DNA of 64,000 nucleotides from Candidatus Rariloculaceae bacterium (lineage in GTDB: Bacteria > Pseudomonadota > Gammaproteobacteria > Steroidobacterales > Rariloculaceae): positions 776,939 to 840,938 of the forward strand of contig OZ245000.1 in NCBI GenBank assembly GCA_965223375.1. The letters are read 5' to 3'. The notes beneath the pieces are model-generated. The model was not told the DNA's origin. It saw only the letters and a list, made by a program, of their open reading frames with translations, and searched no databases. Shown in pieces: positions 1-64,000 of this stretch. Each line of letters opens with the position of its first letter. The first letter of the stretch is position 1. Both the position numbers and the translations under genes were made by a program.

Positions 1-330
1 ATAGAACGCCACGCTCGGCGAACGGCAGGCATTCTCCGGCAGAAGCTCGGCCGTATAGTCGTAGTTGCGAACCTCGGCGAGGGCCCGCTCGCTCAACGTA
101 AGGCCGCCAAACTCGCCGCTCCCGAGCTCCCCGCCTCCGGCGTCGTCGATCAGGATCGCGTCGTCCGGCAGCGCCGCCGCCAGAACGGGATCCATCTGCC
201 CGGGTTCGAAGCGCACCCCCCAGACGCCCGAGAACCCGGTTCCCGGGTTCGGCGGCTGCGCCTGCGAGACGACCGGGACGAGTGCAGCGAGCATCAGGCC
301 GGCAGCCCGGGCCCGGTAAGCGGCCGTCAC
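1..330 (-). CDS. exported hypothetical protein, N-terminal 110 codons (gene runs off the window start)
   Basis: Absent from the ORF track because there is no stop in the window. The reverse-strand frame is open from GTG at 330 to base 1 and reads VTAAYRARAAGLMLAALVPVVSQAQPPNPGTGFSGVWGVRFEPG..., which looks like a signal peptide. It lies 35 nt downstream of the DUF6152 gene on the same strand. Confidence 0.4.
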   Translation of the reverse strand, partial: MTAAYRARAAGLMLAALVPVVSQAQPPNPGTGFSGVWGVRFEPGQMDPVLAAALPDDAILIDDAGGGELGSGEFGGLTLSERALAEVRNYDYTAELLPENACRSPSVAFY

Positions 331-364
331 CGGGGCAGCCCGCCAAATTCCGGCAGCGTGGCCG

Positions 365-781
365 TCAACGCTCGACACCCGCGGCGGGGCGCTGACCGAT
401 GAGCTCCCGGCCATCGGCGAACGCCACGCGGTAGACGCGCATCGACAACGAGCCGTCCCGTGCCGGGAATCCGGTGATCGACACCTCGTCACCGGGCCTG
501 ATGCTGTCCGGCGACCAGCCGCGCCGGCGCAGAATGTTCGGTGAGTTGGTTTCGATGCGCCAGATTTCGGAGCCGTCGCGCGCCGCGCTCGCATCGAGCA
601 CGACCATCCCGTGCGGGTTTCGGAAGCGAAACTCGACGACCGAGCCGGCAACTTCGCGTGTGCGCTCGCCATCGAAGTGCACGGCGAACGAGTGATGTGA
701 CCAGGCGCTGCCGCCTGCGGCCGCGAATGTCAGCGCCACGGCCGTAGCGAAAGATGCCGGGCGACGAGCATGACGGGTCAT
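365..781 (-). CDS. DUF6152-family small periplasmic protein
   Basis: Signal peptide followed by SHHSF..., FRNPHG, WRIE, GW..D..PGD pattern, as I remember it for DUF6152. ATGA overlap (778-781) with the upstream dehydrogenase stop. Confidence 0.65.
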   Translation of the reverse strand: MTRHARRPASFATAVALTFAAAGGSAWSHHSFAVHFDGERTREVAGSVVEFRFRNPHGMVVLDASAARDGSEIWRIETNSPNILRRRGWSPDSIRPGDEVSITGFPARDGSLSMRVYRVAFADGRELIGQRPAAGVER

Positions 782-1869
782 TCGGGCACCTCGCGATCTT
801 TCTGCGGATCCTGTCGGAGTAGCGACCGGCCGCCAAAACGCCGCTGCCAGCGCTCGACGGCTGCCGCATTATAGACATGCTCCGGAATCTCACCCCTCAA
901 CGCAGACAGCACAGCATCGGTTGCCCAGGGCACTGCGGCCTGCAGCGTGCCGCCCTCATTGGCCGCGACCATGTGCGGGCTCAAGAGCACGCGATCGCCG
1001 AAACTTCTTATCCGGCTGGGTGCCGGCAGCGGCTCCTCGGGAAACACGTCGAGCGCGGCAGCAGCGATCCGCCCGGACTCGAGACCGTCGCACAACGCCT
1101 CGAGGTCCACGATCGCGCCCCGAGCGGTATTGATCAGCATCGCGCCCGACTGCATCGCCGCGATCGCCGCGCGATCGAGCAGTCCGCGCGTTTCATCGGT
1201 CAGGCTGCAGTGCAATGTCACGACGTCCGAGCGAGACAGCAAGGACTCGAGCCCGACCCGCTCGACGCCTGAGCTTGCGAACGTCGCGTCGTCCACATAC
1301 GGATCGGTGCCGATCAGTGGGATCTGCCAGGACGACAGCAGCCGCGCGACGCGTCGGCCGATCCGGCCGAGCCCGACGATACCCAGGGTCAGGCCCGGAT
1401 AGCCGTCCTCGCGAGCGCCCAGATAGCGACCTTCGAGCGCAGCCGCGCGCCATCCGCCGTCCCTAACCGCGCGATCGCGAGCTACGAGTTTCTTGGTCAG
1501 CGCGAGCAGGTACGCGATCGTCCCCTCGGCGACACCACCCCAGTTGGCTTCGGTCGGCGAGTGCGTCACGAGAATCCCCCGCGCCGTCGCAGCGTCCAGG
1601 TCGACGTCGTCCGTGCCGATCGTGTACTTGGCGATGAGTCTCAGTCCCGGCCAGCGATTGAGCTCACGGTCCCCGATCGGCGGCCCGGCGTGCGTCGCGC
1701 CGAGCAGCGCATGAATCTCGCCGCCGGGCTCGGGCTGGGATGCGATGCCTCGTCCGTCTCCGACGACGACGCGACATCCTGCGCGGGTGAGGCGCTCGTG
1801 CGAAGCACCGGCCACGTCGACCGGTCGATAGATGAAGACACCGGGTCCGGCATCGTCGCCAGCAGCCAC
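778..1869 (-). CDS. D-isomer-specific 2-hydroxyacid dehydrogenase family, NAD-binding
   Basis: Rossmann motif GIVGLGRIGRRVARLL. Catalytic-region motifs LINTARGAIVD and LSPHMVA. Confidence 0.85.
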   Translation of the reverse strand: MAAGDDAGPGVFIYRPVDVAGASHERLTRAGCRVVVGDGRGIASQPEPGGEIHALLGATHAGPPIGDRELNRWPGLRLIAKYTIGTDDVDLDAATARGILVTHSPTEANWGGVAEGTIAYLLALTKKLVARDRAVRDGGWRAAALEGRYLGAREDGYPGLTLGIVGLGRIGRRVARLLSSWQIPLIGTDPYVDDATFASSGVERVGLESLLSRSDVVTLHCSLTDETRGLLDRAAIAAMQSGAMLINTARGAIVDLEALCDGLESGRIAAAALDVFPEEPLPAPSRIRSFGDRVLLSPHMVAANEGGTLQAAVPWATDAVLSALRGEIPEHVYNAAAVERWQRRFGGRSLLRQDPQKDREVPE

Positions 1870-1872
1870 CGG

Positions 1873-2976
1873 CTAGTCGACCGGGCGGCGGTGCTTGTCG
1901 AGCAGCGCCCGCGCCTCCTCTATCAGCGGACGACCATCGATGCCCTGATTCGCCACCACCGACACCCAGCGCTCGGCAACCGGTTCCTCGGCAAGCGTTC
2001 GGAGTGTTGCCACCTCCTCCGGCGGCAGATAGATGAACTCGTTGCCGTCCTCGAGCGCGGCATCGCGACCCGGCACCTCGGCATCCAGCCATACCTGCCC
2101 GATCCATTCGGCGATATTCGCGCCGGCGTTGGCATCGATCACCGCCTTGAGATCCGCAGGCAGCGCCTCGTAACGGGCACGGTTCATGACGATCATCAGA
2201 ACCTGCCCGTTGAAGCGCTCGGCAATCCCGTCACCGCGAAACACGTTGTAATCGACGAGATCATGGACCTGCAGGCCGTACGCCGCCTCGAAGGGAACGA
2301 GCGTCGCATCGACGATTCCCTTGGACAGCATCTCCGGGATCTTCTGGACCGTCGTTCCCAGCGGGATTGCGCCCCACGCGGCGACCATCCAGCCGGCGAC
2401 GCGGGTCGGAATCCGGATTTTCAGGCCGCTGAAATCATCGGCGCTGCGAATCGGCGCGACTGAATGCACGAGCTGGCCGGCGTGCACGAAAGCCGATATC
2501 ACCTTGTACTCGGCGAATTCCTCCGGATGCCGCTCGATGAATTCCTGCAGGGCGTGATTCGTCGCGATCGGGTCCGCGTTCAGGAACGGCAGCTCGAAGA
2601 CCTCGATTTTGGGGAATCGCCCGGGCGTATAACCGGGCAGCGTCCACGCGATATCGACAATACCCTCGCGAACCTGATCGATCAGCGCCGGCGGCTGACC
2701 GCCCAGATGCATAGCCGGATAGATGTCGATCCGGATTCGGCCACCTGATTCGCGCTCAACCTTCTCGGCCCATGGCACCAGCATCGCAGAATGAGCGATC
2801 GCTACCGGCGGCAGAAGATGGTGCGCTTTCAGCACGATTTCCTGCGCGCCGGTCGGCATGGCGATCAGCGCGGCAAACGCAAGCAGCAACGAAGTGGCGA
2901 AGCGCCCCGCCGGACGGGCGCGCCGACGACCCCTGAACGGGGGGCGCTTCGACAACTGGGGGAGTAAACCGGACAT
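1873..2976 (-). CDS. TRAP-transporter solute-binding protein (DctP family); no DctQ/DctM partner in the window
   Basis: DctP-like sequence throughout. I chose the ATG at 2976, which gives an Arg-rich signal peptide ...RRRARPAGRFATSLLLAFAALIAMPTGAQE. The 51 codons upstream in the track ORF look non-coding. Only 3 nt separate it from the downstream dehydrogenase. Confidence 0.8.
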   Translation of the reverse strand: MSGLLPQLSKRPPFRGRRRARPAGRFATSLLLAFAALIAMPTGAQEIVLKAHHLLPPVAIAHSAMLVPWAEKVERESGGRIRIDIYPAMHLGGQPPALIDQVREGIVDIAWTLPGYTPGRFPKIEVFELPFLNADPIATNHALQEFIERHPEEFAEYKVISAFVHAGQLVHSVAPIRSADDFSGLKIRIPTRVAGWMVAAWGAIPLGTTVQKIPEMLSKGIVDATLVPFEAAYGLQVHDLVDYNVFRGDGIAERFNGQVLMIVMNRARYEALPADLKAVIDANAGANIAEWIGQVWLDAEVPGRDAALEDGNEFIYLPPEEVATLRTLAEEPVAERWVSVVANQGIDGRPLIEEARALLDKHRRPVD

Positions 2977-3152
2977 CGCCCGATCATAGCACCGGGACTG
3001 CCCGTGACGGCCTGAACGGCAGGCCGCAGCCGGCTCGCGTGACCCCGCAATTGCGCGCCTGCGGGGCGATAAGCGATCATATACGGGTCTCACGCGCCGC
3101 GGCGCACGCTGACTCCTGCCATTCTCCATCGGAACCGGACCCAGGCACCAAC

Positions 3153-5207
3153 ATGATGTACAAGCGCGATCTCGTTCTGCTCACCGCCGTGCCCCCGCTC
3201 TTCGCCGTGGCCGGCGCCGTGCAGGCCCAGGACCCCCAGGAGACGGAAGAAGTGGTCGTTACGGCCACCCGCGTGGAGCGTCAGCTGACGGAGATCCCGG
3301 CAGCGGTCAGCATTGTCGGACAGGACGCGATACAGCTCGGACGGCAGCAGCTCGCGCTCGATGAATCGCTGGGACGGGTGCCCGGCGTCTTCATGCAGAA
3401 CCGCTACAACTTCGCGCAGGACCTGCGAATCGCGATCCGCGGCTTCGGCGCGCGGGCCAACTTCGGTATTCGCGGCATCAAGATCCTGGTCGACGGTATC
3501 CCGGAAACGCTCCCGGACGGTCAGGGCTCCGTCGACAGCATCGACATCGGCGCAACGGGACAGATCGAGGTACTGCGGGGGCCGAGCTCGTCGATCTGGG
3601 GTAACGCTTCGGGCGGCGTCATCAATGTCACCTCGGAAAGGGCGCCGCGCGACCCCTATTCCGAAGTCAGGCTGAGCGCCGGCAGCTACGATTTTCGCAA
3701 GCTTCAGTTCAAGACCGGCGCGCAGGGCGACAAGCTCGGCTACCTGTTCAGCGTCTCCGACTCGACACTCGACGGCTATCGGCAGCAGAGCAGAGCGGAA
3801 AACACGCAGCTCACGGGCCGTTTCAACGTCGATCTCGCCGGCGATCGCACGCTCACGGCCGTGCTGAGCTACACCGACCAGCCCATCTCTGACGACCCGG
3901 GCGGCATCAACGCGGCTCAGGCTGCGCTCGATCCGAGATCCGCGCGTGACGCGAACATCGCGTTCGATGCCGGCGAAAGCCTCGAGCAGACCCGGCTTGG
4001 CGTCGTCTTCAGCACGCCGCTCGGCAATGGCGAGCTGAGGGTGCGCAACTACTATGCGTGGCGCGATTTCGAGAATTTCCTGCCGTTTACGGGCGGCGGC
4101 AACGTCGACCTGGATCGTTCGTTCCTCGGCGGCGGCGTCAGCTATTCGTTTGATACGATGTGGGGAGGCCTCCCGAATACGTTGATCGTCGGTATCGACC
4201 ACGACAGGCAGGACGACGACCGTCTGCGCTATGACAACCTCTCCGGGCTTCGTGGCCCGCTCGCCTTCGATCAGAACGAGACCGTTCGCGCAACCGGCAT
4301 CTTCCTGCAGGATCATCTGACGCTGAGCGACACGATTTCGCTGACCTTCGGAATACGGTTCGACGAAGTCGAATTCGACGTGACCGATCGCTTCCTTTCC
4401 GACGGTGACGACTCCGGTGTCGTGAAGCTAGACGACGCGAGCCCGATGGCGGGCGTCAACGTGCAGCTGAGCGACACGCTGAGCCTCTACGGCAACTATT
4501 CGAGCGCGTTCGAAACTCCGACGACGACCGAGTTCAATCGGGCGGACGGGTTGGGCGGCTTCAATGCGGCGCTCGAGCCCCAGGTCGCGCGAAACCTCGA
4601 GGTCGGCCTGCGCGGCACCGCCGGTGAGCGCACGAGCTACGAGGTGGCGGTCTTCAACATCAAGGTCGACGACGAGCTCATCCCGTTCGAGGTCCCGACG
4701 TCTCCGGGCCGGGACTTCTTTGCGAACGCCGGCGAATCCACGCGCAACGGCATCGAGTTCTCACTGACGACAAACCCGACCGACCGGGTCTCGGCGACCG
4801 TCAGCTACACGCACGCCAATTACGAGTTCGATACGTTCGTCGATGACAACGGTAACAACTTTTCCGGCAACACGATTCCCGGCACGGCCGACGATGTGCT
4901 GTTCGGCGAGGTCACCTACTCACATCCGCGCGGGTGGTACGCCGCTGCCGACGTCACTCACATTGGCGAGCAGTATGCGAACAACGCCAATACCGCGACC
5001 AACGACTCCTACACGATCAGCAATCTGCGATTCGGCTGGGAACGTACGAGCGAATCGATGGTGTTGTCGCCGTTCGTTGGCATCAACAACCTGTTCGACG
5101 AGACGTACAGCGCCAACCTGAGAATCAATGCTTTCGGGAGCCGCTTCTTCGAGCCCGGACCCGACCGCAACATCTATGCCGGCGTGACGATCCGCTTCGA
5201 TCGCTGA
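3153..5207 (+). CDS. TonB-dependent outer-membrane receptor
   Basis: Signal peptide MMYKRDLVLLTAVPPLFAVAGAVQA, TonB-box-like EEVVVTATR, plug motifs (IPAAVSIV, IRGFG, GIKILVDGIP) and a long beta-barrel. Start moved to ATG 3153. The C-terminus reads ...GVTIRFDR. Confidence 0.9.
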   Translation: MMYKRDLVLLTAVPPLFAVAGAVQAQDPQETEEVVVTATRVERQLTEIPAAVSIVGQDAIQLGRQQLALDESLGRVPGVFMQNRYNFAQDLRIAIRGFGARANFGIRGIKILVDGIPETLPDGQGSVDSIDIGATGQIEVLRGPSSSIWGNASGGVINVTSERAPRDPYSEVRLSAGSYDFRKLQFKTGAQGDKLGYLFSVSDSTLDGYRQQSRAENTQLTGRFNVDLAGDRTLTAVLSYTDQPISDDPGGINAAQAALDPRSARDANIAFDAGESLEQTRLGVVFSTPLGNGELRVRNYYAWRDFENFLPFTGGGNVDLDRSFLGGGVSYSFDTMWGGLPNTLIVGIDHDRQDDDRLRYDNLSGLRGPLAFDQNETVRATGIFLQDHLTLSDTISLTFGIRFDEVEFDVTDRFLSDGDDSGVVKLDDASPMAGVNVQLSDTLSLYGNYSSAFETPTTTEFNRADGLGGFNAALEPQVARNLEVGLRGTAGERTSYEVAVFNIKVDDELIPFEVPTSPGRDFFANAGESTRNGIEFSLTTNPTDRVSATVSYTHANYEFDTFVDDNGNNFSGNTIPGTADDVLFGEVTYSHPRGWYAAADVTHIGEQYANNANTATNDSYTISNLRFGWERTSESMVLSPFVGINNLFDETYSANLRINAFGSRFFEPGPDRNIYAGVTIRFDR

Positions 5208-5208
5208 G

Positions 5209-5355
5209 GGGGAGAGTTTAGGGACAGAGTTTAGGGACAGTGACCCTAATTCACCGCCTCCGTCATCCGATACGTCGGACCTCGTGAATTAGGGTCACTG
5301 TCCCTAAACTCTGTCCCTAAACTCTCCCCTGAATTAAGGTCACTGTCCCCAAATT

Positions 5356-5368
<13 letters not shown>
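5209..5368. repeat. palindromic extragenic repeat element, copy A
   Basis: Arms at 5209-5254 and 5284-5329 are perfect 46-bp reverse complements (GGGGAGAGTTTAGGGACAGAGTTTAGGGACAGTGACCCTAATTCAC) around a 29-bp spacer. An unpaired extra module follows (GAATTAAGGTCACTGTCCCCAAATTCTACTGTCCCC, 5331-5368). Same unit family as 59332-59527. Lies between the convergent TonB-dependent receptor and cytochrome c genes. Confidence 0.9.
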
Positions 5369-8342
<2,974 letters not shown>

Positions 8343-8343
<1 letters not shown>

Positions 8344-8383
8344 CCCGAAAATCTCACGCGCGTAATCGGTGAGATTTCCGGGC
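8343..8383. terminator. hairpin between convergent folKP and pabB (REP-like; member of the ATCTCACCGATT family)
   Basis: GCCCGAAAATCTCAC (8343-8357) pairs with GTGAGATTTCCGGGC (8369-8383) at 14 of 15 positions, with an 11-nt loop. It starts at the last base of the folKP stop codon. No T-run, so the terminator function is inferred only. Confidence 0.4.
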
Positions 8384-8401
8384 TCCGGTGTGCCGGAACG
8401 C

Positions 8402-9808
8402 TCAGCCCGCGGCCGCAGGCCGAGCCGACGACAGCACGGACAGCATCGCCTCGGCCTTGTCGAAGCTCTCCTGATACTCGGCACTCCTGTCGGAATCGGC
8501 CACGATACCGCCGCCGGCCCAGGCATAGATCGTCGAACCGCGGCGTACGAGCGTTCTGATGGCAATGTTCGTATCCATATTGCCGTCATGGCCGATGTAG
8601 CCGATCGCACCGCAGTAGACGCTGCGGCGGTTGGGCTCGACCGTGTCGATAACCTGCATCGACGCACGCTTCGGCGCGCCGGTAATCGACCCGCCCGGGA
8701 ACGCGGCGCGCAGCATGTCGAGCGCGTCGCAGTCCGGCTTGAGCCGGCCCCGAATCGTGCTGACGAGATGATGCACGCCGGCGAAGCTCTCGATCTCGAA
8801 TAATGGCTCCGCCCGGATGCTGCCGGCCTCACAACACTTGCCGAGATCGTTGCGCAGCAGATCCACGATCATTACGTTCTCGGCGCGGTCTTTCTCGCTC
8901 TCGAGCAGCTCGTTGGCCCGATGTCGATCGACCCAATCGTCCGCGGACCTTCGGCGCGTTCCCTTGATCGGCTTCGTCTCGACCTCGCCGTCCCGGACAC
9001 GCAGGAATCGCTCCGGCGAGGAACAGAGTATCTGCCCGTCTGGAAAATCGAGGTAGGCGGAGAACGGCGCCGGATTCGACTCTCGCAGCGCCAGATAGGC
9101 ATCCCATGAGCCACCCTGCACCGCAGCTTCGAATCGCTGCGTCAGGTTCGCCTGATAGCAGTTGCCGCGGCGAATGTTGTCCTTGATCGTCGCAAAGGCG
9201 ACGGCATAGGCGGCGCGCGGCAGATTCGAGGTCACATCGCCGATGACCTCGAATCGCCGTGGCGGCGGTGTCGCATCGACTTCCCTCAACCTCGCGAGTA
9301 ACTGCTCCGCGAGCGCCGCAGCCGACTCACCGTCGCTGCCTGCGATCCAGCTTCGCTGCGCCTGGTGGTCGATGACGACGCTGGCCTCGTATATGCCGAC
9401 GGCCATCTCCGGCATGCCGACGTCGTCGACTGCCGTACCGTCGATCCGCTCGTAGCGCCGCCCGAGGTCGTAGCCGAAATAGCCGATCGCGCCGCTGCGA
9501 AAGGGCAGATCCGGTTCGGACCCGCGCGGACGAGCCTTCCCGAGCTTGCCGGTGTCGCCGAGCTCGCTCCGAATCAGCGTCAGCGGATCGGCCGTCGAGC
9601 GCTCGCGGCGGCCGTCCCGTCGGACGATTTCGGTCTCGTCGCCGCGCGTGACCAGCGTGACCGTCGGGTCGGCAGCGATAACATCGAACCGTGCCGCAAA
9701 CGGTGACGGGTGACCGCTATCGAGAAACACGGTCCAGGGCAGCCCCCCGAGCGCACGGCAGGCGGCCCCGGGATCGGGCTGGTAGTCGATTTCAGTCAGT
9801 AAAGCCAA
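8402..9808 (-). CDS. pabB: aminodeoxychorismate synthase component I
   Basis: Chorismate-binding motifs PFSAYLDF, SSPERFL, TKPIKGT, DRAENVMIVDLLRND, FPGGSITGAPK, YCGAIGY and IRT. The track ORF extends to a TTG at 9952. I prefer TTG 9808, which places LPWTVFLDSG at about residue 23, as in E. coli PabB. The start is uncertain. Confidence 0.8.
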   Translation of the reverse strand: MALLTEIDYQPDPGAACRALGGLPWTVFLDSGHPSPFAARFDVIAADPTVTLVTRGDETEIVRRDGRRERSTADPLTLIRSELGDTGKLGKARPRGSEPDLPFRSGAIGYFGYDLGRRYERIDGTAVDDVGMPEMAVGIYEASVVIDHQAQRSWIAGSDGESAAALAEQLLARLREVDATPPPRRFEVIGDVTSNLPRAAYAVAFATIKDNIRRGNCYQANLTQRFEAAVQGGSWDAYLALRESNPAPFSAYLDFPDGQILCSSPERFLRVRDGEVETKPIKGTRRRSADDWVDRHRANELLESEKDRAENVMIVDLLRNDLGKCCEAGSIRAEPLFEIESFAGVHHLVSTIRGRLKPDCDALDMLRAAFPGGSITGAPKRASMQVIDTVEPNRRSVYCGAIGYIGHDGNMDTNIAIRTLVRRGSTIYAWAGGGIVADSDRSAEYQESFDKAEAMLSVLSSARPAAAG

Positions 9809-10038
9809 ACGCCGGATCCGCCAATGAGCCTCGTGCAACGGCCCAGCGAACTGCCGGGCCCGGGATCCACGCCAAGTAAGACTTTTGGGGTGCCAATGAC
9901 GGGAAAACGGGCCACCGTCACCGGCGGCCCGTTCCCGGGATGGTCCTGGCAACCCGCCGCCCGAGCGCGATGGATCGCCGAAATTGTCTCAGAGTCGCGG
10001 CCCGCGGCGCCACCGACCGCGGCCGGCGCTCCTCGGGG

Positions 10039-10809
10039 CTACTGCAGGAGCGACTCCAGATCGTCGAGCACTGCATCGTCAGAAACAGCAACGCGGGCTG
10101 ACGGATCCGCTTCGACCAGATCGTTGATCGTGGCGCGAGCGAAGCGGGCCATCTCCTCGTCCGGATTGTTCATCACGTCCTCGTAGCCGCCGAACATCTT
10201 GCCGCGGCGCATGATCGGGAGCGTGACGTAGGCTTCGATATCGGTCGTATTCCGATCGACGAGGCTCACCGACATCATCGTTTGCGCGCCGCCCATGCCC
10301 ATGTTCATGATCTGCACGCCCTTGGCGTTGGCGATGAGCTGCATGCGAACGAACGCAATGGCATCGACGCCGAGCCGGTTGGCAAGCAGGGTCACCGAAT
10401 CGCCCGCGTGGTAACGACGCGACTCGATCTGCTTGCGCAGGCGCCGCGAAACGTTGCCGAGCAGCTCGTCGAACCGACGGTTCGCTTCGATAGCCAGTTC
10501 CTGCAGCTCGGGGTCGGCGTTGATCTCGGCCGCCGTGACCTCGATGACGTTGTAGTTCTTTCCGGCGAGCTCGGTGGCAACCGCGCTCGTGAGATAAGCC
10601 TCGAGCTCACCGGCCTCCTCGACCTGAGCTTCGCGCCGAATCATGCGCTGCTTGACCAGCTCAACCTGCGCCGGCAGCAGTGCAATCGTGACGGGTCGAG
10701 TCTCGCCGCTCTCGAATTCCTCGGTGGCGTGCATCTCTGCAAGTGCCGACGATGCGATCAGCGGCAGCACGACCGCGAAAATGGTTCGATGGATCAGCTC
10801 AGTCTTCAT
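10039..10809 (-). CDS. hypothetical periplasmic protein
   Basis: ATG 10809 gives signal peptide MKTELIHRTIFAVVLPLIASSALA. Overlaps the stop of the upstream M48 peptidase gene by 11 nt. I recognise no motif. Confidence 0.55.
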   Translation of the reverse strand: MKTELIHRTIFAVVLPLIASSALAEMHATEEFESGETRPVTIALLPAQVELVKQRMIRREAQVEEAGELEAYLTSAVATELAGKNYNVIEVTAAEINADPELQELAIEANRRFDELLGNVSRRLRKQIESRRYHAGDSVTLLANRLGVDAIAFVRMQLIANAKGVQIMNMGMGGAQTMMSVSLVDRNTTDIEAYVTLPIMRRGKMFGGYEDVMNNPDEEMARFARATINDLVEADPSARVAVSDDAVLDDLESLLQ

Positions 10810-12103
10810 CCCTGGTCTCCTGTGCGACCAGCTGGTCGCGGATATCGGCCAGTCGGCCCATGATGACGGGGCGGTCATCGGCATCCGGTGCCGACCGCAC
10901 GTAGTCGAGATATGCCTTGCCGGCATCGCGCGGCCGGTCGAGTGCTTCGTACACTTCTCCCAGACCGCGGTTCGCCGGCGCGTAGTCCGGATTCTGCGCG
11001 AGGACGCCGCGATAGATCTCCTCGGCCCGCGCCATGTTCTCGGCAAAGGCCTGCCGGCCCTCCTCGCTTTCCATCAACCGCTCGTGGCGCTCGACCGTCG
11101 TGCGGAAATAGCGCTGCCGCAAATTACGCCTACGATCGCGATTGCTGAGATCCTCCGGCGAAAATTCCGACCGGGGACCGAGCGCTTTCCATGCGTCACC
11201 GAGCAGCACCTGAAACTCGAGATCGTCCGGATACTTCTCGATGAACGCCTCTGCGACGGCGATTGCCGTGTAAGGAAAATCGTCGCTGATGTAGTCGCGT
11301 ACTGTCAGGGCACGGAGCGGATGCACGACGGCATCGTAGGCGTCCGGATCGCGGTCTCGCGCGGGCATTCCGTCGACGATTTCGAGGCTGCGCTCAAGTC
11401 GGTCTTCGGGGTCCGGATGCGTCGTCCAGATCGTGCCGACCCTCGGACGCAACCCCTCGAAATCCTCAGCCAGCAACTCCATCAGCTCCGGCACGGCATG
11501 CGGGTCGTAACCGGCATCGAGCGCCATCGCCGGGGCGCGATCGTCGGACTCCTGCTCGAGATCGCGACTGAACTTGAGCTGTGTGAAAAGCGTGATCGCG
11601 CCGCCGGTGAAGATCATGTCGAGCACCTGGCCCGCGCCAATCCGAAACTGGACGATGCTGTGATGGCCCGCGACGTGAGTAATTTCGTGACCGAGCAATG
11701 CGGCCAGCTGCGACGAATCGTCGAGCCGCGCCAGCATGCCGGTATGCACGTAAATGCGGCCGTTCGGCATCGCGAAGGCATTGGGCGACGGATCGCGAAT
11801 CACGTGAAACTCGTAGCGGAAGTAGTCGTCCGTCGGTGCGGGCGCGAGCGCTTCGCCGGTCGTGCGAACGAGCCCGAGAACGGCCGGTTCGCCGTAGAGC
11901 AGCGACCGGCGTTCGAACTGATCGTGATACTGCCCGGCAGTCTCGATCAGGTCGTGTCTTTCCTTGCCGCGCAGCTCGACGGGCCCGAATTCGCCCTCGT
12001 CGGCCCACACGACAGTCGCAGCGAGAACCGCGGCAGCTAGCGAGCCCCGGCGCCAGATGGATACGGATCGTCGATTCATCCGGCGCAGTGTAGGAAATCG
12101 CAT
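10799..12103 (-). CDS. M48-family zinc metalloprotease with C-terminal TPR region
   Basis: HEITHVAGHH (HExxH) in a peptidase M48 context, a signal peptide (possibly from the second ATG at 12079), and a C-terminal TPR-like region (YRGVLAQNPDYAPANRGLGEVYEAL). Confidence 0.8.
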   Translation of the reverse strand: MRFPTLRRMNRRSVSIWRRGSLAAAVLAATVVWADEGEFGPVELRGKERHDLIETAGQYHDQFERRSLLYGEPAVLGLVRTTGEALAPAPTDDYFRYEFHVIRDPSPNAFAMPNGRIYVHTGMLARLDDSSQLAALLGHEITHVAGHHSIVQFRIGAGQVLDMIFTGGAITLFTQLKFSRDLEQESDDRAPAMALDAGYDPHAVPELMELLAEDFEGLRPRVGTIWTTHPDPEDRLERSLEIVDGMPARDRDPDAYDAVVHPLRALTVRDYISDDFPYTAIAVAEAFIEKYPDDLEFQVLLGDAWKALGPRSEFSPEDLSNRDRRRNLRQRYFRTTVERHERLMESEEGRQAFAENMARAEEIYRGVLAQNPDYAPANRGLGEVYEALDRPRDAGKAYLDYVRSAPDADDRPVIMGRLADIRDQLVAQETRDED

Positions 12104-12193
12104 CGGCCGTTGTGGCTCGACCGGATCACAGTTGCCGCAAGCACAAGCGCGGATGACTGTGAAAACACGAAACGACGCAGAAACCTGGCGGGA

Positions 12194-14566
12194 TTATGGC
12201 AACTCGAGTTCGGTCAGCAGGGCCGAAAATCGCGGATCGCCCGGCACATTGTCGCGGCCCCGCTGCGCGAACTCGCGCGCGTCGTCGCGGCGGCCCTCGT
12301 CCCTCGCGATCGTCGCGAGTGCATACCAGAGTTCCGCATAGGCGGGAGCGCGAGCGCCGGCGGCTTCGAGGACGCCGACCGCTTCCATCGTGCGGCCGGT
12401 CGACTGCATCGCCAGTCCGAGCAGGTAGGCATGGTAAGGCTCATCCGGTTCGGCCGCATACACTTCACTGAGCACGGCCAGCGCTTCGTCACGGCGCTCG
12501 AGCCGAACCAGCGCGAGCGCTCTGGCGATCTGCAACGCCGTCGCATCGGGCGTCGCTGCGAGTCCGCGTTCGACGATCGCGAGCGCAGCGTCGTTCCGGC
12601 CCGAGGCCCGCTCCAGATCCGCCAGGTTGACGTAGGCCGGCACGAACCAGGGAAAGCGCTCGACGGCGAGCTGCAGCCAGCCCCTGGCGGCTTCGGGATC
12701 GCCACGCAGCACTTCGATTTGCGCCGCGGCCGTGAGGCCTTCCGGGCGATCGGCACCGAAGCGCGCAACCGCCAGCGCTTCCTCGATCCCGGCATCGAGG
12801 TCGGCCCGGCGGCCGGCGCCGAGCGTATCGCGCGCAGTCAGCAATGTCTGCGTCGCAGCCTGGCGTAGTGCGAGCGGCGCATCGCTCAGGAAACGCTGCA
12901 CGACATCCGCGCGCCTCGCCGGCGGCAGCTGTACCGCGGCGTCGATCAGCGCGAGTCTGACCTCATCGCTGGCATCGCCGGCGAGCGCGTTCAGCGTCGC
13001 CGTGTCGACCGCGTTGATACCGGCGCCGAGCAGCGACAGAGCGGTTGCTCTGACGATGGCCGGTTGCTCGCCATCGGTGACGAGCGGCAGCAGCGCATCG
13101 GCGGCATCGTCCTGCCAGTTGCGAACCGCGGCAAATGCGGCACCGAAATGCGCCTCGGTCTGACGCCCCTGCGGGAACCACTCGGCAATCCGCGCGGCTG
13201 CCCAGGCGGCCGACTCGTCGCGATGACAGTCATTGCAGGCATTGGGGCTATCGATGCCGACACTGAGATCCGGCCGGGGGACACGGAAGCTGTGATCCCG
13301 GCGTGGATCGACCTGCATGAACGTCTCGGCGCGCATATGGCAATCGACGCAACGCGGTACGCCGGCCGACGCCGGACCTCCGGCAGCATCGACGGCGGAC
13401 GGATCGGCACGCGCCTGACTGCCCGCGCCCTGAACCGCACTGCGCGAACCCGCAGCAACCGGATGCCGATGATGGGTCTCGGCCGCAAACACATCCGGCG
13501 AATGGCAGGTCGCGCACAGCTCGTCACCGCTTGCCCGCAGCGTCAATGCATGAGGCTCGTGGCAGTCACTGCAGGTAACCCCGGCAGAATGCATGCGGCT
13601 TTGCAGAAACGATGCCCAGACATAGACCTCTTCGCGAACCTGACCGTCATCGAAGTAGGGCCCGCGGCCGAGCCGTTCCGGGCGATAGTGCGCGGTGAGC
13701 GGCGCCGGCGGCCCCGCATCGTCGAGCTGCGCGCGGCGCGAATGGCAGCGCGCACACGTATCCGTCTCGCGCATCGCGGGCTCGGCGCCGGAGCGCGACG
13801 CTATCGCAGCACCGGGCGCGAGCACCCAGGCGCGCGGAACGATCGCGTGAGTCAGCGATACATCGGCCGGTGCCGCAGCATGGCGGCTGCCCGGACCGTG
13901 ACAGGCCTCGCAGCCGACGTCTTCCTCGGCAAACGTCGTCGCGTAGCTGTCGGTCTCCACGTCGAAGCCTTTCGCAACGGCAGTCGAGTGGCAATCCGCA
14001 CACATCGTGTTCCAGTTCTGCAGCACGCTCGTCCAGTGCAGCGGATCGCCGGCCGGCGGAGGGTCGTCGCCATACAGATGGAACCAGCGCTGACCGCCCT
14101 GCTCGACCGGGCGTGTGTCCCAGGCAACACTCAGGGCCTGCAGTCGACCGCGCTCGTACTCGACGAGATACTGCTGCAGCGGATCGATGCCGAATGCGTG
14201 CACGACGCGAAACTCCCCGACCGCGCCGTCGGCGCCTTCGGTCGCGACGAGATAGTCGCCGTCGCGCCGAAAGAATCGGGTCGTCACGCCGTCCAGGAAA
14301 AACTCGGCGTCATCGAAGTCGGCGAGCACGGTCGATGCGGACGCCGGTTGCAGCGCAAGATCGTGATGCGATCCTTGCCAGAGGTCGAGCTCCGCTTCGT
14401 GGCAACTGCCGCACGCGGCGGAACCGACGTAGGCAGCGGCAATGTCTTCAGTCGGCGGCTGACGGGTCGCGCCTGTCCCTGCGTCCTGGCAGCCGGCGAG
14501 CAGCGCGGCCAGCAGCGTAGCCAGGAGCGCCGCGAGCCACAGACTTCCCGGCGACGACGCGCGCAT
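12194..14566 (-). CDS. octaheme c-type cytochrome lipoprotein with C-terminal TPR domain
   Basis: Lipobox LLAGC. Eight CxxCH motifs (CGSCH, CADCH, CEACH, CARCH, CSDCH, CATCH, CVDCH, CNDCH) in the N-terminal ~470 aa. The C-terminal ~300 aa are Ala/Leu/Arg-rich TPR-like repeats. Confidence 0.8.
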   Translation of the reverse strand: MRASSPGSLWLAALLATLLAALLAGCQDAGTGATRQPPTEDIAAAYVGSAACGSCHEAELDLWQGSHHDLALQPASASTVLADFDDAEFFLDGVTTRFFRRDGDYLVATEGADGAVGEFRVVHAFGIDPLQQYLVEYERGRLQALSVAWDTRPVEQGGQRWFHLYGDDPPPAGDPLHWTSVLQNWNTMCADCHSTAVAKGFDVETDSYATTFAEEDVGCEACHGPGSRHAAAPADVSLTHAIVPRAWVLAPGAAIASRSGAEPAMRETDTCARCHSRRAQLDDAGPPAPLTAHYRPERLGRGPYFDDGQVREEVYVWASFLQSRMHSAGVTCSDCHEPHALTLRASGDELCATCHSPDVFAAETHHRHPVAAGSRSAVQGAGSQARADPSAVDAAGGPASAGVPRCVDCHMRAETFMQVDPRRDHSFRVPRPDLSVGIDSPNACNDCHRDESAAWAAARIAEWFPQGRQTEAHFGAAFAAVRNWQDDAADALLPLVTDGEQPAIVRATALSLLGAGINAVDTATLNALAGDASDEVRLALIDAAVQLPPARRADVVQRFLSDAPLALRQAATQTLLTARDTLGAGRRADLDAGIEEALAVARFGADRPEGLTAAAQIEVLRGDPEAARGWLQLAVERFPWFVPAYVNLADLERASGRNDAALAIVERGLAATPDATALQIARALALVRLERRDEALAVLSEVYAAEPDEPYHAYLLGLAMQSTGRTMEAVGVLEAAGARAPAYAELWYALATIARDEGRRDDAREFAQRGRDNVPGDPRFSALLTELELP

Positions 14567-15825
14567 TACCGACAGATCGCCCTCAGCTCGCGACCGAGAA
14601 TCTCGATGCCGCGGCGGACAACATCGTCATCCTGCGCATACGACAGCCGCAGACACTCGTTGCGATGCCGCCAGTCCGTCGCAAGGCCCGGGAAGAATGA
14701 CGTGCCGGAGAGCACGAAGACACCTGCAGATTTCAGCCTCCGATAGAGCTCGTCGCTCGTTATCGGCAGATCAGGAAACCACAGCCACAGAAAGAGCGCA
14801 CCTTCCGGCTCGTGAATCCGGAACGGCACGCCGTCGAGCGCATTGACGAGCCAGTCGCAGGCCCGCAGGGCCTTGTCGCGATAGAACGGCTGGATGTGGT
14901 CGCGACTGATGCTCAGGATCTCGCCGGACTCGATCCAGGGCTGCACGAGCACGGGCCCGACGCTGCCGACAGCGAGGCTGGTTATAGCTGTCATCCGGGT
15001 CAGCGCATCGATGACTTCCTCCTGGGCGACGACGATGCCGGTACGCACGGCCGGCAGACCGAGCTTCGACAGGCTCAGGCAATAGATCACATTCTCGTTC
15101 CAGAAGGGCTCGGAATCGACGAAGACGATGCCCGGGAACGGCAGGCCGTAAGCTGCATCGACGATCAGCGGCACGTCGCACTCTCGGCATACTGCGTCGA
15201 GCCGGGTCATTTCTTCGCGGGTCAACACGTTGCCGGTAGGGTTGGTGGGCCGGGAGACGCAGACGGCCGCCGCCGTTGCATCGACGACCAGCGCATCGAA
15301 GTCCGGTCGATACTTGAAGAACGGCGCTTCCGTCTCGTCGATGACCGGCCGCGTCGAGACGAACAGCGCCTCGCCGATCCCGACATCCGAGTAACCGACG
15401 TACTCGGGAGTCAACGGCAGCACGATTCGTCGGTTGACGCCGTCAGCGTCTTCCCCGCCGAACAGATTGAACAGTAAGAAGAAGGCCGACTGACTGCCAC
15501 CGGTCAGCGCGATGTTGTCGGCAGTGATCGACCAGCCGAGCTCGCTCGCGAGGAGTCGCGCCAGGGAATCCCGGAAACGCTGCTCGCCGCGCGGATGCGC
15601 ATAGTTGCCGAGCATGCGGTTCAGCTCGCGCTCGTCGCCCGCGACTTCGCGCAGGCGCGCGGCGAGCTTCGCCATCACGGCGGGCACACGACCGGGATTT
15701 CCGCCGCCGAGCATCAGCGTCCCGCCGGCGTCGTTCATCGCGTTACCGAGATCGTCCATCAGCTCGAGCGCGCCGGTGTCACGCGTGAAGCGCTGCCCGA
15801 AGGCGGACAATTTGAGCCGCTTCAT
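14566..15825 (-). CDS. avtA: valine-pyruvate aminotransferase-like PLP aminotransferase
   Basis: From ATG 15825 the N-terminus MKRLKLSAFGQRFTRDTGALELMDDLGNAM...LMLGGGNPGRVP parallels E. coli AvtA. Class I aminotransferase body. TAATG overlap with the cytochrome gene start at 14566. Confidence 0.75.
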   Translation of the reverse strand: MKRLKLSAFGQRFTRDTGALELMDDLGNAMNDAGGTLMLGGGNPGRVPAVMAKLAARLREVAGDERELNRMLGNYAHPRGEQRFRDSLARLLASELGWSITADNIALTGGSQSAFFLLFNLFGGEDADGVNRRIVLPLTPEYVGYSDVGIGEALFVSTRPVIDETEAPFFKYRPDFDALVVDATAAAVCVSRPTNPTGNVLTREEMTRLDAVCRECDVPLIVDAAYGLPFPGIVFVDSEPFWNENVIYCLSLSKLGLPAVRTGIVVAQEEVIDALTRMTAITSLAVGSVGPVLVQPWIESGEILSISRDHIQPFYRDKALRACDWLVNALDGVPFRIHEPEGALFLWLWFPDLPITSDELYRRLKSAGVFVLSGTSFFPGLATDWRHRNECLRLSYAQDDDVVRRGIEILGRELRAICR

Positions 15826-15850
15826 TTCCGCGTTGGCGACCGTGGACTGG

Positions 15851-17263
15851 TCATGAAAGCAGGAATGGCCCAAGGACGACATATACGACGAGCACGATCA
15901 CCGCGATGCTGATCAGATTGAGCCAGATGCCCGCGCGAACCATTTGCGGAATCGTGAGCTGCCCGCTGCCGAAGACTATTGCGTTCGGCGGCGTCGCGAC
16001 CGGCAACATGAACGCTGCACTGGCTGCAAGCACTGCAGGCAGTGCGAGCAGCAACGGATTCTGACCGAGGCTTACGGCCAGCGCGGCGACGAGCGGCAAG
16101 AACGTCGCGGTCGTCGCGATGTTGCTGGTGAGCTCGGTCAGCAGGACGATCATGACCGTGACTGCGAATATCAGCACCAGCACGGGCCAGTCGCCGAGGC
16201 CACCGAGCGAGCCGGCTATCCAGTCCGCGAGGCCGGTGTTGTCGACGGCGGCAGCAAGTGACAGCCCGCCGCCAAACAGCAGCAGCACGCCCCAGGGCAA
16301 ACGCTCGGCGTAGTTCCAGCTGAGCAAAGCGCCGCGATCCGGGGCGCCGCTCGGCACGATAAAGAACGCGACCCCAGCGGCCATTGCAATCGTCGTGTCG
16401 GAAAGCTGCAGAGCCGGGAACCAGCCCGCCAGCAGCGGCCGCGTCATCCACAGCACGGCCGTGGAGGCGAATATGATCGCGACACGCTTCTCGGCCGGCG
16501 TGGCCGGCCCCAGCTTGTCGAGCTCTTCGCGGATCGTCTGCCGGGCGCCGGGCATCTCCTCACGACCGACCGGGAACAGCAGCCGCGTCAGGAGTATCCA
16601 GCAGATCCACAGCATCAGAATCGACATCGGCACGCCGAGCAGCATCCATTCCGCGAACCCCAGCTGGACGTCATAGGTCTCGAGCATGAAGCCCGCAAGA
16701 AACGCATTCGGTGGCGTGCCGATCAGCGTCGAGATGCCGCCGAGGCTGGCACCGTAGGCGACCGAGAGCATCAGCGCGGTCGCGAACCCGGCCTTGCCGA
16801 CCACCGTCGAGCCGTCCGCATTCCGCGGCACGATCGAGAGCGCCACCGGCAGCATCAGCGCTGTTGTTGCCGTATTGCTAACCCACATGCTGAGCAGAGC
16901 GGTTGCGATCATGAAGCCGCCGATCTGGAGGTCTTCCCTTGCACCCACCCGTATCAGAACGTTGAGCGCGATCCGGCGGTGGAGGTTCCAGCGCTCGAGC
17001 GCAAGCGCAATCAGAAATCCGCCCATGAACAGGAAGACGATCGGATTTGCGTAAGGTGCCGATGCGTCGGCGATCGGTGCGATGCCGAGTGTCGGGAAGA
17101 GCACGAGCGGCAGCAGTGCCGTCGCCGAGATCGGCAGTGCTTCGCTCAGCCAGAATATCGCGAGCAGCAGAGCCACGGCAGCCGTCCGCCAGGGCGCGGC
17201 CTCCAGGCCACCGGGTGGCGGCAACAGCAACATCGTGACGAAGACGATCAGGCCGACCGCCAT
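15851..17263 (-). CDS. SLC13/DASS-family divalent anion:sodium symporter
   Basis: Polytopic membrane protein of 470 aa with the typical DASS N-terminus (...AIFWLSEALPISATALLPLVLFP...) and duplicated hairpin motifs (GTPPN, ATPPNAIVF). Confidence 0.85.
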   Translation of the reverse strand: MAVGLIVFVTMLLLPPPGGLEAAPWRTAAVALLLAIFWLSEALPISATALLPLVLFPTLGIAPIADASAPYANPIVFLFMGGFLIALALERWNLHRRIALNVLIRVGAREDLQIGGFMIATALLSMWVSNTATTALMLPVALSIVPRNADGSTVVGKAGFATALMLSVAYGASLGGISTLIGTPPNAFLAGFMLETYDVQLGFAEWMLLGVPMSILMLWICWILLTRLLFPVGREEMPGARQTIREELDKLGPATPAEKRVAIIFASTAVLWMTRPLLAGWFPALQLSDTTIAMAAGVAFFIVPSGAPDRGALLSWNYAERLPWGVLLLFGGGLSLAAAVDNTGLADWIAGSLGGLGDWPVLVLIFAVTVMIVLLTELTSNIATTATFLPLVAALAVSLGQNPLLLALPAVLAASAAFMLPVATPPNAIVFGSGQLTIPQMVRAGIWLNLISIAVIVLVVYVVLGPFLLS

Positions 17264-17445
17264 GCCGACCCGCCGACGGCGATCGCTCGCTACTCTCTCG
17301 GTCTCACTGGCTGCGGGATCGGTTTTCCGGTCCGGCGTGTCGATCGGCCGTCCCCCTGACTGCGGCGCTCTTGACAGGGCGCAGTATAGAGAAAACGTGG
17401 CGCCGGGGAGCGTGGCCGGCTCAGACGCGCCGGCATCGCGGCCAC

Positions 17446-18375
17446 TCAGCGCCCGGCTGCGCCGTCCGGATCGGCCGACCCGACCTGCCGGGCGGGGTCG
17501 GCCCCGAAGAAATCGAGCAGCGCAGCCGCAACGGCAGCCGGTTCCTCTTCGGCCAGGAAGTGCCCGCAGTCGAGCGCCATCCCGTCGACATCGTGCGCGC
17601 GCTCATGCCAGGTCGCGAGCACGTTGTAGGTGCGGTGGACGAAGCCTTGCGACCCCCACAGCACCAGCAGCGGGCACACGATTCGGGCATCACGGTCGGC
17701 ACGGTCGTGGTCGAGATCGATGCTGGCAGCCGCTCGATAGTCCTCGCACGATGCATGAATCGTCGCCGGGTCGCGGAAGCAGCGAAGATACTCGGCGACG
17801 GCGAGCTCGTCGAAGACGGCATCGTGGGCACTCCACTGCCCGAGCTTGGCTCGCAGGAAGTAGTCGGGGTCGGCGCCGATCAGTGTCTCCGGCAAGCCGT
17901 TCGGCTGGATGAGAAAAAACCAGTGGTAGTAACCGGTCGCGAATGCCTGATCGGTCTGCTCGAACATATGCAGCGTCGGCGCGATATCCATGACGCAGGC
18001 GCGCACGACGCAATCGGGATGGTCGAGCGCCAGCCGATGCACGACTCGCCCGCCGCGGTCGTGGCCGGCAACCATGAACCGGTCGTGGCCGAGTGATGAC
18101 ATGACCTCGACCATGTCCGCCGCCATGGCGCGCTTCGAGTACGCCGCGTGGTCGGGTCCGGACGCGGGCTTCGAGCTGTCGCCGTAGCCGCGCAGGTCGG
18201 CGCAGACGACGTGGAATTCGTCCGCCAGCGCGGGCGCAACGCGGTGCCACATCGCGCTCGTCTGGGGATAGCCGTGCAGCAGCAGCAGCGGCGGCCCCGA
18301 TCCGCCACGAACGACGTTTATCTGCGCATCGCGCGCAGCGACGATCTCGCTGGTAAAGCGGCTGTCGAACAGCAT
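17446..18375 (-). CDS. alpha/beta hydrolase, haloacetate (fluoroacetate) dehalogenase-like
   Basis: LLLLHGYPQT..MWHRVAP, nucleophile motif GHDRGGRV, YHWFF and CEDYRAA match motifs of the fluoroacetate dehalogenase family as I remember it. Confidence 0.75.
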   Translation of the reverse strand: MLFDSRFTSEIVAARDAQINVVRGGSGPPLLLLHGYPQTSAMWHRVAPALADEFHVVCADLRGYGDSSKPASGPDHAAYSKRAMAADMVEVMSSLGHDRFMVAGHDRGGRVVHRLALDHPDCVVRACVMDIAPTLHMFEQTDQAFATGYYHWFFLIQPNGLPETLIGADPDYFLRAKLGQWSAHDAVFDELAVAEYLRCFRDPATIHASCEDYRAAASIDLDHDRADRDARIVCPLLVLWGSQGFVHRTYNVLATWHERAHDVDGMALDCGHFLAEEEPAAVAAALLDFFGADPARQVGSADPDGAAGR

Positions 18376-18447
18376 CGTCCGAGTATATCGTGGCGCGATC
18401 GGTGAGTCGGGCGTACGCCGCAGCGTGACCGGGGCGAACCGAAAGGA

Positions 18448-19029
18448 TCAGCCGCGTCTTTCGAACCGGTAGACGAAGGCGGGTGGCAGGTTCAGCGGTG
18501 CGAGGCCAACCAGAGTGGCCGACAGACCAAGCTCACGAAGCAGCCGCGAGCCAACCGGTGGCTTGCCGAAGTACGTAAACTGCTGCATGAATCCGCCGCT
18601 TCGAAGAACCTCGAACGCCGCCTTCAGAATCGCACGCTTCTTGCTTCGCTCGAACCAGAGAATTGGCAGACCGCTTACGACACTGTCTATGTCTCGTACC
18701 GGGATGACATCAGCCAGATCGCCCGCCTCCGCATGATGGACGTGCGCACCGGGAAAACGTCGGCGCAAGATGTCGGCGAATGCCGCATTACGTTCCACGA
18801 GATGCAGATTCCGCGCCTTGACGCCCGCCTTTAGAATTTCGGTCGTCAGCGTGCCCGTGCCGGCGCCGAGCTCAACGACCGTGTGCCCCGCGCCGATTCC
18901 AACCGCCATGCGCCGCGCGAGCATGCGGCCGCTCGGCGCGATGGCGGCAACATTCAGAGGATCCGACAGCCAGTTCGCGAAGAACGCCCGCCGATGCCCG
19001 TGATCGACTTCTCCGGAAGGGATGGTCAT
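18448..19029 (-). CDS. class I SAM-dependent methyltransferase (phospholipid N-methyltransferase PmtA-like)
   Basis: SAM motif VVELGAGTGTLT. The N-terminus FFANWLSDPLNVAAIAPSG resembles Rhodobacter-type PmtA / rRNA adenine dimethylase-fold proteins. Confidence 0.65.
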   Translation of the reverse strand: MTIPSGEVDHGHRRAFFANWLSDPLNVAAIAPSGRMLARRMAVGIGAGHTVVELGAGTGTLTTEILKAGVKARNLHLVERNAAFADILRRRFPGAHVHHAEAGDLADVIPVRDIDSVVSGLPILWFERSKKRAILKAAFEVLRSGGFMQQFTYFGKPPVGSRLLRELGLSATLVGLAPLNLPPAFVYRFERRG

Positions 19030-19271
19030 TGAGGCATGGCCGCTACCGAACCGTACGACGTCGCTGATTTCATGCGTGGCTCCACCTGCTCATCCCCCCC
19101 GGGAGCTGCGTGCGGTCCTGCTGCGAGACCCGAAGATCTGCCAGCCACCGCGCCCCGCACACATCGGCCGGCTCGAAGGCCTGGCCACCGCGGGCATCGC
19201 GCATGATAGTTTGGACCGCCCTCCGTGGAAACACCGACTCACGGACATTGACCACAGGCTGAACTACGGTC

Positions 19272-19640
19272 CTAGAAATTCTCCAGTGCCACGAGAGCCC
19301 AGACGACGGCGGCGAGCGCCAGGCTGACCAGGACACTGGCCGAGCCGAGGTCTTTCGCCCGGCCCGACAACGGGTGATGGTCGGGGCCGATCCGATCAAC
19401 GGCGCTTTCCACCGCCGAATTCACGAGCTCGACCACCAGCACGAGCCAGATCGAAAAGATCAGCAGTGCGCGCTCCGGCCCGGAGGCTCCGACGAAGAAT
19501 GCTGCCGGGGTAAGTACGGCGGCGAGAAGACATTCCTGCCGAAATGCCGCTTCATTGCGCCAGGCTGAACGAAGCCCGGCCAGCGAGAACAAAGTCGCGT
19601 TGACGATACGTCGAATCCCTTTGTTCCCCGGCTTGCTCAT
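19272..19640 (-). CDS. dgkA: diacylglycerol kinase
   Basis: 122 aa with three TM segments and the DgkA signature ...VELVNSAVESAVDRIG...GRAKDLGSA. Confidence 0.9.
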   Translation of the reverse strand: MSKPGNKGIRRIVNATLFSLAGLRSAWRNEAAFRQECLLAAVLTPAAFFVGASGPERALLIFSIWLVLVVELVNSAVESAVDRIGPDHHPLSGRAKDLGSASVLVSLALAAVVWALVALENF

Positions 19641-19756
19641 GGCCGAAAGGCTGACCGCGATCTCACATGATCATCATAGCCGAAACGTCAGGCCCCGACC
19701 GGCGCGTTACGGCACTCCGACTTTGCTGGCCGCATGACCAGTGCCGTTGCTCTGGC

Positions 19757-21022
19757 TCATTGTGGTGGCCGATCGGACCCGCTCGCGGCCTCCGTCAACG
19801 GAGCGATCGCCACCTGCTTCACGCGCCGCTGACCGGCGCGCAGGACCTCGATTCGGTAGCCGTTCCAGACGATCGAATCGCCCACGGCGGGAATCGTCTC
19901 CATGATCGTTGTCACGAGCCCGCCGATGGTCGTCGCAGACTCTTCCGCGGCCCAGCTCTCGCCGAGCCGCGCTGCCAGACGGCGTAAGTCGACACGCGCG
20001 TCGACGACGAGGCTGCCGTCCTCGCGCCCGACGATATCCTCGGACGGCGTGTCGGTCTCGTCGTAGATCTCGCCGACGATTTCCTCCAGCACGTCCTCGA
20101 GCGAGGCGATGCCATCGACGCCGCCATATTCGTCGACGACGATCACGAGGTGTCGCCGACCATCCTGAAAGACCCGCAGCAGCTGGATCAGCGGCATGCT
20201 GCGCGGCACGAAACCGGCATCGTGCACCAGCGCGTCCCAGTCGATCGCAGGCCCCTCGTTCTGCAGCAGCCAATGAAGAATTTCCTTTGCGTAGACGATG
20301 CCCCGCAAGTCATTGAGATCGCGTGATACCGACAGCGGGAAACGGCTGTGGCCGGTCGACGTGAGCATGTCGAGCACATCCTGCCGCGACATCGCCTGAT
20401 GGAGGAACTGCACGTCTTCACGCGGCAGCATCACGTCGTAGGCCGTCAGCCCTCGTAGCTGTGAAGCACCGATGATCAGCCCGGCTGTCTTGTTGCCCAC
20501 GGCGCCCTGGCTTCGACCAAGCGACGCCAGCAGACGAATCTCCTCGACCGATGTCACGGGTGTCTCCGCGTCCCGCCTCAGTGATTTCGAAATCTTCTCG
20601 CTCAGCACGACGAGCGGGCGCAATACCGTCGTCAGAAACTCGATGCCGAGCGCGACCGGCGCGGCAAGAACTGTGGCATAGCTGACGCCGAGTGTCTTCG
20701 GCACGATCTCGGTAAACAGCAGCACGGCCAGCGTGAAGATCAGCGAGAAGATCCATAGCGTGCCGGGACTGAACACATCGGAGTAGCTCGCGCCGGCGAC
20801 GGCAGCACCGACCGTATGGGCAGCCGTGTTCAGAATCAGAATCGCGGCAATCGGGATATCCATGTTCTCCCTGAACCCGGCCAGCAACCGCCCGGCCCTG
20901 CTGCCCTTCTGGACCATCAGCTCAATCTGCGGACGACTGAGCGACAGCAGCACGGATTCGAAGATCGAGCAAAGGAAAGAGACGACGAGCACTACCGCCA
21001 CCGCGGCTATGAACAACAACAT
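19757..21022 (-). CDS. CNNM/hemolysin-family protein (DUF21 - CBS pair - CorC/HlyC)
   Basis: ATG 21022 gives MLLFIAAVAVVLVVSFLCSIFESVLLSL (DUF21). The rest is a CBS pair region and a C-terminal CorC_HlyC-like domain. Confidence 0.85.
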   Translation of the reverse strand: MLLFIAAVAVVLVVSFLCSIFESVLLSLSRPQIELMVQKGSRAGRLLAGFRENMDIPIAAILILNTAAHTVGAAVAGASYSDVFSPGTLWIFSLIFTLAVLLFTEIVPKTLGVSYATVLAAPVALGIEFLTTVLRPLVVLSEKISKSLRRDAETPVTSVEEIRLLASLGRSQGAVGNKTAGLIIGASQLRGLTAYDVMLPREDVQFLHQAMSRQDVLDMLTSTGHSRFPLSVSRDLNDLRGIVYAKEILHWLLQNEGPAIDWDALVHDAGFVPRSMPLIQLLRVFQDGRRHLVIVVDEYGGVDGIASLEDVLEEIVGEIYDETDTPSEDIVGREDGSLVVDARVDLRRLAARLGESWAAEESATTIGGLVTTIMETIPAVGDSIVWNGYRIEVLRAGQRRVKQVAIAPLTEAASGSDRPPQ

Positions 21023-21157
21023 GCGGACTCCCGACCGGCACAGGACCTGACCGGCATTGCAGCAAACGAGGCCTGCCGAGTCCATGCCGAAACGGTTAAT
21101 CGGCGATTGTCCTATACTCGAAGCACGCTCGGCCCAGGGCGCGAGCACGCGGAGACC

Positions 21158-22666
21158 ATGTCAGAGCAAGAAACGGCCGCAGATCCCGAATCGAATCTGC
21201 TGAACGGCGACGGCTATCTGGAAAGCCTCCGCGACGGCCGCGTCGTCTTCATCGACGGCGAGCGCGTCGACGACGTGACCAGTCACCCTGCCTTTCGAAA
21301 CTCGGCCCGCTCCGTCGCCCGGCTTTACGATGCGCTCCACGACCCCGGGCTCGACATGACGACGGTCGACGACTTCGGCCAGATCACGCACAAGTTCTTC
21401 AAGCCCAGTCGCACCGGCCAGGAGCTCGAAGAAGCGCGTGACGCCATCGAAGTGTGGGCTCGTCTTTCCTACGGATTCATGGGGCGAACGCCCGACTACA
21501 AGGCAGCGTTCATGGCCAGCCTGGCCGCAGATCCCGGGTTCTATGCGCCGTTCGAAGCGAGCGCGACGGGCTGGTACAAGCGCTACGCTTCGCAGGCCTT
21601 GTTCCTGAACCACGTGATCGTGAACCCGCCCGTCGACCGGCATCGGCCCGTCCACGAGGTCGCAGACGTCTATGTCCACAAAGTCCGGGAGCGCGACGAC
21701 GGCATCGTCGTCAGCGGCGCCAAGATGCTGGCGACCGGCTCTGCGTTGACGCATGCGACCTTCGTTGCCCAGAACAGCTCTGTGCACCTCGAACAGGGTA
21801 AAGCCGAAGATTTCGCGCTGCTCTTCATCGCACCGATGGACACGCCCGGCACGAAACTCATCTGTCGGCGGTCCTACGAGCGAGCTGCAGACAGCCCGTA
21901 CGATCATCCGCTGTCGAGCCGCTTCGACGAGAACGATGCGGTCCTGATCTTCGACGACGCCTTCATACCGTGGGAGAACGTTCTGGTCTACCGGGACACG
22001 CAAAAGGCGAATGCCTTCTATCCCGCGTCGCGTTTCCTCAATCGTTTCAATCTGCAGTCCGGCACACGCCTGCGCGTGAAGCTCGACCTGATGTGCGGTC
22101 TGTTTGCGAAAGGCATCAGGGCAAACGGTACCGATACGTTCCGCGGCATTCAGGTCGTCATGGGCGAGATCATCGGCTGGCGGCACCTGATCGACGCGCT
22201 GACGACGGCGATGATGCGGGACCCGGAGCCCGGACCGGGCGGGACCGTGGTGCCGAGACTCGAATATGCGGCAACGCTGAGATACTTCGCGACGCGCTGC
22301 TGGCCGCACGTGCGGCAGCTCTTCCACCAGTTTCTCGGTGGCAGCCCGGTCGTGGTGCCATCGAGCTTTCGCGATCTCGAGCATCCCGAGCTGAGGCCGT
22401 TACTCGACCGCTTCTACAGAGGGTCATCCGGCAGCGCCGAGGAGCGAATCAAGCTCTTCAAGCTGATCTGGGATGCGGTCGGCACGGAATTCGGTGGCCG
22501 CCACGAGCTATACGAGATCAACTACGCGGGTAACACGGAGCAAATTCGCCTCGACATCGGCAAGTTCGCGGACCGCAGCGGTCTGCTCGACCGGTTCGTC
22601 GAATTTGCCGATCAGTGCATGGCCGATTACGACGTGTCGGGCTGGACCAACGACACCTGGAAGTAA
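21158..22666 (+). CDS. 4-hydroxyphenylacetate 3-monooxygenase oxygenase-component family (HpaB-like flavin monooxygenase)
   Basis: From ATG 21158 the protein is 502 aa. The N-terminus GDGYLESLRDGRVVFIDGERVDDVTSHPAFRNSARSVARLYD is typical of the HpaB family. No reductase partner is adjacent. Confidence 0.8.
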   Translation: MSEQETAADPESNLLNGDGYLESLRDGRVVFIDGERVDDVTSHPAFRNSARSVARLYDALHDPGLDMTTVDDFGQITHKFFKPSRTGQELEEARDAIEVWARLSYGFMGRTPDYKAAFMASLAADPGFYAPFEASATGWYKRYASQALFLNHVIVNPPVDRHRPVHEVADVYVHKVRERDDGIVVSGAKMLATGSALTHATFVAQNSSVHLEQGKAEDFALLFIAPMDTPGTKLICRRSYERAADSPYDHPLSSRFDENDAVLIFDDAFIPWENVLVYRDTQKANAFYPASRFLNRFNLQSGTRLRVKLDLMCGLFAKGIRANGTDTFRGIQVVMGEIIGWRHLIDALTTAMMRDPEPGPGGTVVPRLEYAATLRYFATRCWPHVRQLFHQFLGGSPVVVPSSFRDLEHPELRPLLDRFYRGSSGSAEERIKLFKLIWDAVGTEFGGRHELYEINYAGNTEQIRLDIGKFADRSGLLDRFVEFADQCMADYDVSGWTNDTWK

Positions 22667-22667
22667 G

Positions 22668-22937
22668 CTACTCGGGCTCTCTGAGCAGCTCCATGTCGTT
22701 GCCGTCGCGCAACCAGATTGCGCCGGTCGTCGTATCGACCCGGACGACCCATGCACCGTTGTCCACGGCCGACGTGTTGCCGGCGAAAACGATCCAGTTG
22801 CCGGCGCAGGCGGCGTTCGAAGCTTCACCTACGACGCAGGCCGCCGCGCTTCCCTGCTGAGCAGTCAGCGGTCTGATCATCGCGCCAAGCAGCACACCGG
22901 TCGCAAGCACCAATCCGGCGAATATCGCTCTTCTCAT
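22668..22937 (-). CDS. small secreted hypothetical protein
   Basis: 89 aa with signal peptide MRRAIFAGLVLATGVLLGA and two Cys residues. No recognisable family. Confidence 0.45.
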   Translation of the reverse strand: MRRAIFAGLVLATGVLLGAMIRPLTAQQGSAAACVVGEASNAACAGNWIVFAGNTSAVDNGAWVVRVDTTTGAIWLRDGNDMELLREPE

Positions 22938-22985
22938 CAGTCTGTTCCTCCAGCCACAAAGTTCGTTGCAGTCCGGCGGCAGCGC

Positions 22986-23864
22986 TCAGGCCCCGATCCG
23001 ATCGGGCCGTGTGTAGACGTTGAAACCGCCCCGCTTCAGAAAACCGACCAGCGTCATTCCGAACTCGGCTGCCAGCTCTACCGCGAGCGACGACGGCGCG
23101 CCTACGGCAGCAACGAAGGGGCAGCCCGCCATCATGGCCTTTTGCATCAGCTCGAAGCTCGCGCGGCCACTGAACAGGAGACCGCGATCGGACAGCGGGA
23201 TCTCTGCCGCAGCCAGACGGCTGCCGATCAGTTTGTCGAGCGCATTGTGGCGTCCGACGTCCTCGCGCACGGCCAGTATTTCGCCGCCGGCATCGAAGAG
23301 CCCGGACGCATGTAATCCGCCGGTGCGATCGAAAACGGCCTGCGCGCTTCCGAGACGTCCGGGCAGCGCCTCGAGCAACTCCTCGGCGATGCGGAAATCG
23401 CCGCCCGAGCAATCGTATATCCCCTGGACCGCGACCGCTTCCAGCGACGCCTTGCCGCATACGCCGCAACTCGACGACGTGTAGAAGTTCCTCTGCAGGC
23501 GATCGAGCTCGACTTCCACGGACCCGGCGAGCTCGACACGAACGACGTTGACCAGACCGTTCGGCGCGGGCGGCCCACAGGGACGAACGAGCTCGATGTC
23601 GGACGCGCAGCTCACGATACCCTCCGTGAACAGGAAACCCGTTGCGAGCTCGGCGTCGTTTCCCGGCGTGCGCATCGTGATCGAAATGCTGCGCTCGGCA
23701 CGTTCCCCGGTCGGCGTCTGGAAACCGAGCCTGATCTCGAGCGGCTCCTCGGTCGCGACGTAGTCTTCCACTTCGTCGAATGGACGACCCCCGCCCGCAC
23801 GACGAATCGCGACGGGTCGCGCACTCTGCCGATTGGCGATCTCTCGCAGATCGGCCATCGTCAC
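22986..23864 (-). CDS. fdhD: formate dehydrogenase accessory sulfurtransferase FdhD
   Basis: SSSCGVCGKASLE, GGLHASGLF and REDVGRHNALDKLIG motifs. Confidence 0.9.
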   Translation of the reverse strand: MTMADLREIANRQSARPVAIRRAGGGRPFDEVEDYVATEEPLEIRLGFQTPTGERAERSISITMRTPGNDAELATGFLFTEGIVSCASDIELVRPCGPPAPNGLVNVVRVELAGSVEVELDRLQRNFYTSSSCGVCGKASLEAVAVQGIYDCSGGDFRIAEELLEALPGRLGSAQAVFDRTGGLHASGLFDAGGEILAVREDVGRHNALDKLIGSRLAAAEIPLSDRGLLFSGRASFELMQKAMMAGCPFVAAVGAPSSLAVELAAEFGMTLVGFLKRGGFNVYTRPDRIGA

Positions 23865-25018
23865 GACACGCGACGAATCATCGATTCGTCGATATCCGAG
23901 ATCCGGCTGGCACCGAGCAGCGCCATGTCGCGCTCGACCTCGGACCTCAGAATCTTCAGTGCCTGCATGACACCCGCTTCGCCACCCGCACCGAGCCCGT
24001 ACAGATAGGGCCGCCCGGCCGAACAGACGGTCGCGCCGAGCGCAAGCGCCTTCAGAATGTGGGTACCGCGTCGCACACCGCCATCCAGGATGATCTCCAG
24101 CTCACCACCGACCGCATCGGCCACTTGCTTCAGCGTATCGAAGGGCGCCGGCGAATAGTCGAGCTGCCGACCGCCGTGATTCGACAGCATGACGGCCGTC
24201 GCGCCGACTTTTCGCGCGAGCTTCGCATCCTCGCCGGTCATCACGCCCTTGATCGCGAAGTGGCCGCCCCACTCGCCGATCATCCATTCCGCATCGGCCC
24301 AGGTGACGCTGCGATCGAGCTGATTGTTCAGATACTCGATGATGCCGCCGAGCTTGTCGCTGCCTGGGGGCGGACGGTGCGCGACATTCGCCATGTCTAT
24401 CTTCGGTGACGTCAGATGACGGTAAACCCACGCGGGATGCATCGCGATATCGATCAGACTCATCAGTGACAGCCGGGGCGGCACGGTCATGCCGGTAACG
24501 ATGTCCCGCTCACGGTTCCCGGACACCGCGACATCTACGGTGAGCTGCAGAGCCTTGTAGCCGGACTCCCGGGCGCGCTCGAAGAACTCGCGCGTCAGGC
24601 CGCGATCCTTCAGCACGTAAACCTGGAAGGCCTTGGGTCCGGAAGTGAGCTTCGCGACTTCCTCGATGCTCATTGACGAAAAACTGGACAACGAATAGAA
24701 GGTGCCGAACGCATCCGCGGCTCGCGCAACCGCACGCTCGCCCTCGTAGTGAAACAGGCGGGACAAGGCGGTCGGCGAGCAGAAAAAGGGCCAGTCGATG
24801 CGCTCACCGAATACGCTGGCCGACATGTCGATCTTGGCAACGTCTACGAGACATCGCGGCTGGAACTCGAAGGCGTCGAATGCGTCGGTGTTCCGCCGCA
24901 GCGTCCACTCATCGTCGGCGGCGCCGTCGATATAGTGAAACATCGGTGCCGGCAGGCGCTTCTGAGCGAGCTTCCTCAGCTCGCGAATGTTGTAGCAGCG
25001 CTCGACGCGACTGATCAT
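23861..25018 (-). CDS. FMN-dependent alpha-hydroxy-acid dehydrogenase/oxidase (L-lactate dehydrogenase LldD-like)
   Basis: The N-terminus YNIRELRKLAQKRLPAPMFHYIDGAADDEWTLRRN and the C-terminal half SNHGGRQLD are hallmarks of the family. 4-nt overlap with the fdhD start. Confidence 0.85.
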   Translation of the reverse strand: MISRVERCYNIRELRKLAQKRLPAPMFHYIDGAADDEWTLRRNTDAFDAFEFQPRCLVDVAKIDMSASVFGERIDWPFFCSPTALSRLFHYEGERAVARAADAFGTFYSLSSFSSMSIEEVAKLTSGPKAFQVYVLKDRGLTREFFERARESGYKALQLTVDVAVSGNRERDIVTGMTVPPRLSLMSLIDIAMHPAWVYRHLTSPKIDMANVAHRPPPGSDKLGGIIEYLNNQLDRSVTWADAEWMIGEWGGHFAIKGVMTGEDAKLARKVGATAVMLSNHGGRQLDYSPAPFDTLKQVADAVGGELEIILDGGVRRGTHILKALALGATVCSAGRPYLYGLGAGGEAGVMQALKILRSEVERDMALLGASRISDIDESMIRRVS

Positions 25019-25248
25019 TGCTATTGGGCTCCGGACGCCGGACGCGGATCGATCCGTTCGTAGCGCTGCCGGAGATCCGGCAACGCCGCAGTCGACTCGG
25101 GAATCATTCTCGCCTGATATTCGATCTGGAAGCGACCGATCTAGTATACCTGCCGGGTATCCCCGCCGAGGTCGGATGCCGCAAGCCGACCGGGCCGCAG
25201 AAAGGCGGGGATTACCGACTGATCGACATTTCAGCGCGGAATTTGCCC

Positions 25249-25254
25249 TATAAT
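25249..25254 (+). promoter_or_regulatory. candidate sigma-70 -10 box (TATAAT) upstream of the HMG-CoA synthase gene
   Basis: A perfect TATAAT sits in the locally AT-richer 308-bp divergent intergenic region, 73 nt upstream of ATG 25327. There is no convincing -35 at 17-bp spacing (TCGACA lies 20 bp upstream). Confidence 0.25.
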
Positions 25255-25326
25255 TCCGTTGCGCACAGCCGTTCGTGGGGGACGGCGATCCGAGTTCAGC
25301 ACAGTGGGACGTCCCAGGGGTTTTCT

Positions 25327-26790
25327 ATGATCGAACCTGTCGGTATCAGCGGCTTCGCCGTGTATGTGCCGCCATATCGAGTTGACCTGAAGTCCTGGTG
25401 CGAGTGGACCGACTCACCGTGGGACAAGACCGAAGCCGTGGTCGGGCGAAGCTTCAGAATGCGCGGCCCCGCCCAGAGCGTCTACACGATCGCCGCGAAT
25501 GCGGTCCTCAGGCTGATCGAAAACTACGGAATCGACCCTGCCAGAATCGGCTTTCTCGGCCTCGGCACGGAATCGAGCACCGACAACTCGGCTGGAGCCG
25601 TGATCATCAAAGGCATGATCGACGACGCCCTGAAGGCTCGCGGACAGGCGCCGATCAGCCGCAACTGCGAGGTGCCGGAGGTCAAGCATGCCTGCCTGGG
25701 CGGCGTCTACGCGATCAAGCATGCGCTCCGCTACCTCGCGCTCGAGGACCGGGATCGCTGCGCGATCGTTGTCAGCGCAGACATCGCCGAATATGCGCGC
25801 GGCAGCTCCGGTGAGCCGACTCAGGGCGCCGGCGGCGTCGCAATGCTTCTCGAAAAGAAGCCGCGGCTACTCGAAATCGATCTCAGAAACATCGGCAGCG
25901 CATCGTCCTACCGAGCTGTCGACTTTCGCAAGCCCGTCCTGCGAAACATCATTCGCGGCAAGCTGAACTGCCATTTCCAGGATCTGCCGGTATTCAACGG
26001 CAAGTACTCGACGACGTGTTACCTCGATGAAACTCTGCATGCGCTGAATGACATGCTGCGGAGGATGGGCAAGGAACCGGCGGACTACTATCGTGAGCTT
26101 GCCGCGACATTTCTGCATCGGCCCTATCACCGAATGCCTGAAACGTCCTTCGCGATGAGCTATCTGTTCGCTCTTGGCCGCGACGGAGACCGCGGCCGCG
26201 AGATTCTCCGCCGCCACTGCGAGCACATCGACATCGACGTCGATGCCGTTCTCGCGGAAATGCACTCGAGCCCCGACGTATTGCAGCTCGTACGCGACGG
26301 CAGAATCGACGAAGACGTCTATCCGCTCTGTGTCGCACTGCTGCGTGAGTTCCGCAAGAGCGACGAGTTCCGCGAATTCGTGAAGTCGAAAATGTCACTT
26401 GGCTCCGACATCATGAAGGACATCGGTAACGTCTACTGCGCCGCACTCCCGGCATGGATCGCCGCCGGCATGGAGGAAGCTGCCCGTGGCGATCAGGATC
26501 TGGCCGGTAGAAAGATTCTCGCCGTCGGTTACGGCAGCGGCGACGCCGCCGAAGCGATTCCTATGACGGTCGCGGCCGGCTGGAAAGATGCCGCCCTTCG
26601 CATCGGCTTCGCTGCATCGCTCGAGTCGGCTCAGGACCTGACGCGCGCACAGTACGAAGCGCTGCACGATTCAGGGACGGCTGACGGTCTCACGAACCCC
26701 GGCGACGGCTTCGTAATCGAAGAGATCGGTCGCAATAAGAATCCGCAGCTCAGCGATGAGGGAATCGAGTACTACCGATTCCTGAACTGA
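25327..26790 (+). CDS. mvaS: hydroxymethylglutaryl-CoA synthase (long, 487-aa form)
   Basis: HMGS motifs GLGTESSTDNS (Glu), KHACLGG (catalytic Cys), SADIAEY and EPTQGAGGVAML. Start moved to ATG 25327. Confidence 0.8.
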   Translation: MIEPVGISGFAVYVPPYRVDLKSWCEWTDSPWDKTEAVVGRSFRMRGPAQSVYTIAANAVLRLIENYGIDPARIGFLGLGTESSTDNSAGAVIIKGMIDDALKARGQAPISRNCEVPEVKHACLGGVYAIKHALRYLALEDRDRCAIVVSADIAEYARGSSGEPTQGAGGVAMLLEKKPRLLEIDLRNIGSASSYRAVDFRKPVLRNIIRGKLNCHFQDLPVFNGKYSTTCYLDETLHALNDMLRRMGKEPADYYRELAATFLHRPYHRMPETSFAMSYLFALGRDGDRGREILRRHCEHIDIDVDAVLAEMHSSPDVLQLVRDGRIDEDVYPLCVALLREFRKSDEFREFVKSKMSLGSDIMKDIGNVYCAALPAWIAAGMEEAARGDQDLAGRKILAVGYGSGDAAEAIPMTVAAGWKDAALRIGFAASLESAQDLTRAQYEALHDSGTADGLTNPGDGFVIEEIGRNKNPQLSDEGIEYYRFLN

Positions 26791-26893
26791 CGCCGGCGGA
26801 TGCGCGAGTCTCTGGCCCGGATGTCTCGCCGATTCGCCCCCGAGAGAGTTGCGGATGTCCGAACATCGCGGCTCTTCGGCGCGCCGACCTCGC

Positions 26894-27505
26894 TCAGACG
26901 CCGGCCGCTTCCGCGTCCAGCCTGTCGATCAGATCGTCGATCGTTCCGCCGTCGCGAAACACTCGCTGATACTCGGCCCGCTTCATCGCGAGATCGCTGA
27001 CACCGTCGGCCAGGATGTTGACGATTCGCCAGCCGCCCTCCTGGCTCTGCTGCAGCACGTAAGTCAGCGGCACGTCGTCATCGTCGGGCCGGGCAATGTA
27101 CGCCGACACCTCGACACGGCCCTCACCGATCAGCGTGGCACCGCTGATACCGAACGTGTCGGGCCCTACGCCGGCGAAACGCGACGCATAGGTGGCAACG
27201 CTCAAACGCTCGAACGCGGCGACGAACGCCGCGCGCTTCTGCTCGTCAAGCTCGCGCCACTGCCGGCGAATGGTGACCTCGGCAATGAAGGGCAGGTCGT
27301 GGGTGCGGCGCACGATCGGGAGCAGCGCATCGTAACGCTGCCCGGGCGCAGCGAGCGTAGCCGCAGCGACGAGCGCGTCGTGGAGCTCCGCGACGATACG
27401 GGCGGCCGCGTCCGTCCCGGCTTCCGCTTCCGGCGCCTCCTGGGCGTGGACGGCCCAGCAGAACAGCCAGCCTGCCAGCGCAATCGTCGACATCAGTCTT
27501 TGCAT
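26894..27505 (-). CDS. hpnM: MlaC/Ttg2D-family lipid-binding periplasmic protein, HpnM-like
   Basis: Signal peptide plus Tgt2/MlaC-like sequence (...FIAEVTIRRQWRELDEQKRAAFVAAFERLSVATYASRF...W.I.N...DGVSDLAMKRAEY). Last gene of the hopanoid operon. Confidence 0.7.
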   Translation of the reverse strand: MQRLMSTIALAGWLFCWAVHAQEAPEAEAGTDAAARIVAELHDALVAAATLAAPGQRYDALLPIVRRTHDLPFIAEVTIRRQWRELDEQKRAAFVAAFERLSVATYASRFAGVGPDTFGISGATLIGEGRVEVSAYIARPDDDDVPLTYVLQQSQEGGWRIVNILADGVSDLAMKRAEYQRVFRDGGTIDDLIDRLDAEAAGV

Positions 27506-27521
27506 CGAGGCCTCTCCGTTA

Positions 27522-28652
27522 TCAGCGTGCGGCGTAGGACCGACCCTTCCACTCCGCCCGGATGCCGCGCCACCACATCAACGCGGACAGCCAGGTCATC
27601 CCCAGATAGAGCGCAGCTGCGATCGGGAACGTCAAAAGCCAGACCGGCGACAGACCGAACCAGCGGTGGACCGGGCGGTAGCCTGTCAGCATCGCTGCGA
27701 ATGCGAGCGCGGCCAGCGCGACGCCGTACGCGTCCGGATGCAGCCAGAGGACGAGAAATGGCCCGCCGAAAACCAGCAGCATCAGCGCGGTGACGGCGAG
27801 CAGCAAAGCGAGCGAATAGCGCAACTGGGTAAAAGCCGTTCTCGACACCATCGCAGCGAATGACGACAGACTGACATAGCGCCGCTGACTGACGACTGAA
27901 CGACTCAAGCCGAGCCAGATCGAAGCGCCGCTGCGCTTGACGAGCCGCGCGAGCGTGCAGTCGTCTATCAGTGCGTCCCGGAACGACTCGAATGCGCCGA
28001 TGCTCCGGAGAGCGTCGCGGCGCACCAGAATGCAGCCGCCGGCAGCCGCCGCAACCGGGGACGAGGGATTGTTGACGCGCGCGAACGGATAAATCACCTT
28101 GAAGAAGTAGATGAATGGCGGCACGAGAAGCCGCTCCCAGAACGACAGGCAGCGAAGCTCTGCCATCACCGAAACCATGGCCCTTGGGCCTCGAGCAGCC
28201 TCTTTCAGCAATGCCGCTGCCACGCCGGGCGCAAGCTCGATATCCGCGTCGAGCAACCAGACCCAGTCGCGCGTTGCTTCGCGCAGCCCCTGATCGAGCG
28301 CCCACAGCTTGCCGCCCCAGCCGGGAGGCAGTGCCGCACCACGCAGCAGGTCGATCTGCAGCGTCCCGGAATGGGCTTCCACGGCGGCCTCCACGACCGC
28401 TGCCGTCGCATCGGACGACTGATCATCAACGACGATGACGGCGAGATTCCGCCCCTGCGATGCAAGACCGGAGAGGGTCGATCCGATGTGCGCTGCCTCG
28501 TTGCGAGCCGGAATGATGACGGTGACGTTCGACAGATCCGGCAGATCGCCCGTCTCCGGCTCGAGCCGCTCGCGGGTCATCCACGGGCGCGACGGCAGCA
28601 GCAGCAGGCTGAGCCAGGCAAAAGCGGCGAAGGCGCCAATCAGCAGGGCCAT
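27522..28652 (-). CDS. hopanoid-associated family-2 glycosyltransferase (HpnB/HpnI-like)
   Basis: An N-terminal TM segment, then the GT2 core VTVIIPARNEA...VVDDQSSD...LLDADI and C-terminal TM segments. I cannot separate HpnB from HpnI by eye. Confidence 0.7.
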   Translation of the reverse strand: MALLIGAFAAFAWLSLLLLPSRPWMTRERLEPETGDLPDLSNVTVIIPARNEAAHIGSTLSGLASQGRNLAVIVVDDQSSDATAAVVEAAVEAHSGTLQIDLLRGAALPPGWGGKLWALDQGLREATRDWVWLLDADIELAPGVAAALLKEAARGPRAMVSVMAELRCLSFWERLLVPPFIYFFKVIYPFARVNNPSSPVAAAAGGCILVRRDALRSIGAFESFRDALIDDCTLARLVKRSGASIWLGLSRSVVSQRRYVSLSSFAAMVSRTAFTQLRYSLALLLAVTALMLLVFGGPFLVLWLHPDAYGVALAALAFAAMLTGYRPVHRWFGLSPVWLLTFPIAAALYLGMTWLSALMWWRGIRAEWKGRSYAAR

Positions 28653-28730
28653 TTCGGCGCCACGCTCACGTCGGGCAACGAGCCGACAGGCTGGCCTCCG
28701 GCAGGGCCCGTGACGGGAGCGGCGTGACCG

Positions 28731-29852
28731 TCAGTCCCCGGACCGGGAACGATTGCCTATCTGGTCTATCGAGACGCTGACGTCAGACGCATGCCCGCCG
28801 TGCAGCACAGGCAGCTCCGGCGCCATCTCACCATCGAGCTTCGGACCGAAGAGCATCACGCTCAGCGCTTTGAGCGGGCTTGAGATCGTGTGCTCGACGG
28901 CCGTGCCTTCGTAGCCACAGTGCGCCATGCAGTTGTCGCACTTCGGGTTGATCCCGGTACCGTAGCGACTCCACTCGGTCGTCTCCATCAGCTCCTGATA
29001 CGTCTGCGCGTAGCCCTCATCGACCAGCAGATAGCACGGCTTCTGCCAGCCAAAAATGTTGTACGTCGGATTCGCCCACGGCGTGCACTGATATGTCTGG
29101 TTGCCTGCAAGGAAATCGACGAAGAGGCTCGACTGATTGAAGCGCCACTTGCTGCCGCGCTTCCGACCGACTCTGAAAATGTCCCGGAACAACTGCTTCG
29201 AGTTCCGCCGTCCCATGAAGACATCCTGACGCGGCGCATGATCGTAGCTGTAACCGGGGGACAGCATGACGCCTTCCAGGCCGAGCGTCATCGCATAGTC
29301 GAAAAAGTCCGCAACGTCTTCCGGATCCTCGCCCGCATAAAGCGTGCAATTGGCCGTTACGCGAAATCCCCGGTCGCGGGCAGCCTCGATCGCGGACACG
29401 GCCTTGTCGAAGACCCCGCCGCGACACACCGATTCGTCGTGACGGTTGCGGTTGCCATCGAGATGTATCGACCAGGTCAGATACGGCGAGGGTTCGTACT
29501 GATCGATCTTCTGCTCGAGCAGAATCGCATTGGTGCAGAGATAGACGAACTTCTTCCGATCGACGATCCCCTGGACGATCTGCGGCATTTCCTTGTGGAT
29601 CAGCGGCTCGCCACCGGGGATCGACACGACCGGGGCGCCGCACTCGTCGACCGCACGGAGCGCATCCTCGACACTCATGCGCTTACGCAGAATGTCGTTC
29701 GAGTAGTCGATCTTGCCACAGCCGGCACAGGCAAGGTTGCACTGAAACAGCGGCTCCAGCATCAACACGAGCGGATACCGCTTATTCCCCTTGAGCTTCT
29801 GCTCGAGAATATAGCGGCCGATTCGGTAGGTCTGAACCAGTGGAATTGACAT
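28731..29852 (-). CDS. hpnH: adenosyl-hopene transferase (radical SAM) HpnH
   Basis: KRYPLVLMLEPLFQCNLACAGCGKIDY (CxxxCxxC) and ECGAPVVSIPGGEPLIHKEMPQIV..RKKFVYLCTNA closely match HpnH as I remember it. Confidence 0.9.
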   Translation of the reverse strand: MSIPLVQTYRIGRYILEQKLKGNKRYPLVLMLEPLFQCNLACAGCGKIDYSNDILRKRMSVEDALRAVDECGAPVVSIPGGEPLIHKEMPQIVQGIVDRKKFVYLCTNAILLEQKIDQYEPSPYLTWSIHLDGNRNRHDESVCRGGVFDKAVSAIEAARDRGFRVTANCTLYAGEDPEDVADFFDYAMTLGLEGVMLSPGYSYDHAPRQDVFMGRRNSKQLFRDIFRVGRKRGSKWRFNQSSLFVDFLAGNQTYQCTPWANPTYNIFGWQKPCYLLVDEGYAQTYQELMETTEWSRYGTGINPKCDNCMAHCGYEGTAVEHTISSPLKALSVMLFGPKLDGEMAPELPVLHGGHASDVSVSIDQIGNRSRSGD

Positions 29853-29888
29853 AACCGATTCCCTTGTATGCCTGCGTCGTTACGCCGC

Positions 29889-30476
29889 TCAGTCGCGACC
29901 CGCAGATTTTGCCACAGGCTGCGACACGATGGCGTCCATGAAGTGCCGCTGCAGATGCGACCACTCCATTTTGAACCACGGGGTGAATCTGTCCGGGTGG
30001 GAAGCCAGCTCGGCATCCAGCGCCGGGACATCGACGAAGCGCCAGTCGGCGATTTCGCTGACGTTGACGTCGACCGGCCCGTCGTAGCGGCCGAGATACA
30101 CCCAGCAATACTCGTGCTCGGCACCGACCGCACCGTACTGCGCGTGATACTTGAACTTGTAAAGAAACTGCAGCGGGCACTCGAAACCGAGCTCCTGCCT
30201 CAGCCGCCGCGTAACGGCCAGGTCCATCGACTCACCGCGACGCGGGTGCGAGCAGCAGGTGTTCGACCAGTAATTCGGCCACAGCGGCTTCGATTCGCTG
30301 CGCTGCTGCAGCAGAAGCTCGTCGTCCGCGTTGAAGACGAATATCGAGAACGCGCGGTGCAGGATGCCGTTGCCGGCATGGCATTCGCTCTTCAGCTCGC
30401 AACCGATCTCGCGGTCGAGCTCGTCGACGAGGATCAGCTCTTCGCTCGAGCTAGAGACGACCTCCTCACGCGCCAT
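29889..30476 (-). CDS. idi: isopentenyl-diphosphate delta-isomerase, type 1 (Nudix)
   Basis: HRAFSIFVFN, LLLQQRS..K..WP..WSNTCCSHP and E..A..RRL.EELG motifs. The start overlaps the stop of the upstream fusion gene by 11 nt. Confidence 0.9.
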   Translation of the reverse strand: MAREEVVSSSSEELILVDELDREIGCELKSECHAGNGILHRAFSIFVFNADDELLLQQRSESKPLWPNYWSNTCCSHPRRGESMDLAVTRRLRQELGFECPLQFLYKFKYHAQYGAVGAEHEYCWVYLGRYDGPVDVNVSEIADWRFVDVPALDAELASHPDRFTPWFKMEWSHLQRHFMDAIVSQPVAKSAGRD

Positions 30477-32739
30477 TGGGGTCTGCTCCGAGGTCCACTT
30501 CTACCGCCTGATAACCGGCGGCCCTGATCGCGTTGACGACCGGCGCCCGATCGCCGTCGCAGATCGCAATGATCGAACCACCGCCACCCCCGCCCGTGAG
30601 TTTCGCGCCGAGGGCACCGCTTTCCCTGGAAATGTCGACCAGCTGCTCGAGCTCCGGCGTCGACACCTGCAATGCATTGAGCATACCGTGACAGATGTTC
30701 ATCAGCTCGCCGAGCTGCTTCAGATCGTTATCCCGTATCGCCTGCACGCCACGCAACGTGAGGGCGTCGATCTGATCGAATATCCGTTCGTAGAGCTTGG
30801 GATCCTGCTTCCACGCATCGCGGACGCGGCCGACGGTTCTTGCGGTGAGCCCTTCGTAGCCGGTCATGCCGATCACTGCCGGAATCGGCTGCACAATATT
30901 GAGCGGCTCGACCAGCGGCGGATCGCCGGGCCGGTACACCAGCGGCTTCGCGTAGCACGCCAGCGTATTGTCGAGCCCGCTCGGGCTCCCGTGGGCGACT
31001 TTCTCCGACTCGAACGCCAGCGCGTTGACCTCTTCGTCGGACAAGCCGAGACGGAAGTGCTTGTCGAGCGCCCTGACGATCGCAACGGCCATTGCCGCGG
31101 AGCCCCCGAGACCCATGCTGCGAGGCACTTCCGGAAAGACCTCGATGCGCATCCCGCGACCGCTCAGACCCAGCTTGTCGAGCACTACGCCGGCCGGGCG
31201 CTCGAAAGAACGGCGCTCGTGAGGATTCGATGCGAGCTCGTACTCGACACCCCAGCGCGGAATCAACAGATGCAGGCCCCGGTCGCAGTCCTCGACCATC
31301 GCCTTGATCGCCATCGGGACCGGCGCGGCGATCGCATGCCTGCCGTAGACGACCGCGTGCTCGCCCAACAACACTACCTTGCCGTAGCCGACTCCCATTG
31401 ACTCGTCGGTACGGCGCTTCGGACCGGGTGAATCGCTCTGCTGGCCCTCGGCCTCGATCTCCCCGATGATTTCCTGCGCCTTCCAGACCTTGATCACGCC
31501 ACTTTGAACGAGGCGGTCGAGCACCTCGTCGAATATCTCGTCATTCGCACCCGCGGCAGTCACGACGCTGCGGGCATGAAGGGTCATGTGACCCTTCTGA
31601 ATCCCTTCCGTCGCGAGCGCGCGAATTGCCGCGAAATTCTGTGCCAGGCCGACGCAGGCCATGATCTCCGCGAGCTGCATCGAGGACTCGACCTCCAGCA
31701 GGCGCAGATTCAGCGCAACGGTCGGATTCGATTCGAGCGGCGCTCCGACGATACCGACCTTGATCGGGATCTCGATCTCCCCACACAGGTTACCGTCGTC
31801 GTCCGCATACCACTTCGTCAGCGACGTATAGCGGCCGCCGCGTGCCGCATACGCGTGGGCACCCGCCTCGATCGCCCGCCAGTCGTTGCCGGTGGCGATC
31901 GCAACCGGATCGATGCCGTTCATGATGCCCTTGTTGTGCGTCGCGGCGCGGTACGGATCGACGGCGGCGAACTCGGCCGCAACCACGATTCCGTCGCGGG
32001 CTTCCTCGCCGGAATAGCCGCGACCCGCGAGCTTTTCGACGGGAATCCTGCAGGCGGCCCGGGCGACGGAGCGATCCGTCAGATTGGAAAGTATCCGCAG
32101 AAAGACCGAGCCGCCGGTCAACGACTCGATCAGCGGTGCGACGCCTTCACACATGCCATTGACGAGATTGGCGCCCATCGCATCGCGTGTATCGACGAGC
32201 AGATGAACGACCAGCATACGGCTGCCACTCGACGGCTGCGGATGCACGTGCAGCTCGATGTCCCGGGCACCGCCGCCACGGGCAACCATGTTCGGATGAA
32301 AGCTGTTCGCGAGATTCAGAATCTCGCGCTTGTGAGCCGTCAGCGTCTCTTTGGCCCGTTCTATGTCCGTCAGACTGACGATCTGGATCTGGCCGATGAG
32401 CACGGGATCGGTCGCCGAGGCCGTGAAGCCGCCGGCGCTTCGCACCAGCTTGCAGGCCGATCCCAGCGCGGCGACCACCGAAGGCTCCTCGACGACCATC
32501 GGCACGATGTGCTGCCGCCCGTTGACGAGGAGGTTCATGCCGAGGCCGAGCGGCAGCCCCATGACGCCGACGACGTTCTCGATCATCTTGTCCGCCGCTG
32601 CGGGATCGAGTGTGTGCCTGCCTGTTGCAAGCGCGCGGAAGTCGTTGGCGTTCAGGAGACCCCGCTCCTGCACGGCGCGCAGCCGCTCTTCGACACTGAG
32701 CTTGTAAAACTCGGGGATTCTCAAGCGCTCGTCGGACAC
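30466..32739 (-). CDS. mvaA-mvk: fusion protein: class II HMG-CoA reductase (aa 1 to about 425) + mevalonate kinase (aa about 448-757)
   Basis: The N-terminal half is near-collinear with Pseudomonas mevalonii HMGR (IENVVG, VVEEPSVVAA, DTRDAMGAN, DPYRAATHNKGIMNGIDPVAIATGNDWRAIEAGAHAYA, ALATEGIQKGHMTLHAR). A polar linker EAEGQQSDSPGPKRRTDES follows. The C-terminal half is a GHMP kinase (GKVVLLGEHAVVYG, GLGGSAAMAVA, GAKLTGGGGGGS). No stop codon lies between the halves. Confidence 0.85.
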   Translation of the reverse strand: MSDERLRIPEFYKLSVEERLRAVQERGLLNANDFRALATGRHTLDPAAADKMIENVVGVMGLPLGLGMNLLVNGRQHIVPMVVEEPSVVAALGSACKLVRSAGGFTASATDPVLIGQIQIVSLTDIERAKETLTAHKREILNLANSFHPNMVARGGGARDIELHVHPQPSSGSRMLVVHLLVDTRDAMGANLVNGMCEGVAPLIESLTGGSVFLRILSNLTDRSVARAACRIPVEKLAGRGYSGEEARDGIVVAAEFAAVDPYRAATHNKGIMNGIDPVAIATGNDWRAIEAGAHAYAARGGRYTSLTKWYADDDGNLCGEIEIPIKVGIVGAPLESNPTVALNLRLLEVESSMQLAEIMACVGLAQNFAAIRALATEGIQKGHMTLHARSVVTAAGANDEIFDEVLDRLVQSGVIKVWKAQEIIGEIEAEGQQSDSPGPKRRTDESMGVGYGKVVLLGEHAVVYGRHAIAAPVPMAIKAMVEDCDRGLHLLIPRWGVEYELASNPHERRSFERPAGVVLDKLGLSGRGMRIEVFPEVPRSMGLGGSAAMAVAIVRALDKHFRLGLSDEEVNALAFESEKVAHGSPSGLDNTLACYAKPLVYRPGDPPLVEPLNIVQPIPAVIGMTGYEGLTARTVGRVRDAWKQDPKLYERIFDQIDALTLRGVQAIRDNDLKQLGELMNICHGMLNALQVSTPELEQLVDISRESGALGAKLTGGGGGGSIIAICDGDRAPVVNAIRAAGYQAVEVDLGADPNGA

Positions 32740-33729
32740 CTAGGCGATTTCCTCGACTTCAAGCCCTGCCTGATCCGGCACGATATCGATGACCCGGTAG
32801 CCGCGGTCGCCCACGGCCGCACGGAACGCGCTCAGCTGCCCGGGGTCCGCGCTGGCTGCGATCCCCAGGTCGCCGCCGCCGGCGCCACTCACCTTGTATG
32901 CCACGTTGAACCGCCTGGCCAAACTGCCGATCTCCCTGTGCTGACTGGTTACCAGGTCGACGCCCATCGCCTCGCCGAGACGATCCAGGCAATCGCCGTA
33001 CGCTGCCATTGCCGCCATCAGCCGGTCCCCGTCACCATCGCTGACAGCCCCCGCGCCATCGGCAGCCAGGTCAGCCATTGCTGCCAGCATCGCCCGCGCC
33101 GCCGAGGGCTGCGCGCGCTGCCATTGCCGATACCGTCCCACCAGGTCGGCCGTCGAGGCAGAGCTGCCGGCAAAAATACCCGCGAATCCTACACTGTTCG
33201 GCAGCCGGACTGAACCAAAATGGGGCACGAATTCGGCATCCAGGCGATACTCGAGCACGCCTCCGCGGCAAGAGCAGGCGACGTCGAGCCCGCTGCCAGC
33301 CCCGCCCTGAAAGCGCCTGTGCACGCTTATCAGCTCGGCGGGATCGGGCAAATCGTCCGATCCGGCCGCGCGCGACCAGACACCGGCCCAGGCCACCAGC
33401 GCCGCGGCGCTCGAACCGAGGCCGAGCTTCGTCTTGCCGAGCCAGAACGCCCCGGAATCGAGGCGGCCGCGCCACGCAGGCCACGCGATCGGCGGCGCCG
33501 TCCCGATGAACTCGTCGACGAGCGTCGCACCGGTCGGCTCACCGGCAAAAAACTCGAGCAGGGTCTCGGCGTCCGTGCGCAGCATCAGCGCGGACCGCGG
33601 ACCGGGAACCGGCTCGATCTCGGCTACGACGTGCCGCCCGACCGCCATGACCAGCGCGGCAACGCCATCGAGCACCGCGTATTCGCCAAGCAGCACGAGC
33701 TTGCCGGGCGCGCGCGCGATGATTCTCAT
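32740..33729 (-). CDS. mvaK2: phosphomevalonate kinase (GHMP family)
   Basis: From ATG 33729: MRIIARAPGKLVLLGEYAVLDG, GLGSSAAALVA and KVSGAGGGDLG. ATGA overlap with the mvaD stop, and its stop abuts the start of the fusion gene. The PMK assignment rests on context plus the GHMP motifs. Confidence 0.7.
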   Translation of the reverse strand: MRIIARAPGKLVLLGEYAVLDGVAALVMAVGRHVVAEIEPVPGPRSALMLRTDAETLLEFFAGEPTGATLVDEFIGTAPPIAWPAWRGRLDSGAFWLGKTKLGLGSSAAALVAWAGVWSRAAGSDDLPDPAELISVHRRFQGGAGSGLDVACSCRGGVLEYRLDAEFVPHFGSVRLPNSVGFAGIFAGSSASTADLVGRYRQWQRAQPSAARAMLAAMADLAADGAGAVSDGDGDRLMAAMAAYGDCLDRLGEAMGVDLVTSQHREIGSLARRFNVAYKVSGAGGGDLGIAASADPGQLSAFRAAVGDRGYRVIDIVPDQAGLEVEEIA

Positions 33730-34727
33730 TCGGCCGTTTCCGCCGAGTCCGGCAGCGTCTCTATGCCCGGGCCAAGGCCGGTCACGATCAGGTCGACGAC
33801 GCCCTCCACTGCGCGCAGTCTCTGCTCCACGGCCGGCGCCGCCTCCGGCAGGCAAACTGCCTTCACCTGCGGCCCGGCATCGATAGTGAAGAACACGGGG
33901 CTACCGGCGGCACGCAGCTCACGAACCGCGGCAATGCACGCAAGCGTCGCCGGCCTCCAGTAGATGAGCGGCGGGTCCGTCGTGATTGCCGCAGCATGCA
34001 TTTTCAGGCAACTCGACTCTGAGACCCGCGCCAGGCTGTCGAAATCGCGCGCATCGATCGCGTCGCGCGCGGCCCGCATGTCGGCGTCGTGCGAGTCAAC
34101 CCAGGCCGCATAGTAGGCCGACGACGCGGCCGACTGCGTCATGCCACGACCGGAGCTGACCGCCTTCCTGCCACCGGCCGTAATGGCGACGATGACGGTC
34201 AGCGGCCACGCATCGGCTTCCAGCAGCGGCTCGGCATACGCATCGGAGCCGTCTTCGTCTCGGCCGCGGTGCATCCAGACGTAGCCTCCGTGCAGCGACC
34301 GCGCCGCCGAGCCGGACCCCCGGCGAGCGAGAATCGTGAGCTCGCGATCGTCGAGGTCGAGCGAGAGGGCCCGCGTTGCCGCGGCCGTCAGCGCCGCGAA
34401 TCCGGACGCCGACGACGCCAGACCCGCGGCGGTCGGGAAGTTGTTCCGGCTCACGATGCGTGCCCGCAGGTCCGTGCCGGCGACTTCGCGAACGAGGTCC
34501 AGCCACTTCGAGACGCGGCCGACTTCAGCGTCGCGGGTCTCGCCGTCGAGAACGAGCGTGTCGGCCGCGTACGCCCGATCGAAAGAAACGGTCGTGTCGG
34601 TCCAGAGACGATCGAGTGTGATCGACACCGATCCAACAGCCGGTGTGTTCAGCACCGGATCGCGCTTGCCCCAATACTTGACGAGCGCGATATTGGAACG
34701 CGCTCGTACACTGGCCGTCGCCGTCAA
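33726..34727 (-). CDS. mvaD: diphosphomevalonate decarboxylase
   Basis: SNIALVKYWGKRD, SITL and TAAGLASSASGFAAL motifs. Confidence 0.9.
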   Translation of the reverse strand: MTATASVRARSNIALVKYWGKRDPVLNTPAVGSVSITLDRLWTDTTVSFDRAYAADTLVLDGETRDAEVGRVSKWLDLVREVAGTDLRARIVSRNNFPTAAGLASSASGFAALTAAATRALSLDLDDRELTILARRGSGSAARSLHGGYVWMHRGRDEDGSDAYAEPLLEADAWPLTVIVAITAGGRKAVSSGRGMTQSAASSAYYAAWVDSHDADMRAARDAIDARDFDSLARVSESSCLKMHAAAITTDPPLIYWRPATLACIAAVRELRAAGSPVFFTIDAGPQVKAVCLPEAAPAVEQRLRAVEGVVDLIVTGLGPGIETLPDSAETAE

Positions 34728-34757
34728 ATCTCAGCCCTCACTTCTGTCTCCACGCGG

Positions 34758-35747
34758 TCACCTGACGTAGCCGTTGACCGCAAACCATGACAGGGCGTCC
34801 CGAATCGCCTCCTCCGGCGGTCGCGCCTGGTACCCGAGCGCTGCCCTCGCCTTCGCACTCGAGAAGTACATGTGCTTGCGGGACATTCGCAACCCGTCGA
34901 GCGTAACCGGCGGCTCGATGCGCGTCAGCCTGCCGATCAACTCACCGACGAGCGCGACCGGATAAATCGCTGCGCGCGGCAGACGGATACGCGGAGGCCT
35001 GCGATTCGCGAGCCGGGCAACGGTACCCAGTATCTCCCGCAGACTCATGTCGTCGCCACCGAGCACATAACGCTGCCCGGGCTCGCCTCTGTCGCGTGCC
35101 AGCAGATGTCCGGCGGCGACATCGTCGACATGGACGATGTTCAGCCCGGTATCGACATAGGCCGGCATACGGCCGGAAGCCGCGTCGACGATGATCCGAC
35201 CCGTCGGCGTCGGCCTGATGTCGCGCGGTCCGATCGGCGTCGACGGGTTGACGGTAACAACCGGGAAACCGAGCGCCCTGCTGCGCTCGCGCACGACCTG
35301 CTCGGCGAGAAACTTCGAGCGTTTGTAGGGTCCGATCATGTCGGCCAGCGCCACCGGCGTTTCCTCGTCGGCCGGCGTTCTGTCGTCGTTGATTCCGAGC
35401 ACGGCGACGCTCGACGTGTAGACCATGCCTGCCAGGCCCGCCTCGGCGGCACACTCGACGACATTGATCGATCCCTCTACGTTGGTCGCATACATCGGCG
35501 CGGGATCCGGGACCCAAAGCCGATAATCGGCGGCGACATGGAAGACGTACCGGCCGCCACTAAAGGCACTGACCAGGGACTGACGGTCGCGCAGATCGCC
35601 CTCGACAATCTCGACGTCGAGACGCTCGAGATTGCGCCTGTCACTGCCGGGGCGAACGAGTGCCCGGACGAGTTCGCCTGCGCCGAGCAGTCGTCGCACG
35701 ACGGCGGCGCCGACGAAGCCGTTCGCGCCTGTGACGATTGCCGTCAT
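34758..35747 (-). CDS. hpnA: hopanoid-associated NAD-dependent sugar epimerase/dehydratase HpnA
   Basis: IVTGANGFVGAAVVRRLL Rossmann motif and YxxxK (YKRSK). Length and context match HpnA. Confidence 0.75.
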   Translation of the reverse strand: MTAIVTGANGFVGAAVVRRLLGAGELVRALVRPGSDRRNLERLDVEIVEGDLRDRQSLVSAFSGGRYVFHVAADYRLWVPDPAPMYATNVEGSINVVECAAEAGLAGMVYTSSVAVLGINDDRTPADEETPVALADMIGPYKRSKFLAEQVVRERSRALGFPVVTVNPSTPIGPRDIRPTPTGRIIVDAASGRMPAYVDTGLNIVHVDDVAAGHLLARDRGEPGQRYVLGGDDMSLREILGTVARLANRRPPRIRLPRAAIYPVALVGELIGRLTRIEPPVTLDGLRMSRKHMYFSSAKARAALGYQARPPEEAIRDALSWFAVNGYVR

Positions 35748-38350
35748 GTCCGCTTCCTTAGTGCCAGCAACGACGGCAGCAGTATCAGGGTAGCCGCAAG
35801 CGTTACGAGCATGCCTATCGTCAGAAGCTTGCCCATGCTCGCGGTGCCGACGTGACTCGAGAACGCGAGGTTACCGAAACTGGCAATCGTCGTAAGGCCG
35901 CTTGCGAGCACTGCGCGTGACGTGCTGGTCGCAAATGTGCCGCCCTCGCGCGGCTCCGTTCGGTTGCGGTGCACGATGTGGATGCCGTTGTCCACACCGA
36001 CACCGATCAGCAGCGGCAAAGCGATGATGTTTGCGAAATTGAAGGGCAGCCCGAACCAGACGGCGATTGCAGCTGTCGTAGCCGAGGCGAACAGAATCGG
36101 CAACAGCACCAGGATCGTATCGCCGATGCGCCGGAGCAGAATCAACAGGAGAATCGCGACGACGCCGAGCGCCAGACTCAGCGCCTGGCGGAATGCGCCG
36201 ACTATCGTTCGCGACGCCTCACGATAGACGACGGGCAGCCCGGTAGCGTTCGGCACGACCGCTCTGACTGCATCGACGAAACGGGACGCCGCCTCATTGT
36301 CATTGAGGTCTTCAGCAGGAACGAACTCGACCAATTCGCGCCCGTCGGGGCCGATCCACCGTTCGGCGAGCGCCGCGGGCAGATCGGACACCGTGAACGG
36401 TTCGGCGTCGAGGCCGGCAGCCAGCCGGCCGATCTGCGTGGTGAAATCGGACCGCAATGCGCGGTCGAGAGCTGCAGCGCGCGCCACTCCCCCGGCTGCG
36501 TCGGTCGCTGCGGACACGCCCAGCCAGCGCTCGATCGCTGCCGCGAGGCGCGGCGCACCGGCCACGCTTTCGCCCCGAACTGCAGTCAGCAGGTCGCGCA
36601 TCGCCCGTTCCAGCTGTGTGGCATCGAATGCCTGCGCGGTGACATTGCCGAACCCGGCGCCGAGCACGAAGCGCAAGTCGTCGAGCACGAGCAGCTTCTC
36701 TTCCTGGTCACCAGGCACCAGTGACGATGCGCCGACGACGCGGTCCACCAGCGGATCGGCGGCCAGCGCCGCGCGCCATCGGTCGACATCTGTGCGGTCT
36801 TCGGCGATCGCCAGCATGCTGAACATCGGCGCCTCGCTGCGTTCGGCCAGCTCGCTCAGCAGCCGGACCGACTCCGACTCCGGATCGCGCAGATGAATCG
36901 GGTTGCTGTCGAATTCGAGCCCCGGCAAAGCCAGTAACGAGGCGATCGACAGCGCGGCCGCCATGACGACCACGACACGTGCGGCACCGCCGGCGCGCGC
37001 CGGGTTGAAGGCGCGCACCGGCAGCCTTGCGGATGCCGCCGAGAACTCGCCGGCCGGCCTCCATGCGACGGCCAGCAGCGCGGGCAGCAGCACGAGGCTG
37101 GCCACGAGGCTGATGAACATCCCGCCACCTGAAATCAGACCGAGCTCCGAGACGCCATCGAAGTCGGTTGGCATGAATGCGAAGAAGCCGGCAGCCGTCG
37201 TGACTGCACAAATGACCAGCGATGCCCCGACCCCGTGTGCCGTCCGCGCCAGGGCTTCGACTCGCTCGATTCCCGTTGCGAGCAGCTCCTTGTGCCGGAG
37301 ACAGAAATGCAGAATGAAATCGACGCCAAGGCCGACATAAAGCACCGCGAAAGCCACTGAAATCAGATTCAGATGCCCGACGGCGAACGCTGCGAACGCG
37401 GCCGTGAATACCAGGCCGGTGAGCAGTGTAAGTATCGAGACGATCAGCAGCACGACGGATCGCAGCGTCCAAAGAAGCACGACGACGACCATGACGAGCG
37501 CGGCGATGCCGGCCGCTGCAGCCCCCCGGGTCACGCTGATCAGCTCCTCGTGCTCCATGGCCACAGTCCCGGAGAGCCTGACGGTCACCGGCGCCGCAGC
37601 AGCCTCGGAAACCTGCTCCGCCGCGTCCCGGATCGCGTCGATAGCGGCGGCGGCCGGTTGCACGCGCCCGAAGTCGAGCACCGGCCGCAGCAGCAGCAAC
37701 GGCGTTGCAGTCGAAGCGGCATCGACCTCGAACAGTGATTGCCAGCGAAGCAGCCGGGACGCGCCGTCCGCGTCTGCTTCGATCGTCAGCGCGATCTCCC
37801 CGAGCAGGCCTTCGATACCGTCGGCCACGGACAACTCGTCCGCGGTAACGGCCATGGCAGCGACGTCGAGCACGGCCGCTCCGCCGAAGCCGCGGCTGAG
37901 GCGGCCGACGAGAGGCTGAGCCGCAACGAGATCATCGCTGAGCGATTCGAGTTGTCCGAGAGAGAGATAGAGCAAGCCGTTGCGATCGAAGAACTCGCCG
38001 AATCCGGCGAGAAAGACGCTCTCGAAATGTGCGGGTTGCGCGGCGAGGGTCGCGGCGAGCGCCCGGGCGGCGTCCGTTGCGACGTCCGGGTTCGCCGCAT
38101 CGACAGCAACGATGATGTTGCGATCGCGGGCCGGAAACGCCTCCCGAAAAGCAATGAAATCCCGCCGCCACTCGAGCTCCGGGGAAATCATGTTGGCCGT
38201 GTCCGTGTTGATTCCAAGGTTGCCGGCGACGTAGCGGCCTGCTCCGCTCGCGAGCAACATCACGCCGACAATGACGATGATCGGATGGCGGCCTACCGCA
38301 CGCACGAGCGTCGCGAGCGGGTCACCGATCAGACTGCGTTCCGTGCTCAC
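35744..38350 (-). CDS. hpnN: RND/MMPL-superfamily hopanoid transporter HpnN
   Basis: 868 aa with two 6-TM bundles separated by large periplasmic loops, MMPL-like. 4-nt overlaps with the hpnG stop and the hpnA start. Confidence 0.8.
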   Translation of the reverse strand: MSTERSLIGDPLATLVRAVGRHPIIVIVGVMLLASGAGRYVAGNLGINTDTANMISPELEWRRDFIAFREAFPARDRNIIVAVDAANPDVATDAARALAATLAAQPAHFESVFLAGFGEFFDRNGLLYLSLGQLESLSDDLVAAQPLVGRLSRGFGGAAVLDVAAMAVTADELSVADGIEGLLGEIALTIEADADGASRLLRWQSLFEVDAASTATPLLLLRPVLDFGRVQPAAAAIDAIRDAAEQVSEAAAAPVTVRLSGTVAMEHEELISVTRGAAAAGIAALVMVVVVLLWTLRSVVLLIVSILTLLTGLVFTAAFAAFAVGHLNLISVAFAVLYVGLGVDFILHFCLRHKELLATGIERVEALARTAHGVGASLVICAVTTAAGFFAFMPTDFDGVSELGLISGGGMFISLVASLVLLPALLAVAWRPAGEFSAASARLPVRAFNPARAGGAARVVVVMAAALSIASLLALPGLEFDSNPIHLRDPESESVRLLSELAERSEAPMFSMLAIAEDRTDVDRWRAALAADPLVDRVVGASSLVPGDQEEKLLVLDDLRFVLGAGFGNVTAQAFDATQLERAMRDLLTAVRGESVAGAPRLAAAIERWLGVSAATDAAGGVARAAALDRALRSDFTTQIGRLAAGLDAEPFTVSDLPAALAERWIGPDGRELVEFVPAEDLNDNEAASRFVDAVRAVVPNATGLPVVYREASRTIVGAFRQALSLALGVVAILLLILLRRIGDTILVLLPILFASATTAAIAVWFGLPFNFANIIALPLLIGVGVDNGIHIVHRNRTEPREGGTFATSTSRAVLASGLTTIASFGNLAFSSHVGTASMGKLLTIGMLVTLAATLILLPSLLALRKRT

Positions 38351-39108
38351 GCGCTGATCCGCTCGGCCGGGTCGAACGCGAAACGGGAGCCGCCCAGGCA
38401 GGCGGCGATGCCCCGGAGCGCCGCGTGTGCCTTGGCCGACCGCCGCCCGAGCTCGCGAAACTCCCGAAGACTCGACGGCCGGCGAAAGAGCGCCCGCACG
38501 ACCCGCGGCACGGACACTCCGCCACGCGCCGTTACGAGCGTCGCAACATCTTGCAGCAAGGCATCGGCCGGGCCGTCGACGACGGCGCGGACGACCAGCA
38601 GCGGAATGTCCTGTTGTGCGGCCGTCGCGGCTATCGCATAAGACTCCATGTCAACGACGGCTGCCGCCGGAAACCGGGCGGCGAGTGCAGCCTTCGCCCC
38701 GGGCGTCGTTACCGGCTCACCGGCATCGACCACTTCCCCTTCAAGCAGCTCGAACCGACCGGCAAGCTCGGTCATGACCCGAGCGCGCCAGCGAGAGTCG
38801 ACTTCGATGGCCGGCCTGCCTTCCCGCAGGACCCGGCGGGGCAGGCAGACGACTCCCGTGACTGCGTCGGGCGCGATCCCGCCCGCTACACCCCAGGAGA
38901 CGAGTGCCATGGCGCCGCTCCGCACCGCCCGTGCCGCGGCGTCGCCGGCTGCGGCGGAACCCGGGCCGGATTGAATCACTTCGATTCCGCGCCCGCTAAC
39001 GGCGTGCCCCGTCAGCGTGCGGCGCTCGGTTGCGAGCGCGGCAATCGCGGCGATCGCGCCCGGCCGCCCGGCAATTCGTTGCCCCGGTTCACCGGGGTCG
39101 GGAGACAC
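38347..39108 (-). CDS. hpnG: hopanoid-associated phosphorylase/nucleosidase HpnG (PNP_UDP_1 family)
   Basis: Nucleoside phosphorylase-fold motifs (LVSWGVAGGI, VVDMESYAIA) and operon position. The GTG start at 39108 overlaps the sqs TAG by 1 nt. Confidence 0.7.
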   Translation of the reverse strand: MSPDPGEPGQRIAGRPGAIAAIAALATERRTLTGHAVSGRGIEVIQSGPGSAAAGDAAARAVRSGAMALVSWGVAGGIAPDAVTGVVCLPRRVLREGRPAIEVDSRWRARVMTELAGRFELLEGEVVDAGEPVTTPGAKAALAARFPAAAVVDMESYAIAATAAQQDIPLLVVRAVVDGPADALLQDVATLVTARGGVSVPRVVRALFRRPSSLREFRELGRRSAKAHAALRGIAACLGGSRFAFDPAERISA

Positions 39109-40205
39109 TAGGAAGCTCCGGAAACCGTCCCGAAATGATGAACGCCCGGAAACGGCGCCGGCACGGCTAACGGCAGCCCATCCGCGGCTCGATCGAAGAC
39201 GAGGCGCAACGCCCGGTTGCTCATCAGTGTCATGTTCGTCGTCATGATCGTCGCCTTGACGGTCCGCCGGGAAACCTTGACCTCGGCACCCGAGCTGAAC
39301 GCGGGATTCGCATGGATCTTACGCAAGGTGAGAACGGCAAGACCGATCGCCCACAGGCAGAACTTGCGTATCCCGGTCTCGCGCTTCGGAATCCTGCAGG
39401 TGTATTCGAGAGCGTTTCGCAGATGCGCGTGCGCAACTCCGACAAGCTCGGCAAGACCGGCAGCGAAATCCTCTGTCGTGTGCTGCGCTTCGATATCGGT
39501 CAGCTTCACGCCATGCGCAGCAAAAACGGACCGCGGCCACCAGCACGTATCGGCTTCGCGATCGTCCCAGACATCCTTGAGAATGTTCGTCATCTGCAGA
39601 CCCTGACCGAAAGAAACAGCAAGCCGCATCATTTCGTCACGCTCACTGCCGAGGTCCGGGCAATGCTGACAGAAGAGATCCGTCAGCATTTCGCCGACCA
39701 CGCCCGCTACGTAGTAACAATAAAGATCGAGCTGCGGCAGATCCGCAAGCCCCTCCAGACTCTTGTTGCGCTGGAACGCAGGCATGCCGTCGCACATGAT
39801 TCTTACGCAGCGCTCGATCGCCGACCGGGATTCGGCAGGAAAGCTGTGCAGAACGCGGATCACCTTGTCCGTGGCAGCCACAAGCTCGCGCTCGGCAGCG
39901 AGCGTGCGATTGCTCAGCAGCGGCGCCAGATCCGCCGCGAACGATTCCGGGTTGTCGACGCCTTCGACAACGGCGACGAAACGGGAGTGGAATTCGGACT
40001 TCTGGACATCGTCCAGCCCGACGTCATCCTCGATCGTATCGGCAAGGCGGCAAAGCAGATAGGCGTTCGTTACGACCTCTGACAGCGGCGAGGGCAGTAC
40101 GGGGATAGTCAGTGCGAACGTGCGCGAAACACCTGGCAGTATCCCGGCCTGATAGGCGAGGTCTGCCCGCGCGGCTGCCTCTGCGCGAGGTGATTGGGTA
40201 TTCAC
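39108..40205 (-). CDS. sqs: squalene synthase (single-enzyme, eukaryote/Methylococcus-type; squalene/phytoene synthase family)
   Basis: 365 aa with SRTFALTIPVLP...AYLLCRLADTIEDD (first Asp-rich motif) and GEMLTDL...QMTNILKDVWDD (second). It is longer than HpnC/HpnD-type proteins. Confidence 0.75.
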   Translation of the reverse strand: MNTQSPRAEAAARADLAYQAGILPGVSRTFALTIPVLPSPLSEVVTNAYLLCRLADTIEDDVGLDDVQKSEFHSRFVAVVEGVDNPESFAADLAPLLSNRTLAAERELVAATDKVIRVLHSFPAESRSAIERCVRIMCDGMPAFQRNKSLEGLADLPQLDLYCYYVAGVVGEMLTDLFCQHCPDLGSERDEMMRLAVSFGQGLQMTNILKDVWDDREADTCWWPRSVFAAHGVKLTDIEAQHTTEDFAAGLAELVGVAHAHLRNALEYTCRIPKRETGIRKFCLWAIGLAVLTLRKIHANPAFSSGAEVKVSRRTVKATIMTTNMTLMSNRALRLVFDRAADGLPLAVPAPFPGVHHFGTVSGAS

Positions 40206-40248
40206 GACTGCATGCGCGGCACACGCGGTACGGTGTTAGGATTGCGCG

Positions 40249-41157
40249 ATGATAGCACGTGCCCCGAGCAGCGACTTCTCCGAACGCGTCGACACCTACC
40301 GCGAACGAGTCGAGAACCGCCTCGATCATGCGATAAATTCCGATTCGGCCGTACCGCAATCGCTGCGTGATGCGATGTCGTACTCGGTGCTCGGCGGCGG
40401 CAAGCGCGTAAGACCGTTACTGTGCTACGCATCGGCGGAACTTTGCGGCGTTGCTATCGACGCCGTAGACACGATCGCAGCAGCGGTCGAACTGGTGCAT
40501 GCGTATTCGCTGGTTCACGACGATCTGCCGGCAATGGACGACGACGATCTGCGTCGCGGCCGCCCGACGACTCACCGGCAATTCGACGAAGCTACGGCCA
40601 TTCTCGCCGGCGACGCGCTACAGGCACTCGCGTTCGAGATTCTCTGCGACGACGAGTCGCTGCAACGCACGCCCGATCGTCAGTCGAGCGTCATCGCGAC
40701 GCTTGCGCGCGCGATCGGCCCCGCCGGAATGGTCGGCGGACAGATCCTCGATATCGAAGCGGAGGGCCGCGAGCTGAACGAAGCCGGGCTCGAAGCAGTC
40801 CACCGCCGCAAGACGGGCCGTCTGATCTGGGCTGCCATTACGATGCCGAGCCTGCTCGCCGATCTGTCGGCCGATCAACGAACGAACCTGGATGTTTTTG
40901 CGACCGAGATTGGCCTCGTCTTCCAGATACGCGACGATCTGCTCGAGGTGGAGCAGGATACGACCACGCTCGGCAAGAATGCGGCAAGCGATGCCGAGAA
41001 AGACAAGTCGACTTACCCCTCGGTTCTTGGGGTCGAAGCAGCCCGGGCGCGTGCGGACAGCACGTTCTCGTCGGCGAACGCCGCACTCGAACGCGTCGGA
41101 GGCGACACGAGCGGCCTGCGCTGGGTATCGGACTTCATTCTGCGGCGCGTCTACTGA
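40249..41157 (+). CDS. ispA: farnesyl diphosphate synthase / (2E,6E)-farnesyl diphosphate synthase
   Basis: FARM motif LVHDDLPAMDDDDLRRGRPT, SARM motif FQIRDDLLE and GGKRVRPLL. Divergent from sqs across only 43 bp. Confidence 0.9.
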   Translation: MIARAPSSDFSERVDTYRERVENRLDHAINSDSAVPQSLRDAMSYSVLGGGKRVRPLLCYASAELCGVAIDAVDTIAAAVELVHAYSLVHDDLPAMDDDDLRRGRPTTHRQFDEATAILAGDALQALAFEILCDDESLQRTPDRQSSVIATLARAIGPAGMVGGQILDIEAEGRELNEAGLEAVHRRKTGRLIWAAITMPSLLADLSADQRTNLDVFATEIGLVFQIRDDLLEVEQDTTTLGKNAASDAEKDKSTYPSVLGVEAARARADSTFSSANAALERVGGDTSGLRWVSDFILRRVY

Positions 41158-41234
41158 CTCGGGCTCACGCGGCAGCCTGGCCTCGGCACGACAGCTATCC
41201 CCCAATACACTACCGAATCAGCCGTTACAGGCCA

Positions 41235-41774
41235 CTAGTCGTAGTGGAGCAACGCGTGCACCGGGCAGTCGGCGAGCGCAGCCCGGCCGTTCAGAAAACC
41301 GAGCTCCATAAGAAACACACAGCCGGCAAGAATCGCGCGCCGCTGCGCGACGAGCGCGGCGACCGCTGCTGCAGTGCCGCCCGTCGCGATGACGTCGTCG
41401 ACGAGCAAATACTTGCGGCCCGCAGCGATGGCATCGACGTGCACTTCCACGTGGTCCGTGCCGTACTCGAGGGCGTACTCCTGGCTGACGACCTCGCGCG
41501 GCAACTTGCCGCGCTTGCGGACAAGGTACATCGGCAAATCCGCCTCGAGCGCTAGCGCAGCGCCGAAAATGAAGCCCCGCGATTCGATCGCGAGAATACC
41601 CTCGGCGCCGCTGTCGACCGCGTGGCCGGCCATCCAGCGAATCGTGTCCCGAAAGCCCGCTGGGTCCGACAGTAACGGCGTGATGTCCTTGAATACGATG
41701 CCGGGCTTCGGGAAGTCGGGAACGTCCCTTATCAGGGTCTGGACTCTTTCGATGGAGATTGGCTCGAGGGACAT
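41235..41774 (-). CDS. apt: adenine phosphoribosyltransferase
   Basis: From ATG 41774: IRDVPDFPKPGIVFKDITPLL and the PRPP motif YLLVDDVIATGGTAAA. 179 aa. Confidence 0.9.
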   Translation of the reverse strand: MSLEPISIERVQTLIRDVPDFPKPGIVFKDITPLLSDPAGFRDTIRWMAGHAVDSGAEGILAIESRGFIFGAALALEADLPMYLVRKRGKLPREVVSQEYALEYGTDHVEVHVDAIAAGRKYLLVDDVIATGGTAAAVAALVAQRRAILAGCVFLMELGFLNGRAALADCPVHALLHYD

Positions 41775-41855
41775 CGGCTGCTGCTGTTTACTCACTGGAC
41801 CGGGGTAGCGACAATGCGCGGCTCGGCATGGTAGCAAATCAAGAATGGACGACCG

Positions 41856-43097
41856 ATGAGCATCGCCCAGCATCTGTTGGCGGGATCCGTAAAAGCCCTG
41901 AATACCGGTGGCCGGGTACTGCGTCGGATCGGCGTCGAACGCCCGAGGCTCGAGATGGGTCCGCTGATCGATATGGCGAGACGCCGCAGCGGCCACTGGA
42001 AGCTCGGCGAGTGGGCGATCGAGGAGCCGCTCGAACGTCTCCTCGCGTCATATCGCGAGGAGGCGGACCTGACGGCACTAGGGCGGCTGACGGTTCGGGA
42101 ACTGATCGTCAGTCAGCTCGAAACGCTGCTCCATCTGGAAGCGGAGCTTCGCGACAACCCCGCGATTGCCGAGGAGCGGATCGAGTCGCCAGTCTTCATC
42201 ATCGGACTGCCGCGTACGGGAACCACGCTGTTGCACGGACTGATGAGCCAGGACCCGGCCAACCGCGTGCCGCTGACCTGGGAGGTCATGTATCCGGCAG
42301 CCTACCCGAACACGCCCGCCGGCATTGAGGCCGCCCGCAAGCGCACGGCATCGCGTCTGACGTGGGCGAACCGACTCGCACCGAAATTCAGGAAGATCCA
42401 CCCGATCGCCGCGGATCTGCCGCAGGAATGCATCGCGATAACCGCGCAGGTTTTCATGAGCATCCAGTTTCACACGACGCACGACGTGCCGGGGTACGAA
42501 AACTGGTTCGAGCGCGATTCCCAGCAACTGGCATACGCATATCACCGGCGATTGCTGCAGCATCTTCAGGCACGCAACCCGGGCCGGCGCTGGGTGCTGA
42601 AGGCGCCCGGACATCTGTTCGCCCTCGACGCGTTGCTGCGGGAGTATCCCGATGCGCGAATCGTCCAGACCCATCGCGACCCGCTCCGGGTCATGGCATC
42701 GATGGCGAGCCATGCGACCGTTCTCAGGCGCGCTTTCAGCGACACCGCCGACCCTGCCACGATTGCGGCCGACTGGAGCGATCGCTGGGCGCGCGCGCTC
42801 AACGACTTCCTCGCGATCCGCGATCGCGCCAGACCCGAGAGCTTTCTCGACGTCAGTTACGAGCAGATCGAGCAATCCCCGTTCGACACGATTGCCGGCA
42901 TCTACGATTTTCTCGGTCGGGAACTCGAACCGGCGGCCGAGCAGGCAATGCAGGCCTTCCTTGCCGCCAATCCGAAGAACAAGCACGGCGTGCACCGCTA
43001 CTCGCTGGCCGAGTACGGGCTCAGTCCGGTTCGTGAGATGCAACGCTTCGAGGACTACTGCGCACGATTCAATATTGCTGTGCAGACCGACGCATGA
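41856..43097 (+). CDS. sulfotransferase-family protein
   Basis: 5'-PSB-like loop FIIGLPRTGTTLLHGLMSQDP and a later RDPLRVMASM (3'-PB-like) motif. Confidence 0.7.
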   Translation: MSIAQHLLAGSVKALNTGGRVLRRIGVERPRLEMGPLIDMARRRSGHWKLGEWAIEEPLERLLASYREEADLTALGRLTVRELIVSQLETLLHLEAELRDNPAIAEERIESPVFIIGLPRTGTTLLHGLMSQDPANRVPLTWEVMYPAAYPNTPAGIEAARKRTASRLTWANRLAPKFRKIHPIAADLPQECIAITAQVFMSIQFHTTHDVPGYENWFERDSQQLAYAYHRRLLQHLQARNPGRRWVLKAPGHLFALDALLREYPDARIVQTHRDPLRVMASMASHATVLRRAFSDTADPATIAADWSDRWARALNDFLAIRDRARPESFLDVSYEQIEQSPFDTIAGIYDFLGRELEPAAEQAMQAFLAANPKNKHGVHRYSLAEYGLSPVREMQRFEDYCARFNIAVQTDA

Positions 43098-43155
43098 CTA
43101 GGTAACCTAGCGGTAGTGCGCGGCACCCGGCTGGCGCCTTAGGCAGGAGCCCATC

Positions 43156-43494
43156 GTGGATGACTACAGCGAGATCGAATCCGTTCTGATCGCGAAGCGA
43201 GAAGAGTTGCTGTCCCGCCTCGAGAACATCAAGGCCAACATCACACGCGGCCGCAGTGCCGATTCTCAGGAGCAGGCGCAGGAGCTCGAGAACGCCGAGG
43301 TGGTCGACGCACTGGGCAACGAAGCGCAGCATGAGCTGCACCTCATCGCGCAGGCCCTCGAGCAGATCCGGCAGGGGACCTTCGGCGAATGCCTCGACTG
43401 CGGCAAGGCGATCCCGCGGGCCCGGCTGGAAGCTTATCCGTTCGCCGAACGCTGCATCGACTGTGCAACGCTGCGGGAGCAGGGTCAGGCCTAG
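43156..43494 (+). CDS. TraR/DksA-family C4 zinc-finger protein
   Basis: CLDCGKAIPRARLEAYPFAERCIDC with an N-terminal coiled-coil. GTG start preceded by AGGAG (43145-43149). Confidence 0.8.
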   Translation: MDDYSEIESVLIAKREELLSRLENIKANITRGRSADSQEQAQELENAEVVDALGNEAQHELHLIAQALEQIRQGTFGECLDCGKAIPRARLEAYPFAERCIDCATLREQGQA

Positions 43495-43562
43495 CTAGCC
43501 CGGGGATCGCATCGATTCCGCGGCTCTCGGATGCCGCCAGCGGGCCCCGTCCGCAAGTCGGT

Positions 43563-46500
43563 TCAGGCGGCGCTCGCCCGGGCGGGGGCCTCGTCTTCGG
43601 CACGGCCTTCGTCATGGAAGCGCGCCCACGCAGCTTCGAGATCCTTCCTGTAACGGGCCACGCTCGCCACCTTCACCGGCCCGAAACCCCGGATCCTGGC
43701 AGCAAGGCCCGCAAGCTCGATCGCCTGAGCGAGCCTTGCCGCCGTCGTTCCCTGCAGCAGCTCGTCGAGGAGATTTTCGTACTCGACAATCAACCCGCGC
43801 TCCATCCGACGCTCGGCCGTGTATCCGAAAGGATCCAGCCAGGAGCCGCGCAGTCGCCGGAGACGCGAGAGCAGTCGAAACACCGGCAGCATCCATTGGC
43901 CGAACTCGATCTTCGACGGCCGTCCGGTTTCGGGATCGGTGCGCGACAAGAGTGGCGGCGCAAGATGAAAACGCAGCTTGTAGTCGTTACCGAAATTCTC
44001 TTTCAGCGTCGCGAGAAAATCCGTGCTCGTGTATAGACGAGCCACTTCGTATTCGTCCTTGTAGGCAAGCAACTGAAAGTATGTCTTCGCGACCGCCTCC
44101 GTAAGCGCACCGGGCTCGCCTGAGAGCTTCGTTTCGAGACCGGCGATTTCGGTCAGACGCGCCCGGTAGCGATCCGCGTAGGCTGCATCCTGATAGTCGG
44201 CGAGAATGCGATAGCGGAAATCGATGATCGCATCGAGACTGTCGTCGACATGCTCCTGGCTACCCGTGGCTTTCGCCGCGACGACGTCGGGCGCCTCGGC
44301 CGTATAGCGGCCCCAGTCGAACGTCCGCTTGTTGCGCCTGACATTGACGCCGTAGAGCTCGAGCGCTCGATAAAGGGAAACGCTCGATAACGGCAGCAGG
44401 CCCCGCTGAAAAGCGAAGCCCAGCATGAAAACGTTGGCAGCAATGCTATCGCCGAGCAGCGCCGCGGCAAGCCGGGTGGCGTCGAGCGTAGACAAGCCTT
44501 CGGGGCGGCTGTGGGCCCTGAGCTCGCGCAGGAAGCGGGAGCTCGGGAATTGCATGTCGGGATCGTTGATGAAGCTCGGCGGCATTTCCTCGTGCGTATT
44601 GACGACGACGGCCGATCTCTCTGCCGAGAGCATCGCAAGCGTGTCGGCATCGGACGCGACCATCAGATCGGCGCCGAGCAGCAGATCGACCTGACCGGCG
44701 GGAATTCGCATGCCATGCACGTGCTCGCGATCCGGCGCGATGCGCACGTGCGACAGCACGGCGCCGAATTTTTGCGCGAGCCCGGTCTGGTCGAGCTGCA
44801 GAACGATCTTGCCTTCGAGGTGGGCCGCGAGACCAATCAGGCCGCTTGCGGTCACGACGCCCGTCCCGCCCACGCCGGCAATCAGAATGTTGTACGCATC
44901 GCCGAACTGCGCCGGCGCCGGTTCGGGTAGGTCCGGAATGTCCTCTCCGGCCAGCGGCAATGCGGGATCGCGGCTGGCGCCCTCCAGGGTCACGAAGCTC
45001 GGGCAGAAACCGTCGAGACAGGTAAAGTCCTGATTGCACGAACTCTGGTTGATGCGTCGCTTGCGGCCAAGCGGTGTCTCGTGCGCCATCACCGACAGAC
45101 AGTTCGATTGCACGTTGCAATCGCCACAGCCTTCACAGACGTATTCGTTGATGACCACGCGCCGGTTCGGATAGGGCTTGCGGCCGCGCTTCCGGTCGCG
45201 GTGCAGCTCGGCCGCGCAGGTCTGATCGTAGATCAATGCCGATACGCCAGGCTTCTCGCGCAGGTCACGCTGCAGTCTGTCGAGAGCATGGCGGTCGTGA
45301 ACAGTCACTTCTTCGGGCAAGCCCTCGCGGCCCGCGTATTTCTCCGGCGCATCGGAGACGATCAGAATCGGCTTCACGCCCTCGGCCGCGAGCTGCCTGG
45401 CGACTCGCGCCACGCTGAGGTCGCCCTCAACCGTCTGACCACCGGTCATCGCAACTGCATCGTTGTACAGGATCTTGTATGTGATATTGACTTTGGCGGC
45501 GACTGCGGCACGAATCGCGAGGATCCCGGAGTGTGCATAGGTGCCGTCGCCGATGTTCTGAAATACGTGGGGCGTCTCGATGAACGGCGCCTGACCGATC
45601 CAGGTGGCGCCTTCACCGCCCATCTGCGTGTACGTGACCGTGTCACGGTCCATCCAGGCGGCCATGAAGTGGCAGCCGATCCCGGCGATCGCCCTGCTGC
45701 CGTCCGGCACGCGGGTGGAGGTGTTGTGGGGACAGCCGGAGCAGAAGTGTGGCTGGCGCCCGCCCTCAATCGGCAGCGCGGCCAGGTATCTTTCCTGATT
45801 CTCGAGAAACCGGACCCGCTCGTCGACATCCTCGCTGCGGTAGAACCGCCCCATGCGTTTCGCCAGCACCCGAGCGATCCGTGCCGGCGTCAGCTCGCCG
45901 GTCGACGGCAGCAGCCAGTCATCATTCTCGTCCAGCTTGCCGATGATCAGCGGCCGCAGCCGGGACTGCCAGTTGTACAGCTGTTCCTTCAGCTGACTTT
46001 CGATGACAGGCCGCTTCTCCTCGACGACGATGATCTCGTCGAGGCCTTCGGCGAACTCACGAATGCCTTCCGGCTCGAGCGGCCAGCTCATGCCGACCTT
46101 GAAGACCTTGATCCCGATCTCGCTCGCCCTCTGCCGGTCGATGCCGAGATCCTCGAGCGCCTGCAGCACGTCGAGATGTGCCTTGCCGGTCGTCACGATC
46201 CCCAGATGCGACTTCGCCGAGTCGATAACGGGGCCGTTCAGCCGGTTCGCGCGGGCGAAGGCGAGCGCGGCGCGGAGCTTGAAGTTCTGGAGCCGGTACT
46301 CCTGATCGTTTGGCGGGTCGGGCCAGCGAATGTTGAGCCCGCCCGGCGGCATCTCGAACTCGGGCGTCACGATCTCGAGCTCTTCTGCGCCGAGAGTGAT
46401 CGTCTGCGTCGCGTCCGCCGTCTCCTGAATCACCTTGAACCCGACCCAGCAGCCGCAAAATCTCGACAGCGCGAAACCGAACAGGCCGTAGTCGAGCAGC

Positions 46501-47036
46501 TCCTGGACATCGGCCGGATTGAGGACCGGCATCATCGCGTCGATGAAGCTGTATTCGCTCTGCTGTGGCAGCGACGAAGACTTGCAGGTGTGATCGTCAC
46601 CGGCCGCAACGAGCACGCCGCCGTGCTTCGAAGTGCCGGCATAGTTGCCGTGCTTGAAGGCGTCGCCCGAACGGTCGACACCCGGACCCTTGCCGTACCA
46701 GATCGAATAGACGCCATCGTATCTGGCGCCCGGGAACAGATTCGCCTGCTGGGTACCCCAGATGGACGTTGCCGCAAGATCCTCGTTGAGGCCCGGCTGG
46801 AAACGCACATTGGCGTCGTCCAGAAAGCCCTTGGCGCGCACGAGCTCGCGATCGAGCCCGCCGAGAGGCGAGCCGCGATAGCCTGAAACGAACGCCGCAG
46901 TGTTCAGTCCGGCGCGAACGTCACGCCGGTGCTGGGCCAGCAGCAGTCGAACGATAGCCTGCAGCCCGGTGATGAACAGCGTGTCGGTTTCGAAGCGATA
47001 ACACTCGTCCAGCCGACTGATTTCACGAAGCTGCAT
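43563..47036 (-). CDS. indolepyruvate:ferredoxin oxidoreductase-family protein (fused alpha/beta, about 1157 aa)
   Basis: From ATG 47036: the typical N-terminus LFITGLQAIVRLLLAQHRRD, a TPP-binding region and the ferredoxin-like CEGCGDCNVQSNC. The track's 69-codon N-terminal extension is rejected. Confidence 0.9.
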   Translation of the reverse strand: MQLREISRLDECYRFETDTLFITGLQAIVRLLLAQHRRDVRAGLNTAAFVSGYRGSPLGGLDRELVRAKGFLDDANVRFQPGLNEDLAATSIWGTQQANLFPGARYDGVYSIWYGKGPGVDRSGDAFKHGNYAGTSKHGGVLVAAGDDHTCKSSSLPQQSEYSFIDAMMPVLNPADVQELLDYGLFGFALSRFCGCWVGFKVIQETADATQTITLGAEELEIVTPEFEMPPGGLNIRWPDPPNDQEYRLQNFKLRAALAFARANRLNGPVIDSAKSHLGIVTTGKAHLDVLQALEDLGIDRQRASEIGIKVFKVGMSWPLEPEGIREFAEGLDEIIVVEEKRPVIESQLKEQLYNWQSRLRPLIIGKLDENDDWLLPSTGELTPARIARVLAKRMGRFYRSEDVDERVRFLENQERYLAALPIEGGRQPHFCSGCPHNTSTRVPDGSRAIAGIGCHFMAAWMDRDTVTYTQMGGEGATWIGQAPFIETPHVFQNIGDGTYAHSGILAIRAAVAAKVNITYKILYNDAVAMTGGQTVEGDLSVARVARQLAAEGVKPILIVSDAPEKYAGREGLPEEVTVHDRHALDRLQRDLREKPGVSALIYDQTCAAELHRDRKRGRKPYPNRRVVINEYVCEGCGDCNVQSNCLSVMAHETPLGRKRRINQSSCNQDFTCLDGFCPSFVTLEGASRDPALPLAGEDIPDLPEPAPAQFGDAYNILIAGVGGTGVVTASGLIGLAAHLEGKIVLQLDQTGLAQKFGAVLSHVRIAPDREHVHGMRIPAGQVDLLLGADLMVASDADTLAMLSAERSAVVVNTHEEMPPSFINDPDMQFPSSRFLRELRAHSRPEGLSTLDATRLAAALLGDSIAANVFMLGFAFQRGLLPLSSVSLYRALELYGVNVRRNKRTFDWGRYTAEAPDVVAAKATGSQEHVDDSLDAIIDFRYRILADYQDAAYADRYRARLTEIAGLETKLSGEPGALTEAVAKTYFQLLAYKDEYEVARLYTSTDFLATLKENFGNDYKLRFHLAPPLLSRTDPETGRPSKIEFGQWMLPVFRLLSRLRRLRGSWLDPFGYTAERRMERGLIVEYENLLDELLQGTTAARLAQAIELAGLAARIRGFGPVKVASVARYRKDLEAAWARFHDEGRAEDEAPARASAA

Positions 47037-47100
47037 ACACTCGATCTCCTGCCGTGCCCGCGGGCGGGCGCGACATGTTGCAAGTATTATAGGTATCCCC

Positions 47101-48660
47101 ATGCAAGACATCACTGCACGGCGATCATTGGCACCGCTCGTTGCTCTCGACGACGTCGCCGTCGATATCCAGGGACACCGCGTTCTCGACCGGATTGACA
47201 TGCAAATCCATGCCGGCGAGCACTGGGGCATCGTCGGCGCCAACGGCAGCGGGAAATCGACGCTATTGCGGCTGATCGAGGGCTCGCTGTGGCCCGCACC
47301 TGGCCGTGGCGGCCGTCGCTACGACTTCGGCGACGGGCCGCAAACGGATGCGATCCAGGCGCGCCGGCGCGTGGCGCTGGTCGGCCCGGAGTTGCAGAAC
47401 CGTTACGCGCGATTCGACTGGAACTTCAGGGTTCGGGACGTCGTCCGCTCAGGCGTCACACGTACATCGATTCCGCAACGCCATCCGGGCAGCGACGAGA
47501 TGCGCCGCACGCAGGAGACGCTGACGCGCCTTGATCTCGAGGGCCTCGCCGACCAGCGCTTTCTGACGCTGTCGCACGGTCAGCAGCGACGCGTGCTGAT
47601 TGCCCGCGCGCTTGGCTTCGAACCTGCGCTGCTGCTGCTCGATGAGCCTGCGAGCGGCCTCGACACTGAAGCGCGGCGAATGCTCGACCTCCTCCTCGCA
47701 TCCGTCGCCGAATCTGCCACGATAGTCGCGACGGCCCACCATCGCGCTCAGCTGCCGGCCGTCGCGCAGCGGGTTGCGGAGCTTGAGGCCGGCCGACTCG
47801 CTGCCGCAGTGCCCGCCACGCCAGCGGACAACAACCGCAGCAGTCCAACAGCGCACCGTAGCACCCATGCTTCTGCCGGCCCGTCCATTGTCACCGGATC
47901 CACTGTCGCCGCATCGAATATCGCCGCATCGACTGTCGCAGAATCCACCGACGGCGCGTTCACGGCAGCTGCGTCCACCACTGAGCCGCTGATCGTGCTG
48001 CGAAAGGCGAGCGTCTGGTTCGACGGGACGGCGGCGCTTCGCGAGATCGACTGGATGCTGTGCCGCGGGGAACACTGGCTGATTTCCGGCGCCAACGGCT
48101 CCGGCAAAAGCACTTTCTTGCGCCTGCTCCACGGGCAGCTGCGCCCGGCCGTCGGCGGCTCGATCGAGTGGCCCGGGCTCGGTAACCCGTCCAACGTCTG
48201 GGATCTGCGCCGTCAGGTGGGACTGGTCTCGCCGGAGCTGCTCGGGGCCTACCGGTACCCGGCAACGGTTCGCGACTGCATCGCATCCGGCATTGAGTCG
48301 AGCTTCGGGGTCACGCGCGGCCTGTCGGCCGATGAATGGGCCCGAGTCGATGCCCTCCTCGAGCGATTCGAGCTCGATCGGCTCGCCGAACGCCGGCTGA
48401 CTTCACTGTCGTACGGACAGCTCCACCGGACTATGATCGGCCGAACGTTGATCAACGGGCCGCGGCTCGTGTTGCTCGACGAGCCCTGGGAGGGCCTGGA
48501 CCCGGCCACCCGCCACCTAGTCGCCGGCTTGCTCGCGGATGCGGTCGCGACCGGCACGCAGATCGTCTGTGCCTCGCACATCGACGAAGGTCGGCTGCCG
48601 TTCAACTGCCGGGCGAGAATCACCGGCGGCCGGCTCAGCCGTGTCTGTGCCGGCGCCTGA
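47101..48660 (+). CDS. soluble tandem ABC ATPase (two ABC domains, ModF-like), no membrane partner adjacent
   Basis: Two Walker A motifs (GANGSGKSTLLRLI, GANGSGKSTFLRLL), two signature/Walker B pairs (LSHGQQRRVLIARAL..LLLLDEP; LSYGQLHRTMIGRTL..LVLLDEP) and an Ala/Ser/Thr-rich linker. Confidence 0.8.
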   Translation: MQDITARRSLAPLVALDDVAVDIQGHRVLDRIDMQIHAGEHWGIVGANGSGKSTLLRLIEGSLWPAPGRGGRRYDFGDGPQTDAIQARRRVALVGPELQNRYARFDWNFRVRDVVRSGVTRTSIPQRHPGSDEMRRTQETLTRLDLEGLADQRFLTLSHGQQRRVLIARALGFEPALLLLDEPASGLDTEARRMLDLLLASVAESATIVATAHHRAQLPAVAQRVAELEAGRLAAAVPATPADNNRSSPTAHRSTHASAGPSIVTGSTVAASNIAASTVAESTDGAFTAAASTTEPLIVLRKASVWFDGTAALREIDWMLCRGEHWLISGANGSGKSTFLRLLHGQLRPAVGGSIEWPGLGNPSNVWDLRRQVGLVSPELLGAYRYPATVRDCIASGIESSFGVTRGLSADEWARVDALLERFELDRLAERRLTSLSYGQLHRTMIGRTLINGPRLVLLDEPWEGLDPATRHLVAGLLADAVATGTQIVCASHIDEGRLPFNCRARITGGRLSRVCAGA

Positions 48661-49024
48661 CTGCCCGAAAGTTCTGCAGATGCGCGAAACCAAGGACGAC
48701 GCTCGCCACCAGGCTGACGGCGATTTCGATCGTGAACGGCCACCGATCGTGGCCCTGTAACGCGGCGATACAGATCCCGGCCAGCCCGACGGCGCCAATA
48801 GCAACGATGCCGTAGCGGCCGTGAACGCGGACGCCCAGCCAGAAACCGGCAACACTGGTCGGCACGACTAGCCAGAGCATCAGCGCGTGGAAATGCGTGC
48901 CCGTGCCGAATGCGACGGCGGCGAACGGCAGCACCGCAACCAGCACCGGAACAGCAAGACAGTGCACGATGCAGATCGCCGACAGGGCGATCGCCAGCTG
49001 GTCGAGGCGATTCGGATGCAACAT
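48635..49024 (-). CDS. MerC-domain-like small membrane protein
   Basis: From ATG 49024 the protein is 129 aa with 4 TM segments and the N-terminal motif SAICIVHCLAVPVLV. Only this C-terminal part of the 338-aa track ORF looks coding. Its 3' end overlaps the ABC gene 3' end by 26 nt. Confidence 0.55.
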   Translation of the reverse strand: MLHPNRLDQLAIALSAICIVHCLAVPVLVAVLPFAAVAFGTGTHFHALMLWLVVPTSVAGFWLGVRVHGRYGIVAIGAVGLAGICIAALQGHDRWPFTIEIAVSLVASVVLGFAHLQNFRAVRRRHRHG

Positions 49025-49186
49025 GGCGTCAGGTGGACGGAGTCGAGAGCCGCAGGGGCTATCCTGAATCTCCTCGATTCTCGTTTTCTCGGCGGGCCGC
49101 GAGGATACCGCAGATCGCCACCGACTATCGTAAATCGGGAACGCTTCGGTTAGCGTGGTTGCAACCATCACCGGAGCAGGGAGCCA

Positions 49187-49948
49187 ATGGACGTAGACGG
49201 CAGCACGATTGCGATTACCGGGGCCGCCCAGGGGCTCGGCGCCGAGATGGCGCGCCACCTCGGCAGCCAGGGTGCCGGACTCGCACTGATCGACATCGAC
49301 GCGCGACGTCTCGACGCGCTTGCCGGCGAACTCGGCCTGCCGGCAGACCGGGTGCGCACCTATGAATGCAACGTCGCCGACGAAACGCAGACGGAAGCGA
49401 CCTATGACCGGATTGCCGGCGATTTTGGCGCGCTCGACGTGTCGATCGCGAACGCGGGTATTCTGCGCGACGGCCTGCTGATCAAGGCCCGCGACGGGCA
49501 ACTGTCCGGCAAGCTGTCGCTCACCGACTGGCAGGCCGTGATCGACGTCAACCTGACCGGGGTCTTCCTCTGCGGCCGCGAGGCAGCGGCACAGATGGCG
49601 AATCTCGGCCGGCCCGGCCTGATCATCAATATTTCGAGCATCTCGCGGCACGGCAACTTCGGCCAGACGAACTACTCGGCAGCGAAGGCCGGTGTCGCGG
49701 CAATGACCGTCGTCTGGGCCAAAGAGCTGGCGCGGACGCGGATCCGCTGCAATGCCATCGCACCCGGTTTCGTTGCAACCGAGATCCTCAGCAGCATGAA
49801 GCCTGAGGTGCTCGAGAAGGTGACAGCGGGAATTCCGGCCGGTCGTCTCGGCGCACCGGCGGAGGTCGCCGCGACCGCGCGGTTTCTGATCGAGAACGAC
49901 TACGTGAACGGTCGCATCATCGAAGTCGACGGCGGCCTGAGGATCTAG
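49187..49948 (+). CDS. SDR-family oxidoreductase (FabG-like)
   Basis: ITGAAQGLG (TGxxxGxG), NAG, and S...YSAAK catalytic motif. Confidence 0.85.
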   Translation: MDVDGSTIAITGAAQGLGAEMARHLGSQGAGLALIDIDARRLDALAGELGLPADRVRTYECNVADETQTEATYDRIAGDFGALDVSIANAGILRDGLLIKARDGQLSGKLSLTDWQAVIDVNLTGVFLCGREAAAQMANLGRPGLIINISSISRHGNFGQTNYSAAKAGVAAMTVVWAKELARTRIRCNAIAPGFVATEILSSMKPEVLEKVTAGIPAGRLGAPAEVAATARFLIENDYVNGRIIEVDGGLRI

Positions 49949-49979
49949 CCCGGAATCCCGGCGATTGCGGCGGCTCTCG

Positions 49980-50012
49980 CCGGCCCGAAATCGGTGAGAT
50001 CATTCGGGCCGG
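49980..50012. terminator. hairpin downstream of the SDR gene (contains the ATCTCACCGATT-family core)
   Basis: 10-bp stem CGGCCCGAA.. / ..TTCGGGCCGG (49980-49989 pairs with 50003-50012) with a 13-nt loop carrying the AATCGGTGAGAT core (49989-50000), which begins at the last stem base. It lies 32 nt after the stop. A weak T-run (CTTTTGT) follows 12 nt later. Confidence 0.35.
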
Positions 50013-50126
50013 AACCACATCAGCTTTTGTCAAAACCGCAGCGTTTTGTGATCTGCGTCGCGGGCACCCGCACGCGTCTGTGCCACGATTCCGGCCACTG
50101 AGCCCAGGCCTAGGAGCTTGCCGATC

Positions 50127-50738
50127 ATGAAGCGTTTTCTTCCGCTCGCCATCCTGCTACCAGCACCGCTGCTTGCCCAGGAATCCCCGGAAACGAGCTA
50201 CAACTGGTTCGATATCAACTACCTGGGCACGAGCTGGGACATCGGTCCGGCCGATGTCGACGGCAACGGTTACATCGGCCGCTTCTCCGTCGAGTTGCGA
50301 GAGCACCTGTTTCTGACCGGCGAATACGCTGCCTGGGACCTCGACAGCGCAGCCTCGGGCTCGACCAGCACCTCGATAGGCATCGGGTCCAACTGGGATC
50401 TGAAGCCGAAGTGGAGCGTGTTCGGCGTCGCCGGCGTGCGGTCGCTGGACCTCGACATCGGGCTCGGCAACGTCGAGGAGGAGACCGGCTACCTGGCCGG
50501 CGGCGTACGTTGGCAGGTCGCCGACGGCTTCGAGCTCCGATTCATGGGCGACTATGCCGATCTCTCGCCTGCGCGCAGCGGCGAATCGTCGATTACCGTC
50601 GGCGGCGACATCTACCTGACCGACGTCGTTACGCTGTCGATCGAGTTGAACGAGAACGACGACGAGACGACGACGATGCTGTTCGGCTTCCGGTTCTACC
50701 ACGACCGCGAGTCGAGCAATCTGCGCCAGCGGCGCTGA
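50127..50738 (+). CDS. small outer-membrane beta-barrel protein (porin-family-like)
   Basis: ATG 50127 is preceded by AGGAG (50112-50116). Signal peptide MKRFLPLAILLPAPLLAQE, alternating beta-strand pattern, and an aromatic motif near the end (FGFRFY). Confidence 0.6.
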   Translation: MKRFLPLAILLPAPLLAQESPETSYNWFDINYLGTSWDIGPADVDGNGYIGRFSVELREHLFLTGEYAAWDLDSAASGSTSTSIGIGSNWDLKPKWSVFGVAGVRSLDLDIGLGNVEEETGYLAGGVRWQVADGFELRFMGDYADLSPARSGESSITVGGDIYLTDVVTLSIELNENDDETTTMLFGFRFYHDRESSNLRQRR

Positions 50739-50924
50739 GTCCGGACCGCCGGGCCGCCCGGTCACGGACCCCGCTGAGCCACCGTCCGCCTCAGGAAGGA
50801 ACTGGCGGACCGACGCCAAGCCCCCGGAAAAGAGAACGCCGCGACCGGGAGGCCGCGGCATCCAGTTCGGGATCGTCACACGCGGGTTGGGGGAACACCG
50901 CCGTGCGCGTATCCTCACTCGGGA

Positions 50925-52190
50925 TCAGGTATCTCCGGCTGTGCCGAACTCGGGATAGGCCTCGAGCCCGCATTCGCCGATATCGACGCCTTCGTACTCT
51001 TCCTGCTCCGACACCCGAATGCCGGCGATCATCTTTATGACGAGCCAGACGACGAAGCTCGTGATGAACACCCACAGGAATATCGTGACGATACCGAGCA
51101 GCTGAGCCGAGAGGCTCGCCTCCTCGTTCGTCAGCGGTACGGCCAGCAGGCCCCAGATACCGACGACGCCGTGCACGGAAATTGCGCCGACCGGATCGTC
51201 GATCCTGAACAGCCGATCCATGAACACGATCGACGGGACGACAATAAGGCCACCGATACCGCCGATCAGTGTCGCCACGAGCGGCGCGGGGGTGAGCGGC
51301 TCGGCAGTGATGGCGACGAGTCCGGCGAGCGCGCCGTTCAGGGCCATCGTCAGATCGGCCTTGCCGAACCAGGCTCTGGCAACGAGCAGCGCGACAACGA
51401 GCCCGCCGGCAGCGGCCATGTTCGTATTGACGAAGACGAGCGCAACCGCATTCGCCTCGCCGACGTTCGACACCATCAGCTCCGAACCGCCATTGAAGCC
51501 GAACCAGCCGAGCCACAAAATCAGCGTACCCAGTGCCGAAAGCGGCAGGTTGGAGCCAGGGATCGCCCGGACGGAACCGTCGGGTCCGTACTTGCCCTTG
51601 CGCGCGCCGAGCAGCAGAACACCGGCCAGTGCCGCCGCGGCACCGCACATATGGACGATGCCGGAACCTGCGAAATCGCTGAAACCCGCCGCGTCCAGAA
51701 AACCGCCGCCCCATTTCCAGGAGCCCTGAATCGGGTAGATGAACCCGGTCAGAACGACCGCAAAGATGAAGAACGACCAGAGCTTCATGCGCTCGGCTAC
51801 GGCACCGGAAACGATCGACATCGCCGTCGCTACGAAAACCACCTGGAAGAAAAAGTCCGACAGATTCGAGTAGTACGGTGCGCCATCGCCACCGGCGATG
51901 ACAGCGGCTGCTTCGTTGTCGGCTTTGCCGAGCGTCGCGAAGGCGCCGAGTATGCCGTCTATCGACCAGCCATCACCGGGATACATCAGGTTGTACCCGA
52001 CCAGCATGTACATGATGCAGGCGATCGAATAGAGCCCGACGTTCTTGGTCAGAATCTCGGCGGTGTTCTTGGCGCGGACGAGCCCTGCCTCGAGCATCGT
52101 GAAACCGGCCGCCATCCACATGACGAGGGCGCCGCAGACGAGGAAGTAGAACGTATCCAGCGCGTAGGCCAGTTCCAATACGCTATCCAT
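50925..52190 (-). CDS. amtB: ammonium transporter
   Basis: Amt family signature regions (FLVCGALVMWMAAGFTMLEAGLVRAKN, DFAGSGIVHM, GVHGVVGIWG). Confidence 0.9.
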   Translation of the reverse strand: MDSVLELAYALDTFYFLVCGALVMWMAAGFTMLEAGLVRAKNTAEILTKNVGLYSIACIMYMLVGYNLMYPGDGWSIDGILGAFATLGKADNEAAAVIAGGDGAPYYSNLSDFFFQVVFVATAMSIVSGAVAERMKLWSFFIFAVVLTGFIYPIQGSWKWGGGFLDAAGFSDFAGSGIVHMCGAAAALAGVLLLGARKGKYGPDGSVRAIPGSNLPLSALGTLILWLGWFGFNGGSELMVSNVGEANAVALVFVNTNMAAAGGLVVALLVARAWFGKADLTMALNGALAGLVAITAEPLTPAPLVATLIGGIGGLIVVPSIVFMDRLFRIDDPVGAISVHGVVGIWGLLAVPLTNEEASLSAQLLGIVTIFLWVFITSFVVWLVIKMIAGIRVSEQEEYEGVDIGECGLEAYPEFGTAGDT

Positions 52191-52219
52191 TACTTAGTCT
52201 CCAAACTTTATTGATGTCT

Positions 52220-52684
<465 letters not shown>

Positions 52685-52836
52685 TTAAGAGGATTTTCGA
52701 GGAATCCACATGAATTGTGCCGCCCCGCGATGGTGCCCGGGACGCACTAATAGCGGGCAGCGCTGCCGCGGCAGCTCCGCTTCGGTGCGATCTGGTTGGA
52801 ACGCGTCGGGAGACGCGTGGGTCGGAAACGCCGAGG

Positions 52837-53352
52837 TCAGAGATGCGGTGCGATTGCTGCCTCGAACTCTTCGTACGGCTTGCCGCCTGTGATCGTTTCG
52901 ACCAGCTGCCCGTCACGGTCGAGCAGGAAGCTCGTGGGCAGAATGCCGCTCCAGTTCGGTTCCAGCATAGCGATCAGCTCGTACCAGTCCGGTGACGTGT
53001 TGTGCCAGGTACGAAGTGTCGGAAACCATTTGTCCCGAAACTCGCGAATCATCGGCTCAGCATCGGCATCATCGAGAGAAATCGCAATCAGGCTGAAGCC
53101 ACGCTCGGCCAGGTCTTCCTCGAGCTCCAGCAGCTCCGGAATCTCACGCAGGCAGGGCGCGCACCAGGTCGCCCACAGATTGACCAGGGTTACCTGACCG
53201 CGGTGGGTCTCGATCAGCGCCTCGAAGTCGTCGACCGACAGCGGATCGATATCTGCCGGCGCACGCTGCGCGACGGCGGCGCCCGAGGTGAGCACCAGGC
53301 AGGTGATGACGGCCGCCATATGATCGAACAGGCGCATTGGCAATGGCTTCAT
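52837..53352 (-). CDS. TlpA-family periplasmic thiol:disulfide oxidoreductase
   Basis: Signal/anchor sequence plus LVNLWATWCAPCLREIPEL (CxxC thioredoxin fold). Confidence 0.8.
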   Translation of the reverse strand: MKPLPMRLFDHMAAVITCLVLTSGAAVAQRAPADIDPLSVDDFEALIETHRGQVTLVNLWATWCAPCLREIPELLELEEDLAERGFSLIAISLDDADAEPMIREFRDKWFPTLRTWHNTSPDWYELIAMLEPNWSGILPTSFLLDRDGQLVETITGGKPYEEFEAAIAPHL

Positions 53353-53380
53353 ACCGGTCTCCTCGTTCGCCTCGATCCTA

Positions 53381-53419
53381 GCCCAGAAATCTCACCGATT
53401 GCACGCGCTTTCGTCGGGC
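53381..53419. repeat. third copy of the ATCTCACCGATT-core short repeat
   Basis: GCCCAGAAATCTCACCGATTGCACGCGC... is about 90 percent identical over its first ~27 nt to the reverse complement of 8343-8383. It is intergenic, between the ferredoxin stop and the tlpA-like start. Confidence 0.5.
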
Positions 53420-53529
53420 CTGACGAGCTGTCTGGCAGGCCTGCCCCGTCCCGCCGTGCACTGCTCGACCGGCCCGGCGTGCCCGGCCTGCTCGGGCCCG
53501 GAACTCGCGCTTCGCCCGCCGGCTCTCTC

Positions 53530-53916
53530 TCAGGCCTTGGGCGCCACGGTCAGGACGATCCCGTCGAGCGCGTCGTTGAGCCGGATCTGACAACTGAGTC
53601 GTGAGCGCTCCGCGTCGTACGCGGGCTCGTCGGCCAGCATCACGGTTTCCTCGAAGCTTCGGGGCGGCACCTGCGCACCCACATCGGCGTCGAGATAGAC
53701 ATGGCAGGTGGCGCACGCGCACATGCCGCCGCAGATCGCTTCGACACCGGCCTCGACATGCCGAATGTTCTCCATCAGCGACAGCCCGACGATGCCCTCG
53801 ACCTCGATTCGCCGCCCCTCCCGGTTGACGACGACGATTGTCGGCGCGCGTTTCGCGTCGGCGTTCCCGGGCTCAGCGCCGGGCTTCGCCGTCCCTGTCG
53901 TCCCGCTGCCGCTCAA
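53530..53916 (-). CDS. 2Fe-2S ferredoxin, adrenodoxin/putidaredoxin type
   Basis: CGGMCACATCHVY plus a downstream SRLSCQI Cys. The TTG start overlaps the dioxygenase stop (TTGA). The ~25-aa N-terminal extension is uncertain. Confidence 0.8.
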   Translation of the reverse strand: MSGSGTTGTAKPGAEPGNADAKRAPTIVVVNREGRRIEVEGIVGLSLMENIRHVEAGVEAICGGMCACATCHVYLDADVGAQVPPRSFEETVMLADEPAYDAERSRLSCQIRLNDALDGIVLTVAPKA

Positions 53917-54680
53917 AACCGCCAGGCGTCCAGCGTCAGCACGCGATCGCGGCTCGTGTGTATGCGCTGCCCGGTATCGCCGTCGCCCGCCCCCATCGCA
54001 ACGAACAGCGGCAGCAGATGCTCTTCGGTCGGATGCGCGAGCCGCGCCGACGGCGCCGCGTTTCGGTAGTCGAGCAGATCGTCGACGGCGCCGGCCTCGA
54101 GCCGGTCGACGAGCCAGTCCTCGAATGCATCGAGCCAGTCCGGCGAAGCGTCCGAGCCATCGCCTCGTCTGAAGTACTCGTGGAGATTGTGCGTTGCCCC
54201 TCCTGAGCCGATCACGAGCACGCCCTCGCGACGGATCTCTCTGAGCGCGCAGCCGAGCGCATAGTGATAGTCGGGTGCGCGCCGTGTCATGACCGACAAT
54301 TCGACAACCGGGATGTCCGCGTCCGGAAACATCAGCAGCAGAGGAATCCAGGCGCCATGATCGAGCCCCCGGTCGCTGCCGACTGCGGCAAAACCTGCAT
54401 CGCGGAGCAATTCGACGGCCCGCGCCGCGACGGCCGGCGAGCCCTGGGCCGGATACTGAATCTCATATAGAGCTCGCGGGAAACCGCCGAAATCGTGAAT
54501 CGTCTCGGGCCGTTCGCCGGCCGTCACCGTGGGATCGGCCATATCGAAGTGCGCGGAGACGACGACGATCGCGGCCGGCGGCGCCAGCCGCGGCCCAAGG
54601 TCGCGAAGAAACCGTCGGACCGGCTGGTCCTCGATCGCGATCATCGGACTGCCGTGTGAGATGAAGAGACTCGGTTGCAT
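53913..54680 (-). CDS. class III extradiol ring-cleavage dioxygenase (LigB / 4,5-DOPA dioxygenase YgiD-like)
   Basis: From ATG 54680: MQPSLFISHGSPM, HFD..., DHGAW.PL, GSGGATHNL motifs. Confidence 0.8.
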   Translation of the reverse strand: MQPSLFISHGSPMIAIEDQPVRRFLRDLGPRLAPPAAIVVVSAHFDMADPTVTAGERPETIHDFGGFPRALYEIQYPAQGSPAVAARAVELLRDAGFAAVGSDRGLDHGAWIPLLLMFPDADIPVVELSVMTRRAPDYHYALGCALREIRREGVLVIGSGGATHNLHEYFRRGDGSDASPDWLDAFEDWLVDRLEAGAVDDLLDYRNAAPSARLAHPTEEHLLPLFVAMGAGDGDTGQRIHTSRDRVLTLDAWRF

Positions 54681-54789
54681 GCAGGGCCCTGCGCCTCGCG
54701 AGGCACCGATCTTACGCGGGAAATCGGCCCGACGGTAAAATGGCGCGGATGTCGAATCCGGTAATAACGTCGACAGCACGGCGGTCCCG

Positions 54790-55494
54790 GTGCGCATGAC
54801 TCAATCGCCCGTCTGGTCGCCGGCCGCACTGAAGACGCAGCTCGTGCTGATGTTCAAGGCACCGGCACGCTCGAAACGCAGAATCGCGGCCGAGGTGGGC
54901 TACCCCGCGGACGGCATCGCCGGCCTGCTGCTCGATTGCGCAGCGGAAGATCTCGCACAATGGCCGGGGCCGGCCTGCTACGCGCCGGCGAGCCCGGCTG
55001 ACGCCGCTTGGCTGCACGACTCGCACCTGCCGCACCGGCCGCTTTGGCTTCAGGGTGACGGCAATCTCGGCCAGCGGATCGAGCGCGTCGGCAACGCGCT
55101 TCGACGGGAGGAGCCGCGGCCGCAACTCTTCATCGGCATCGACTGCCCGGAGCTTACGCCCGACTACCTGAATGCCGCGGCGGTCGCGCTCGAGCACGAC
55201 GCGTTCGTTCTCGGACCTGCCGACGACGGCGGCGTCGTCGTCATGGGGACAGCTGCCGCCTGGCCGCCGCTCGACGATCTGCCATGGAGCGAACCGTCGC
55301 TCTGCAACCGGCTGCAGGCCGCGTGCCTCGCCGTCGGCCGCGGCTGTAGGTTGCTCCCGCCACTGAGCGACGTCGACTCGATCGACGATCTGGAGCGGGT
55401 CGTGCCCAGACTTTCCGGTGACGACCGTAGTAGCCGCCTGGCATTGTGCCAATTCCGCAATGACCGCGGTGGCGGCACGGTGAAACACGCGTGA
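54790..55494 (+). CDS. DUF2064-family nucleotidyl/glycosyl-transferase-like protein ('transferase 1, rSAM/selenodomain-associated' type)
   Basis: LVLMFKAPARSKRRIAAEVG, FIGIDCPELT and FVLGPADDGGVVVMG match the DUF2064 (CofC-like) pattern. The start is GTG 54790 or ATG 54796. Confidence 0.7.
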   Translation: MRMTQSPVWSPAALKTQLVLMFKAPARSKRRIAAEVGYPADGIAGLLLDCAAEDLAQWPGPACYAPASPADAAWLHDSHLPHRPLWLQGDGNLGQRIERVGNALRREEPRPQLFIGIDCPELTPDYLNAAAVALEHDAFVLGPADDGGVVVMGTAAAWPPLDDLPWSEPSLCNRLQAACLAVGRGCRLLPPLSDVDSIDDLERVVPRLSGDDRSSRLALCQFRNDRGGGTVKHA

Positions 55495-56240
55495 GCAGAC
55501 ATCTGAAACCGCTGAGCTTGGTTATCGCACTCGCGGCCCTTGCCACCGCCGTCTACGTGCTGCCGGTCGGCGACCTGCTGACGACTGCGCTCGAATGGAT
55601 CGAGTCGAACCGAACCGTTGCATGGGCGGTTTACATACTCGGGTACATCGTCGCGACCGTGCTGCTGATCCCGGGCTCGATCATCACAGTGGCGGCGGGC
55701 TTCATTTTCGGACTGCCACTCGGCGTGGCGGTCGTCTCGGCAGGCAGCGTCCTCGGCGCTACGGCCGCATTCCTGCTCGGACGCAGCCTTGTCCGTGCCT
55801 GGGTCGAGGAGCGGATCAGACACCTGCCACGCTTCGGTGCGCTGGACAATGCGACACGAACGAGCGGTTTCTCCGTTGTGCTGCTCGCGCGTCTGTCACC
55901 GCTCTTTCCGTTCAACCTGCTGAATTACGGTCTCGGATTGACGGGCGTCAGCCTGCGCGACTTCTTTTTCGCTTCGTGGATAGGAATGCTGCCGGGGACG
56001 ATTCTCTACGTCTATATTGGCACGCTCGCGAACGATCTCGCATTCATCGCGACCGGCGACTTCGACGCGGGACCGGCCGGCACGGTGCTTCTCAGCGCCG
56101 GTCTGATCGCGACGGCCGTGCTGACGATACTGCTGACCCGCAAGGCGACGCGCTTGCTGAACACGCGGCTCGAGGGAGCCGGAGACGACACCGACACCGA
56201 CGCCGACACTGACGCCGCGGCCGGGGAAGCAGATGCCTGA
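55491..56240 (+). CDS. TVP38/TMEM64 (DedA-related, SNARE-associated) membrane protein
   Basis: Motifs LIPGSIITVAAGFIFG and RLSPLFPFNLLNYGLGLT. GTGA overlap with the upstream stop. Acidic (D-T/D-A) C-terminal tail. Confidence 0.85.
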   Translation: MSRHLKPLSLVIALAALATAVYVLPVGDLLTTALEWIESNRTVAWAVYILGYIVATVLLIPGSIITVAAGFIFGLPLGVAVVSAGSVLGATAAFLLGRSLVRAWVEERIRHLPRFGALDNATRTSGFSVVLLARLSPLFPFNLLNYGLGLTGVSLRDFFFASWIGMLPGTILYVYIGTLANDLAFIATGDFDAGPAGTVLLSAGLIATAVLTILLTRKATRLLNTRLEGAGDDTDTDADTDAAAGEADA

Positions 56241-57684
56241 AGCACAGCACCCGGCGGACGACTTCGATCGCAAGTGGACGACGCTCGTCGCGCCACCGGA
56301 CTACGTCAACCCCACGCCGCAGGACCGCTACCATCTGGTCGTCATCGGCGCGGGCCCGGCCGGGCTGGTCACCGCAATCGCGGCCGCGGGGCTGGGTGCG
56401 CGCGTAGCGCTGATCGAACGCCACCGCATGGGCGGCGATTGCCTGAACGTCGGCTGCGTGCCATCGAAGGCTCTGCTCGAGGCCTCGCGACAACCCGGCT
56501 CGGATTTCCACTCGGCATTCTCGAGCATGCGCGAAGTGCGCGCAGGCATTGCTGCACACGACTCGGTAGAGCGCTACACGCAGGCAGGTGTCGACGTATT
56601 TCTCGGGCACGCCCGCTTCACAGACAGCCGAACGGTGACGGTCGACGACATCGTCCTGCGCGCCCGCCGCGTGGTCATCGCGACAGGCGCACGCGCAGCG
56701 CTGCCGCCAATTCCGGGGCTGCAGTCGATTCAGCCGCTGACCAACGAATCGATATTCGCGCTCGCCGAAAAACCCGCAAGGCTCGCAATCCTCGGCGCCG
56801 GTCCGATCGGCTGCGAGCTCGCCGAGGCCTTTGCGCGGCTCGGCGTCGAAGTCCGAATTTTCGAGGCAGCCGATCGGATACTGATTCGTGAGTCAGCCAG
56901 AGCCGCTGATGTGATCCGGCAATCGCTGGAATCGCTCGGCGTCGACATCAGGCTTGGCGCGAAGATCGACAGCGTCGAGAGACGCGGCAACCAGGTGGCG
57001 TTGGTCTCCGGTGACCGTACGGAAACCGCAGATCGCCTGCTCGTTGCAGCCGGCCGCACCGCGAACACTGATGACCTTAATCTGGCCGCTGTCGAGGTCC
57101 GGACGAACGATCGCGGACTGATCGTGGTCGACTCGAAGCTCAGAACGAGCAACCCGCGAATCTTCGCGGCGGGCGACGTCTGCACTGCCCTGCAGTTCAC
57201 TCACCACGCGGACGCCCACGCGCGGGCCGTGGTCCAGAACGCGCTGTTTCTGCCGACCGCGCGTGTCGATTCTCTGATTGTGCCGCGCTGCGTCTACACG
57301 CACCCGGAGCTTGCTCAGGTGGGCGCAACGCGCGAGGAGCTGGAGGCTTCCGCCGCCGCGTTCGATACGTACACGGTCGACTATGCGGACGTCGACCGGG
57401 GCCGCGCGGAATACGACCGGTCCGGATTCGTGGAGATTCTGACGCGCCGCGGCAAGTCCGAGATTCTGGGCGCCACGATCGTGGGCCACGACGCCGGCGA
57501 GCAGATCGCCCCGGTCTGCGTCGCGATGGCAAACGGACAAGGAATCGATGCGTTCGGCAAGACGCTGTTGCCTTACCCCACGAGGGCCGAGACGCTGAAG
57601 CGCATCGCCGACCAGTACAGCCGCGGCCGGCTCACGCCGACCGTAAAATCGCTGTTCGACACGTTCTTCCGGTGGACGCGGTGA
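56233..57684 (+). CDS. FAD-dependent pyridine nucleotide-disulfide oxidoreductase (dihydrolipoamide dehydrogenase / MerA-core-like)
   Basis: VVIGAGPAGLV, redox-active GGDCLNVGCVPSK, a second dinucleotide fold ILGAGPIGCELA, and a C-terminal dimerisation domain with HPELAQ. No NmerA domain and no C-terminal Cys pair. Confidence 0.85.
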   Translation: MPEAQHPADDFDRKWTTLVAPPDYVNPTPQDRYHLVVIGAGPAGLVTAIAAAGLGARVALIERHRMGGDCLNVGCVPSKALLEASRQPGSDFHSAFSSMREVRAGIAAHDSVERYTQAGVDVFLGHARFTDSRTVTVDDIVLRARRVVIATGARAALPPIPGLQSIQPLTNESIFALAEKPARLAILGAGPIGCELAEAFARLGVEVRIFEAADRILIRESARAADVIRQSLESLGVDIRLGAKIDSVERRGNQVALVSGDRTETADRLLVAAGRTANTDDLNLAAVEVRTNDRGLIVVDSKLRTSNPRIFAAGDVCTALQFTHHADAHARAVVQNALFLPTARVDSLIVPRCVYTHPELAQVGATREELEASAAAFDTYTVDYADVDRGRAEYDRSGFVEILTRRGKSEILGATIVGHDAGEQIAPVCVAMANGQGIDAFGKTLLPYPTRAETLKRIADQYSRGRLTPTVKSLFDTFFRWTR

Positions 57685-57692
57685 GCAGCCGC

Positions 57693-58400
57693 ATGACAAC
57701 TGCGGTCGTCATCCCAGTCTACCGCGATCACGCCGCGCTGGCGAGTCTGCTGGCCCGCATCGACGCCTGGACGATACGGCCGGACGAAATCGTCGTCGTT
57801 GCAGCCGACCTGGACCCGACGGCCGCCGCCGCGTTCGTTGCCCGCGGCGTACGCGTGCTGCACGGGCGAGCAAACCGCGGGGCGCAGCTCGATGCCGGCG
57901 CGCGGGCGGCGAGCAGCGAAGTGCTCTGCTTCCTCCATGCCGATTCGCAGCCACATCCCGATGCACTCGGAGCGATTGCTGCGGCCGTGGCGGCGGGCGC
58001 CGAATCCGGCTGTTTCCGGTTCCGCTTCGCCGGTGAGCGCGGGCTCCCCCAGGTGCTGCTCGAGGCGCTGATCCGGTTACGCATCGGCCTCGGCGGCATG
58101 GCCTACGGCGACCAGGGCGTCTTCGCAACGCGAGACGCGTACCACGAGACGGGCGGCTTTGCGCACACGCCGCTGTTCGAGGAAGCGCCCCTCCTCCGAG
58201 AGCTCCGGCGGCGCGGCACATTCGTGGCCCTGGACCTGCCGCTGCTGGTCTCGCCACGGCGGTGGCAGCGCGACGGCTGGTGGCGGCGTACACTGCACAA
58301 TCGCTGGCTCGCAACGTGCTACATGCTCGGGGTATCGCCCGAGAAACTGGCCAGACGCTATCGTCCGCAGCCCGCGCCGACGCTGGAGACGAAAAGATGA
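57693..58400 (+). CDS. family-2 glycosyltransferase ('transferase 2, rSAM/selenodomain-associated' type)
   Basis: VVIPVYRD..., NRGAQLDAGA, LCFLHADS, AYGDQGVF, GGF...PLFEE and SPRRW match my recollection of TIGR04283. Starts at GTG 57672 or 57681 are also possible. The stop overlaps the rSAM ATG (ATGA). Confidence 0.7.
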   Translation: MTTAVVIPVYRDHAALASLLARIDAWTIRPDEIVVVAADLDPTAAAAFVARGVRVLHGRANRGAQLDAGARAASSEVLCFLHADSQPHPDALGAIAAAVAAGAESGCFRFRFAGERGLPQVLLEALIRLRIGLGGMAYGDQGVFATRDAYHETGGFAHTPLFEEAPLLRELRRRGTFVALDLPLLVSPRRWQRDGWWRRTLHNRWLATCYMLGVSPEKLARRYRPQPAPTLETKR

Positions 58401-59335
58401 ACGCGAACGCCGACACTCAGGGCGGTAATCCGACGGCGAGGTTGCTCACGCCGACCGGCGAGCCGCGTGGCTACATCGTCCCGCACGCGCTGGACGAGCT
58501 GTGGTTCCACACCGGCACAGCCTGCAACCTCGCCTGCCCGTTCTGCCTCGAAGGCTCGAAGCCCGGCGACGGACGGCTCGACCGCATCAAGCTCATCGAC
58601 GCGAAACCTTTCATCGATGAGGCGGTCGAGCTGGGCGTGCGCCAGTTTTCATTCACCGGCGGTGAGCCGTTCATCGTCAAGGATTTCGTCAATATCCTGC
58701 GCTACGCGTCGAGCTTCCGGCCCTGCCTGGTGCTCACGAATGGCACGGACCCGGTGATCAAGCGAATTCACCAGATCGAAACGCTGCGCGACCAGCCGAA
58801 TGCGATCTCGTTCCGGATCAGTATCGATTACCCGAATCGCGACCGGCACGACGCGGGGCGCGGCGCCGGCAGCTTCGATCTCGCATGGCAGGGGATGCAG
58901 CTGCTCCACGAGCTCGGGTTCCGCGTGTCGCTCGCCCGGCAGTCAGAACCCGAGGAGGACGCGGCGGCCGTCGAAGCGGAATACCGCACCGAACTGGCGC
59001 GCCGGGAGCTGCCGGCCGACACGACAATCGTCAGTTTCCCCGACTTCCTCCCGCCGGGCTCGGATCCGCGTGTTCCGTTCGTGACCGAGCACTGCATGAC
59101 GACCTATCAGACCGAGACGAGCCGTCGGGATTTCATGTGCGCGTTCTCGAAGATGGTCATCAGGATCGACGGGCGCATGCGGGTCTACGCGTGCACGCTG
59201 GTCGATGACGATCCGGGCTACGATCTCGGCGGCAGTCTGAAAGAGAGCATGACGCAGCGCATCATGCTCGACCATCACCGCTGCTACAGCTGCTTCGCCT
59301 ACGGCTCTTCGTGCAGCGAGATTCGGGGACAGTGA
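58397..59335 (+). CDS. radical SAM enzyme with Cys-rich C-terminal domain (ArsS / 'rSAM-selenodomain' relative)
   Basis: CNLACPFC (CxxxCxxC), FTGGEPF, and a C-terminal Cys cluster ...FMCAFSKMVIRIDGRMRVYACTL...HHRCYSCFAYGSSCSE that resembles the DUF3641-type tail of ArsS-like proteins. The last codons CGG GGA CAG TGA lie in the repeat element. Confidence 0.75.
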   Translation: MNANADTQGGNPTARLLTPTGEPRGYIVPHALDELWFHTGTACNLACPFCLEGSKPGDGRLDRIKLIDAKPFIDEAVELGVRQFSFTGGEPFIVKDFVNILRYASSFRPCLVLTNGTDPVIKRIHQIETLRDQPNAISFRISIDYPNRDRHDAGRGAGSFDLAWQGMQLLHELGFRVSLARQSEPEEDAAAVEAEYRTELARRELPADTTIVSFPDFLPPGSDPRVPFVTEHCMTTYQTETSRRDFMCAFSKMVIRIDGRMRVYACTLVDDDPGYDLGGSLKESMTQRIMLDHHRCYSCFAYGSSCSEIRGQ

Positions 59336-59527
59336 ATTTGGGGAGAGTTTGGGGACAGAGTTTGGGGACAGTGACCTTAATTCGGGGGAGTTTGGGGACA
59401 GTGACCCTAATTCACCGCCACCGGTAACCCAAAGCAGACGCGCGCGAATTAGGGTCACTGTCCCCAAACTCCCCCGAATTAAGGTCACTGTCCCCAAACT
59501 CTGTCCCCAAACTCTCCCCAAATTCAC
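59332..59527. repeat. palindromic extragenic repeat element, copy B (82-bp perfect arms)
   Basis: 59332-59413 is the exact reverse complement of 59446-59527 (checked base by base) around a 32-bp spacer. The arms are built from GGGGAGAGTTT / GGGGACAGAGTTT / GGGGACAGTGACCYTAATTC units. It fills the whole gap between the convergent rSAM and IMPase-family genes. Confidence 0.95.
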
Positions 59528-60316
59528 TCATAGCAGCGCCAGTGCCTGCTCGTGCAGCTCGCTGTTGGCTGCCGCGATCACGCTGCCGCCGGCCATCACG
59601 GAACCACCCTCCCAGCTCGTGACGATCCCGCCGGCGCTGCGAATGATCGGGACCAGCGGGACGATGTCGAACGAATTGAGCCCGTCCTCGACGACCAGAT
59701 CGACGAAGCCCGCGGCCAGCATCGCGTAGTTGTAACAGTCGCCGCCATAGCGGGTCAGCAGGCACGCGTCAGAGACGCGCCGGAAAGCCTCGAGACCCTC
59801 TGCGTCGAAAAACTCGGGACCGGTCGTCGTCAGAGTCGCCAGGTCGAGCTGGCGGCGGCCGCTCGATTGCAGCCGCCTGCGGCCGGACTCGTGAACCAGC
59901 CAGCTGCCGTTCGCTGAACCGATGAACACCTCACCAAGAATCGGCTGGATCAGTAACCCGATGATCGGCGTACCTGCCTCGCAAAGCCCGACCAGCGTCC
60001 CCCATAGCGGCGAACCGGACATGAAGGCGCGGGTGCCGTCAATCGGGTCTATATACCAGGTGAAGTCGCTGGCGCCCTGCTCCTCGCCGGACTCCTCAGC
60101 GACGATCCCGTGATCAGGCCAGGCCTCGCGGATCGATTCCCGCAACACATTCTCGATCGCATGATCCGCGCTGGTGACCGGGTCGAAACCCTGCGAGTCC
60201 TTGTTGTCGATCGAGAAGTTGCTCCGGAAGTAGGCTTTCGCGATGCCGCCGGCCGTGTGGGCGAGCTCGACGGCGAAGCCCTCGAGCTCGAGGTGGAGCT
60301 GGTCCCGTTCACTCAT
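59528..60316 (-). CDS. inositol monophosphatase-family phosphatase (possibly HisN-type histidinol-phosphatase)
   Basis: DPVTSADHAIE, WYIDPIDGTRAF and WGTLVGL motifs. Confidence 0.8.
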   Translation of the reverse strand: MSERDQLHLELEGFAVELAHTAGGIAKAYFRSNFSIDNKDSQGFDPVTSADHAIENVLRESIREAWPDHGIVAEESGEEQGASDFTWYIDPIDGTRAFMSGSPLWGTLVGLCEAGTPIIGLLIQPILGEVFIGSANGSWLVHESGRRRLQSSGRRQLDLATLTTTGPEFFDAEGLEAFRRVSDACLLTRYGGDCYNYAMLAAGFVDLVVEDGLNSFDIVPLVPIIRSAGGIVTSWEGGSVMAGGSVIAAANSELHEQALALL

Positions 60317-60397
60317 CGGGGAATTATGACGGACGTGCCTGCAGACGGCGACCGGCAGTACGGACCTGCCGAGTTCGGGCCACTATCGGCAAGCCGG

Positions 60398-61408
60398 TCA
60401 GGCCGGGAAGAAGTCTATCGGTTTCGTCGTCGTTATCGGCTCGACGTCTCTGGGTTCAAACTGAAACAGCATGACCCGCTGCACCAGCTTTTCCTCGAGA
60501 TCCGGATCGCCGAGCTCCGATGAGACGACCTCGCAGAACGTGACCTGCCCGGCCGGGCTGATCGTAAGTCGCAGAACGACTTTGCCCTGCAACGCCGGAT
60601 TTGCTCGCAGCGCCCGGTTGTAGAGCGCGTAGATCGCGCCCTTGTTGGCATCGAAGACGCGCTCGATTTCCTCGCGGCTGCGCGAGCCGAGATTGCTGGG
60701 CGCCGCGCGGGTCACCGCGCCGCCGGCCGGGCCGAAGCCCTCGACGGGACTGTCGACCTGGGTCGTTGAGCGCGCCGCGAGTCCGCTGCCGCCGGTATTG
60801 CGGCTCAGCGCCGCCGTGTTGATGCCACCGCTGCTGGTACCGACGCTCGACGTGATCAGCGAACGTTCGTTGACCGGCGCCTCCGCATCGACCGAGCCGC
60901 TGAGGCCGCTCGAATCGAGATTCTCGACCACGCTGCTTTCACGGAGCGAGGCAAGCTCCTGCGCCATCGGCAGCAGCCCCGCAACGCTCGCCCGCTCACG
61001 CGCCTGCTGGACGGTATCGACCGGCTCGGGCTCGGGAAGGGGTTCGGGAACGGGTTCCGGAATCGGCTCCGGCTCGACGACTTCCTGCACGACCGGCTCA
61101 GGCTCGACGATCTCCTGCTCGATCGGCTCGGGCTCAGGCTCCACCGGCAGCGGCTCCGGTTCCGGCAGCACGACAGGCGGCGGGGGCGGCGGCTCGTCGA
61201 TCAGCAGCCGTGCGAAACGCTGCGGAATTTCCTCGACCTCGGCGGGGTCCCGTTCGGGCAGCGGCACGAACGACAGCAACACGGCCAGAACGACGCCGCC
61301 GATCGTGAAGTTCCGCGCCATGCTGAGGCAGCGGCGATCCTGGTCCTCCGCGGTCGACCACGGCAGATCGTAGATCCGGTAGGAAAGCACCGCTTGTGAC
61401 ACCGTCAC
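60398..61408 (-). CDS. TonB-family energy transducer (long Pro/Glu-rich spacer)
   Basis: N-terminal TM anchor, (PEP/EPV)n-rich spacer, C-terminal TonB-like domain (...GKVVLRLTISPAGQVTFCEVVSS...). GTGA overlap with the exbD stop. Confidence 0.7.
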   Translation of the reverse strand: MTVSQAVLSYRIYDLPWSTAEDQDRRCLSMARNFTIGGVVLAVLLSFVPLPERDPAEVEEIPQRFARLLIDEPPPPPPVVLPEPEPLPVEPEPEPIEQEIVEPEPVVQEVVEPEPIPEPVPEPLPEPEPVDTVQQARERASVAGLLPMAQELASLRESSVVENLDSSGLSGSVDAEAPVNERSLITSSVGTSSGGINTAALSRNTGGSGLAARSTTQVDSPVEGFGPAGGAVTRAAPSNLGSRSREEIERVFDANKGAIYALYNRALRANPALQGKVVLRLTISPAGQVTFCEVVSSELGDPDLEEKLVQRVMLFQFEPRDVEPITTTKPIDFFPA

Positions 61409-61935
61409 GCGCCTCCGTCTGCACTGGCGAGCAGTTGCGCGTCGGGGGCCTTCTGCATCACGGCGAGCGACACGCGACCGTAGTCCGCGTCGGTACAGGT
61501 CGCCATGATTTTCTTCAGAATCCGGTAGGGGATTTCGCGATCGCCCATGATCGTGACTTCACGGTTCTCGATGTCGGCCATCTCGTCCTGACGGATCGCT
61601 CTTTCGGTTTGAGCCAACAGCGCGTCTCGCAGCGGCGCAACGACGAGGTCGCTGCCGATGACCTGATCGAGCGTGGCTGCGACGCGTCCCTGCACGAGCA
61701 CCTGTTCGTCGGTGATCAGAATCACTACGTTCTCGCGCGCCTTCGCTTCGGCGATCGATTCCGGTAACTGCACGTCCTTCGCGTTCGGCAGCGTTTCGAC
61801 ATCGGATGAGTTCACGAGCAGAAAGAACACGAGAATCGTGAAGATATCCATCAGTGAGATCAGGTTCAGTCCCCCGCCACGCTTGTGGCGGGCGTGGTGC
61901 CTGTTCATCCGCGCTGCGCGATCCATGAAGCTCAT
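61405..61935 (-). CDS. exbD: ExbD/TolR-family biopolymer transport protein
   Basis: LNLISLMDIFTILVFFLLV TM segment plus an ExbD periplasmic domain. Confidence 0.85.
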   Translation of the reverse strand: MSFMDRAARMNRHHARHKRGGGLNLISLMDIFTILVFFLLVNSSDVETLPNAKDVQLPESIAEAKARENVVILITDEQVLVQGRVAATLDQVIGSDLVVAPLRDALLAQTERAIRQDEMADIENREVTIMGDREIPYRILKKIMATCTDADYGRVSLAVMQKAPDAQLLASADGGA

Positions 61936-61972
61936 CGTTCGATCCCTGGCCTTAGGCCTTCCGCGCCCGGCG

Positions 61973-62476
61973 TCAGTTCAGCACCGGCGCGTCGCCGATC
62001 GATATTTCGGGGAACAGATCGCGCTGCACGACCTGGCGCTCGGCGTCGAGCACTTGCGCGACGCGCACGGCGTCCATGACCTCGACGACGACCTGATAGG
62101 GAATTTCCTGCTCGAGCAGCAGCGTTGCATCGGCCTTGTCGGGGAAACGCTGCTTGACCTGGCGCAGGTAGCCGTTGAGCTCGACCAGGTCATAGCCCTC
62201 TGCGGACTTCTCGATTCGATTCAGCAAACCGCCATTGCGGTCTCCCACCTCGATCGAGTCTTCCCGAACGGTGATTTCGAGCTGCAGCGTCGGCTCGTTC
62301 TGCTCAGCGGCCTGAGAATCGCTGCCCGGCAGATTCAGCTCGAGAATAGCCAGACGCGAAAACACCGCGGTAATGAGCAGGAACGGGACGAGAATGACCA
62401 TCAGGTTCATGAACGCCGTGATGTTCAGTTCGACCGCTTCCTTGTGGCGCTGTCGGCGGGCACGCAGCTGCTTCAT
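61973..62476 (-). CDS. exbD: ExbD/TolR-family biopolymer transport protein (second copy)
   Basis: ELNITAFMNLMVILVPFLLI TM segment plus an ExbD domain. Confidence 0.85.
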   Translation of the reverse strand: MKQLRARRQRHKEAVELNITAFMNLMVILVPFLLITAVFSRLAILELNLPGSDSQAAEQNEPTLQLEITVREDSIEVGDRNGGLLNRIEKSAEGYDLVELNGYLRQVKQRFPDKADATLLLEQEIPYQVVVEVMDAVRVAQVLDAERQVVQRDLFPEISIGDAPVLN

Positions 62477-62508
62477 TGATCAGATTCCGTCGGACTCCGG
62501 GCTACCGC

Positions 62509-63162
62509 TCAGCCGGCGGCCGGCGCTTTGCCCGCGTTCTCGGTAATCGTATTCAGGAATTTGACGGAGGCCATTTCCAGGCTGTCGATGATCTCGGTGG
62601 TCTTCGTCTGCAACAGCGTATGCACGAGCAGCAGCGGGATCGCGACGATCAGACCGAAAGCCGTCGTGTTCATCGCCACAGAGATACTGGCAGACAGCAG
62701 ATCCGCCTTCTCGGCGGGATTCGCGTTCGACACGGCCGTAAATGCGTTGATCAGGCCAATGATCGTACCGAGCAGCCCGAGCAGGGTCGCGATATTGGCG
62801 AAAGTCGCGAGATAGTGCGTGCGCTTTTCCAGTTTCGGCATCACTTCCATCAGGCTCTCTTCCATCGCCTGCTCTACGTCTTCACGCCGGCGCGCGGAGC
62901 GCACACGGTTGAGCCCGTACGTCATGATCTGTGCAATGGCTGCCTTGGACTGCCGCGTTACCTGCATCGCGCCGGACAGATTGCCGGCCTTCAGGTAAGG
63001 CGTCACCTTCTTCCAGAGCGACTTATTGCTCGCCGTCGCCATCGTCAGATAGAGCCAGCGTTCGATCGCGATCGCCATTCCTACTGCAAGCACGATGACG
63101 ATCGGATACATGAAAACGCCGCCTTCCTGAAAGAAGCGCACGATGACGGCAATTGCGTCCAT
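62509..63162 (-). CDS. exbB: MotA/TolQ/ExbB proton-channel protein
   Basis: Three TM segments and the conserved LGLLGTIIGLINAF and AMNTTAFGLIVAIP motifs. Confidence 0.9.
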   Translation of the reverse strand: MDAIAVIVRFFQEGGVFMYPIVIVLAVGMAIAIERWLYLTMATASNKSLWKKVTPYLKAGNLSGAMQVTRQSKAAIAQIMTYGLNRVRSARRREDVEQAMEESLMEVMPKLEKRTHYLATFANIATLLGLLGTIIGLINAFTAVSNANPAEKADLLSASISVAMNTTAFGLIVAIPLLLVHTLLQTKTTEIIDSLEMASVKFLNTITENAGKAPAAG

Positions 63163-63167
63163 GGGAT

Positions 63168-63746
63168 TTACTCCTCGGCAGTGGTCCCGTACAGGGACTC
63201 GAAATAATCCAGCTGCCTGCCGAACACTTCGTGATCGATAGGCGATAAAACCTCGTCCAGCAACGTGTTCACCGGCCGCCCGGCGACATCCCCGAGATCG
63301 GAACTCTTCCAGGGAACGATGTACAGAACCTTAGGCAATTCCTGGTTGCCGGTAATTGACGTGGTTCCCAGATCGAGTGTGTCTATCGTCGCGGTGCGCT
63401 GTCCGGCACTGACCCGGGCGGCGCCTGCGCCGGTCGCCGGGATTCCGGCCGCGGTCTCCGAAACCGCCGACGGCGACGTTTCCGACAGCGGAGGCGACAC
63501 TGCCGGGGGCGATGAAGCCGCCTGCGATGGCGAACCCACCTGCGGCGCTGAGTCTGCCGACGGCGCGACGCCGGCCGGTGGCGTCAGCTCGACGGCCGGC
63601 GCCAGATCGTCCGGAATCGCGAGCGGGGCTCGCCGCCCGGCCTCGCCGACCGCGTCGTCACTGCGGCCTTCTCCCCCACCCTGTTGCGCGACCAGTGGCG
63701 GTGTCGCGAGGAGCACTCCGAGAAGCAGCCATGCAGTCTGTCTCAT
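63168..63746 (-). CDS. secreted hypothetical protein of the TonB-system operon
   Basis: Signal peptide MRQTAWLLLGVLLATPPLVA, an Ala/Pro/Ser-rich middle, and a conserved-looking tail LPKVLYIVPWK. ATGA overlap with the upstream TPR gene. Confidence 0.5.
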   Translation of the reverse strand: MRQTAWLLLGVLLATPPLVAQQGGGEGRSDDAVGEAGRRAPLAIPDDLAPAVELTPPAGVAPSADSAPQVGSPSQAASSPPAVSPPLSETSPSAVSETAAGIPATGAGAARVSAGQRTATIDTLDLGTTSITGNQELPKVLYIVPWKSSDLGDVAGRPVNTLLDEVLSPIDHEVFGRQLDYFESLYGTTAEE

Positions 63747-64000
63747 CGTCCGCTCCCTCCGGTCGTTCGGGCGGCTGCCGCGCCGGCGCCAAGCCGCCGC
63801 TCGAGATCGATGATCCAGCGGGCGACTTCCGGGTCCGGCTCCGGCTGCAGCGCCTGAAAGGCTTCGTAGGCAGCCAGTGCGTCGGCGCTCCGGCGCAGAT
63901 AGAGATCGAGCAGTATTCCGAGGTTGTAGTGCGCAAGTGCGTAACCGGGGTCGGCCGCGATCGCGGTTCGATAGGCAACCTCGGCCGCGGCGAATTCACC
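63743..64000 (-). CDS. TPR-repeat protein, C-terminal 85 codons (gene runs off the window end)
   Basis: Not in the track. The reverse frame is open from 64000 to TGA at 63743-63745 and reads GEFAAAEVAYRTAIAADPGYALAHYNLGILLDLYLRRSADALAAYEAFQALQPEPD..., a canonical TPR pattern. Confidence 0.55.
   Translation of the reverse strand, partial: GEFAAAEVAYRTAIAADPGYALAHYNLGILLDLYLRRSADALAAYEAFQALQPEPDPEVARWIIDLERRLGAGAAAARTTGGSGR

Follow-up and report, generated by a model that had tools for sequence, protein, structure and literature searches.

A conserved gene block uniting mevalonate-pathway and hopanoid genes in an uncultured gammaproteobacterium

Do mevalonate genes that lie between hopanoid genes form an inserted, dedicated precursor channel, or do they belong to an older unit with a general role in isoprenoid supply? 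The question is raised by a block of 11 tightly packed genes from an uncultured soil-type gammaproteobacterium, which we analysed within a window of 64 kb, the whole stretch of DNA studied. We favour, with a probability of roughly 0.6, a conserved, chromosomally resident isoprenoid-lipid super-operon, in which an old linkage of mevalonate (MVA) and hpn genes would combine general IPP supply with hopanoid making. The layout is an under-described variant of known hopanoid clusters rather than a unique insertion.

All 11 minus-strand ORFs, running from 40205 to 26894 in the order sqs-hpnG-hpnN-hpnA-mvaD-pmk-hmgR::mvk-idi-hpnH-hpnB-hpnM, were found at the coordinates given by an earlier sequence-only reading, and all of its junctions proved exact when the sequence was re-read. 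A near-identical ENA metagenome contig (L001), on which genes were called independently, has identical starts, including those of PMK (33729, 329 aa) and HMG-CoA synthase (25327, 487 aa). Six of the ten junctions overlap or abut, namely a 1-nt overlap of sqs and hpnG at 39108, 4-nt overlaps of hpnG/hpnN (38347-38350), hpnN/hpnA (35744-35747) and mvaD/PMK (33726-33729), an abutment of PMK and the HMGR::MVK gene (32740/32739) and an 11-nt overlap of HMGR::MVK and idi (30466-30476). The other gaps are at most 78 nt (hpnA/mvaD, 30 nt; idi/hpnH, 36 nt; hpnH/hpnB, 78 nt; hpnB/hpnM, 16 nt). These data bear out both the operon-like packing and the interleaving of the mevalonate genes between hpnA and hpnH. 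The flanks are also as first read: ispA diverges from sqs over 43 bp, and hmgS converges on hpnM at the other end across a 103-bp spacer. The 43-bp intergenic region (40206..40248) is presumed to be a shared control region, and no sigma-70 consensus match was found in it. GC content stays even (0.62-0.67) from the block into its flanks, the flanking genes are ordinary metabolic genes, no tRNA or mobile-element signs were found among the neighbours, and the block shows no sign of recent acquisition.

Profile searches, with scores given in bits against the curated cut-off, and structure matches confirmed the gene content from acetoacetyl-CoA to squalene. For hmgS (HMG-CoA synthase, 25327..26790, plus strand), the best NCBIfam match was the prokaryotic HMG-CoA synthase model TIGR01835 (166 bits, under the cut-off of 360), a haloarchaeal HMGS model scored 153 bits, and the independent 487-aa gene call carries Pfam HMG_CoA_synt_N. 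Its position is kept in L002-L012 and L072. Class-II HMG-CoA reductase (residues ~6-389; TIGR00532, 411 bits vs 260) and mevalonate kinase (~453-745; TIGR00549, 227 vs 163) are fused in one 757-aa protein (30466..32739, minus strand) with the Pfam domains HMG-CoA_red, GHMP_kinases_N and GHMP_kinases_C. This fusion has at least 8000 homologues, with the same three-domain layout in 120 of 120 among the matches listed, and 584 such stretches were confirmed in species-representative genomes. The divergent GHMP kinase at 32740..33729 (minus strand) was assigned as phosphomevalonate kinase (PMK) by elimination and position; its profile matches were weak (66 bits with an MVK model; 62 bits, vs a cut-off of 166, and 52 bits with PMK models), it has the GHMP motif GLGSSA from residue 103, and the structures nearest to it are those of Lin0012 and of mevalonate kinases (E 1e-10 to 1e-9). 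Diphosphomevalonate decarboxylase (mvaD, 33726..34727, minus strand) matched TIGR01240 (281 bits vs 171) and Pfam MVD-like_N and MDD_C, and the phosphomevalonate-decarboxylase model reached only 179 bits against 475, which points to the classical route. The type-1 IPP isomerase gene idi (29889..30476, minus strand) exceeded the cut-offs of NF002995 (163 bits vs 127) and TIGR02150 (154 vs 106).

The first operon gene, sqs (39108..40205, minus strand), encodes a single-enzyme, eukaryote-type squalene synthase. Its best model was TIGR01559 (121 bits, under 287), ahead of the HpnD (83) and HpnC (59) models; its best solved structures, matched near full length, are squalene synthases (7WGH, E 3e-21; human SQS, E 1e-17), and it has Asp-rich motifs at 56 (DTIED) and 211 (DVWDD). 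The divergent ispA (40249..41157, plus strand) encodes a farnesyl diphosphate (FPP) synthase (NF045485, 351 bits vs 275), and the ispA-sqs pair is kept in L002, L006, L007, L009, L011, L040, L044 and L072.

The hopanoid assignments also held, with HpnH, HpnA, HpnN and HpnB above their cut-offs, whereas HpnG and HpnM, like SQS, HMGS and PMK, had the expected family as top match below its cut-off. The radical-SAM adenosylhopane synthase gene hpnH (28731..29852, minus strand) scored 538 bits vs 225 with TIGR03470; its product contains Pfam Radical_SAM and DUF3463 domains and a CxxxCxxC motif from residue 38, and sits in a 605-member 90%-identity cluster named HpnH by its sources. HpnA (34758..35747, minus strand; TIGR03466, 476 bits vs 368) is a hopanoid-associated NAD-dependent sugar epimerase/SDR of putative function, and the gene first read only as a GT2 is hpnB (27522..28652, minus strand; TIGR03469, 380.6 bits vs 379.25; Pfam Glycos_transf_2), a hopene-associated family-2 glycosyltransferase whose biochemical function is putative. 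HpnN (35744..38350, minus strand), an RND/MMPL-type hopanoid transporter, scored 843 bits vs 752 with TIGR03480 and matched two HpnN structures at full length, 5KHN from Burkholderia (E 1e-120) and 6WU0 (E 1e-111). The last gene, hpnM (26894..27505, minus strand), encodes an MlaC-like periplasmic lipid-binding protein (TIGR03481, 148 bits, slightly under 160; Pfam MlaC, E 4e-31). HpnG (38347..39108, minus strand), a nucleoside phosphorylase/nucleosidase for adenine removal from adenosylhopane, matched TIGR03468 best (137.5 bits, under 187) and has a Pfam PNP_UDP_1 domain; among solved structures it had only distant matches, to MTA/SAH nucleosidases.

According to the super-operon model, sqs to hpnM would form a unit of ~13.3 kb, probably transcribed as a whole and flanked by divergent ispA and convergent hmgS. 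Acetoacetyl-CoA and acetyl-CoA would be converted to IPP and DMAPP via the classical mevalonate route, and these to FPP and then to squalene by the one-enzyme SQS. A cyclase presumably encoded elsewhere in the genome would turn squalene into diploptene, to which HpnH would attach the 5'-deoxyadenosyl side chain, HpnG would then take off adenine, and HpnA and HpnB may work on the polar side chain. The hopanoids would reach the outer membrane via HpnN with the MlaC-like HpnM. The production of bacteriohopanetetrol by Frateuria aurantia, a relative of Dyella (PMC3910546), supports this model.

The earlier reading took the mevalonate module to be inserted into a hopanoid operon, in an arrangement not seen before. 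Neither view was supported. The synteny search showed the core to be common in public genomes: of the species-representative genomes that carry this HMGR::MVK fusion, 63 were evaluable, and in 20 of them hpnH lies directly 3' of idi, among these cultured Dyella species, Nevskia, Wenzhouxiangellaceae and Acidobacteriota. The 11-gene order is the same in L002 and, up to contig limits, in L003, L004 and L007, although hpnB was not matched in L007. The core mvaD-PMK-HMGR::MVK-idi-hpnH(-hpnB) is carried by D. monticola, D. psychrodurans, D. flava and D. acidisoli (RefSeq Dyella included), as well as by Nevskia, Sinobacteraceae, Wenzhouxiangellaceae and other MAGs, and D. monticola has hpnI, hpnJ, hpnK and hpnL placed between hpnA and mvaD. 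As to direction, the closest relatives L006, L009, L011 and L072 have an ispA-sqs-mvaD-PMK-HMGR::MVK-idi-hmgS backbone, with ispA divergent and hmgS convergent, and zero hpn genes; L010 has the same hpn-less backbone and additionally lacks sqs. In quick NJ trees, built without support values, these hpn-less relatives nest within the hpn-bearing clade, and the HpnH tree agrees with that of HMGR::MVK (pairwise-distance r = 0.73). Therefore, the trees fit an old mevalonate-hpn linkage that was inherited with the operon, with hpn genes apparently lost repeatedly.

Canonical hpn clusters (Zymomonas, Rhodopseudomonas palustris, Burkholderia, Acidobacteria) are built on hpnCDE-shc with hpnA, B, G, H and N. 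The block shares with them homologues of hpnA, hpnB, hpnG, hpnH, hpnN and hpnM, most above curated cut-offs, but has no hpnC, hpnD or hpnE, squalene coming from the one-enzyme SQS, and the cyclase gene shc is missing from block and window. For precursor supply the block has a complete set of mevalonate-pathway genes and not MEP genes like those in the S. coelicolor hopanoid cluster. As in acidobacterial 'cluster B' (PMC5462960), ispA adjoins the hopanoid genes. Precedent for the arrangement in the literature is thin. The SD22 acidobacterial MAG 'Mor1' (Sinninghe Damste et al. 2017) is reported to lack MEP genes and to have most mevalonate genes, shc, hpnH and an SQS homologue in a gene-cluster figure (PMC5462960), and the Acidobacteriota loci L041 and L052 show a similar, shorter sqs-HMGR::MVK-idi-hpnH-hpnB form. 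However, Mor1 is from a different phylum, its genotype was mentioned in passing as 'a completely different way', and that paper describes no interleaved operon, HMGR::MVK fusion or hpnN/hpnM. The other precedent is a note on Wenzhouxiangella, where the mevalonate pathway occurs alongside a eukaryote-type squalene synthase (PMC7691419), a pairing shared by the Wenzhouxiangellaceae loci homologous to the block (L040, L044) and also reported in Myxococcota, Dadabacteria and Bradymonadales (PMC8237579). Neither paper connects this pairing with genes for hopanoid side chains or transport, and in myxobacteria it leads on to sterol.

Does the mevalonate module serve hopanoids specifically? The sequence-only reading proposed a dedicated, co-regulated precursor channel for hopanoids or other triterpenoids. 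In such a model MEP would be kept for housekeeping isoprenoids, and the channel would be analogous to the mevalonate clusters that lie within terpenoid biosynthetic gene clusters of Streptomyces and serve specific products (PMC13001223). The physical interleaving and translational coupling of mevalonate, sqs and hpn genes would suit such a channel; moreover, Rhodanobacter is listed with 'Both' pathways, so MVA/MEP coexistence occurs in the wider group (PMC13001223 Table S1). Like the Streptomyces clusters, the block places precursor-supply genes beside those that make a specific terpenoid end product, but theirs is an accessory second pathway beside MEP, whereas relatives suggest a primary pathway here, with no sign of recent acquisition. 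We nevertheless consider a dedicated channel unlikely. The same 2026 survey gives Wenzhouxiangella, Woeseia and Dyella caseinilytica as mevalonate-only, Mor1 is reported to combine MVA, SQS, shc and hpnH without MEP genes, and the retention of the MVA-sqs operon by hpn-less close relatives indicates that the module is not tied to hopanoids. A weaker point is that the only ispA in the window belongs to the operon locus, with no dxs after it. Since these related MVA-bearing Gammaproteobacteria are listed as mevalonate-only, the operon is probably the general IPP supply, as main or only source, and the MEP pathway may well be absent from this genome; the super-operon would thus co-regulate bulk isoprenoid supply with hopanoid making.

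Somewhat less likely still is that the block comprises neighbouring, separately transcribed units (e.g. sqs-hpnG-hpnN-hpnA, mvaD-idi and hpnH-hpnB-hpnM), co-located through inherited synteny or co-transfer and not co-regulated. The 30-, 36- and 78-nt gaps lie at or near the hpn/mevalonate borders, the same borders (hpnA/mvaD, idi/hpnH, hpnH/hpnB) at which whole hpn modules were cleanly lost in relatives, and the 78-nt and 36-nt gaps could be sites of internal promoters. However, all genes share one strand, gene order is kept across distant taxa, and a scan of 18 kb found no terminator-like sites in the intergenic gaps of the block (five in all vs 10.4 expected by chance, 5/5 within coding sequence). 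Nor did any gap contain a promoter-like match, the single one, inside hpnH, being below chance expectation. These features argue for the single unit of the super-operon model.

Hopanoid synthesis requires the cyclase shc, which was found neither in the 64 kb window nor in the loci of the closest relatives, covered to +/-10 kb, so hopanoid output would depend on a gene outside the region seen. In homologous operons, shc lies inside (L040, L044, as sqs-shc-...-mvaD...hpnH-hpnB) or nearby (L041, L047, L075), which ties the unit to hopanoids. To our knowledge, diploptene is the sole known substrate of HpnH (Sato et al. 2020), which counts against a non-hopanoid product. A rival reading in which squalene, for which a membrane role has been suggested in Wenzhouxiangella (PMC7691419), or another non-hopanoid triterpenoid membrane lipid is the final product, with hpn-like genes acting on another substrate or being relics, would agree with the missing shc and with the sqs kept beside the mevalonate operon in hpn-less relatives, but is very improbable given that HpnH, HpnN, HpnA and HpnB pass equivalog-level cut-offs, every ORF is intact and tightly coupled, and shc is present in the operon's homologues in L040 and L044.

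Beyond ispA, and convergent with it, lies an adenine phosphoribosyltransferase gene, apt (41235..41765, minus strand; NF002636, 212 bits vs 125). A role as adenine-salvage partner of HpnG is possible but unproven; in a sample too small to part function from shared ancestry, apt adjoins ispA in L002 and L007, two relatives that carry hpnG, and does not do so in the hpn-less relatives.

The eleven consecutive minus-strand ORFs running from 40205 to 26894, in the order sqs-hpnG-hpnN-hpnA-mvaD-PMK-HMGR::MVK-idi-hpnH-hpnB-hpnM, were recovered in the ORF list as the sequence-only reading had described them, together with two plus-strand neighbours, the divergent ispA (40249-41157) and a convergent HMG-CoA synthase (HMGS) ORF ending at 26790. 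Re-reading of the start regions also confirmed every junction given earlier, namely overlaps of 1 nt at 39108, of 4 nt at 38347-38350, 35744-35747 and 33726-33729 and of 11 nt at 30466-30476, one abutting pair (32740/32739), and intergenic gaps of 30, 36, 78 and 16 nt, the first three lying between hpnA and mvaD (34728-34757), idi and hpnH (29853-29888) and hpnH and hpnB (28653-28730). The less obvious starts, giving a PMK of 329 aa and an HMGS of 487 aa, agree with gene calls made independently on L001, a near-identical ENA metagenome contig. Longer ORFs opening with TTG at 25018 for hmgS (adding 25018-25326) and at 33855 for PMK (adding 33730-33855) were set aside because profile alignments and the independent calls favour starts at 25327 and 33729, respectively; the extended PMK would run into mvaD with a 130-nt overlap. 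No terminator-like hairpin was found in the intergenic gaps of the block by consensus scanning, a promoter and terminator scan that was uninformative, with site counts at or below chance. With all genes on one strand, overlapping or short junctions and no internal terminators found, the block is predicted to be a single operon.

The proposal that the locus encodes the route from acetoacetyl-CoA to squalene was borne out by the profile assignments, with PMK assigned indirectly. HMGS, HMGR, MVK, MDD and IDI of the classical mevalonate set are all present. A single 757-aa protein contains class-II HMG-CoA reductase as well as mevalonate kinase, each scoring above its curated cut-off, as did type-1 IDI and FPP synthase (NCBIfam/Pfam) and diphosphomevalonate decarboxylase (MDD; 281 bits vs a cut-off of 171). 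HMGS was the best match for its ORF at 166 bits vs a cut-off of 360, and the Pfam domain HMG_CoA_synt_N is present. The separate GHMP kinase reached only about 62 bits vs 166, matched the PMK and MVK models equally weakly and resembles both enzymes only distantly, with motif II present. We infer that this divergent kinase is probably the PMK, because the fusion already supplies MVK and the decarboxylase belongs to the diphosphomevalonate type. The alternative mevalonate route through a phosphomevalonate decarboxylase and an IP kinase was rejected, since the decarboxylase scores above the cut-off of the diphosphomevalonate model but not above that of the phosphomevalonate one. For the sqs product, the best profile and the best solved structures are squalene synthases, to which it aligns over nearly the full length, CrtM and phytoene synthases aligning less well; both Asp-rich motifs are present, and its score of 121 bits vs 287 lies under the cut-off of TIGR01559, which rests on eukaryotic sequences. 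The HMGR::MVK gene (30466-32739, minus strand) is a natural fusion of two consecutive pathway steps joined by a charged linker of about 55 aa, and its only database name is "HMG-CoA reductase, degradative".

The NCBIfam/Pfam profiles also upheld the proposed hopanoid side-chain and export functions. HpnH (TIGR03470 equivalog, 538 bits vs a cut-off of 225; radical-SAM Cys motif present), HpnA (476 bits vs 368), HpnN (TIGR03480, 843 bits vs 752) and HpnB (380.6 bits vs 379.3), the last listed simply as "GT2" in the sequence-only reading, all passed, and HpnN matched the Burkholderia HpnN crystal structure 5KHN end to end (E 1e-120). The HpnG and HpnM candidates, in contrast, had the expected profiles as their best matches but remained below the cut-offs (TIGR03468, 137.5 bits vs 187.1; and 148 bits vs 160), and genomic context supports the HpnG assignment. 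On these assignments, the locus therefore covers the steps that lead from acetoacetyl-CoA to squalene and, in addition, functions in hopanoid side-chain formation and export.

A squalene-hopene cyclase gene (shc) within the window was rejected: a six-frame scan found no DxDD-type SHC motif in the long ORFs of the 64-kb window, Pfam detected no SQHop_cyclase among its ten largest other ORFs, and tblastn with the SHC recovered from the homologous locus L044 gave no match in the window. NCBIfam found no hpnC, hpnD or hpnE within or adjoining the block, and the place that either hpnCDE or sqs could fill in squalene synthesis is taken by the SQS-type gene. No MEP genes were found among 30 further window ORFs (NCBIfam). 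Scans of the window gave neither Rfam matches nor tRNAs, and thus no riboswitch or integration-site explanation. GC content is 0.62-0.67 within the block vs 0.62-0.69 outside, and the flanks are ordinary or housekeeping chromosomal genes, among them those for FdhD, a flavoenzyme resembling L-lactate dehydrogenase, HpaB, a sulfotransferase and an indolepyruvate:ferredoxin oxidoreductase as well as apt. A recent horizontal island was rejected on this uniform composition and these ordinary flanks, with neither a compositional island nor mobile-element or tRNA borders found.

The block is a conserved and widespread variant of the hopanoid gene cluster, combining the mevalonate (MVA) pathway, a one-enzyme squalene synthase and hpn genes, and is already present in public genomes. 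A protein search with HMGR::MVK returned at least 8000 homologues, and the 120 matches listed all have at least 80% identity to the window protein and the same three-domain layout, from which the clade appears to be abundant in metagenomes. In species-representative genomes, at least 584 stretches carry the fusion, with taxon labels including Gammaproteobacteria, Acidobacteriota, Calditrichota, Bacteroidota, Gemmatimonadota, Myxococcota and Planctomycetota. When the window proteins were mapped onto the best 80 of these loci, 27 of the 80 had one or more hpn or shc genes within ±10 kb, and hpnH immediately followed idi in 20 of the 63 with enough downstream sequence, so the arrangement is not a one-off. 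The complete 11-gene order recurs in L002; L003 and L004 keep it up to their contig limits, as does L007 except that hpnB had no match there. The core from mvaD through PMK, HMGR::MVK, idi and hpnH to hpnB is found in cultured Dyella monticola, D. psychrodurans, D. flava and D. acidisoli as well as in Nevskia, Sinobacteraceae and Wenzhouxiangellaceae, and two acidobacterial loci (L041, L052) have the shorter form sqs-HMGR::MVK-idi-hpnH-hpnB. In the Wenzhouxiangellaceae and Lysobacterales MAG loci L040 and L044, ispA is divergent from sqs-shc-...-mvaD-PMK-HMGR::MVK-idi-hpnH-hpnB, with shc between sqs and mvaD (L040 5293-7134; L044 5158-7143), and the block holds the complete gene set from acetoacetyl-CoA to adenosylhopane. 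The presence of shc inside this predicted operon is the strongest in-silico link of the unit to hopanoids; shc also lies nearby in L041, L047 and L075. In D. monticola (L023), hpnL, hpnK, hpnJ and hpnI, all above cut-off, separate hpnA from the mevalonate genes at 1404-7068 and are encoded on the opposite strand. These four genes serve the BHT-glucosamine and cyclitol-ether side chain.

Some close relatives have no hpn genes at the locus. L006, L009, L011 and L072 consist of sqs-mvaD-PMK-HMGR::MVK-idi with ispA divergent and hmgS convergent, and L010 has this layout without sqs; in L008, mvaD to hmgS is visible and the contig begins less than 2 kb from HMGR::MVK. The four loci with sqs may serve the use of squalene itself, and L010 perhaps nothing past FPP. 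L010 and L072 come from two complete Candidatus Rariloculaceae chromosomes. In quick distance (NJ) trees without support values, the loci without hpn genes form the sister group of the hpn-bearing pair L007 and L012, inside the HMGR::MVK clade to which the window and L002-L005 belong, and HpnH gives matching groups, with pairwise HpnH and HMGR::MVK distances correlating at r = 0.73. The sequence-only reading, that a mevalonate pathway had been inserted into a hopanoid operon, was not sustained, as the hpn-less group nests in an hpn-bearing clade and the two trees agree. The simplest reading is that the linkage is probably old and co-inherited, both hpn modules having been cleanly lost in one sub-lineage. 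Acidobacteriota sequences fall among gammaproteobacterial ones in the same kind of tree (NJ, no support values), and this nesting suggests transfer across phyla. In three MAGs whose taxon labels are "Rhodospirillaceae" (L005, L007) and "Nakamurella" (L064), the HMGR::MVK loci group with gammaproteobacterial ones, which would reflect either wrong taxonomic labels or binning, or transfer of the locus.

The mevalonate route is more likely to be the main or only IPP source here than a channel dedicated to hopanoids, given the listings of a 2026 survey, an acidobacterial MAG and the hpn-less relatives that retain a mevalonate-sqs operon. In the survey, Wenzhouxiangella, Woeseia and Dyella caseinilytica are mevalonate-only, D. 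telluris and D. thiooxydans use MEP, and Rhodanobacter has both (PMC13001223, Table S1). The acidobacterial MAG, from SD22, carries MVA, SQS, shc and hpnH genes and no MEP genes (PMC5462960). The dedicated-channel mechanism and the insertion history proposed earlier are both weaker readings. We regard as unlikely a further reading, in which the block, complete in those relatives with shc in the operon, would be a horizontally mobile cassette sufficient in itself for the path from acetyl-CoA to exported hopanoid and spread among Gammaproteobacteria, Acidobacteriota and other phyla, whose recipients could replace or bypass MEP and whose fusion would channel mevalonate, with MEP coexisting in this abundant, uncultured soil clade and the cassette feeding hopanoids specifically; if so, the hopanoids of the clade would bear a mevalonate-type isotopic signature. 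For putative hopanoid output of the window's organism, the pointer is an indirect one, Frateuria aurantia, a member of the Rhodanobacteraceae related to Dyella and a proven producer of bacteriohopanetetrol (PMC3910546).

Hopanoids are major geochemical biomarkers, and their carbon and hydrogen isotope signatures vary with the IPP route, MEP or mevalonate. If this clade does make hopanoids, with mevalonate as the source and via a one-enzyme SQS, the common assumption of MEP plus HpnCDE for proteobacterial hopanoids needs qualifying. Moreover, the comparative set is a clean system in which replacement of MEP by mevalonate can be studied alongside repeated hopanoid-gene loss in one class, and for metabolic engineering the block is a natural module that leads from acetyl-CoA to squalene in a compact 13 kb and includes an HMGR::MVK fusion; every part is a known enzyme, and the arrangement is already annotated in many public genomes. 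Our full-text literature search found no paper on the operon or on a natural HMGR::MVK fusion, in line with the earlier statement that the arrangement had not been seen described, but partial precedents exist, and public genomes carry it, though it is barely discussed. The hopanoid gene-cluster figure of a 2017 Acidobacteria paper includes mevalonate genes, and according to that paper BHP synthesis by the SD22 MAG would proceed "in a completely different way" (PMC5462960). Squalene synthase and the route through mevalonate were noted as genus-specific in Wenzhouxiangella AB-CW3 (PMC7691419), and Hoshino & Gaucher 2021 described the MVA and SQS combination in myxobacteria and allies (PMC8237579).

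Several other genes of the window deserve mention. An adenine phosphoribosyltransferase gene, apt (41235-41765, minus strand), converges on ispA; it adjoins ispA in the hpnG-bearing L002 and L007 and not in the hpn-less relatives, and could serve salvage of the adenine released by HpnG or equally reflect lineage-specific synteny. Just past apt lies a gene for a sulfotransferase-family protein (41856-43097, plus strand; Pfam Sulfotransfer_3, E 1.5e-47; no NCBIfam match), followed by one for a DksA/TraR-type zinc-finger protein (43117-43494). A 790-aa protein with several multihaem cytochrome c motifs (c554, c7, c3 and MtrC-like) and C-terminal TPR repeats is encoded at 12194-14566 on the minus strand, and a single 424-aa ORF at 7069-8343 on the plus strand encodes a fused folate-pathway enzyme combining FolK (HPPK) and FolP (dihydropteroate synthase). 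In addition, a plus-strand run at 54790-59335 may form a small cofactor or lipid-modification cluster; besides an unassigned ORF, it includes genes for an arsenosugar-type glycosyltransferase-like protein (TIGR04282, under the cut-off), for a pyridine-nucleotide-disulphide oxidoreductase and for an Rv1681-like radical-SAM protein.

Follow-up and report, generated by a model that had tools for sequence, protein, structure and literature searches.

A conserved fusion of predicted class II HMG-CoA reductase and mevalonate kinase in a biosynthetic gene cluster with hopanoid genes

The fused gene and its neighborhood

The window, by which we mean the whole 64-kb stretch of DNA analyzed, comes from an uncultured gammaproteobacterium of soil and carries a minus-strand open reading frame (ORF) of 757 codons plus stop, with a GTG start and no internal stop codon, that encodes both a class II HMG-CoA reductase (HMGR) and a mevalonate kinase (MVK) domain (Table 1). 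Pfam places HMG-CoA_red at residues 15-389 (E = 3e-109), followed by GHMP_kinases_N at 518-596 and GHMP_kinases_C at 666-743, and the Pfam, NCBIfam, and PDB matches of both halves are far above chance. The original prediction of a single-polypeptide HMGR-MVK fusion, which had been made from motifs, is thereby borne out, and every motif that it quoted is present in the translation: IENVVG, DAMGAN, ATHNKGIMNGID, ATGNDWRA, and GIQKGHMTLHAR on the reductase side and EAEGQQSDSPGPKRRTDES, GEHAVVYG, GLGGSAA, and KLTGGGGGGS in the linker and kinase. The AF2 monomer model has high confidence for both halves.

The gene belongs to an operon ordered MVD-PMK-[HMGR-MVK]-IDI that lies within a hopanoid cluster. 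The IDI gene and the 3' end of the fusion share 11 nt, and IDI comes after the fusion at 77 of the 81 loci compared. On the other side, the TAG stop of the presumed phosphomevalonate kinase (PMK) gene abuts the GTG start of the fusion in the same frame. Upstream, the hpnG-like phosphorylase and the squalene-synthase-family gene both score below their curated cut-offs. The HMG-CoA synthase coordinates are those of a mechanical ORF; its true start is probably near 25330, with homology to the family beginning near residue 106. Among the large ORFs of the 64-kb window we found no squalene-hopene cyclase and no MEP-pathway genes; other window ORFs, such as 26849-27793, had no family match, and an Rfam scan of the window gave no match. 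The operon context is biosynthetic.

Table 1. Coordinates of the fused gene, its parts, and neighboring genes in the window
Feature	Coordinates	Strand	Evidence or remark
HMG-CoA synthase (HMGS)	25018..26790	+	mechanical ORF
hpnB	27522-28652	-	downstream of fusion, hopanoid gene
hpnH	28731-29852	-	downstream of fusion, hopanoid gene
IDI, type 1 IPP isomerase	29889..30476	-	NF002995, 162.7 bits versus cut-off 127
Whole fused gene, HMGR-MVK	30466..32739	-	ORF, Pfam, NCBIfam
Predicted mevalonate kinase half, residues 448-757 + stop	30466..31398	-	TIGR00549, PDB MVK matches, conservation, Foldseek
Interdomain linker, residues 434-447, GQQSDSPGPKRRTDES region	31399..31440	-	pLDDT, 81-locus comparison
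Predicted class II HMG-CoA reductase half, residues 1-433	31441..32739	-	Pfam, NCBIfam, P. mevalonii HMGR alignment, AF2, Foldseek
Divergent GHMP kinase, presumed phosphomevalonate kinase (PMK)	32740..33729	-	upstream of fusion
MVD, diphosphomevalonate decarboxylase	33726..34727	-	TIGR01240, 280.7 bits versus cut-off 171
hpnA, hpnN, hpnG-like phosphorylase, squalene-synthase-family gene	34758..40205	-	upstream, same orientation as fusion
Farnesyl diphosphate synthase (FPPS)	40249..41157	+	divergently transcribed

The fusion is no artefact of sequencing. Two separate genes might in principle be joined by a missed stop or a frameshift, and the unfused genes of Teredinibacter turnerae show how small the error could be: its hmgr and mvk overlap by 4 nt, so that a 1-nt error could mimic a fusion. 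That reading is effectively refuted. An identical 757-aa protein is encoded on an independent, unrelated ENA metagenome contig, and at all 81 related loci (from 80 GTDB species, and from many assemblers and technologies) the two halves are read in a single frame, uninterrupted by a stop codon. Linker lengths at these loci always differ by whole codons. The fusion also appears in the cultured Caldithrix abyssi DSM 13497, for which two independent complete assemblies, each a single contig of ~5 Mb, agree. A stop or frameshift in the linker, which the original prediction had proposed to look for, is thus absent from independent sequence.

The reductase and kinase halves

As had been predicted for residues 1 to about 425, the reductase half is collinear with the class II HMGR of Pseudomonas mevalonii (PDB 1qax and others), with a PDB sequence match of E = 5e-120 over residues 7-420. 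PF00368 scores 365.7 bits and is covered from position 1 to 368 of 368, and TIGR00532 scores 411.4 bits versus a cut-off of 259.95, whereas the class I model TIGR00533 reaches only 51.5 bits versus a cut-off of 441.8. The fold is also shared: Foldseek TM-scores (target-normalised) against P. mevalonii HMGR are 0.89-0.94, with ~420 columns aligned with the closed ternary complexes. P. mevalonii residues E83, K267, D283, and H381, which we take to be the catalytic residues of class II HMGR, align with E85, K270, D286, and H384 of the window protein, and these are conserved in 98/98, 98/98, 98/98, and 97/98 fusions, respectively. Helices 380-395, 400-413, and 418-433 of the AF2 model form the C-terminal three-helix flap with the catalytic His384. 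The reductase half is by these comparisons a full-length class II HMGR with conserved catalytic residues and predicted activity.

The P. mevalonii enzyme stands alone, is NAD-dependent, and is catabolic. For the fused reductase, a catabolic role (mevalonate to HMG-CoA) would fit the name of the best-scoring profile, TIGR00532 "HMG-CoA reductase, degradative," and the ~50% identity with the P. mevalonii enzyme. We give this reading very little credence. The neighboring genes (HMGS, PMK, MVD, IDI, FPPS, the squalene-synthase-family gene, and the hopanoid genes) are biosynthetic, and we found no HMG-CoA lyase in the annotated neighbor genes checked. A dehydrogenase consuming mevalonate would, moreover, compete for its substrate with the kinase to which it is fused. 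The cofactor helix also differs, reading H148-P-N-M-V-A-R154 where P. mevalonii has D146-Q-L-L-N-S-L152, so that Asp146 and Leu148 of the catabolic enzyme are replaced by His and Asn in an NADPH-like pattern; H148 is kept in 87/98 fusions and R154 in 94/98. According to the rule of Miller and Kung, as quoted in PMC13488460, (H/Y)xSxxxR marks NADPH-type and Dx(V/L)xxxL NADH-type enzymes. The window protein lacks the latter motif, that of the "degradative" subgroup, and the reductase half therefore probably prefers NADPH over NADH; this preference is only a prediction, because position 3 of the motif is Asn or Arg in the fusions instead of Ser.

The C-terminal half had been read as a GHMP kinase with mevalonate-kinase-like motifs, and family models agree: TIGR00549 (mevalonate kinase, EC 2.7.1.36) matches residues 453-725 with 226.5 bits versus a cut-off of 163.05. 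In the PDB, Leishmania major MVK was matched over residues 444-740 (E = 6e-45), and the ten best matches of the kinase half were all MVKs (E down to 4e-45). The GHMP motifs are I, GKVVLLGEHAVVYG; II, GLGGSAA; and III, KLTGGGGGGS, together with SGLD containing the catalytic Asp590, and the aligned counterparts in L. major MVK are GKVILFGEHFVV, GIGASAS, KLSGTGRGG, and SGADN. Across the fusions K454 and D590 are each conserved in 98/98, S547 and the Gly-rich motif III vary little or not at all, and the MVK signature GKxxLxGEHxVVxG at the N terminus of the kinase is retained among the 98.

These data support assignment of the C-terminal half as a complete mevalonate kinase with predicted activity. 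The alternative, that it is another GHMP kinase (such as PMK or mevalonate-3-kinase) and that the neighboring gene encodes the true MVK, draws on the divergence of that neighbor, which passes no curated cut-off and resembles MVK and PMK structures to about the same degree. The roles of the two kinases are accordingly assigned partly by elimination. We found no other MVK among the genes annotated in the cluster. We nevertheless consider an exchange of roles highly improbable: the fused half passes the MVK equivalog and keeps the MVK signature, whereas other kinase models fall far below their cut-offs, among them galactokinase (74.9 bits versus 443), PMK (46.2 versus 165.7), homoserine kinase (44.7 versus 194), and IspE (23.9 versus 286). 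The closer kinship with homoserine kinase, galactokinase, or IspE that the original prediction had named as a possible refutation was therefore not seen.

The linker and the number of products

The linker of the window protein comprises ~14 residues and is predicted to be disordered (AF2 pLDDT <50 at residues 433-443). Across the 81 loci it spans 16-23 aa, and its sequences are unrelated and hypervariable, although always in frame. It is rich in Lys and Arg, and its coding DNA is purine-rich. No defined contact between the halves appears in the AF2 monomer model (pTM 0.54), and for this reason only proximity, and not a structured channel, can be argued for HMGR and MVK. On their own, HMGR and MVK each form dimers.

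One ORF may still yield two proteins in vivo. Translation might start internally at Met448, or the chain might be cut in the linker, which is predicted to be disordered, is rich in basic residues, and may be accessible to proteases. The in-frame ATG at 31398, pointed out in the original prediction as a possible independent start for the kinase, is indeed present, and some internal initiation is possible in the ~45% of species (36/80) that keep ATG where MVK formerly began. Independent initiation did not hold up as a general feature. In 37/80 species the position has no start codon at all (CTC, GTC, ACC, and others), and a Shine-Dalgarno (SD)-like 5-mer precedes it in 14/80 species versus 36/42 at the true gene start, in a linker that is purine-rich anyway; in the window no SD-like motif was found upstream of Met448. 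With ATG in so few species and a ribosome-binding site usually absent, conservation does not extend to separate translation of the kinase. Strict conservation of frame across a hypervariable linker would also be needless if the halves were made separately, and overall we judge two separate products to be improbable.

Distribution, likely origin, and possible function

The HMGR-MVK architecture occurs in >120 clusters at 90% identity, and complete HMGR-MVK proteins make up 18 more clusters at 50% identity. Conservation of the fusion extends to several phyla and at least 80 species. In C. abyssi, of the phylum Calditrichota, the protein (WP_071777813.1; UniRef100_A0A1J1CD01) has the same architecture over 760 aa, the same MVD-PMK-[fusion]-IDI neighborhood, and the annotation "HMG-CoA reductase, degradative"; it differs in being ~59% identical to the window protein and in lacking flanking hopanoid genes, with glycosyltransferases after IDI instead. 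The same family includes, in other lineages, further fusions: HMGR-MVK-IDI, MVK-HMGR, HMGR-polyprenyl synthase, HMGR-epimerase, HMGR-SQS-epimerase, and HMGR-polyprenyl synthase-SQS. A 1,265-aa ORF was considered as a larger X-HMGR-MVK fusion and rejected; its upstream 513 residues contain no domain, and a gene for an AMP-binding enzyme lies there on the opposite strand.

In Teredinibacter turnerae this gene pair is unfused. Its HMGR (432 aa; WP_026337512/ACR12724; 53% identical to the window reductase) and MVK (319 aa) are separate proteins whose genes overlap by ATGA, and the gene order matches that of the window: an SQS_PSY-family gene, a PNP_UDP_1 phosphorylase (hpnG-like), an epimerase (hpnA-like), MVD, PMK, HMGR, MVK, IDI, an hpnH-like gene, and HMGS. 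The split genes may represent either the ancestral state or a secondary fission, with all deep nodes of the neighbor-joining tree at 0-34% bootstrap support. The sole supported result is the nesting of one fusion, P0143, inside a Myxococcota-type clade of stand-alone HMGRs (87%), which implies at least two independent fusions. Most likely, adjacent and translationally coupled hmgr and mvk genes would have become fused by loss of the stop codon and adjustment of the frame, and the flexible linker would then combine the former HMGR tail with the N-terminal leader of MVK. We regard the fusion as a real, conserved, and uncharacterized, but evolutionarily ordinary, joining of adjacent genes.

Two natural fusions of isoprenoid-precursor pathway enzymes offer comparisons. 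Enterococcus faecalis MvaE, named in the original prediction as the precedent for fusion in this pathway, is likewise a natural bifunctional mevalonate-pathway protein with a class II HMGR, and its structures (PDB 7m1z and 7m3h) match the N-terminal half of the window protein with E = 5e-85. In MvaE, however, a thiolase precedes HMGR, the steps joined (1 and 3) are not consecutive, and the flap is free; the window fusion carries a GHMP kinase at the C-terminal end of the flap and joins consecutive steps, and family profiles found no thiolase domain in it, HMGR beginning at residue 1. IspDF, common in some bacterial lineages according to PMC13001223, also joins two enzymes of one pathway, although that pathway (MEP) is different, the folds are unrelated, and the steps are nonconsecutive. 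In the full-text literature, with most subscription journals lying outside the search, we came across no account of any natural HMGR-MVK fusion, in agreement with the original prediction, which knew of no characterized example, and no papers on UBA10353 together with mevalonate. Hoshino and Gaucher (2018) mention fused partners only as having been trimmed from their alignments.

Our preferred interpretation, which we consider very probable, is that the gene arose by fusion of coupled genes and encodes one bifunctional protein of ~80 kDa that converts HMG-CoA via mevalonate to mevalonate-5-phosphate. The N-terminal class II HMGR would reduce HMG-CoA to mevalonate, with NADPH as the probable cofactor, and the C-terminal MVK would phosphorylate mevalonate with ATP; the two steps are consecutive in a complete biosynthetic mevalonate pathway that here would feed a hopanoid gene cluster. 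We infer that a single chain carries both activities in vivo and that the selective benefit lies in a fixed 1:1 stoichiometry and in the proximity of the two enzymes. The step catalyzed by HMGR commits the mevalonate pathway and controls its rate, and with class II enzymes it is freely reversible; an ATP-driven kinase would trap mevalonate and so pull that reaction forward.

The direct attachment point of the kinase would be the mobile C-terminal flap, which covers the active site of the reductase on closing. We speculate, while thinking it rather unlikely, that the C terminus of class II HMGR is a recurrent docking point for covalent isoprenoid "assembly lines" and that a kinase hung on the flap enables channeling and allosteric coupling. 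If so, a kinase on the flap that gates the reductase could allow true kinetic channeling of mevalonate, and downstream (di)phosphates that inhibit the kinase by feedback, for example, could through it influence how the flap closes; the committed step would then be regulated in bacteria that lack the eukaryotic controls of HMGR.

The finding leaves the understanding of HMGR or MVK as enzymes unchanged. The names listed for the fusion proteins in databases are only "HMG-CoA reductase (degradative)" or "hypothetical protein"; with annotation this incomplete, pathway reconstructions could miss the mevalonate kinase and call the reductase catabolic, a risk that concerns abundant soil and marine Gammaproteobacteria (Rariloculaceae and relatives), Calditrichota, and others. 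Metabolic engineers pursue similar coupling with synthetic fusions and scaffolds, and the natural HMGR-MVK protein is a ready-made test of whether proximity or channeling improves flux, for which C. abyssi (fused) and T. turnerae (split) are available as cultured comparators.

A reductase and a kinase in one reading frame

In the fusion, one frame spans two catalytic domains, both complete and conserved, with a flexible linker between them; the gene lies in a biosynthetic operon. ORF listing and translation gave a single stretch of 757 codons, starting with GTG and, as the original prediction had stated, free of internal stop codons, and each motif quoted there is present in the translated protein. 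The proposed joining of HMG-CoA reductase (HMGR) to mevalonate kinase (MVK) was borne out by Pfam, NCBIfam, and PDB sequence matches to both halves: the N-terminal half scored 411 bits with TIGR00532 (cut-off 260), and residues 7-420 were collinear with Pseudomonas mevalonii HMGR (PmHMGR; E about 1e-120); the C-terminal half scored 226.5 bits with the MVK equivalog TIGR00549 (cut-off 163), and residues 444-740 aligned to Leishmania major MVK (E about 1e-45). The C-terminal half was also checked for closeness to another GHMP kinase, and MVK stayed the best assignment; all other GHMP kinase models in NCBIfam fell far under their own cut-offs, and the remaining kinase matches in PDB ranking above the galactokinase level were all MVKs. 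The sequence-level features tested for class II HMGR and for MVK were found in the fusion, which belongs to both families.

Coordinates and sizes of the features discussed
Feature	Position or size	Remarks
HMGR-MVK fusion	window 30466..32739 (-)	
HMG-CoA_red	fusion residues 15-389	Pfam, E = 3e-109
GHMP_kinases_N	fusion residues 518-596	Pfam
GHMP_kinases_C	fusion residues 666-743	Pfam
Met448 codon	begins at window base 31398	
TAG then GTG	window 32737-32742 (-)	sole separation of PMK-like gene and fusion
Presumed PMK	window 32740-33729 (-)	
Mevalonate operon mid hopanoid cluster	window 27522-40205	hpnB, hpnH ... hpnA, hpnN, hpnG-like
Candidate ORF beside cluster, 314 aa	window 26849-27793 (+)	no Pfam family
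Candidate ORF beside cluster, 407 aa	window 21161-22384 (-)	no Pfam or NCBIfam family
Second, degenerate HMGR-MVK copy	L061 1-1824 (reverse strand)	upstream of intact copy
HMGR-polyprenyl synthase	about 780-830 aa	Myxococcota/'Deltaproteobacteria'-type clade; dozens of clusters
HMGR-HpnA-like epimerase	about 850-870 aa	same clade
HMGR-squalene synthase-epimerase	about 1250 aa	same clade
HMGR-polyprenyl synthase-squalene synthase	1162-1453 aa	same clade

The catalytic Glu83, Lys267, Asp283, and His381 of PmHMGR correspond in a HMMER alignment to E85, K270, D286, and H384. In an alignment of 98 fusions, made up of 79 GTDB loci and 18 diverse representatives together with the window, these residues vary hardly or not at all, and the MVK motifs (K454 in GKxxLxGEH, GLGxSAA, D590 in SGxD, and KLTGGGGGG) are conserved to the same degree; both halves look active. 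An AlphaFold2 model built from a 50-sequence alignment had a mean pLDDT of 82.9; each half folds with high confidence, and pLDDT drops under 50 at residues 433-443. With a pTM of 0.54, the model amounts to two rigid bodies tethered flexibly, and no fixed interface between them is predicted. In Foldseek comparisons, target-normalised TM-scores were 0.89-0.94 for the N-terminal half against PmHMGR ternary complexes and 0.78-0.87 for the C-terminal half against the L. major and Methanosarcina mazei MVKs, and no PDB chain spanned both halves.

We infer that the bifunctional polypeptide would turn HMG-CoA into mevalonate-5-phosphate, with obligatory 1:1 expression and proximity as likely advantages; by using ATP to trap mevalonate, the kinase would draw the reversible class II reductase step in the forward direction. 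The kinase is attached at the end of the HMGR C-terminal flap, a mobile three-helix element that carries His384 and shuts over the active site, and it is conceivable that flap motion is coupled to the kinase. This placement sets the fusion apart from MvaE, the Enterococcus thiolase-HMGR fusion; it is not of the MvaE type, because it has no thiolase and its partner is joined at the other end of HMGR. In agreement with the original prediction, no publication describing or characterising an HMGR-MVK fusion was found in the accessible literature. Since fusing adjacent genes for consecutive steps is common in evolution, the architecture is of specialist interest rather than astonishing; its practical value lies in a corrected annotation and in a naturally occurring protein on which the effects of enzyme proximity can be tested, and cultured comparators exist, both fused and split.

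Independent sequences, the linker, and the internal ATG

The fusion is no artefact. An unrelated ENA metagenome contig encodes an identical 757-aa protein with the same neighbours. Scanning a single genome for each GTDB species gave 212 relatives, and the best 80 loci were retained; with the ENA contig added to these 80 species, the halves share one frame with no stop in between in every one of the 81 loci, so that independent sequence revealed no linker stop or frameshift. In the 90%-identity protein database, more than 120 clusters (754-762 aa) carry these three Pfam domains as well, and their sources are JGI, ENA, NCBI, and Logan assemblies. The linker is 16-23 residues long across loci, with many Lys, Arg, Glu, Ser, and Pro residues, and its sequence is unrelated from lineage to lineage; whole-codon length changes in an otherwise unconstrained stretch are the mark of selection for read-through translation.

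Separate initiation of the kinase half at Met448, which had been raised as a possibility, is not conserved: of the 80 species, 36 have ATG at the aligned codon, 7 have GTG or TTG, and 37 have codons that are not starts, such as CTC, GTC, and ACC. SD-like 5-mers precede this position in 14/80, compared with 36/42 at the true gene start, and none lies upstream of Met448 in the window. Met448 is best read, from these codons, as a relic of an ancestral mvk start codon rather than a conserved second start.

Distribution and origin

The closest species (best 80 of 212 relatives) are all uncultured and are labelled 'Gammaproteobacteria bacterium', Candidatus Rariloculaceae/Rariloculus, or 'Chromatiales'. 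The core order, diphosphomevalonate decarboxylase (MVD)-phosphomevalonate kinase (PMK)-[HMGR-MVK]-IPP isomerase (IDI), holds in the group with at least 72% identity (loci L001-L047 and L049), flanked by hopanoid genes in the soil clade and by SQS and FPPS in the marine clade; IDI lies 3' of the fusion in 77/81 loci. In loci L050-L081 ('Chromatiales' label, 63-67% identity; e.g., L066), adjacency is limited to [HMGR-MVK]-IDI, and neither MVD nor the PMK-like gene occurs within 6 kb. Upstream, on the opposite strand, is an acyl-CoA-synthetase-like gene; downstream are an SDR and an ABC transporter. The degenerate copy in locus L061, possibly a pseudogene or frameshifted paralogue, has HMGR segments (53-72% identity) and an MVK segment in three different frames.

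HMMER, run exhaustively against 1.8 billion representatives at 50% identity, yielded 18 further complete HMGR-MVK clusters (36-64% identity) and many junction-spanning fragments. Named carriers include Caldithrix abyssi DSM 13497 (WP_071777813.1, 760 aa; two independent complete assemblies), with the same synteny as the window's core, Calditrichota, Melioribacteraceae, and Thermoanaerobaculaceae MAGs, and Wenzhouxiangella. Source names among the listed matches are, without exception, HMG-CoA reductase or 'hypothetical protein'; the architecture is already visible in public databases, hidden by name.

Teredinibacter turnerae has the operon order of the window, but its HMGR (432 aa) and MVK (319 aa) are separate, and their genes overlap by ATGA. 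Measured from the conserved QxII anchor to the GKV anchor, its HMGR tail and MVK leader together span about 22 residues, compared with 27 for the linker of the window's fusion, a match in position and approximate length. The simplest origin would be loss of the stop codon and frame adjustment in such a coupled hmgr-mvk pair. Deep nodes lacked resolution in an NJ bootstrap analysis; the nesting of one fusion, P0143, in a Myxococcota-type clade of stand-alone HMGRs (87% support) implies that the fusion arose at least twice.

Larger and rearranged fusions also occur. Clusters P0124, P0125, and about 40 more are triple HMGR-MVK-IDI fusions (about 928-953 aa) with a C-terminal NUDIX-type IPP isomerase, for example P0287 (Desulfobacterales), P0316 (Woeseiaceae), and P0298 (on a 1.57 Mb contig); their domain order matches the gene order of the window, where IDI overlaps the fusion end by 11 nt. 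Myxococcota/'Deltaproteobacteria'-type HMGRs carry other isoprenoid enzymes at the C-terminus (P0395-P0502; P0162, P0186, P0180), all under the sole name HMG-CoA reductase. The reverse order, with an N-terminal GHMP kinase and a C-terminal HMGR, is found in P0145/P0526 (Myxococcota MAGs, 704 aa), P0159, P0165, and P0197; the P0145 kinase domain is a good match to the MVK half, and the more divergent GHMP domain of the others could be PMK.

Operon context and cofactor

The minus strand carries, tightly packed, a squalene-synthase-family gene, hpnG-like, hpnN, hpnA, MVD, the presumed PMK, the fusion, a type 1 IDI, hpnH, and hpnB, with FPP synthase and HMG-CoA synthase on the plus strand, one at each end of this run. 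The TAG stop of the PMK-like gene abuts the GTG start of the fusion in the same frame, with GAGGAA 10-15 nt upstream of the GTG. Because of this gene order, the abutment, and the IDI overlap, the fusion is placed in a biosynthetic mevalonate operon within a hopanoid cluster, even though databases name it 'degradative'. The rule of Miller and Kung, as quoted in PMC13488460, distinguishes NADH-type Dx(V/L)xxxL from NADPH-type (H/Y)xSxxxR. In the cofactor helix, the fusion has H-P-N-M-V-A-R where P. mevalonii has D146-Q-L148, with the His kept in 87/98 fusions and the Arg in 94/98. This is close to the NADPH-type rule and supports a biosynthetic direction; the fusion lacks the features of the NADH-dependent catabolic subgroup, and we predict that its reductase half prefers NADPH.

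The squalene-synthase-family gene matched TIGR01559, the single-enzyme squalene synthase model, best, ahead of HpnC and HpnD, at 121.5 bits (under the cut-off of 286.75); the hpnG-like phosphorylase match was also under its cut-off, and the ORFs scanned across the 64 kb window included no squalene-hopene cyclase. The divergent GHMP kinase preceding the fusion falls short of every curated NCBIfam cut-off (MVK 65.8, Gram-positive PMK 62, and archaeal PMK 52 bits), and in PDB it matches the structural-genomics protein Lin0012 (3k17) best; it is presumed to be PMK, a substrate assigned only by elimination. Read-through or a point mutation at its TAG would yield a PMK-HMGR-MVK protein.

Follow-up and report, generated by a model that had tools for sequence, protein, structure and literature searches.

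The window, by which we mean the whole 64-kb stretch of DNA that was analysed, contains a long palindrome at a junction where a radical-SAM (rSAM) gene and an inositol-monophosphatase-family (IMPase) gene converge. A repeat search of the window gave arms of 83 nt that are 100% complementary, with 32 nt between them. The original prediction had described a perfect palindrome with arms of 82 nt; the palindrome is real, and the arms extend by one further base on each side. The same six short units into which the arm had been divided, GGGGACAGTGAATTT to GGGGACAGTGACCCTAATTC, were recovered in our parse. The features of the junction are as follows.

58397..59335, plus strand: rSAM gene (PF04055), left neighbour, converging on the palindrome
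59333..59335, plus strand: rSAM stop codon TGA, within the left arm of the stem; it is the TGA of the repeat's GGGGACAGTGA
59322..59332, plus strand: outermost, unpaired head fragment TTCGGGGACAG, outside the left arm
59331..59413, no strand: left arm, 83 nt (repeat search and unit parse)
59325-59339: left-arm module GGGGACAGTGAATTT
59340-59350: left-arm module GGGGAGAGTTT
59351-59363: left-arm module GGGGACAGAGTTT
59364-59383: left-arm module GGGGACAGTGACCTTAATTC, a full REP head and stem
59384-59393: left-arm module GGGGGAGTTT
59394-59413: left-arm module GGGGACAGTGACCCTAATTC, a full REP head and stem
59414..59445, no strand: loop (spacer) ACCGCCACCGGTAACCCAAAGCAGACGCGCGC
59446..59528, no strand: right arm, exact reverse complement of the left arm (repeat search)
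59528..59530, minus strand: IMPase stop codon TGA at the base of the stem, its last base common to the right arm
59528..60316, minus strand: IMPase gene (PF00459), right neighbour, converging on the palindrome

We found that four full REP heads in the order ++--, together with short head fragments, make up the palindrome, with an inner inverted pair at 59394-59413 / 59446-59465 and an outer one at 59364-59383 / 59476-59495. The 20-mer unit has seven matches in the window when up to three mismatches are allowed (each has 0 or 1), compared with none in 100 shuffles. The outer half of the unit is GAGTTTGG or GAATTTGG in the window lineage, not GAATTAGG, so that a single unit taken alone forms only a degenerate palindrome. 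The very stable RNA hairpin that had been anticipated was borne out by folding, with predicted energies of -181 and -188 kcal/mol on the two strands (z about -22; 0 of 200 shuffles as good), and as single-stranded DNA the palindrome has a predicted fold of -112 kcal/mol. An Rfam scan of the whole window gave no matches at or above the gathering score.

The palindrome had also been said to lack coding capacity. This is right, and none of the open reading frames drawn across it (58943..59527 on the minus strand, 59349..59729 on the plus strand and 59412..59765 on the minus strand), which had been called artefacts, is selected by a codon-usage gene caller; however, its outermost unit does give the rSAM gene its last three codons and stop. 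The rSAM protein in the window ends ...CSEIRGQ*, and 119 homologues end ...CSE[IL] or ...CSEIxR. The R-G-Q tail is non-native and is encoded by TTCGGGGACAG at 59322..59332.

The window holds a second locus of the same repeat family:

5207..5372, no strand: second element, heads in the order +--
3153..5207, plus strand: TonB-dependent receptor gene (Plug and barrel), left neighbour of the second element
5356..5670, minus strand: cytochrome c gene (PF13442), right neighbour of the second element

This element has perfect 46-nt arms (5209-5254 / 5284-5329) around a 29-nt loop (5255-5283), followed by an extra unpaired half-element at 5330-5372 that reads GAATTAAGGTCACTGTCCCC AAATTCTA CTGTCCCCGAAC. 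The two elements have their arms in common, and their loops are alike in the first 10 nt only. The cytochrome c protein ends ...VRGQ*, inside the outer unit GTTCGGGGACAGTAG. As with the palindrome, the neighbouring genes are convergent, and the two copies fill 2 of the 8 convergent junctions in the window (58 junctions in all).

Copies, architecture and genomic setting of the repeat family

The invariant head of the family, the 10-nt GGGGACAGTGACC, was counted 139 times in Woeseiaceae-like gammaproteobacterial loci that total 510 kb, against an expectation of about one. A longer 19-mer, GGGACAGTGACCYTAATTC, was found in 58 stretches from approximately 38 Woeseiaceae or unclassified gammaproteobacterial assemblies, with 1-5 exact stretches per representative genome and one in chromosome OZ244979.1 (3.49 Mb). 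In the loci, diverged heads are about twice as common, and MAG assemblies under-represent repeats. The family is thus present in dozens of genomes and is not unique to the two window sites, and its host lineage is Woeseiaceae-like marine-sediment Gammaproteobacteria. Modular variants of the window type turn up again in sediment metagenomes. The head count and the gene-context table cover the genome loci and the window only. Metagenome matches L067, L068, L075, L079, L081, L083 and L089 are chance matches inside coding DNA and L070, L074 and L088 probably are; chance metagenome matches were left out of the stop-codon offsets and of the search for bracketed genes. A BLAST search of plasmid and phage collections with the element and a pattern scan of viral contigs gave no match, and a literature search with the unit sequence returned nothing but mouse PCR primers.

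The usual family member consists of a head, an inner stem (mostly CYTAATTC), a variable loop of 3-80 nt and then the reverse complement. The individual arm is, in most members, palindromic in its own right: it reads GAATTARGG-GGACAGTGA-CCYTAATTC, in which the head is enclosed by a stem of 8-9 nt. We counted 58 non-redundant inverted (+/-) doublets with gaps of 16-119 nt, and some members measure only 41 nt (L003). A polymorphic stem position covaries between the arms (CC 14, TT 18, mixed 10; odds ratio 15.8, p=4e-4). The two copies in L009 have identical heads and stems and loops that are about 65% alike. When arms were compared in fixed register over the whole family, the signal was modest (0.61 within elements, 0.48 between them), being diluted by loop and flank positions. 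Perfect arms of more than 30 nt also occur in the L046 and L010 assemblies, and the nested ++-- order of the window palindrome is found in L030, L047 and L058, other clusters having the order ++- or +-- and not alternating heads.

A 13-nt head that is exactly conserved across many species-level lineages might also be a host sequence-specific signal, for example a DNA-uptake sequence or protein-binding site, that happens to form inverted pairs, and uptake sequences of other bacteria do form inverted pairs behind genes. However, the density of two loci per 64 kb, with the few exact 19-mer stretches per genome given above, is far too low, the half-site spacing of 3 to 80 nt fits a hairpin and not a dimeric protein that binds duplex DNA, and heads are almost absent from coding DNA. 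Since association with RAYT transposase genes (see below) explains the conservation of the head, we regard such a signal as extremely unlikely.

Family members are typically extragenic and near gene 3' ends. Only 4 of the 72 clusters lie inside called genes, the others being intergenic or at contig edges, and 24 of the 58 clusters that could be classified lie at convergent-gene junctions, whereas such junctions make up 17% of adjacent pairs overall (binomial p=1.4e-5). The enrichment at convergent gene ends that the original prediction had suggested looking for is therefore present. In two genomes, tRNA-Ser genes are followed, after 3 nt, by copies. All-against-all clustering of the neighbour proteins showed no family that recurs.

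These positions, including the copies behind tRNA-Ser genes, would also suit a host-selected RNA element, either a bidirectional terminator or a 3'-end mRNA stabiliser that arose for the convergent gene pair, in which the similarity between sites reflects a shared functional signal and not mobility. The covarying stem positions and the extreme stability of the hairpin are consistent with this, as are the A-runs before and T-runs after the stem in L002, L029 and L053. However, no T-run follows the window stem on either strand, AAACTC... being found instead, and a scan of 58900-60000 gave no terminator-like sites, so that the terminator or stabiliser function first put forward for the palindrome finds no support in the sequence. 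Furthermore, relatives manage without any spacer at this junction, arm content varies between strains that are 96.5% identical, and an 83-bp perfect duplex, which would be an RNase III substrate, far exceeds what termination needs. The RAYT association also accounts for the family without a host function. We consider a host-selected RNA element improbable; co-option may be a secondary effect.

REP-associated transposase genes and relation to known systems

The decisive evidence for a REP/REPIN family is the transposase genes flanked by its repeats. PF01797 was matched at L078:1396-2046 (43.2 bits) and L093:1727-2362 (37.6 bits; cut-off 23), and the 'REP-associated tyrosine transposase' model NF047646 scored 80.2 bits for L078 and 71.1 bits for L093 (cut-off 80). 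The L078 protein, which was the one searched against the PDB, gave E. coli TnpA-REP (4ER8) as its best match with E=6e-7, and matches to IS200/IS605 TnpA were much weaker (E 0.14-0.5). Both the HUH motif (MPNHVHLV) and the Tyr motif (RYVELNPVRAGL) were found. It can be seen that a RAYT gene lies within 200 nt of family repeats at five independent loci (L078, L093, L100, L101/L102 and L104/L105). In L100 (Woeseia sp.), L101/L102 and L104/L105 the gene has heads on both sides within about 120 nt, and heads at RAYT genes lie 0-15 nt from the stop codon and, at the other end, about 100-120 nt before the start codon. Because L100-L105 were fetched by protein alone, independently of the repeat, the association is not due to the retrieval method. 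A sister RAYT, L103, is flanked by a sister repeat, GGGGACAGTTTAC.

The original prediction had suggested a search for a cognate RAYT/TnpA(REP) gene. Such genes are flanked by the repeats in related genomes; the 64-kb window, however, encodes no RAYT and no transposase of any kind. With either query, none of the 120 best of more than 7,900 RAYT homologues (240 listed) lies on the source contig (4,705,282 bp). The first 510 kb of loci contained no RAYT by a strict HUH regular expression and no tblastn match to an E. coli RayT sequence; the RAYT-bearing loci are not among these.

The inverted ends, small size and lack of coding capacity of the element would also fit a MITE, that is a deletion derivative of a DDE-type IS with terminal inverted repeats GGGGACAGTGACC... 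that is moved in trans, and a DDE_Tnp_1 gene does adjoin one RAYT locus (L101). However, three independent sets of paralogous copies (L009a/b, L015a/b, and L072 vs L080/L082) showed no target-site duplication, and members are as short as that in L003. The sole transposase type that recurs beside elements is Y1/RAYT, and the inverted heads bracket RAYT genes and not DDE genes. We therefore consider a MITE very unlikely. The element had first been described as of MITE/REP/BIME type; the REP/REPIN part of this stands, given the RAYT in relatives, whereas MITE is disfavoured by the missing duplication and classical BIME by the nested heads.

We conclude that the palindrome is probably, at a probability of about 0.78, a composite nested (++--) REPIN cluster of an undescribed REP/REPIN family with a cognate RAYT in relatives. 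The repeat is a well-known kind of element and not a new kind of system. As in the REPIN-RAYT systems GI-GIII of Pseudomonas fluorescens SBW25 (Bertels & Rainey 2011, PMC3116915, PMC3337134), two inverted REP units within 130 bp form a hairpin, the arms are conserved with spacers that vary in length and sequence, sites are extragenic, higher-order clusters occur, a single-gene HUH/Y1 transposase has repeats within 200 bp, and the REP type changes with the RAYT (L103 vs the others). The present family differs in its head sequence, which is the same across many species-level lineages, in the many copies that overlap stop codons, and in an apparently low copy number, exact 19-mer stretches numbering 1-5 in each representative genome where classical REPIN populations reach hundreds of copies; RAREFAN by default asks for more than 55 copies of a 21-mer (bioRxiv 10.1101/2022.05.22.493013). 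Tandem arrays are the common higher-order form described for REPINs (PMC3337134), whereas the window copy, with its stacked head fragments, is neither a simple doublet nor a tandem array, and its nested ++-- order and perfect 83-nt arms are atypical for a REPIN-RAYT system.

The family resembles the E. coli REP/BIME elements in being short extragenic palindromes behind genes that form inverted clusters, and among solved structures TnpA-REP (RayT/YafM; 4ER8) comes closest to the L078 protein, the HUH and Tyr motifs of the two being aligned. However, it is without a GTAG-type 5' tetranucleotide, without alternating Y/Z units with defined linkers (no recurrent linker motif between heads was seen in family members) and without an IHF site, and the protein, of about 219 aa, is only distantly related to the 165-aa TnpA-REP. 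Likeness to IS200/IS605 elements extends to the Y1 HUH transposase, the subterminal hairpins, insertion without target-site duplication and a RAYT gene between inverted heads, as between left and right ends. Here, in contrast, the short repeats are far more numerous than the gene and would move independently of it, and the NCBIfam match of the RAYTs is the REP-associated equivalog (NF047646).

Insertion, strain differences and origin of the symmetry

In relatives L062/L063 the site at this junction is empty and the rSAM and IMPase stop codons overlap (CTAA), the rSAM gene ending as GAGATCGGCCGCTAA; by comparison with these relatives, the window site carries an insertion. Element positions also differ between L009 and L011 in the conserved tuf-rplKAJL region, and an element that is the same down to its loop occupies one site in L072 and a different one in L080/L082. 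In the contig pair L092/L086, repeat copies mediate a 1.5-kb difference in gene content. A 1.4-kb segment between two copies in L092 was considered as a transposase and rejected, as it is a Na+/H+ exchanger gene.

L099, an independent assembly that is 96.5% identical over 7 kb, has the element at the same locus with an identical loop, identical inner arms and different arm modules, and the differences from the window have their breakpoints at short direct repeats. The perfect 83-nt symmetry is thus strain-specific, and the element itself is no assembly artefact. As the fully symmetric form is in the window only, and L099, the closest relative, has asymmetric arms, the symmetry could be an assembly or polishing artefact, either a fold-back chimera or a collapsed repeat, on a smaller real element. 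However, neither flanking gene is disrupted and both are syntenic with relatives, the same locus, loop and inner arms recur in the independent assembly, the window has, at a distance of 54 kb, another perfect palindrome of the family with arms of 46 nt, L046 and L010 have perfect long arms as well, and the L099 differences break as real slippage would. An artefact is therefore highly improbable.

The REPIN-RAYT reading suggests the following course of events. A RAYT (HUH/Y1, IS200/IS605 superfamily) would move copies as single-stranded DNA hairpins, with no target duplication, and copies would persist for the most part at the 3' ends of genes, above all between convergent ones, presumably because no promoter is disrupted there. 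Depending on the flank variant, one or two of the three frames of the repeat contain stop codons, and a gene would therefore tolerate insertion into its last codons, as ...RGQ*. Arm modules may then be gained or lost by slippage or template switching at short direct repeats, which could have yielded the perfectly symmetric 83-nt stem in the source strain. Effects on both mRNAs, such as a 3' hairpin, an RNase III target or hindered translation termination, would be a putative by-product.

A bolder version, in which copies prefer to land at or beside stop codons and rewrite gene ends (...GQ* tails), new copies insert into the loop of older ones, and arm identity is actively maintained by copying on the hairpin template, is as a whole rather doubtful. 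If the preference for stop codons, loop insertion and hairpin-templated copying were true, long perfect palindromes would be generated and remodelled between strains, and such a RAYT system would drive 3'-end variation and be a natural model of palindrome symmetrisation. For the study of how long palindromes arise and change, the window and L099 form a clean natural pair. For genome work, it is relevant that repeat copies break MAG assemblies, create spurious open reading frames and change the annotated C-termini of neighbour genes, and the head GGGGACAGTGACC is a handle for finding further copies. A literature search for Woeseiaceae together with REP found nothing, and we found no such system described there; the family would add a REP/REPIN-RAYT system to the Woeseiaceae-like sediment Gammaproteobacteria, which are abundant and little studied.

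The perfect palindrome between the rSAM and IMPase genes

The original prediction described a perfect palindrome in which each arm is a chain of short related units, and this was borne out: the arms at 59331-59413 and 59446-59528 are 83 nt each, 100% complementary and separated by a 32-nt spacer, and each consists of GGGGACAGTGAATTT, GGGGAGAGTTT, GGGGACAGAGTTT, GGGGACAGTGACCTTAATTC, GGGGGAGTTT and GGGGACAGTGACCCTAATTC. An extra unit, TTCGGGGACAG, lies outside the left arm at 59322-59332 and has no partner on the right.

Genes flanking the palindrome, and a second element of the same family
58397-59335, + strand: rSAM gene (PF04055), stop codon within the left arm
59528-60316, - strand: convergent IMPase gene (PF00459), stop codon touching the right arm
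5207-5372: second element, flanked by convergent TonB-dependent receptor and cytochrome c genes

In the second element 46-nt arms pair perfectly and a half-element is left unpaired; a scan of the whole window found no further hairpin comparable to these two. The open reading frames drawn through the palindrome have no codon-usage support, in agreement with the suggestion that they are artefacts. RNA folding predicted the stable hairpin anticipated for either transcript, a single long structure on both strands (-181 and -188 kcal/mol, z about -22) that was matched in energy by 0 of 200 shuffles; the predicted value for single-stranded DNA was -112 kcal/mol. An 83-bp perfect RNA duplex would be an expected substrate of RNase III, and a long DNA palindrome would be an expected target of SbcCD. 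At both window elements, a ribosome reaching the end of a flanking gene has to unwind the stem at its base. The proposed role as a bidirectional terminator is unsupported in the window copy: the stem is not followed by a T-run, and a terminator scan returned 0 sites. A/T runs are present in some other family members, and have been described for some Pseudomonas REPINs (PMC3337134).

That the element is an assembly artefact can be excluded by an independent assembly of the locus, L099 (a 207-kb ENA contig), which is 96.5% identical to the window across 7 kb with conserved gene order; its rSAM protein has the same tail and its 32-nt loop is identical, and the element is therefore real. The arms of L099 differ, with modules TTC-D-E-B-F on the left and F'-B' on the right, and pair over just 36 nt at 94%. 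The perfect 83-nt symmetry is therefore a strain-specific state of a fast-changing structure. The breakpoints between the two assemblies fall on the short direct repeats GGGGACAGTGA and CTGTCCCCAAACTC, the pattern expected of slippage or template switching, and the symmetric form is either ancestral, with L099 derived by deletions, or the product of symmetrisation.

Elsewhere in the window, 25024-40205 and 40249-41157 hold a cluster of mevalonate-pathway genes (HMG-CoA synthase, an HMG-CoA reductase-GHMP kinase fusion and diphosphomevalonate decarboxylase) and hopanoid/squalene-type genes, the other members being squalene/phytoene synthase, a DUF3463 radical-SAM protein, an MMPL transporter, PNP_UDP_1 and polyprenyl synthetase. 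A large protein encoded at 12194-14566 fuses multi-haem cytochrome c motifs to TPR repeats.

A family of inverted repeats with a constant head

The element belongs to a family and is not unique to the window: 58 stretches, drawn from about 38 genome assemblies, carry the 19-mer GGGACAGTGACCYTAATTC (nearly all labelled Woeseiaceae, Woeseia or unclassified Gammaproteobacteria, of sediment origin), and the 10-nt head GGACAGTGAC occurs 139 times in 510 kb of comparison loci, where about one occurrence is expected. A metagenome scan with the window-type variant GAGTTTRGGGACAGTGACC gave more members with similarly stacked short units in contigs L073/L077, L076/L093, L090, L095 and L097. Seven further contigs (L067, L068, L075, L079, L081, L083 and L089; mutual identity 74-100%) were rejected, the match being a chance one within a conserved protein-coding gene. 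Nothing similar to the element was found in Rfam, plasmids, phages or viral contigs, and our literature search found no description of the family.

All members share the head GGGGACAGTGACC without variation. An inner stem comes next, usually CYTAATTC, with ATAACTC, TTTTCTC and TTTAAGTGCCAGGC as alternatives, and 6-8 A/T-rich bases (GAATTARG, GAGTTTRG or AAAARG) precede the head. In most members these bases and the inner stem are reverse complements of each other, which makes a small hairpin of every single unit. Inverted doublets are the typical form (58 non-redundant doublets), their loops measuring 3-80 nt. A common polymorphic stem position covaries across the arms (CC 14, TT 18, mixed 10; odds ratio 15.8, p=4e-4), and heads stay constant while loops diverge, as in two copies in L009. 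Pairing in most doublets is limited to the head and a short stem, and the window's perfect 46- and 83-nt arms are the family extreme. Nested (++--) or partial (++- or +--) clusters, as read from successive head orientations, also occur in L030, L047, L058, L036, L021, L029, L042, L013 and L049. A subfamily with the same head has the long inner stem TTTAAGTGCCAGGC (L024:6434-6493, L047:2816-3029 and L055:3487-3555). A different hairpin repeat, GGGGACGCTAACCTTCG..., is found in three loci of one MAG (L010:7130-7347, L037:6366-6440 and L038:7520-7545), sometimes nested around, or beside, GGGGACAGTGACC doublets.

Placement at gene 3' ends, insertion and module turnover

Genes were called from codon usage, by a method that recovers the window's known genes, and placement was assessed on these calls. 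The family is extragenic, only 4 of 72 clusters lying inside genes, and is concentrated at 3' ends: the 58 classifiable clusters occupy 24 convergent, 26 tandem and 8 divergent junctions, against 77, 304 and 65 among all adjacent gene pairs (binomial p=1.4e-5), an enrichment at convergent gene ends, for which a test had been proposed. The window itself has 58 junctions, and its two elements take 2 of the 8 convergent ones. Among 77 gene 3' ends facing an outermost head, six stop at the head's own TGA, giving proteins that end ...GQ; these genes are unrelated and come from other genomes (L014, L024, L038, L040, L053 and L058). In 19 more the stop ends no more than 10 nt from the head, in the terminal flank of the element. 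Both the rSAM and the cytochrome c genes of the window end ...RGQ (...VRGQ in the latter) in an outer unit. As 119 rSAM homologues terminate ...CSE[IL] or ...CSEIxR, the tail and stop of the window gene were supplied by the repeat. Read inward, one frame of the canonical unit contains TAA/TAG and another contains TGA; the window's variant flank has an immediate stop in the TGA frame only. Such stop-bearing units would make insertion into a gene's last codons tolerable. Copies in two genomes sit 3 nt beyond the 3' end of a tRNA-Ser gene, the two tRNA genes differing from each other.

Repeat copies beside tRNA-Ser genes
L005: copy 16-65; tRNA-Ser 68-158, - strand
L021: copy 6445-6514; tRNA-Ser 6518-6608, - strand

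Insertion is established by comparison with empty sites. In L062/L063, which share the window's gene order and whose rSAM is 79% identical, the rSAM and IMPase stops overlap (CTAA) with a spacer of 0; the window's approximately 205 nt are therefore an insertion exactly between the two stops. At this junction L064-L066 carry an unrelated spacer of 122 nt (L064:4916-5037) with short direct repeats of the GATAGCCAGTCAGC type, and L059-L061 (Ca. Rariloculus) have another neighbour gene at this position. Copies occupy differing junctions of the conserved tuf-secE-nusG-rplKAJL region in L009 and L011, and one element with an identical loop is found at different loci in L072 and L080/L082. No target-site duplication was found in this set or in two more paralogous sets.

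Modules turn over rapidly. In the pairs L073/L077 and L076/L093, from different samples, the flanks are identical and the repeat modules differ in number or order. Module number differs between L073:60-330 and L077:1655-1933, while L076:2633-2828 and L093:1578-1856 diverge directly after the first head, L093 running on into a RAYT gene. Two direct copies bracket a 1.4-kb Na+/H+ exchanger gene in L092:992-2582, whereas at L086:4848-4890 the gene is missing and a single hybrid copy is left, the mark of a repeat-mediated indel between strains.

Association with RAYT genes

No transposase, integrase or HUH protein is encoded within the 64-kb window, and the neighbours of copies in the first 58 loci include no recurrent protein family. 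Annotation of all genes lying between two clusters separated by less than 2.5 kb gave two independent RAYT hits.

RAYT genes bracketed by repeat clusters
L078:1396-2046: 216 aa; PF01797 Y1_Tnp, 43.2 bits (cut-off 23); HUH motif MPNHVHLV; Tyr motif RYVELNPVRAGL
L093:1727-2362: about 219 aa; PF01797 Y1_Tnp, 37.6 bits (cut-off 23); HUH motif MPNHIHAV; Tyr motif RYVEMNPVRAGL

Their sole NCBIfam match is the equivalog NF047646 'REP-associated tyrosine transposase' (80.2 and 71.1 bits, respectively; cut-off 80). Among solved structures, E. coli TnpA-REP (4ER8, E=6e-7) is the best match to the L078 protein, which was the one searched, with IS200/IS605 transposases far behind (E 0.14-0.5). Both genes sit between inverted heads, with their stop codons inside a repeat unit. 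As an unbiased test, RAYT homologues were fetched by protein alone, without reference to the repeat. It can be seen that in L100 (Woeseia sp., sharing a contig with L029), L101/L102 (a 4.71-Mb circular genome) and L104/L105 (the MAG of L011, L019 and L034), GGACAGTGAC heads or doublets lie about 100-120 nt upstream of the RAYT start and 0-15 nt from its stop. A working criterion for REPIN-RAYT association is a RAYT-to-repeat distance within 200 bp (bioRxiv 10.1101/2022.05.22.493013), and the distances in these related genomes fall inside that limit. The more distant RAYT of L103 (a 4.8-Mb genome; L103:1170-2500) is instead flanked by a sister repeat, GGGGACAGTTTACTTAATTC, with several tandem copies downstream and a second Y1_Tnp gene beginning 1.4 kb beyond; this pairing of RAYT type with REP type is as in known REPIN-RAYT systems (PMC3337134). 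The sister repeat is also present at L002:3600-3640 and L050:6040-6090. A DDE_Tnp_1 insertion-sequence transposase gene (L101:68-1348) lies directly upstream of the L101 RAYT and its flanking head. No RAYT homologue on the 4,705,282-bp source contig was among the matches listed (the best 120 of more than 7,900 for each of two queries).

From what is known of IS200/IS605 and RAYT enzymes, the RAYT would cut and join copies as single-stranded hairpins, without target duplication, and copies may build up where harm is least. Of the MITE/REP/BIME-type identity first proposed, the REP/REPIN part stands; the element is not a MITE, given the lack of target-site duplication in the three paralogous sets, nor is it an E. 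coli-type BIME, a canonical terminator or an artefact. We conclude that this is an undescribed REP/REPIN family of a little-studied lineage, with its RAYT seen in related genomes, and that the window copy is a nested, unusually long and perfectly symmetric member.
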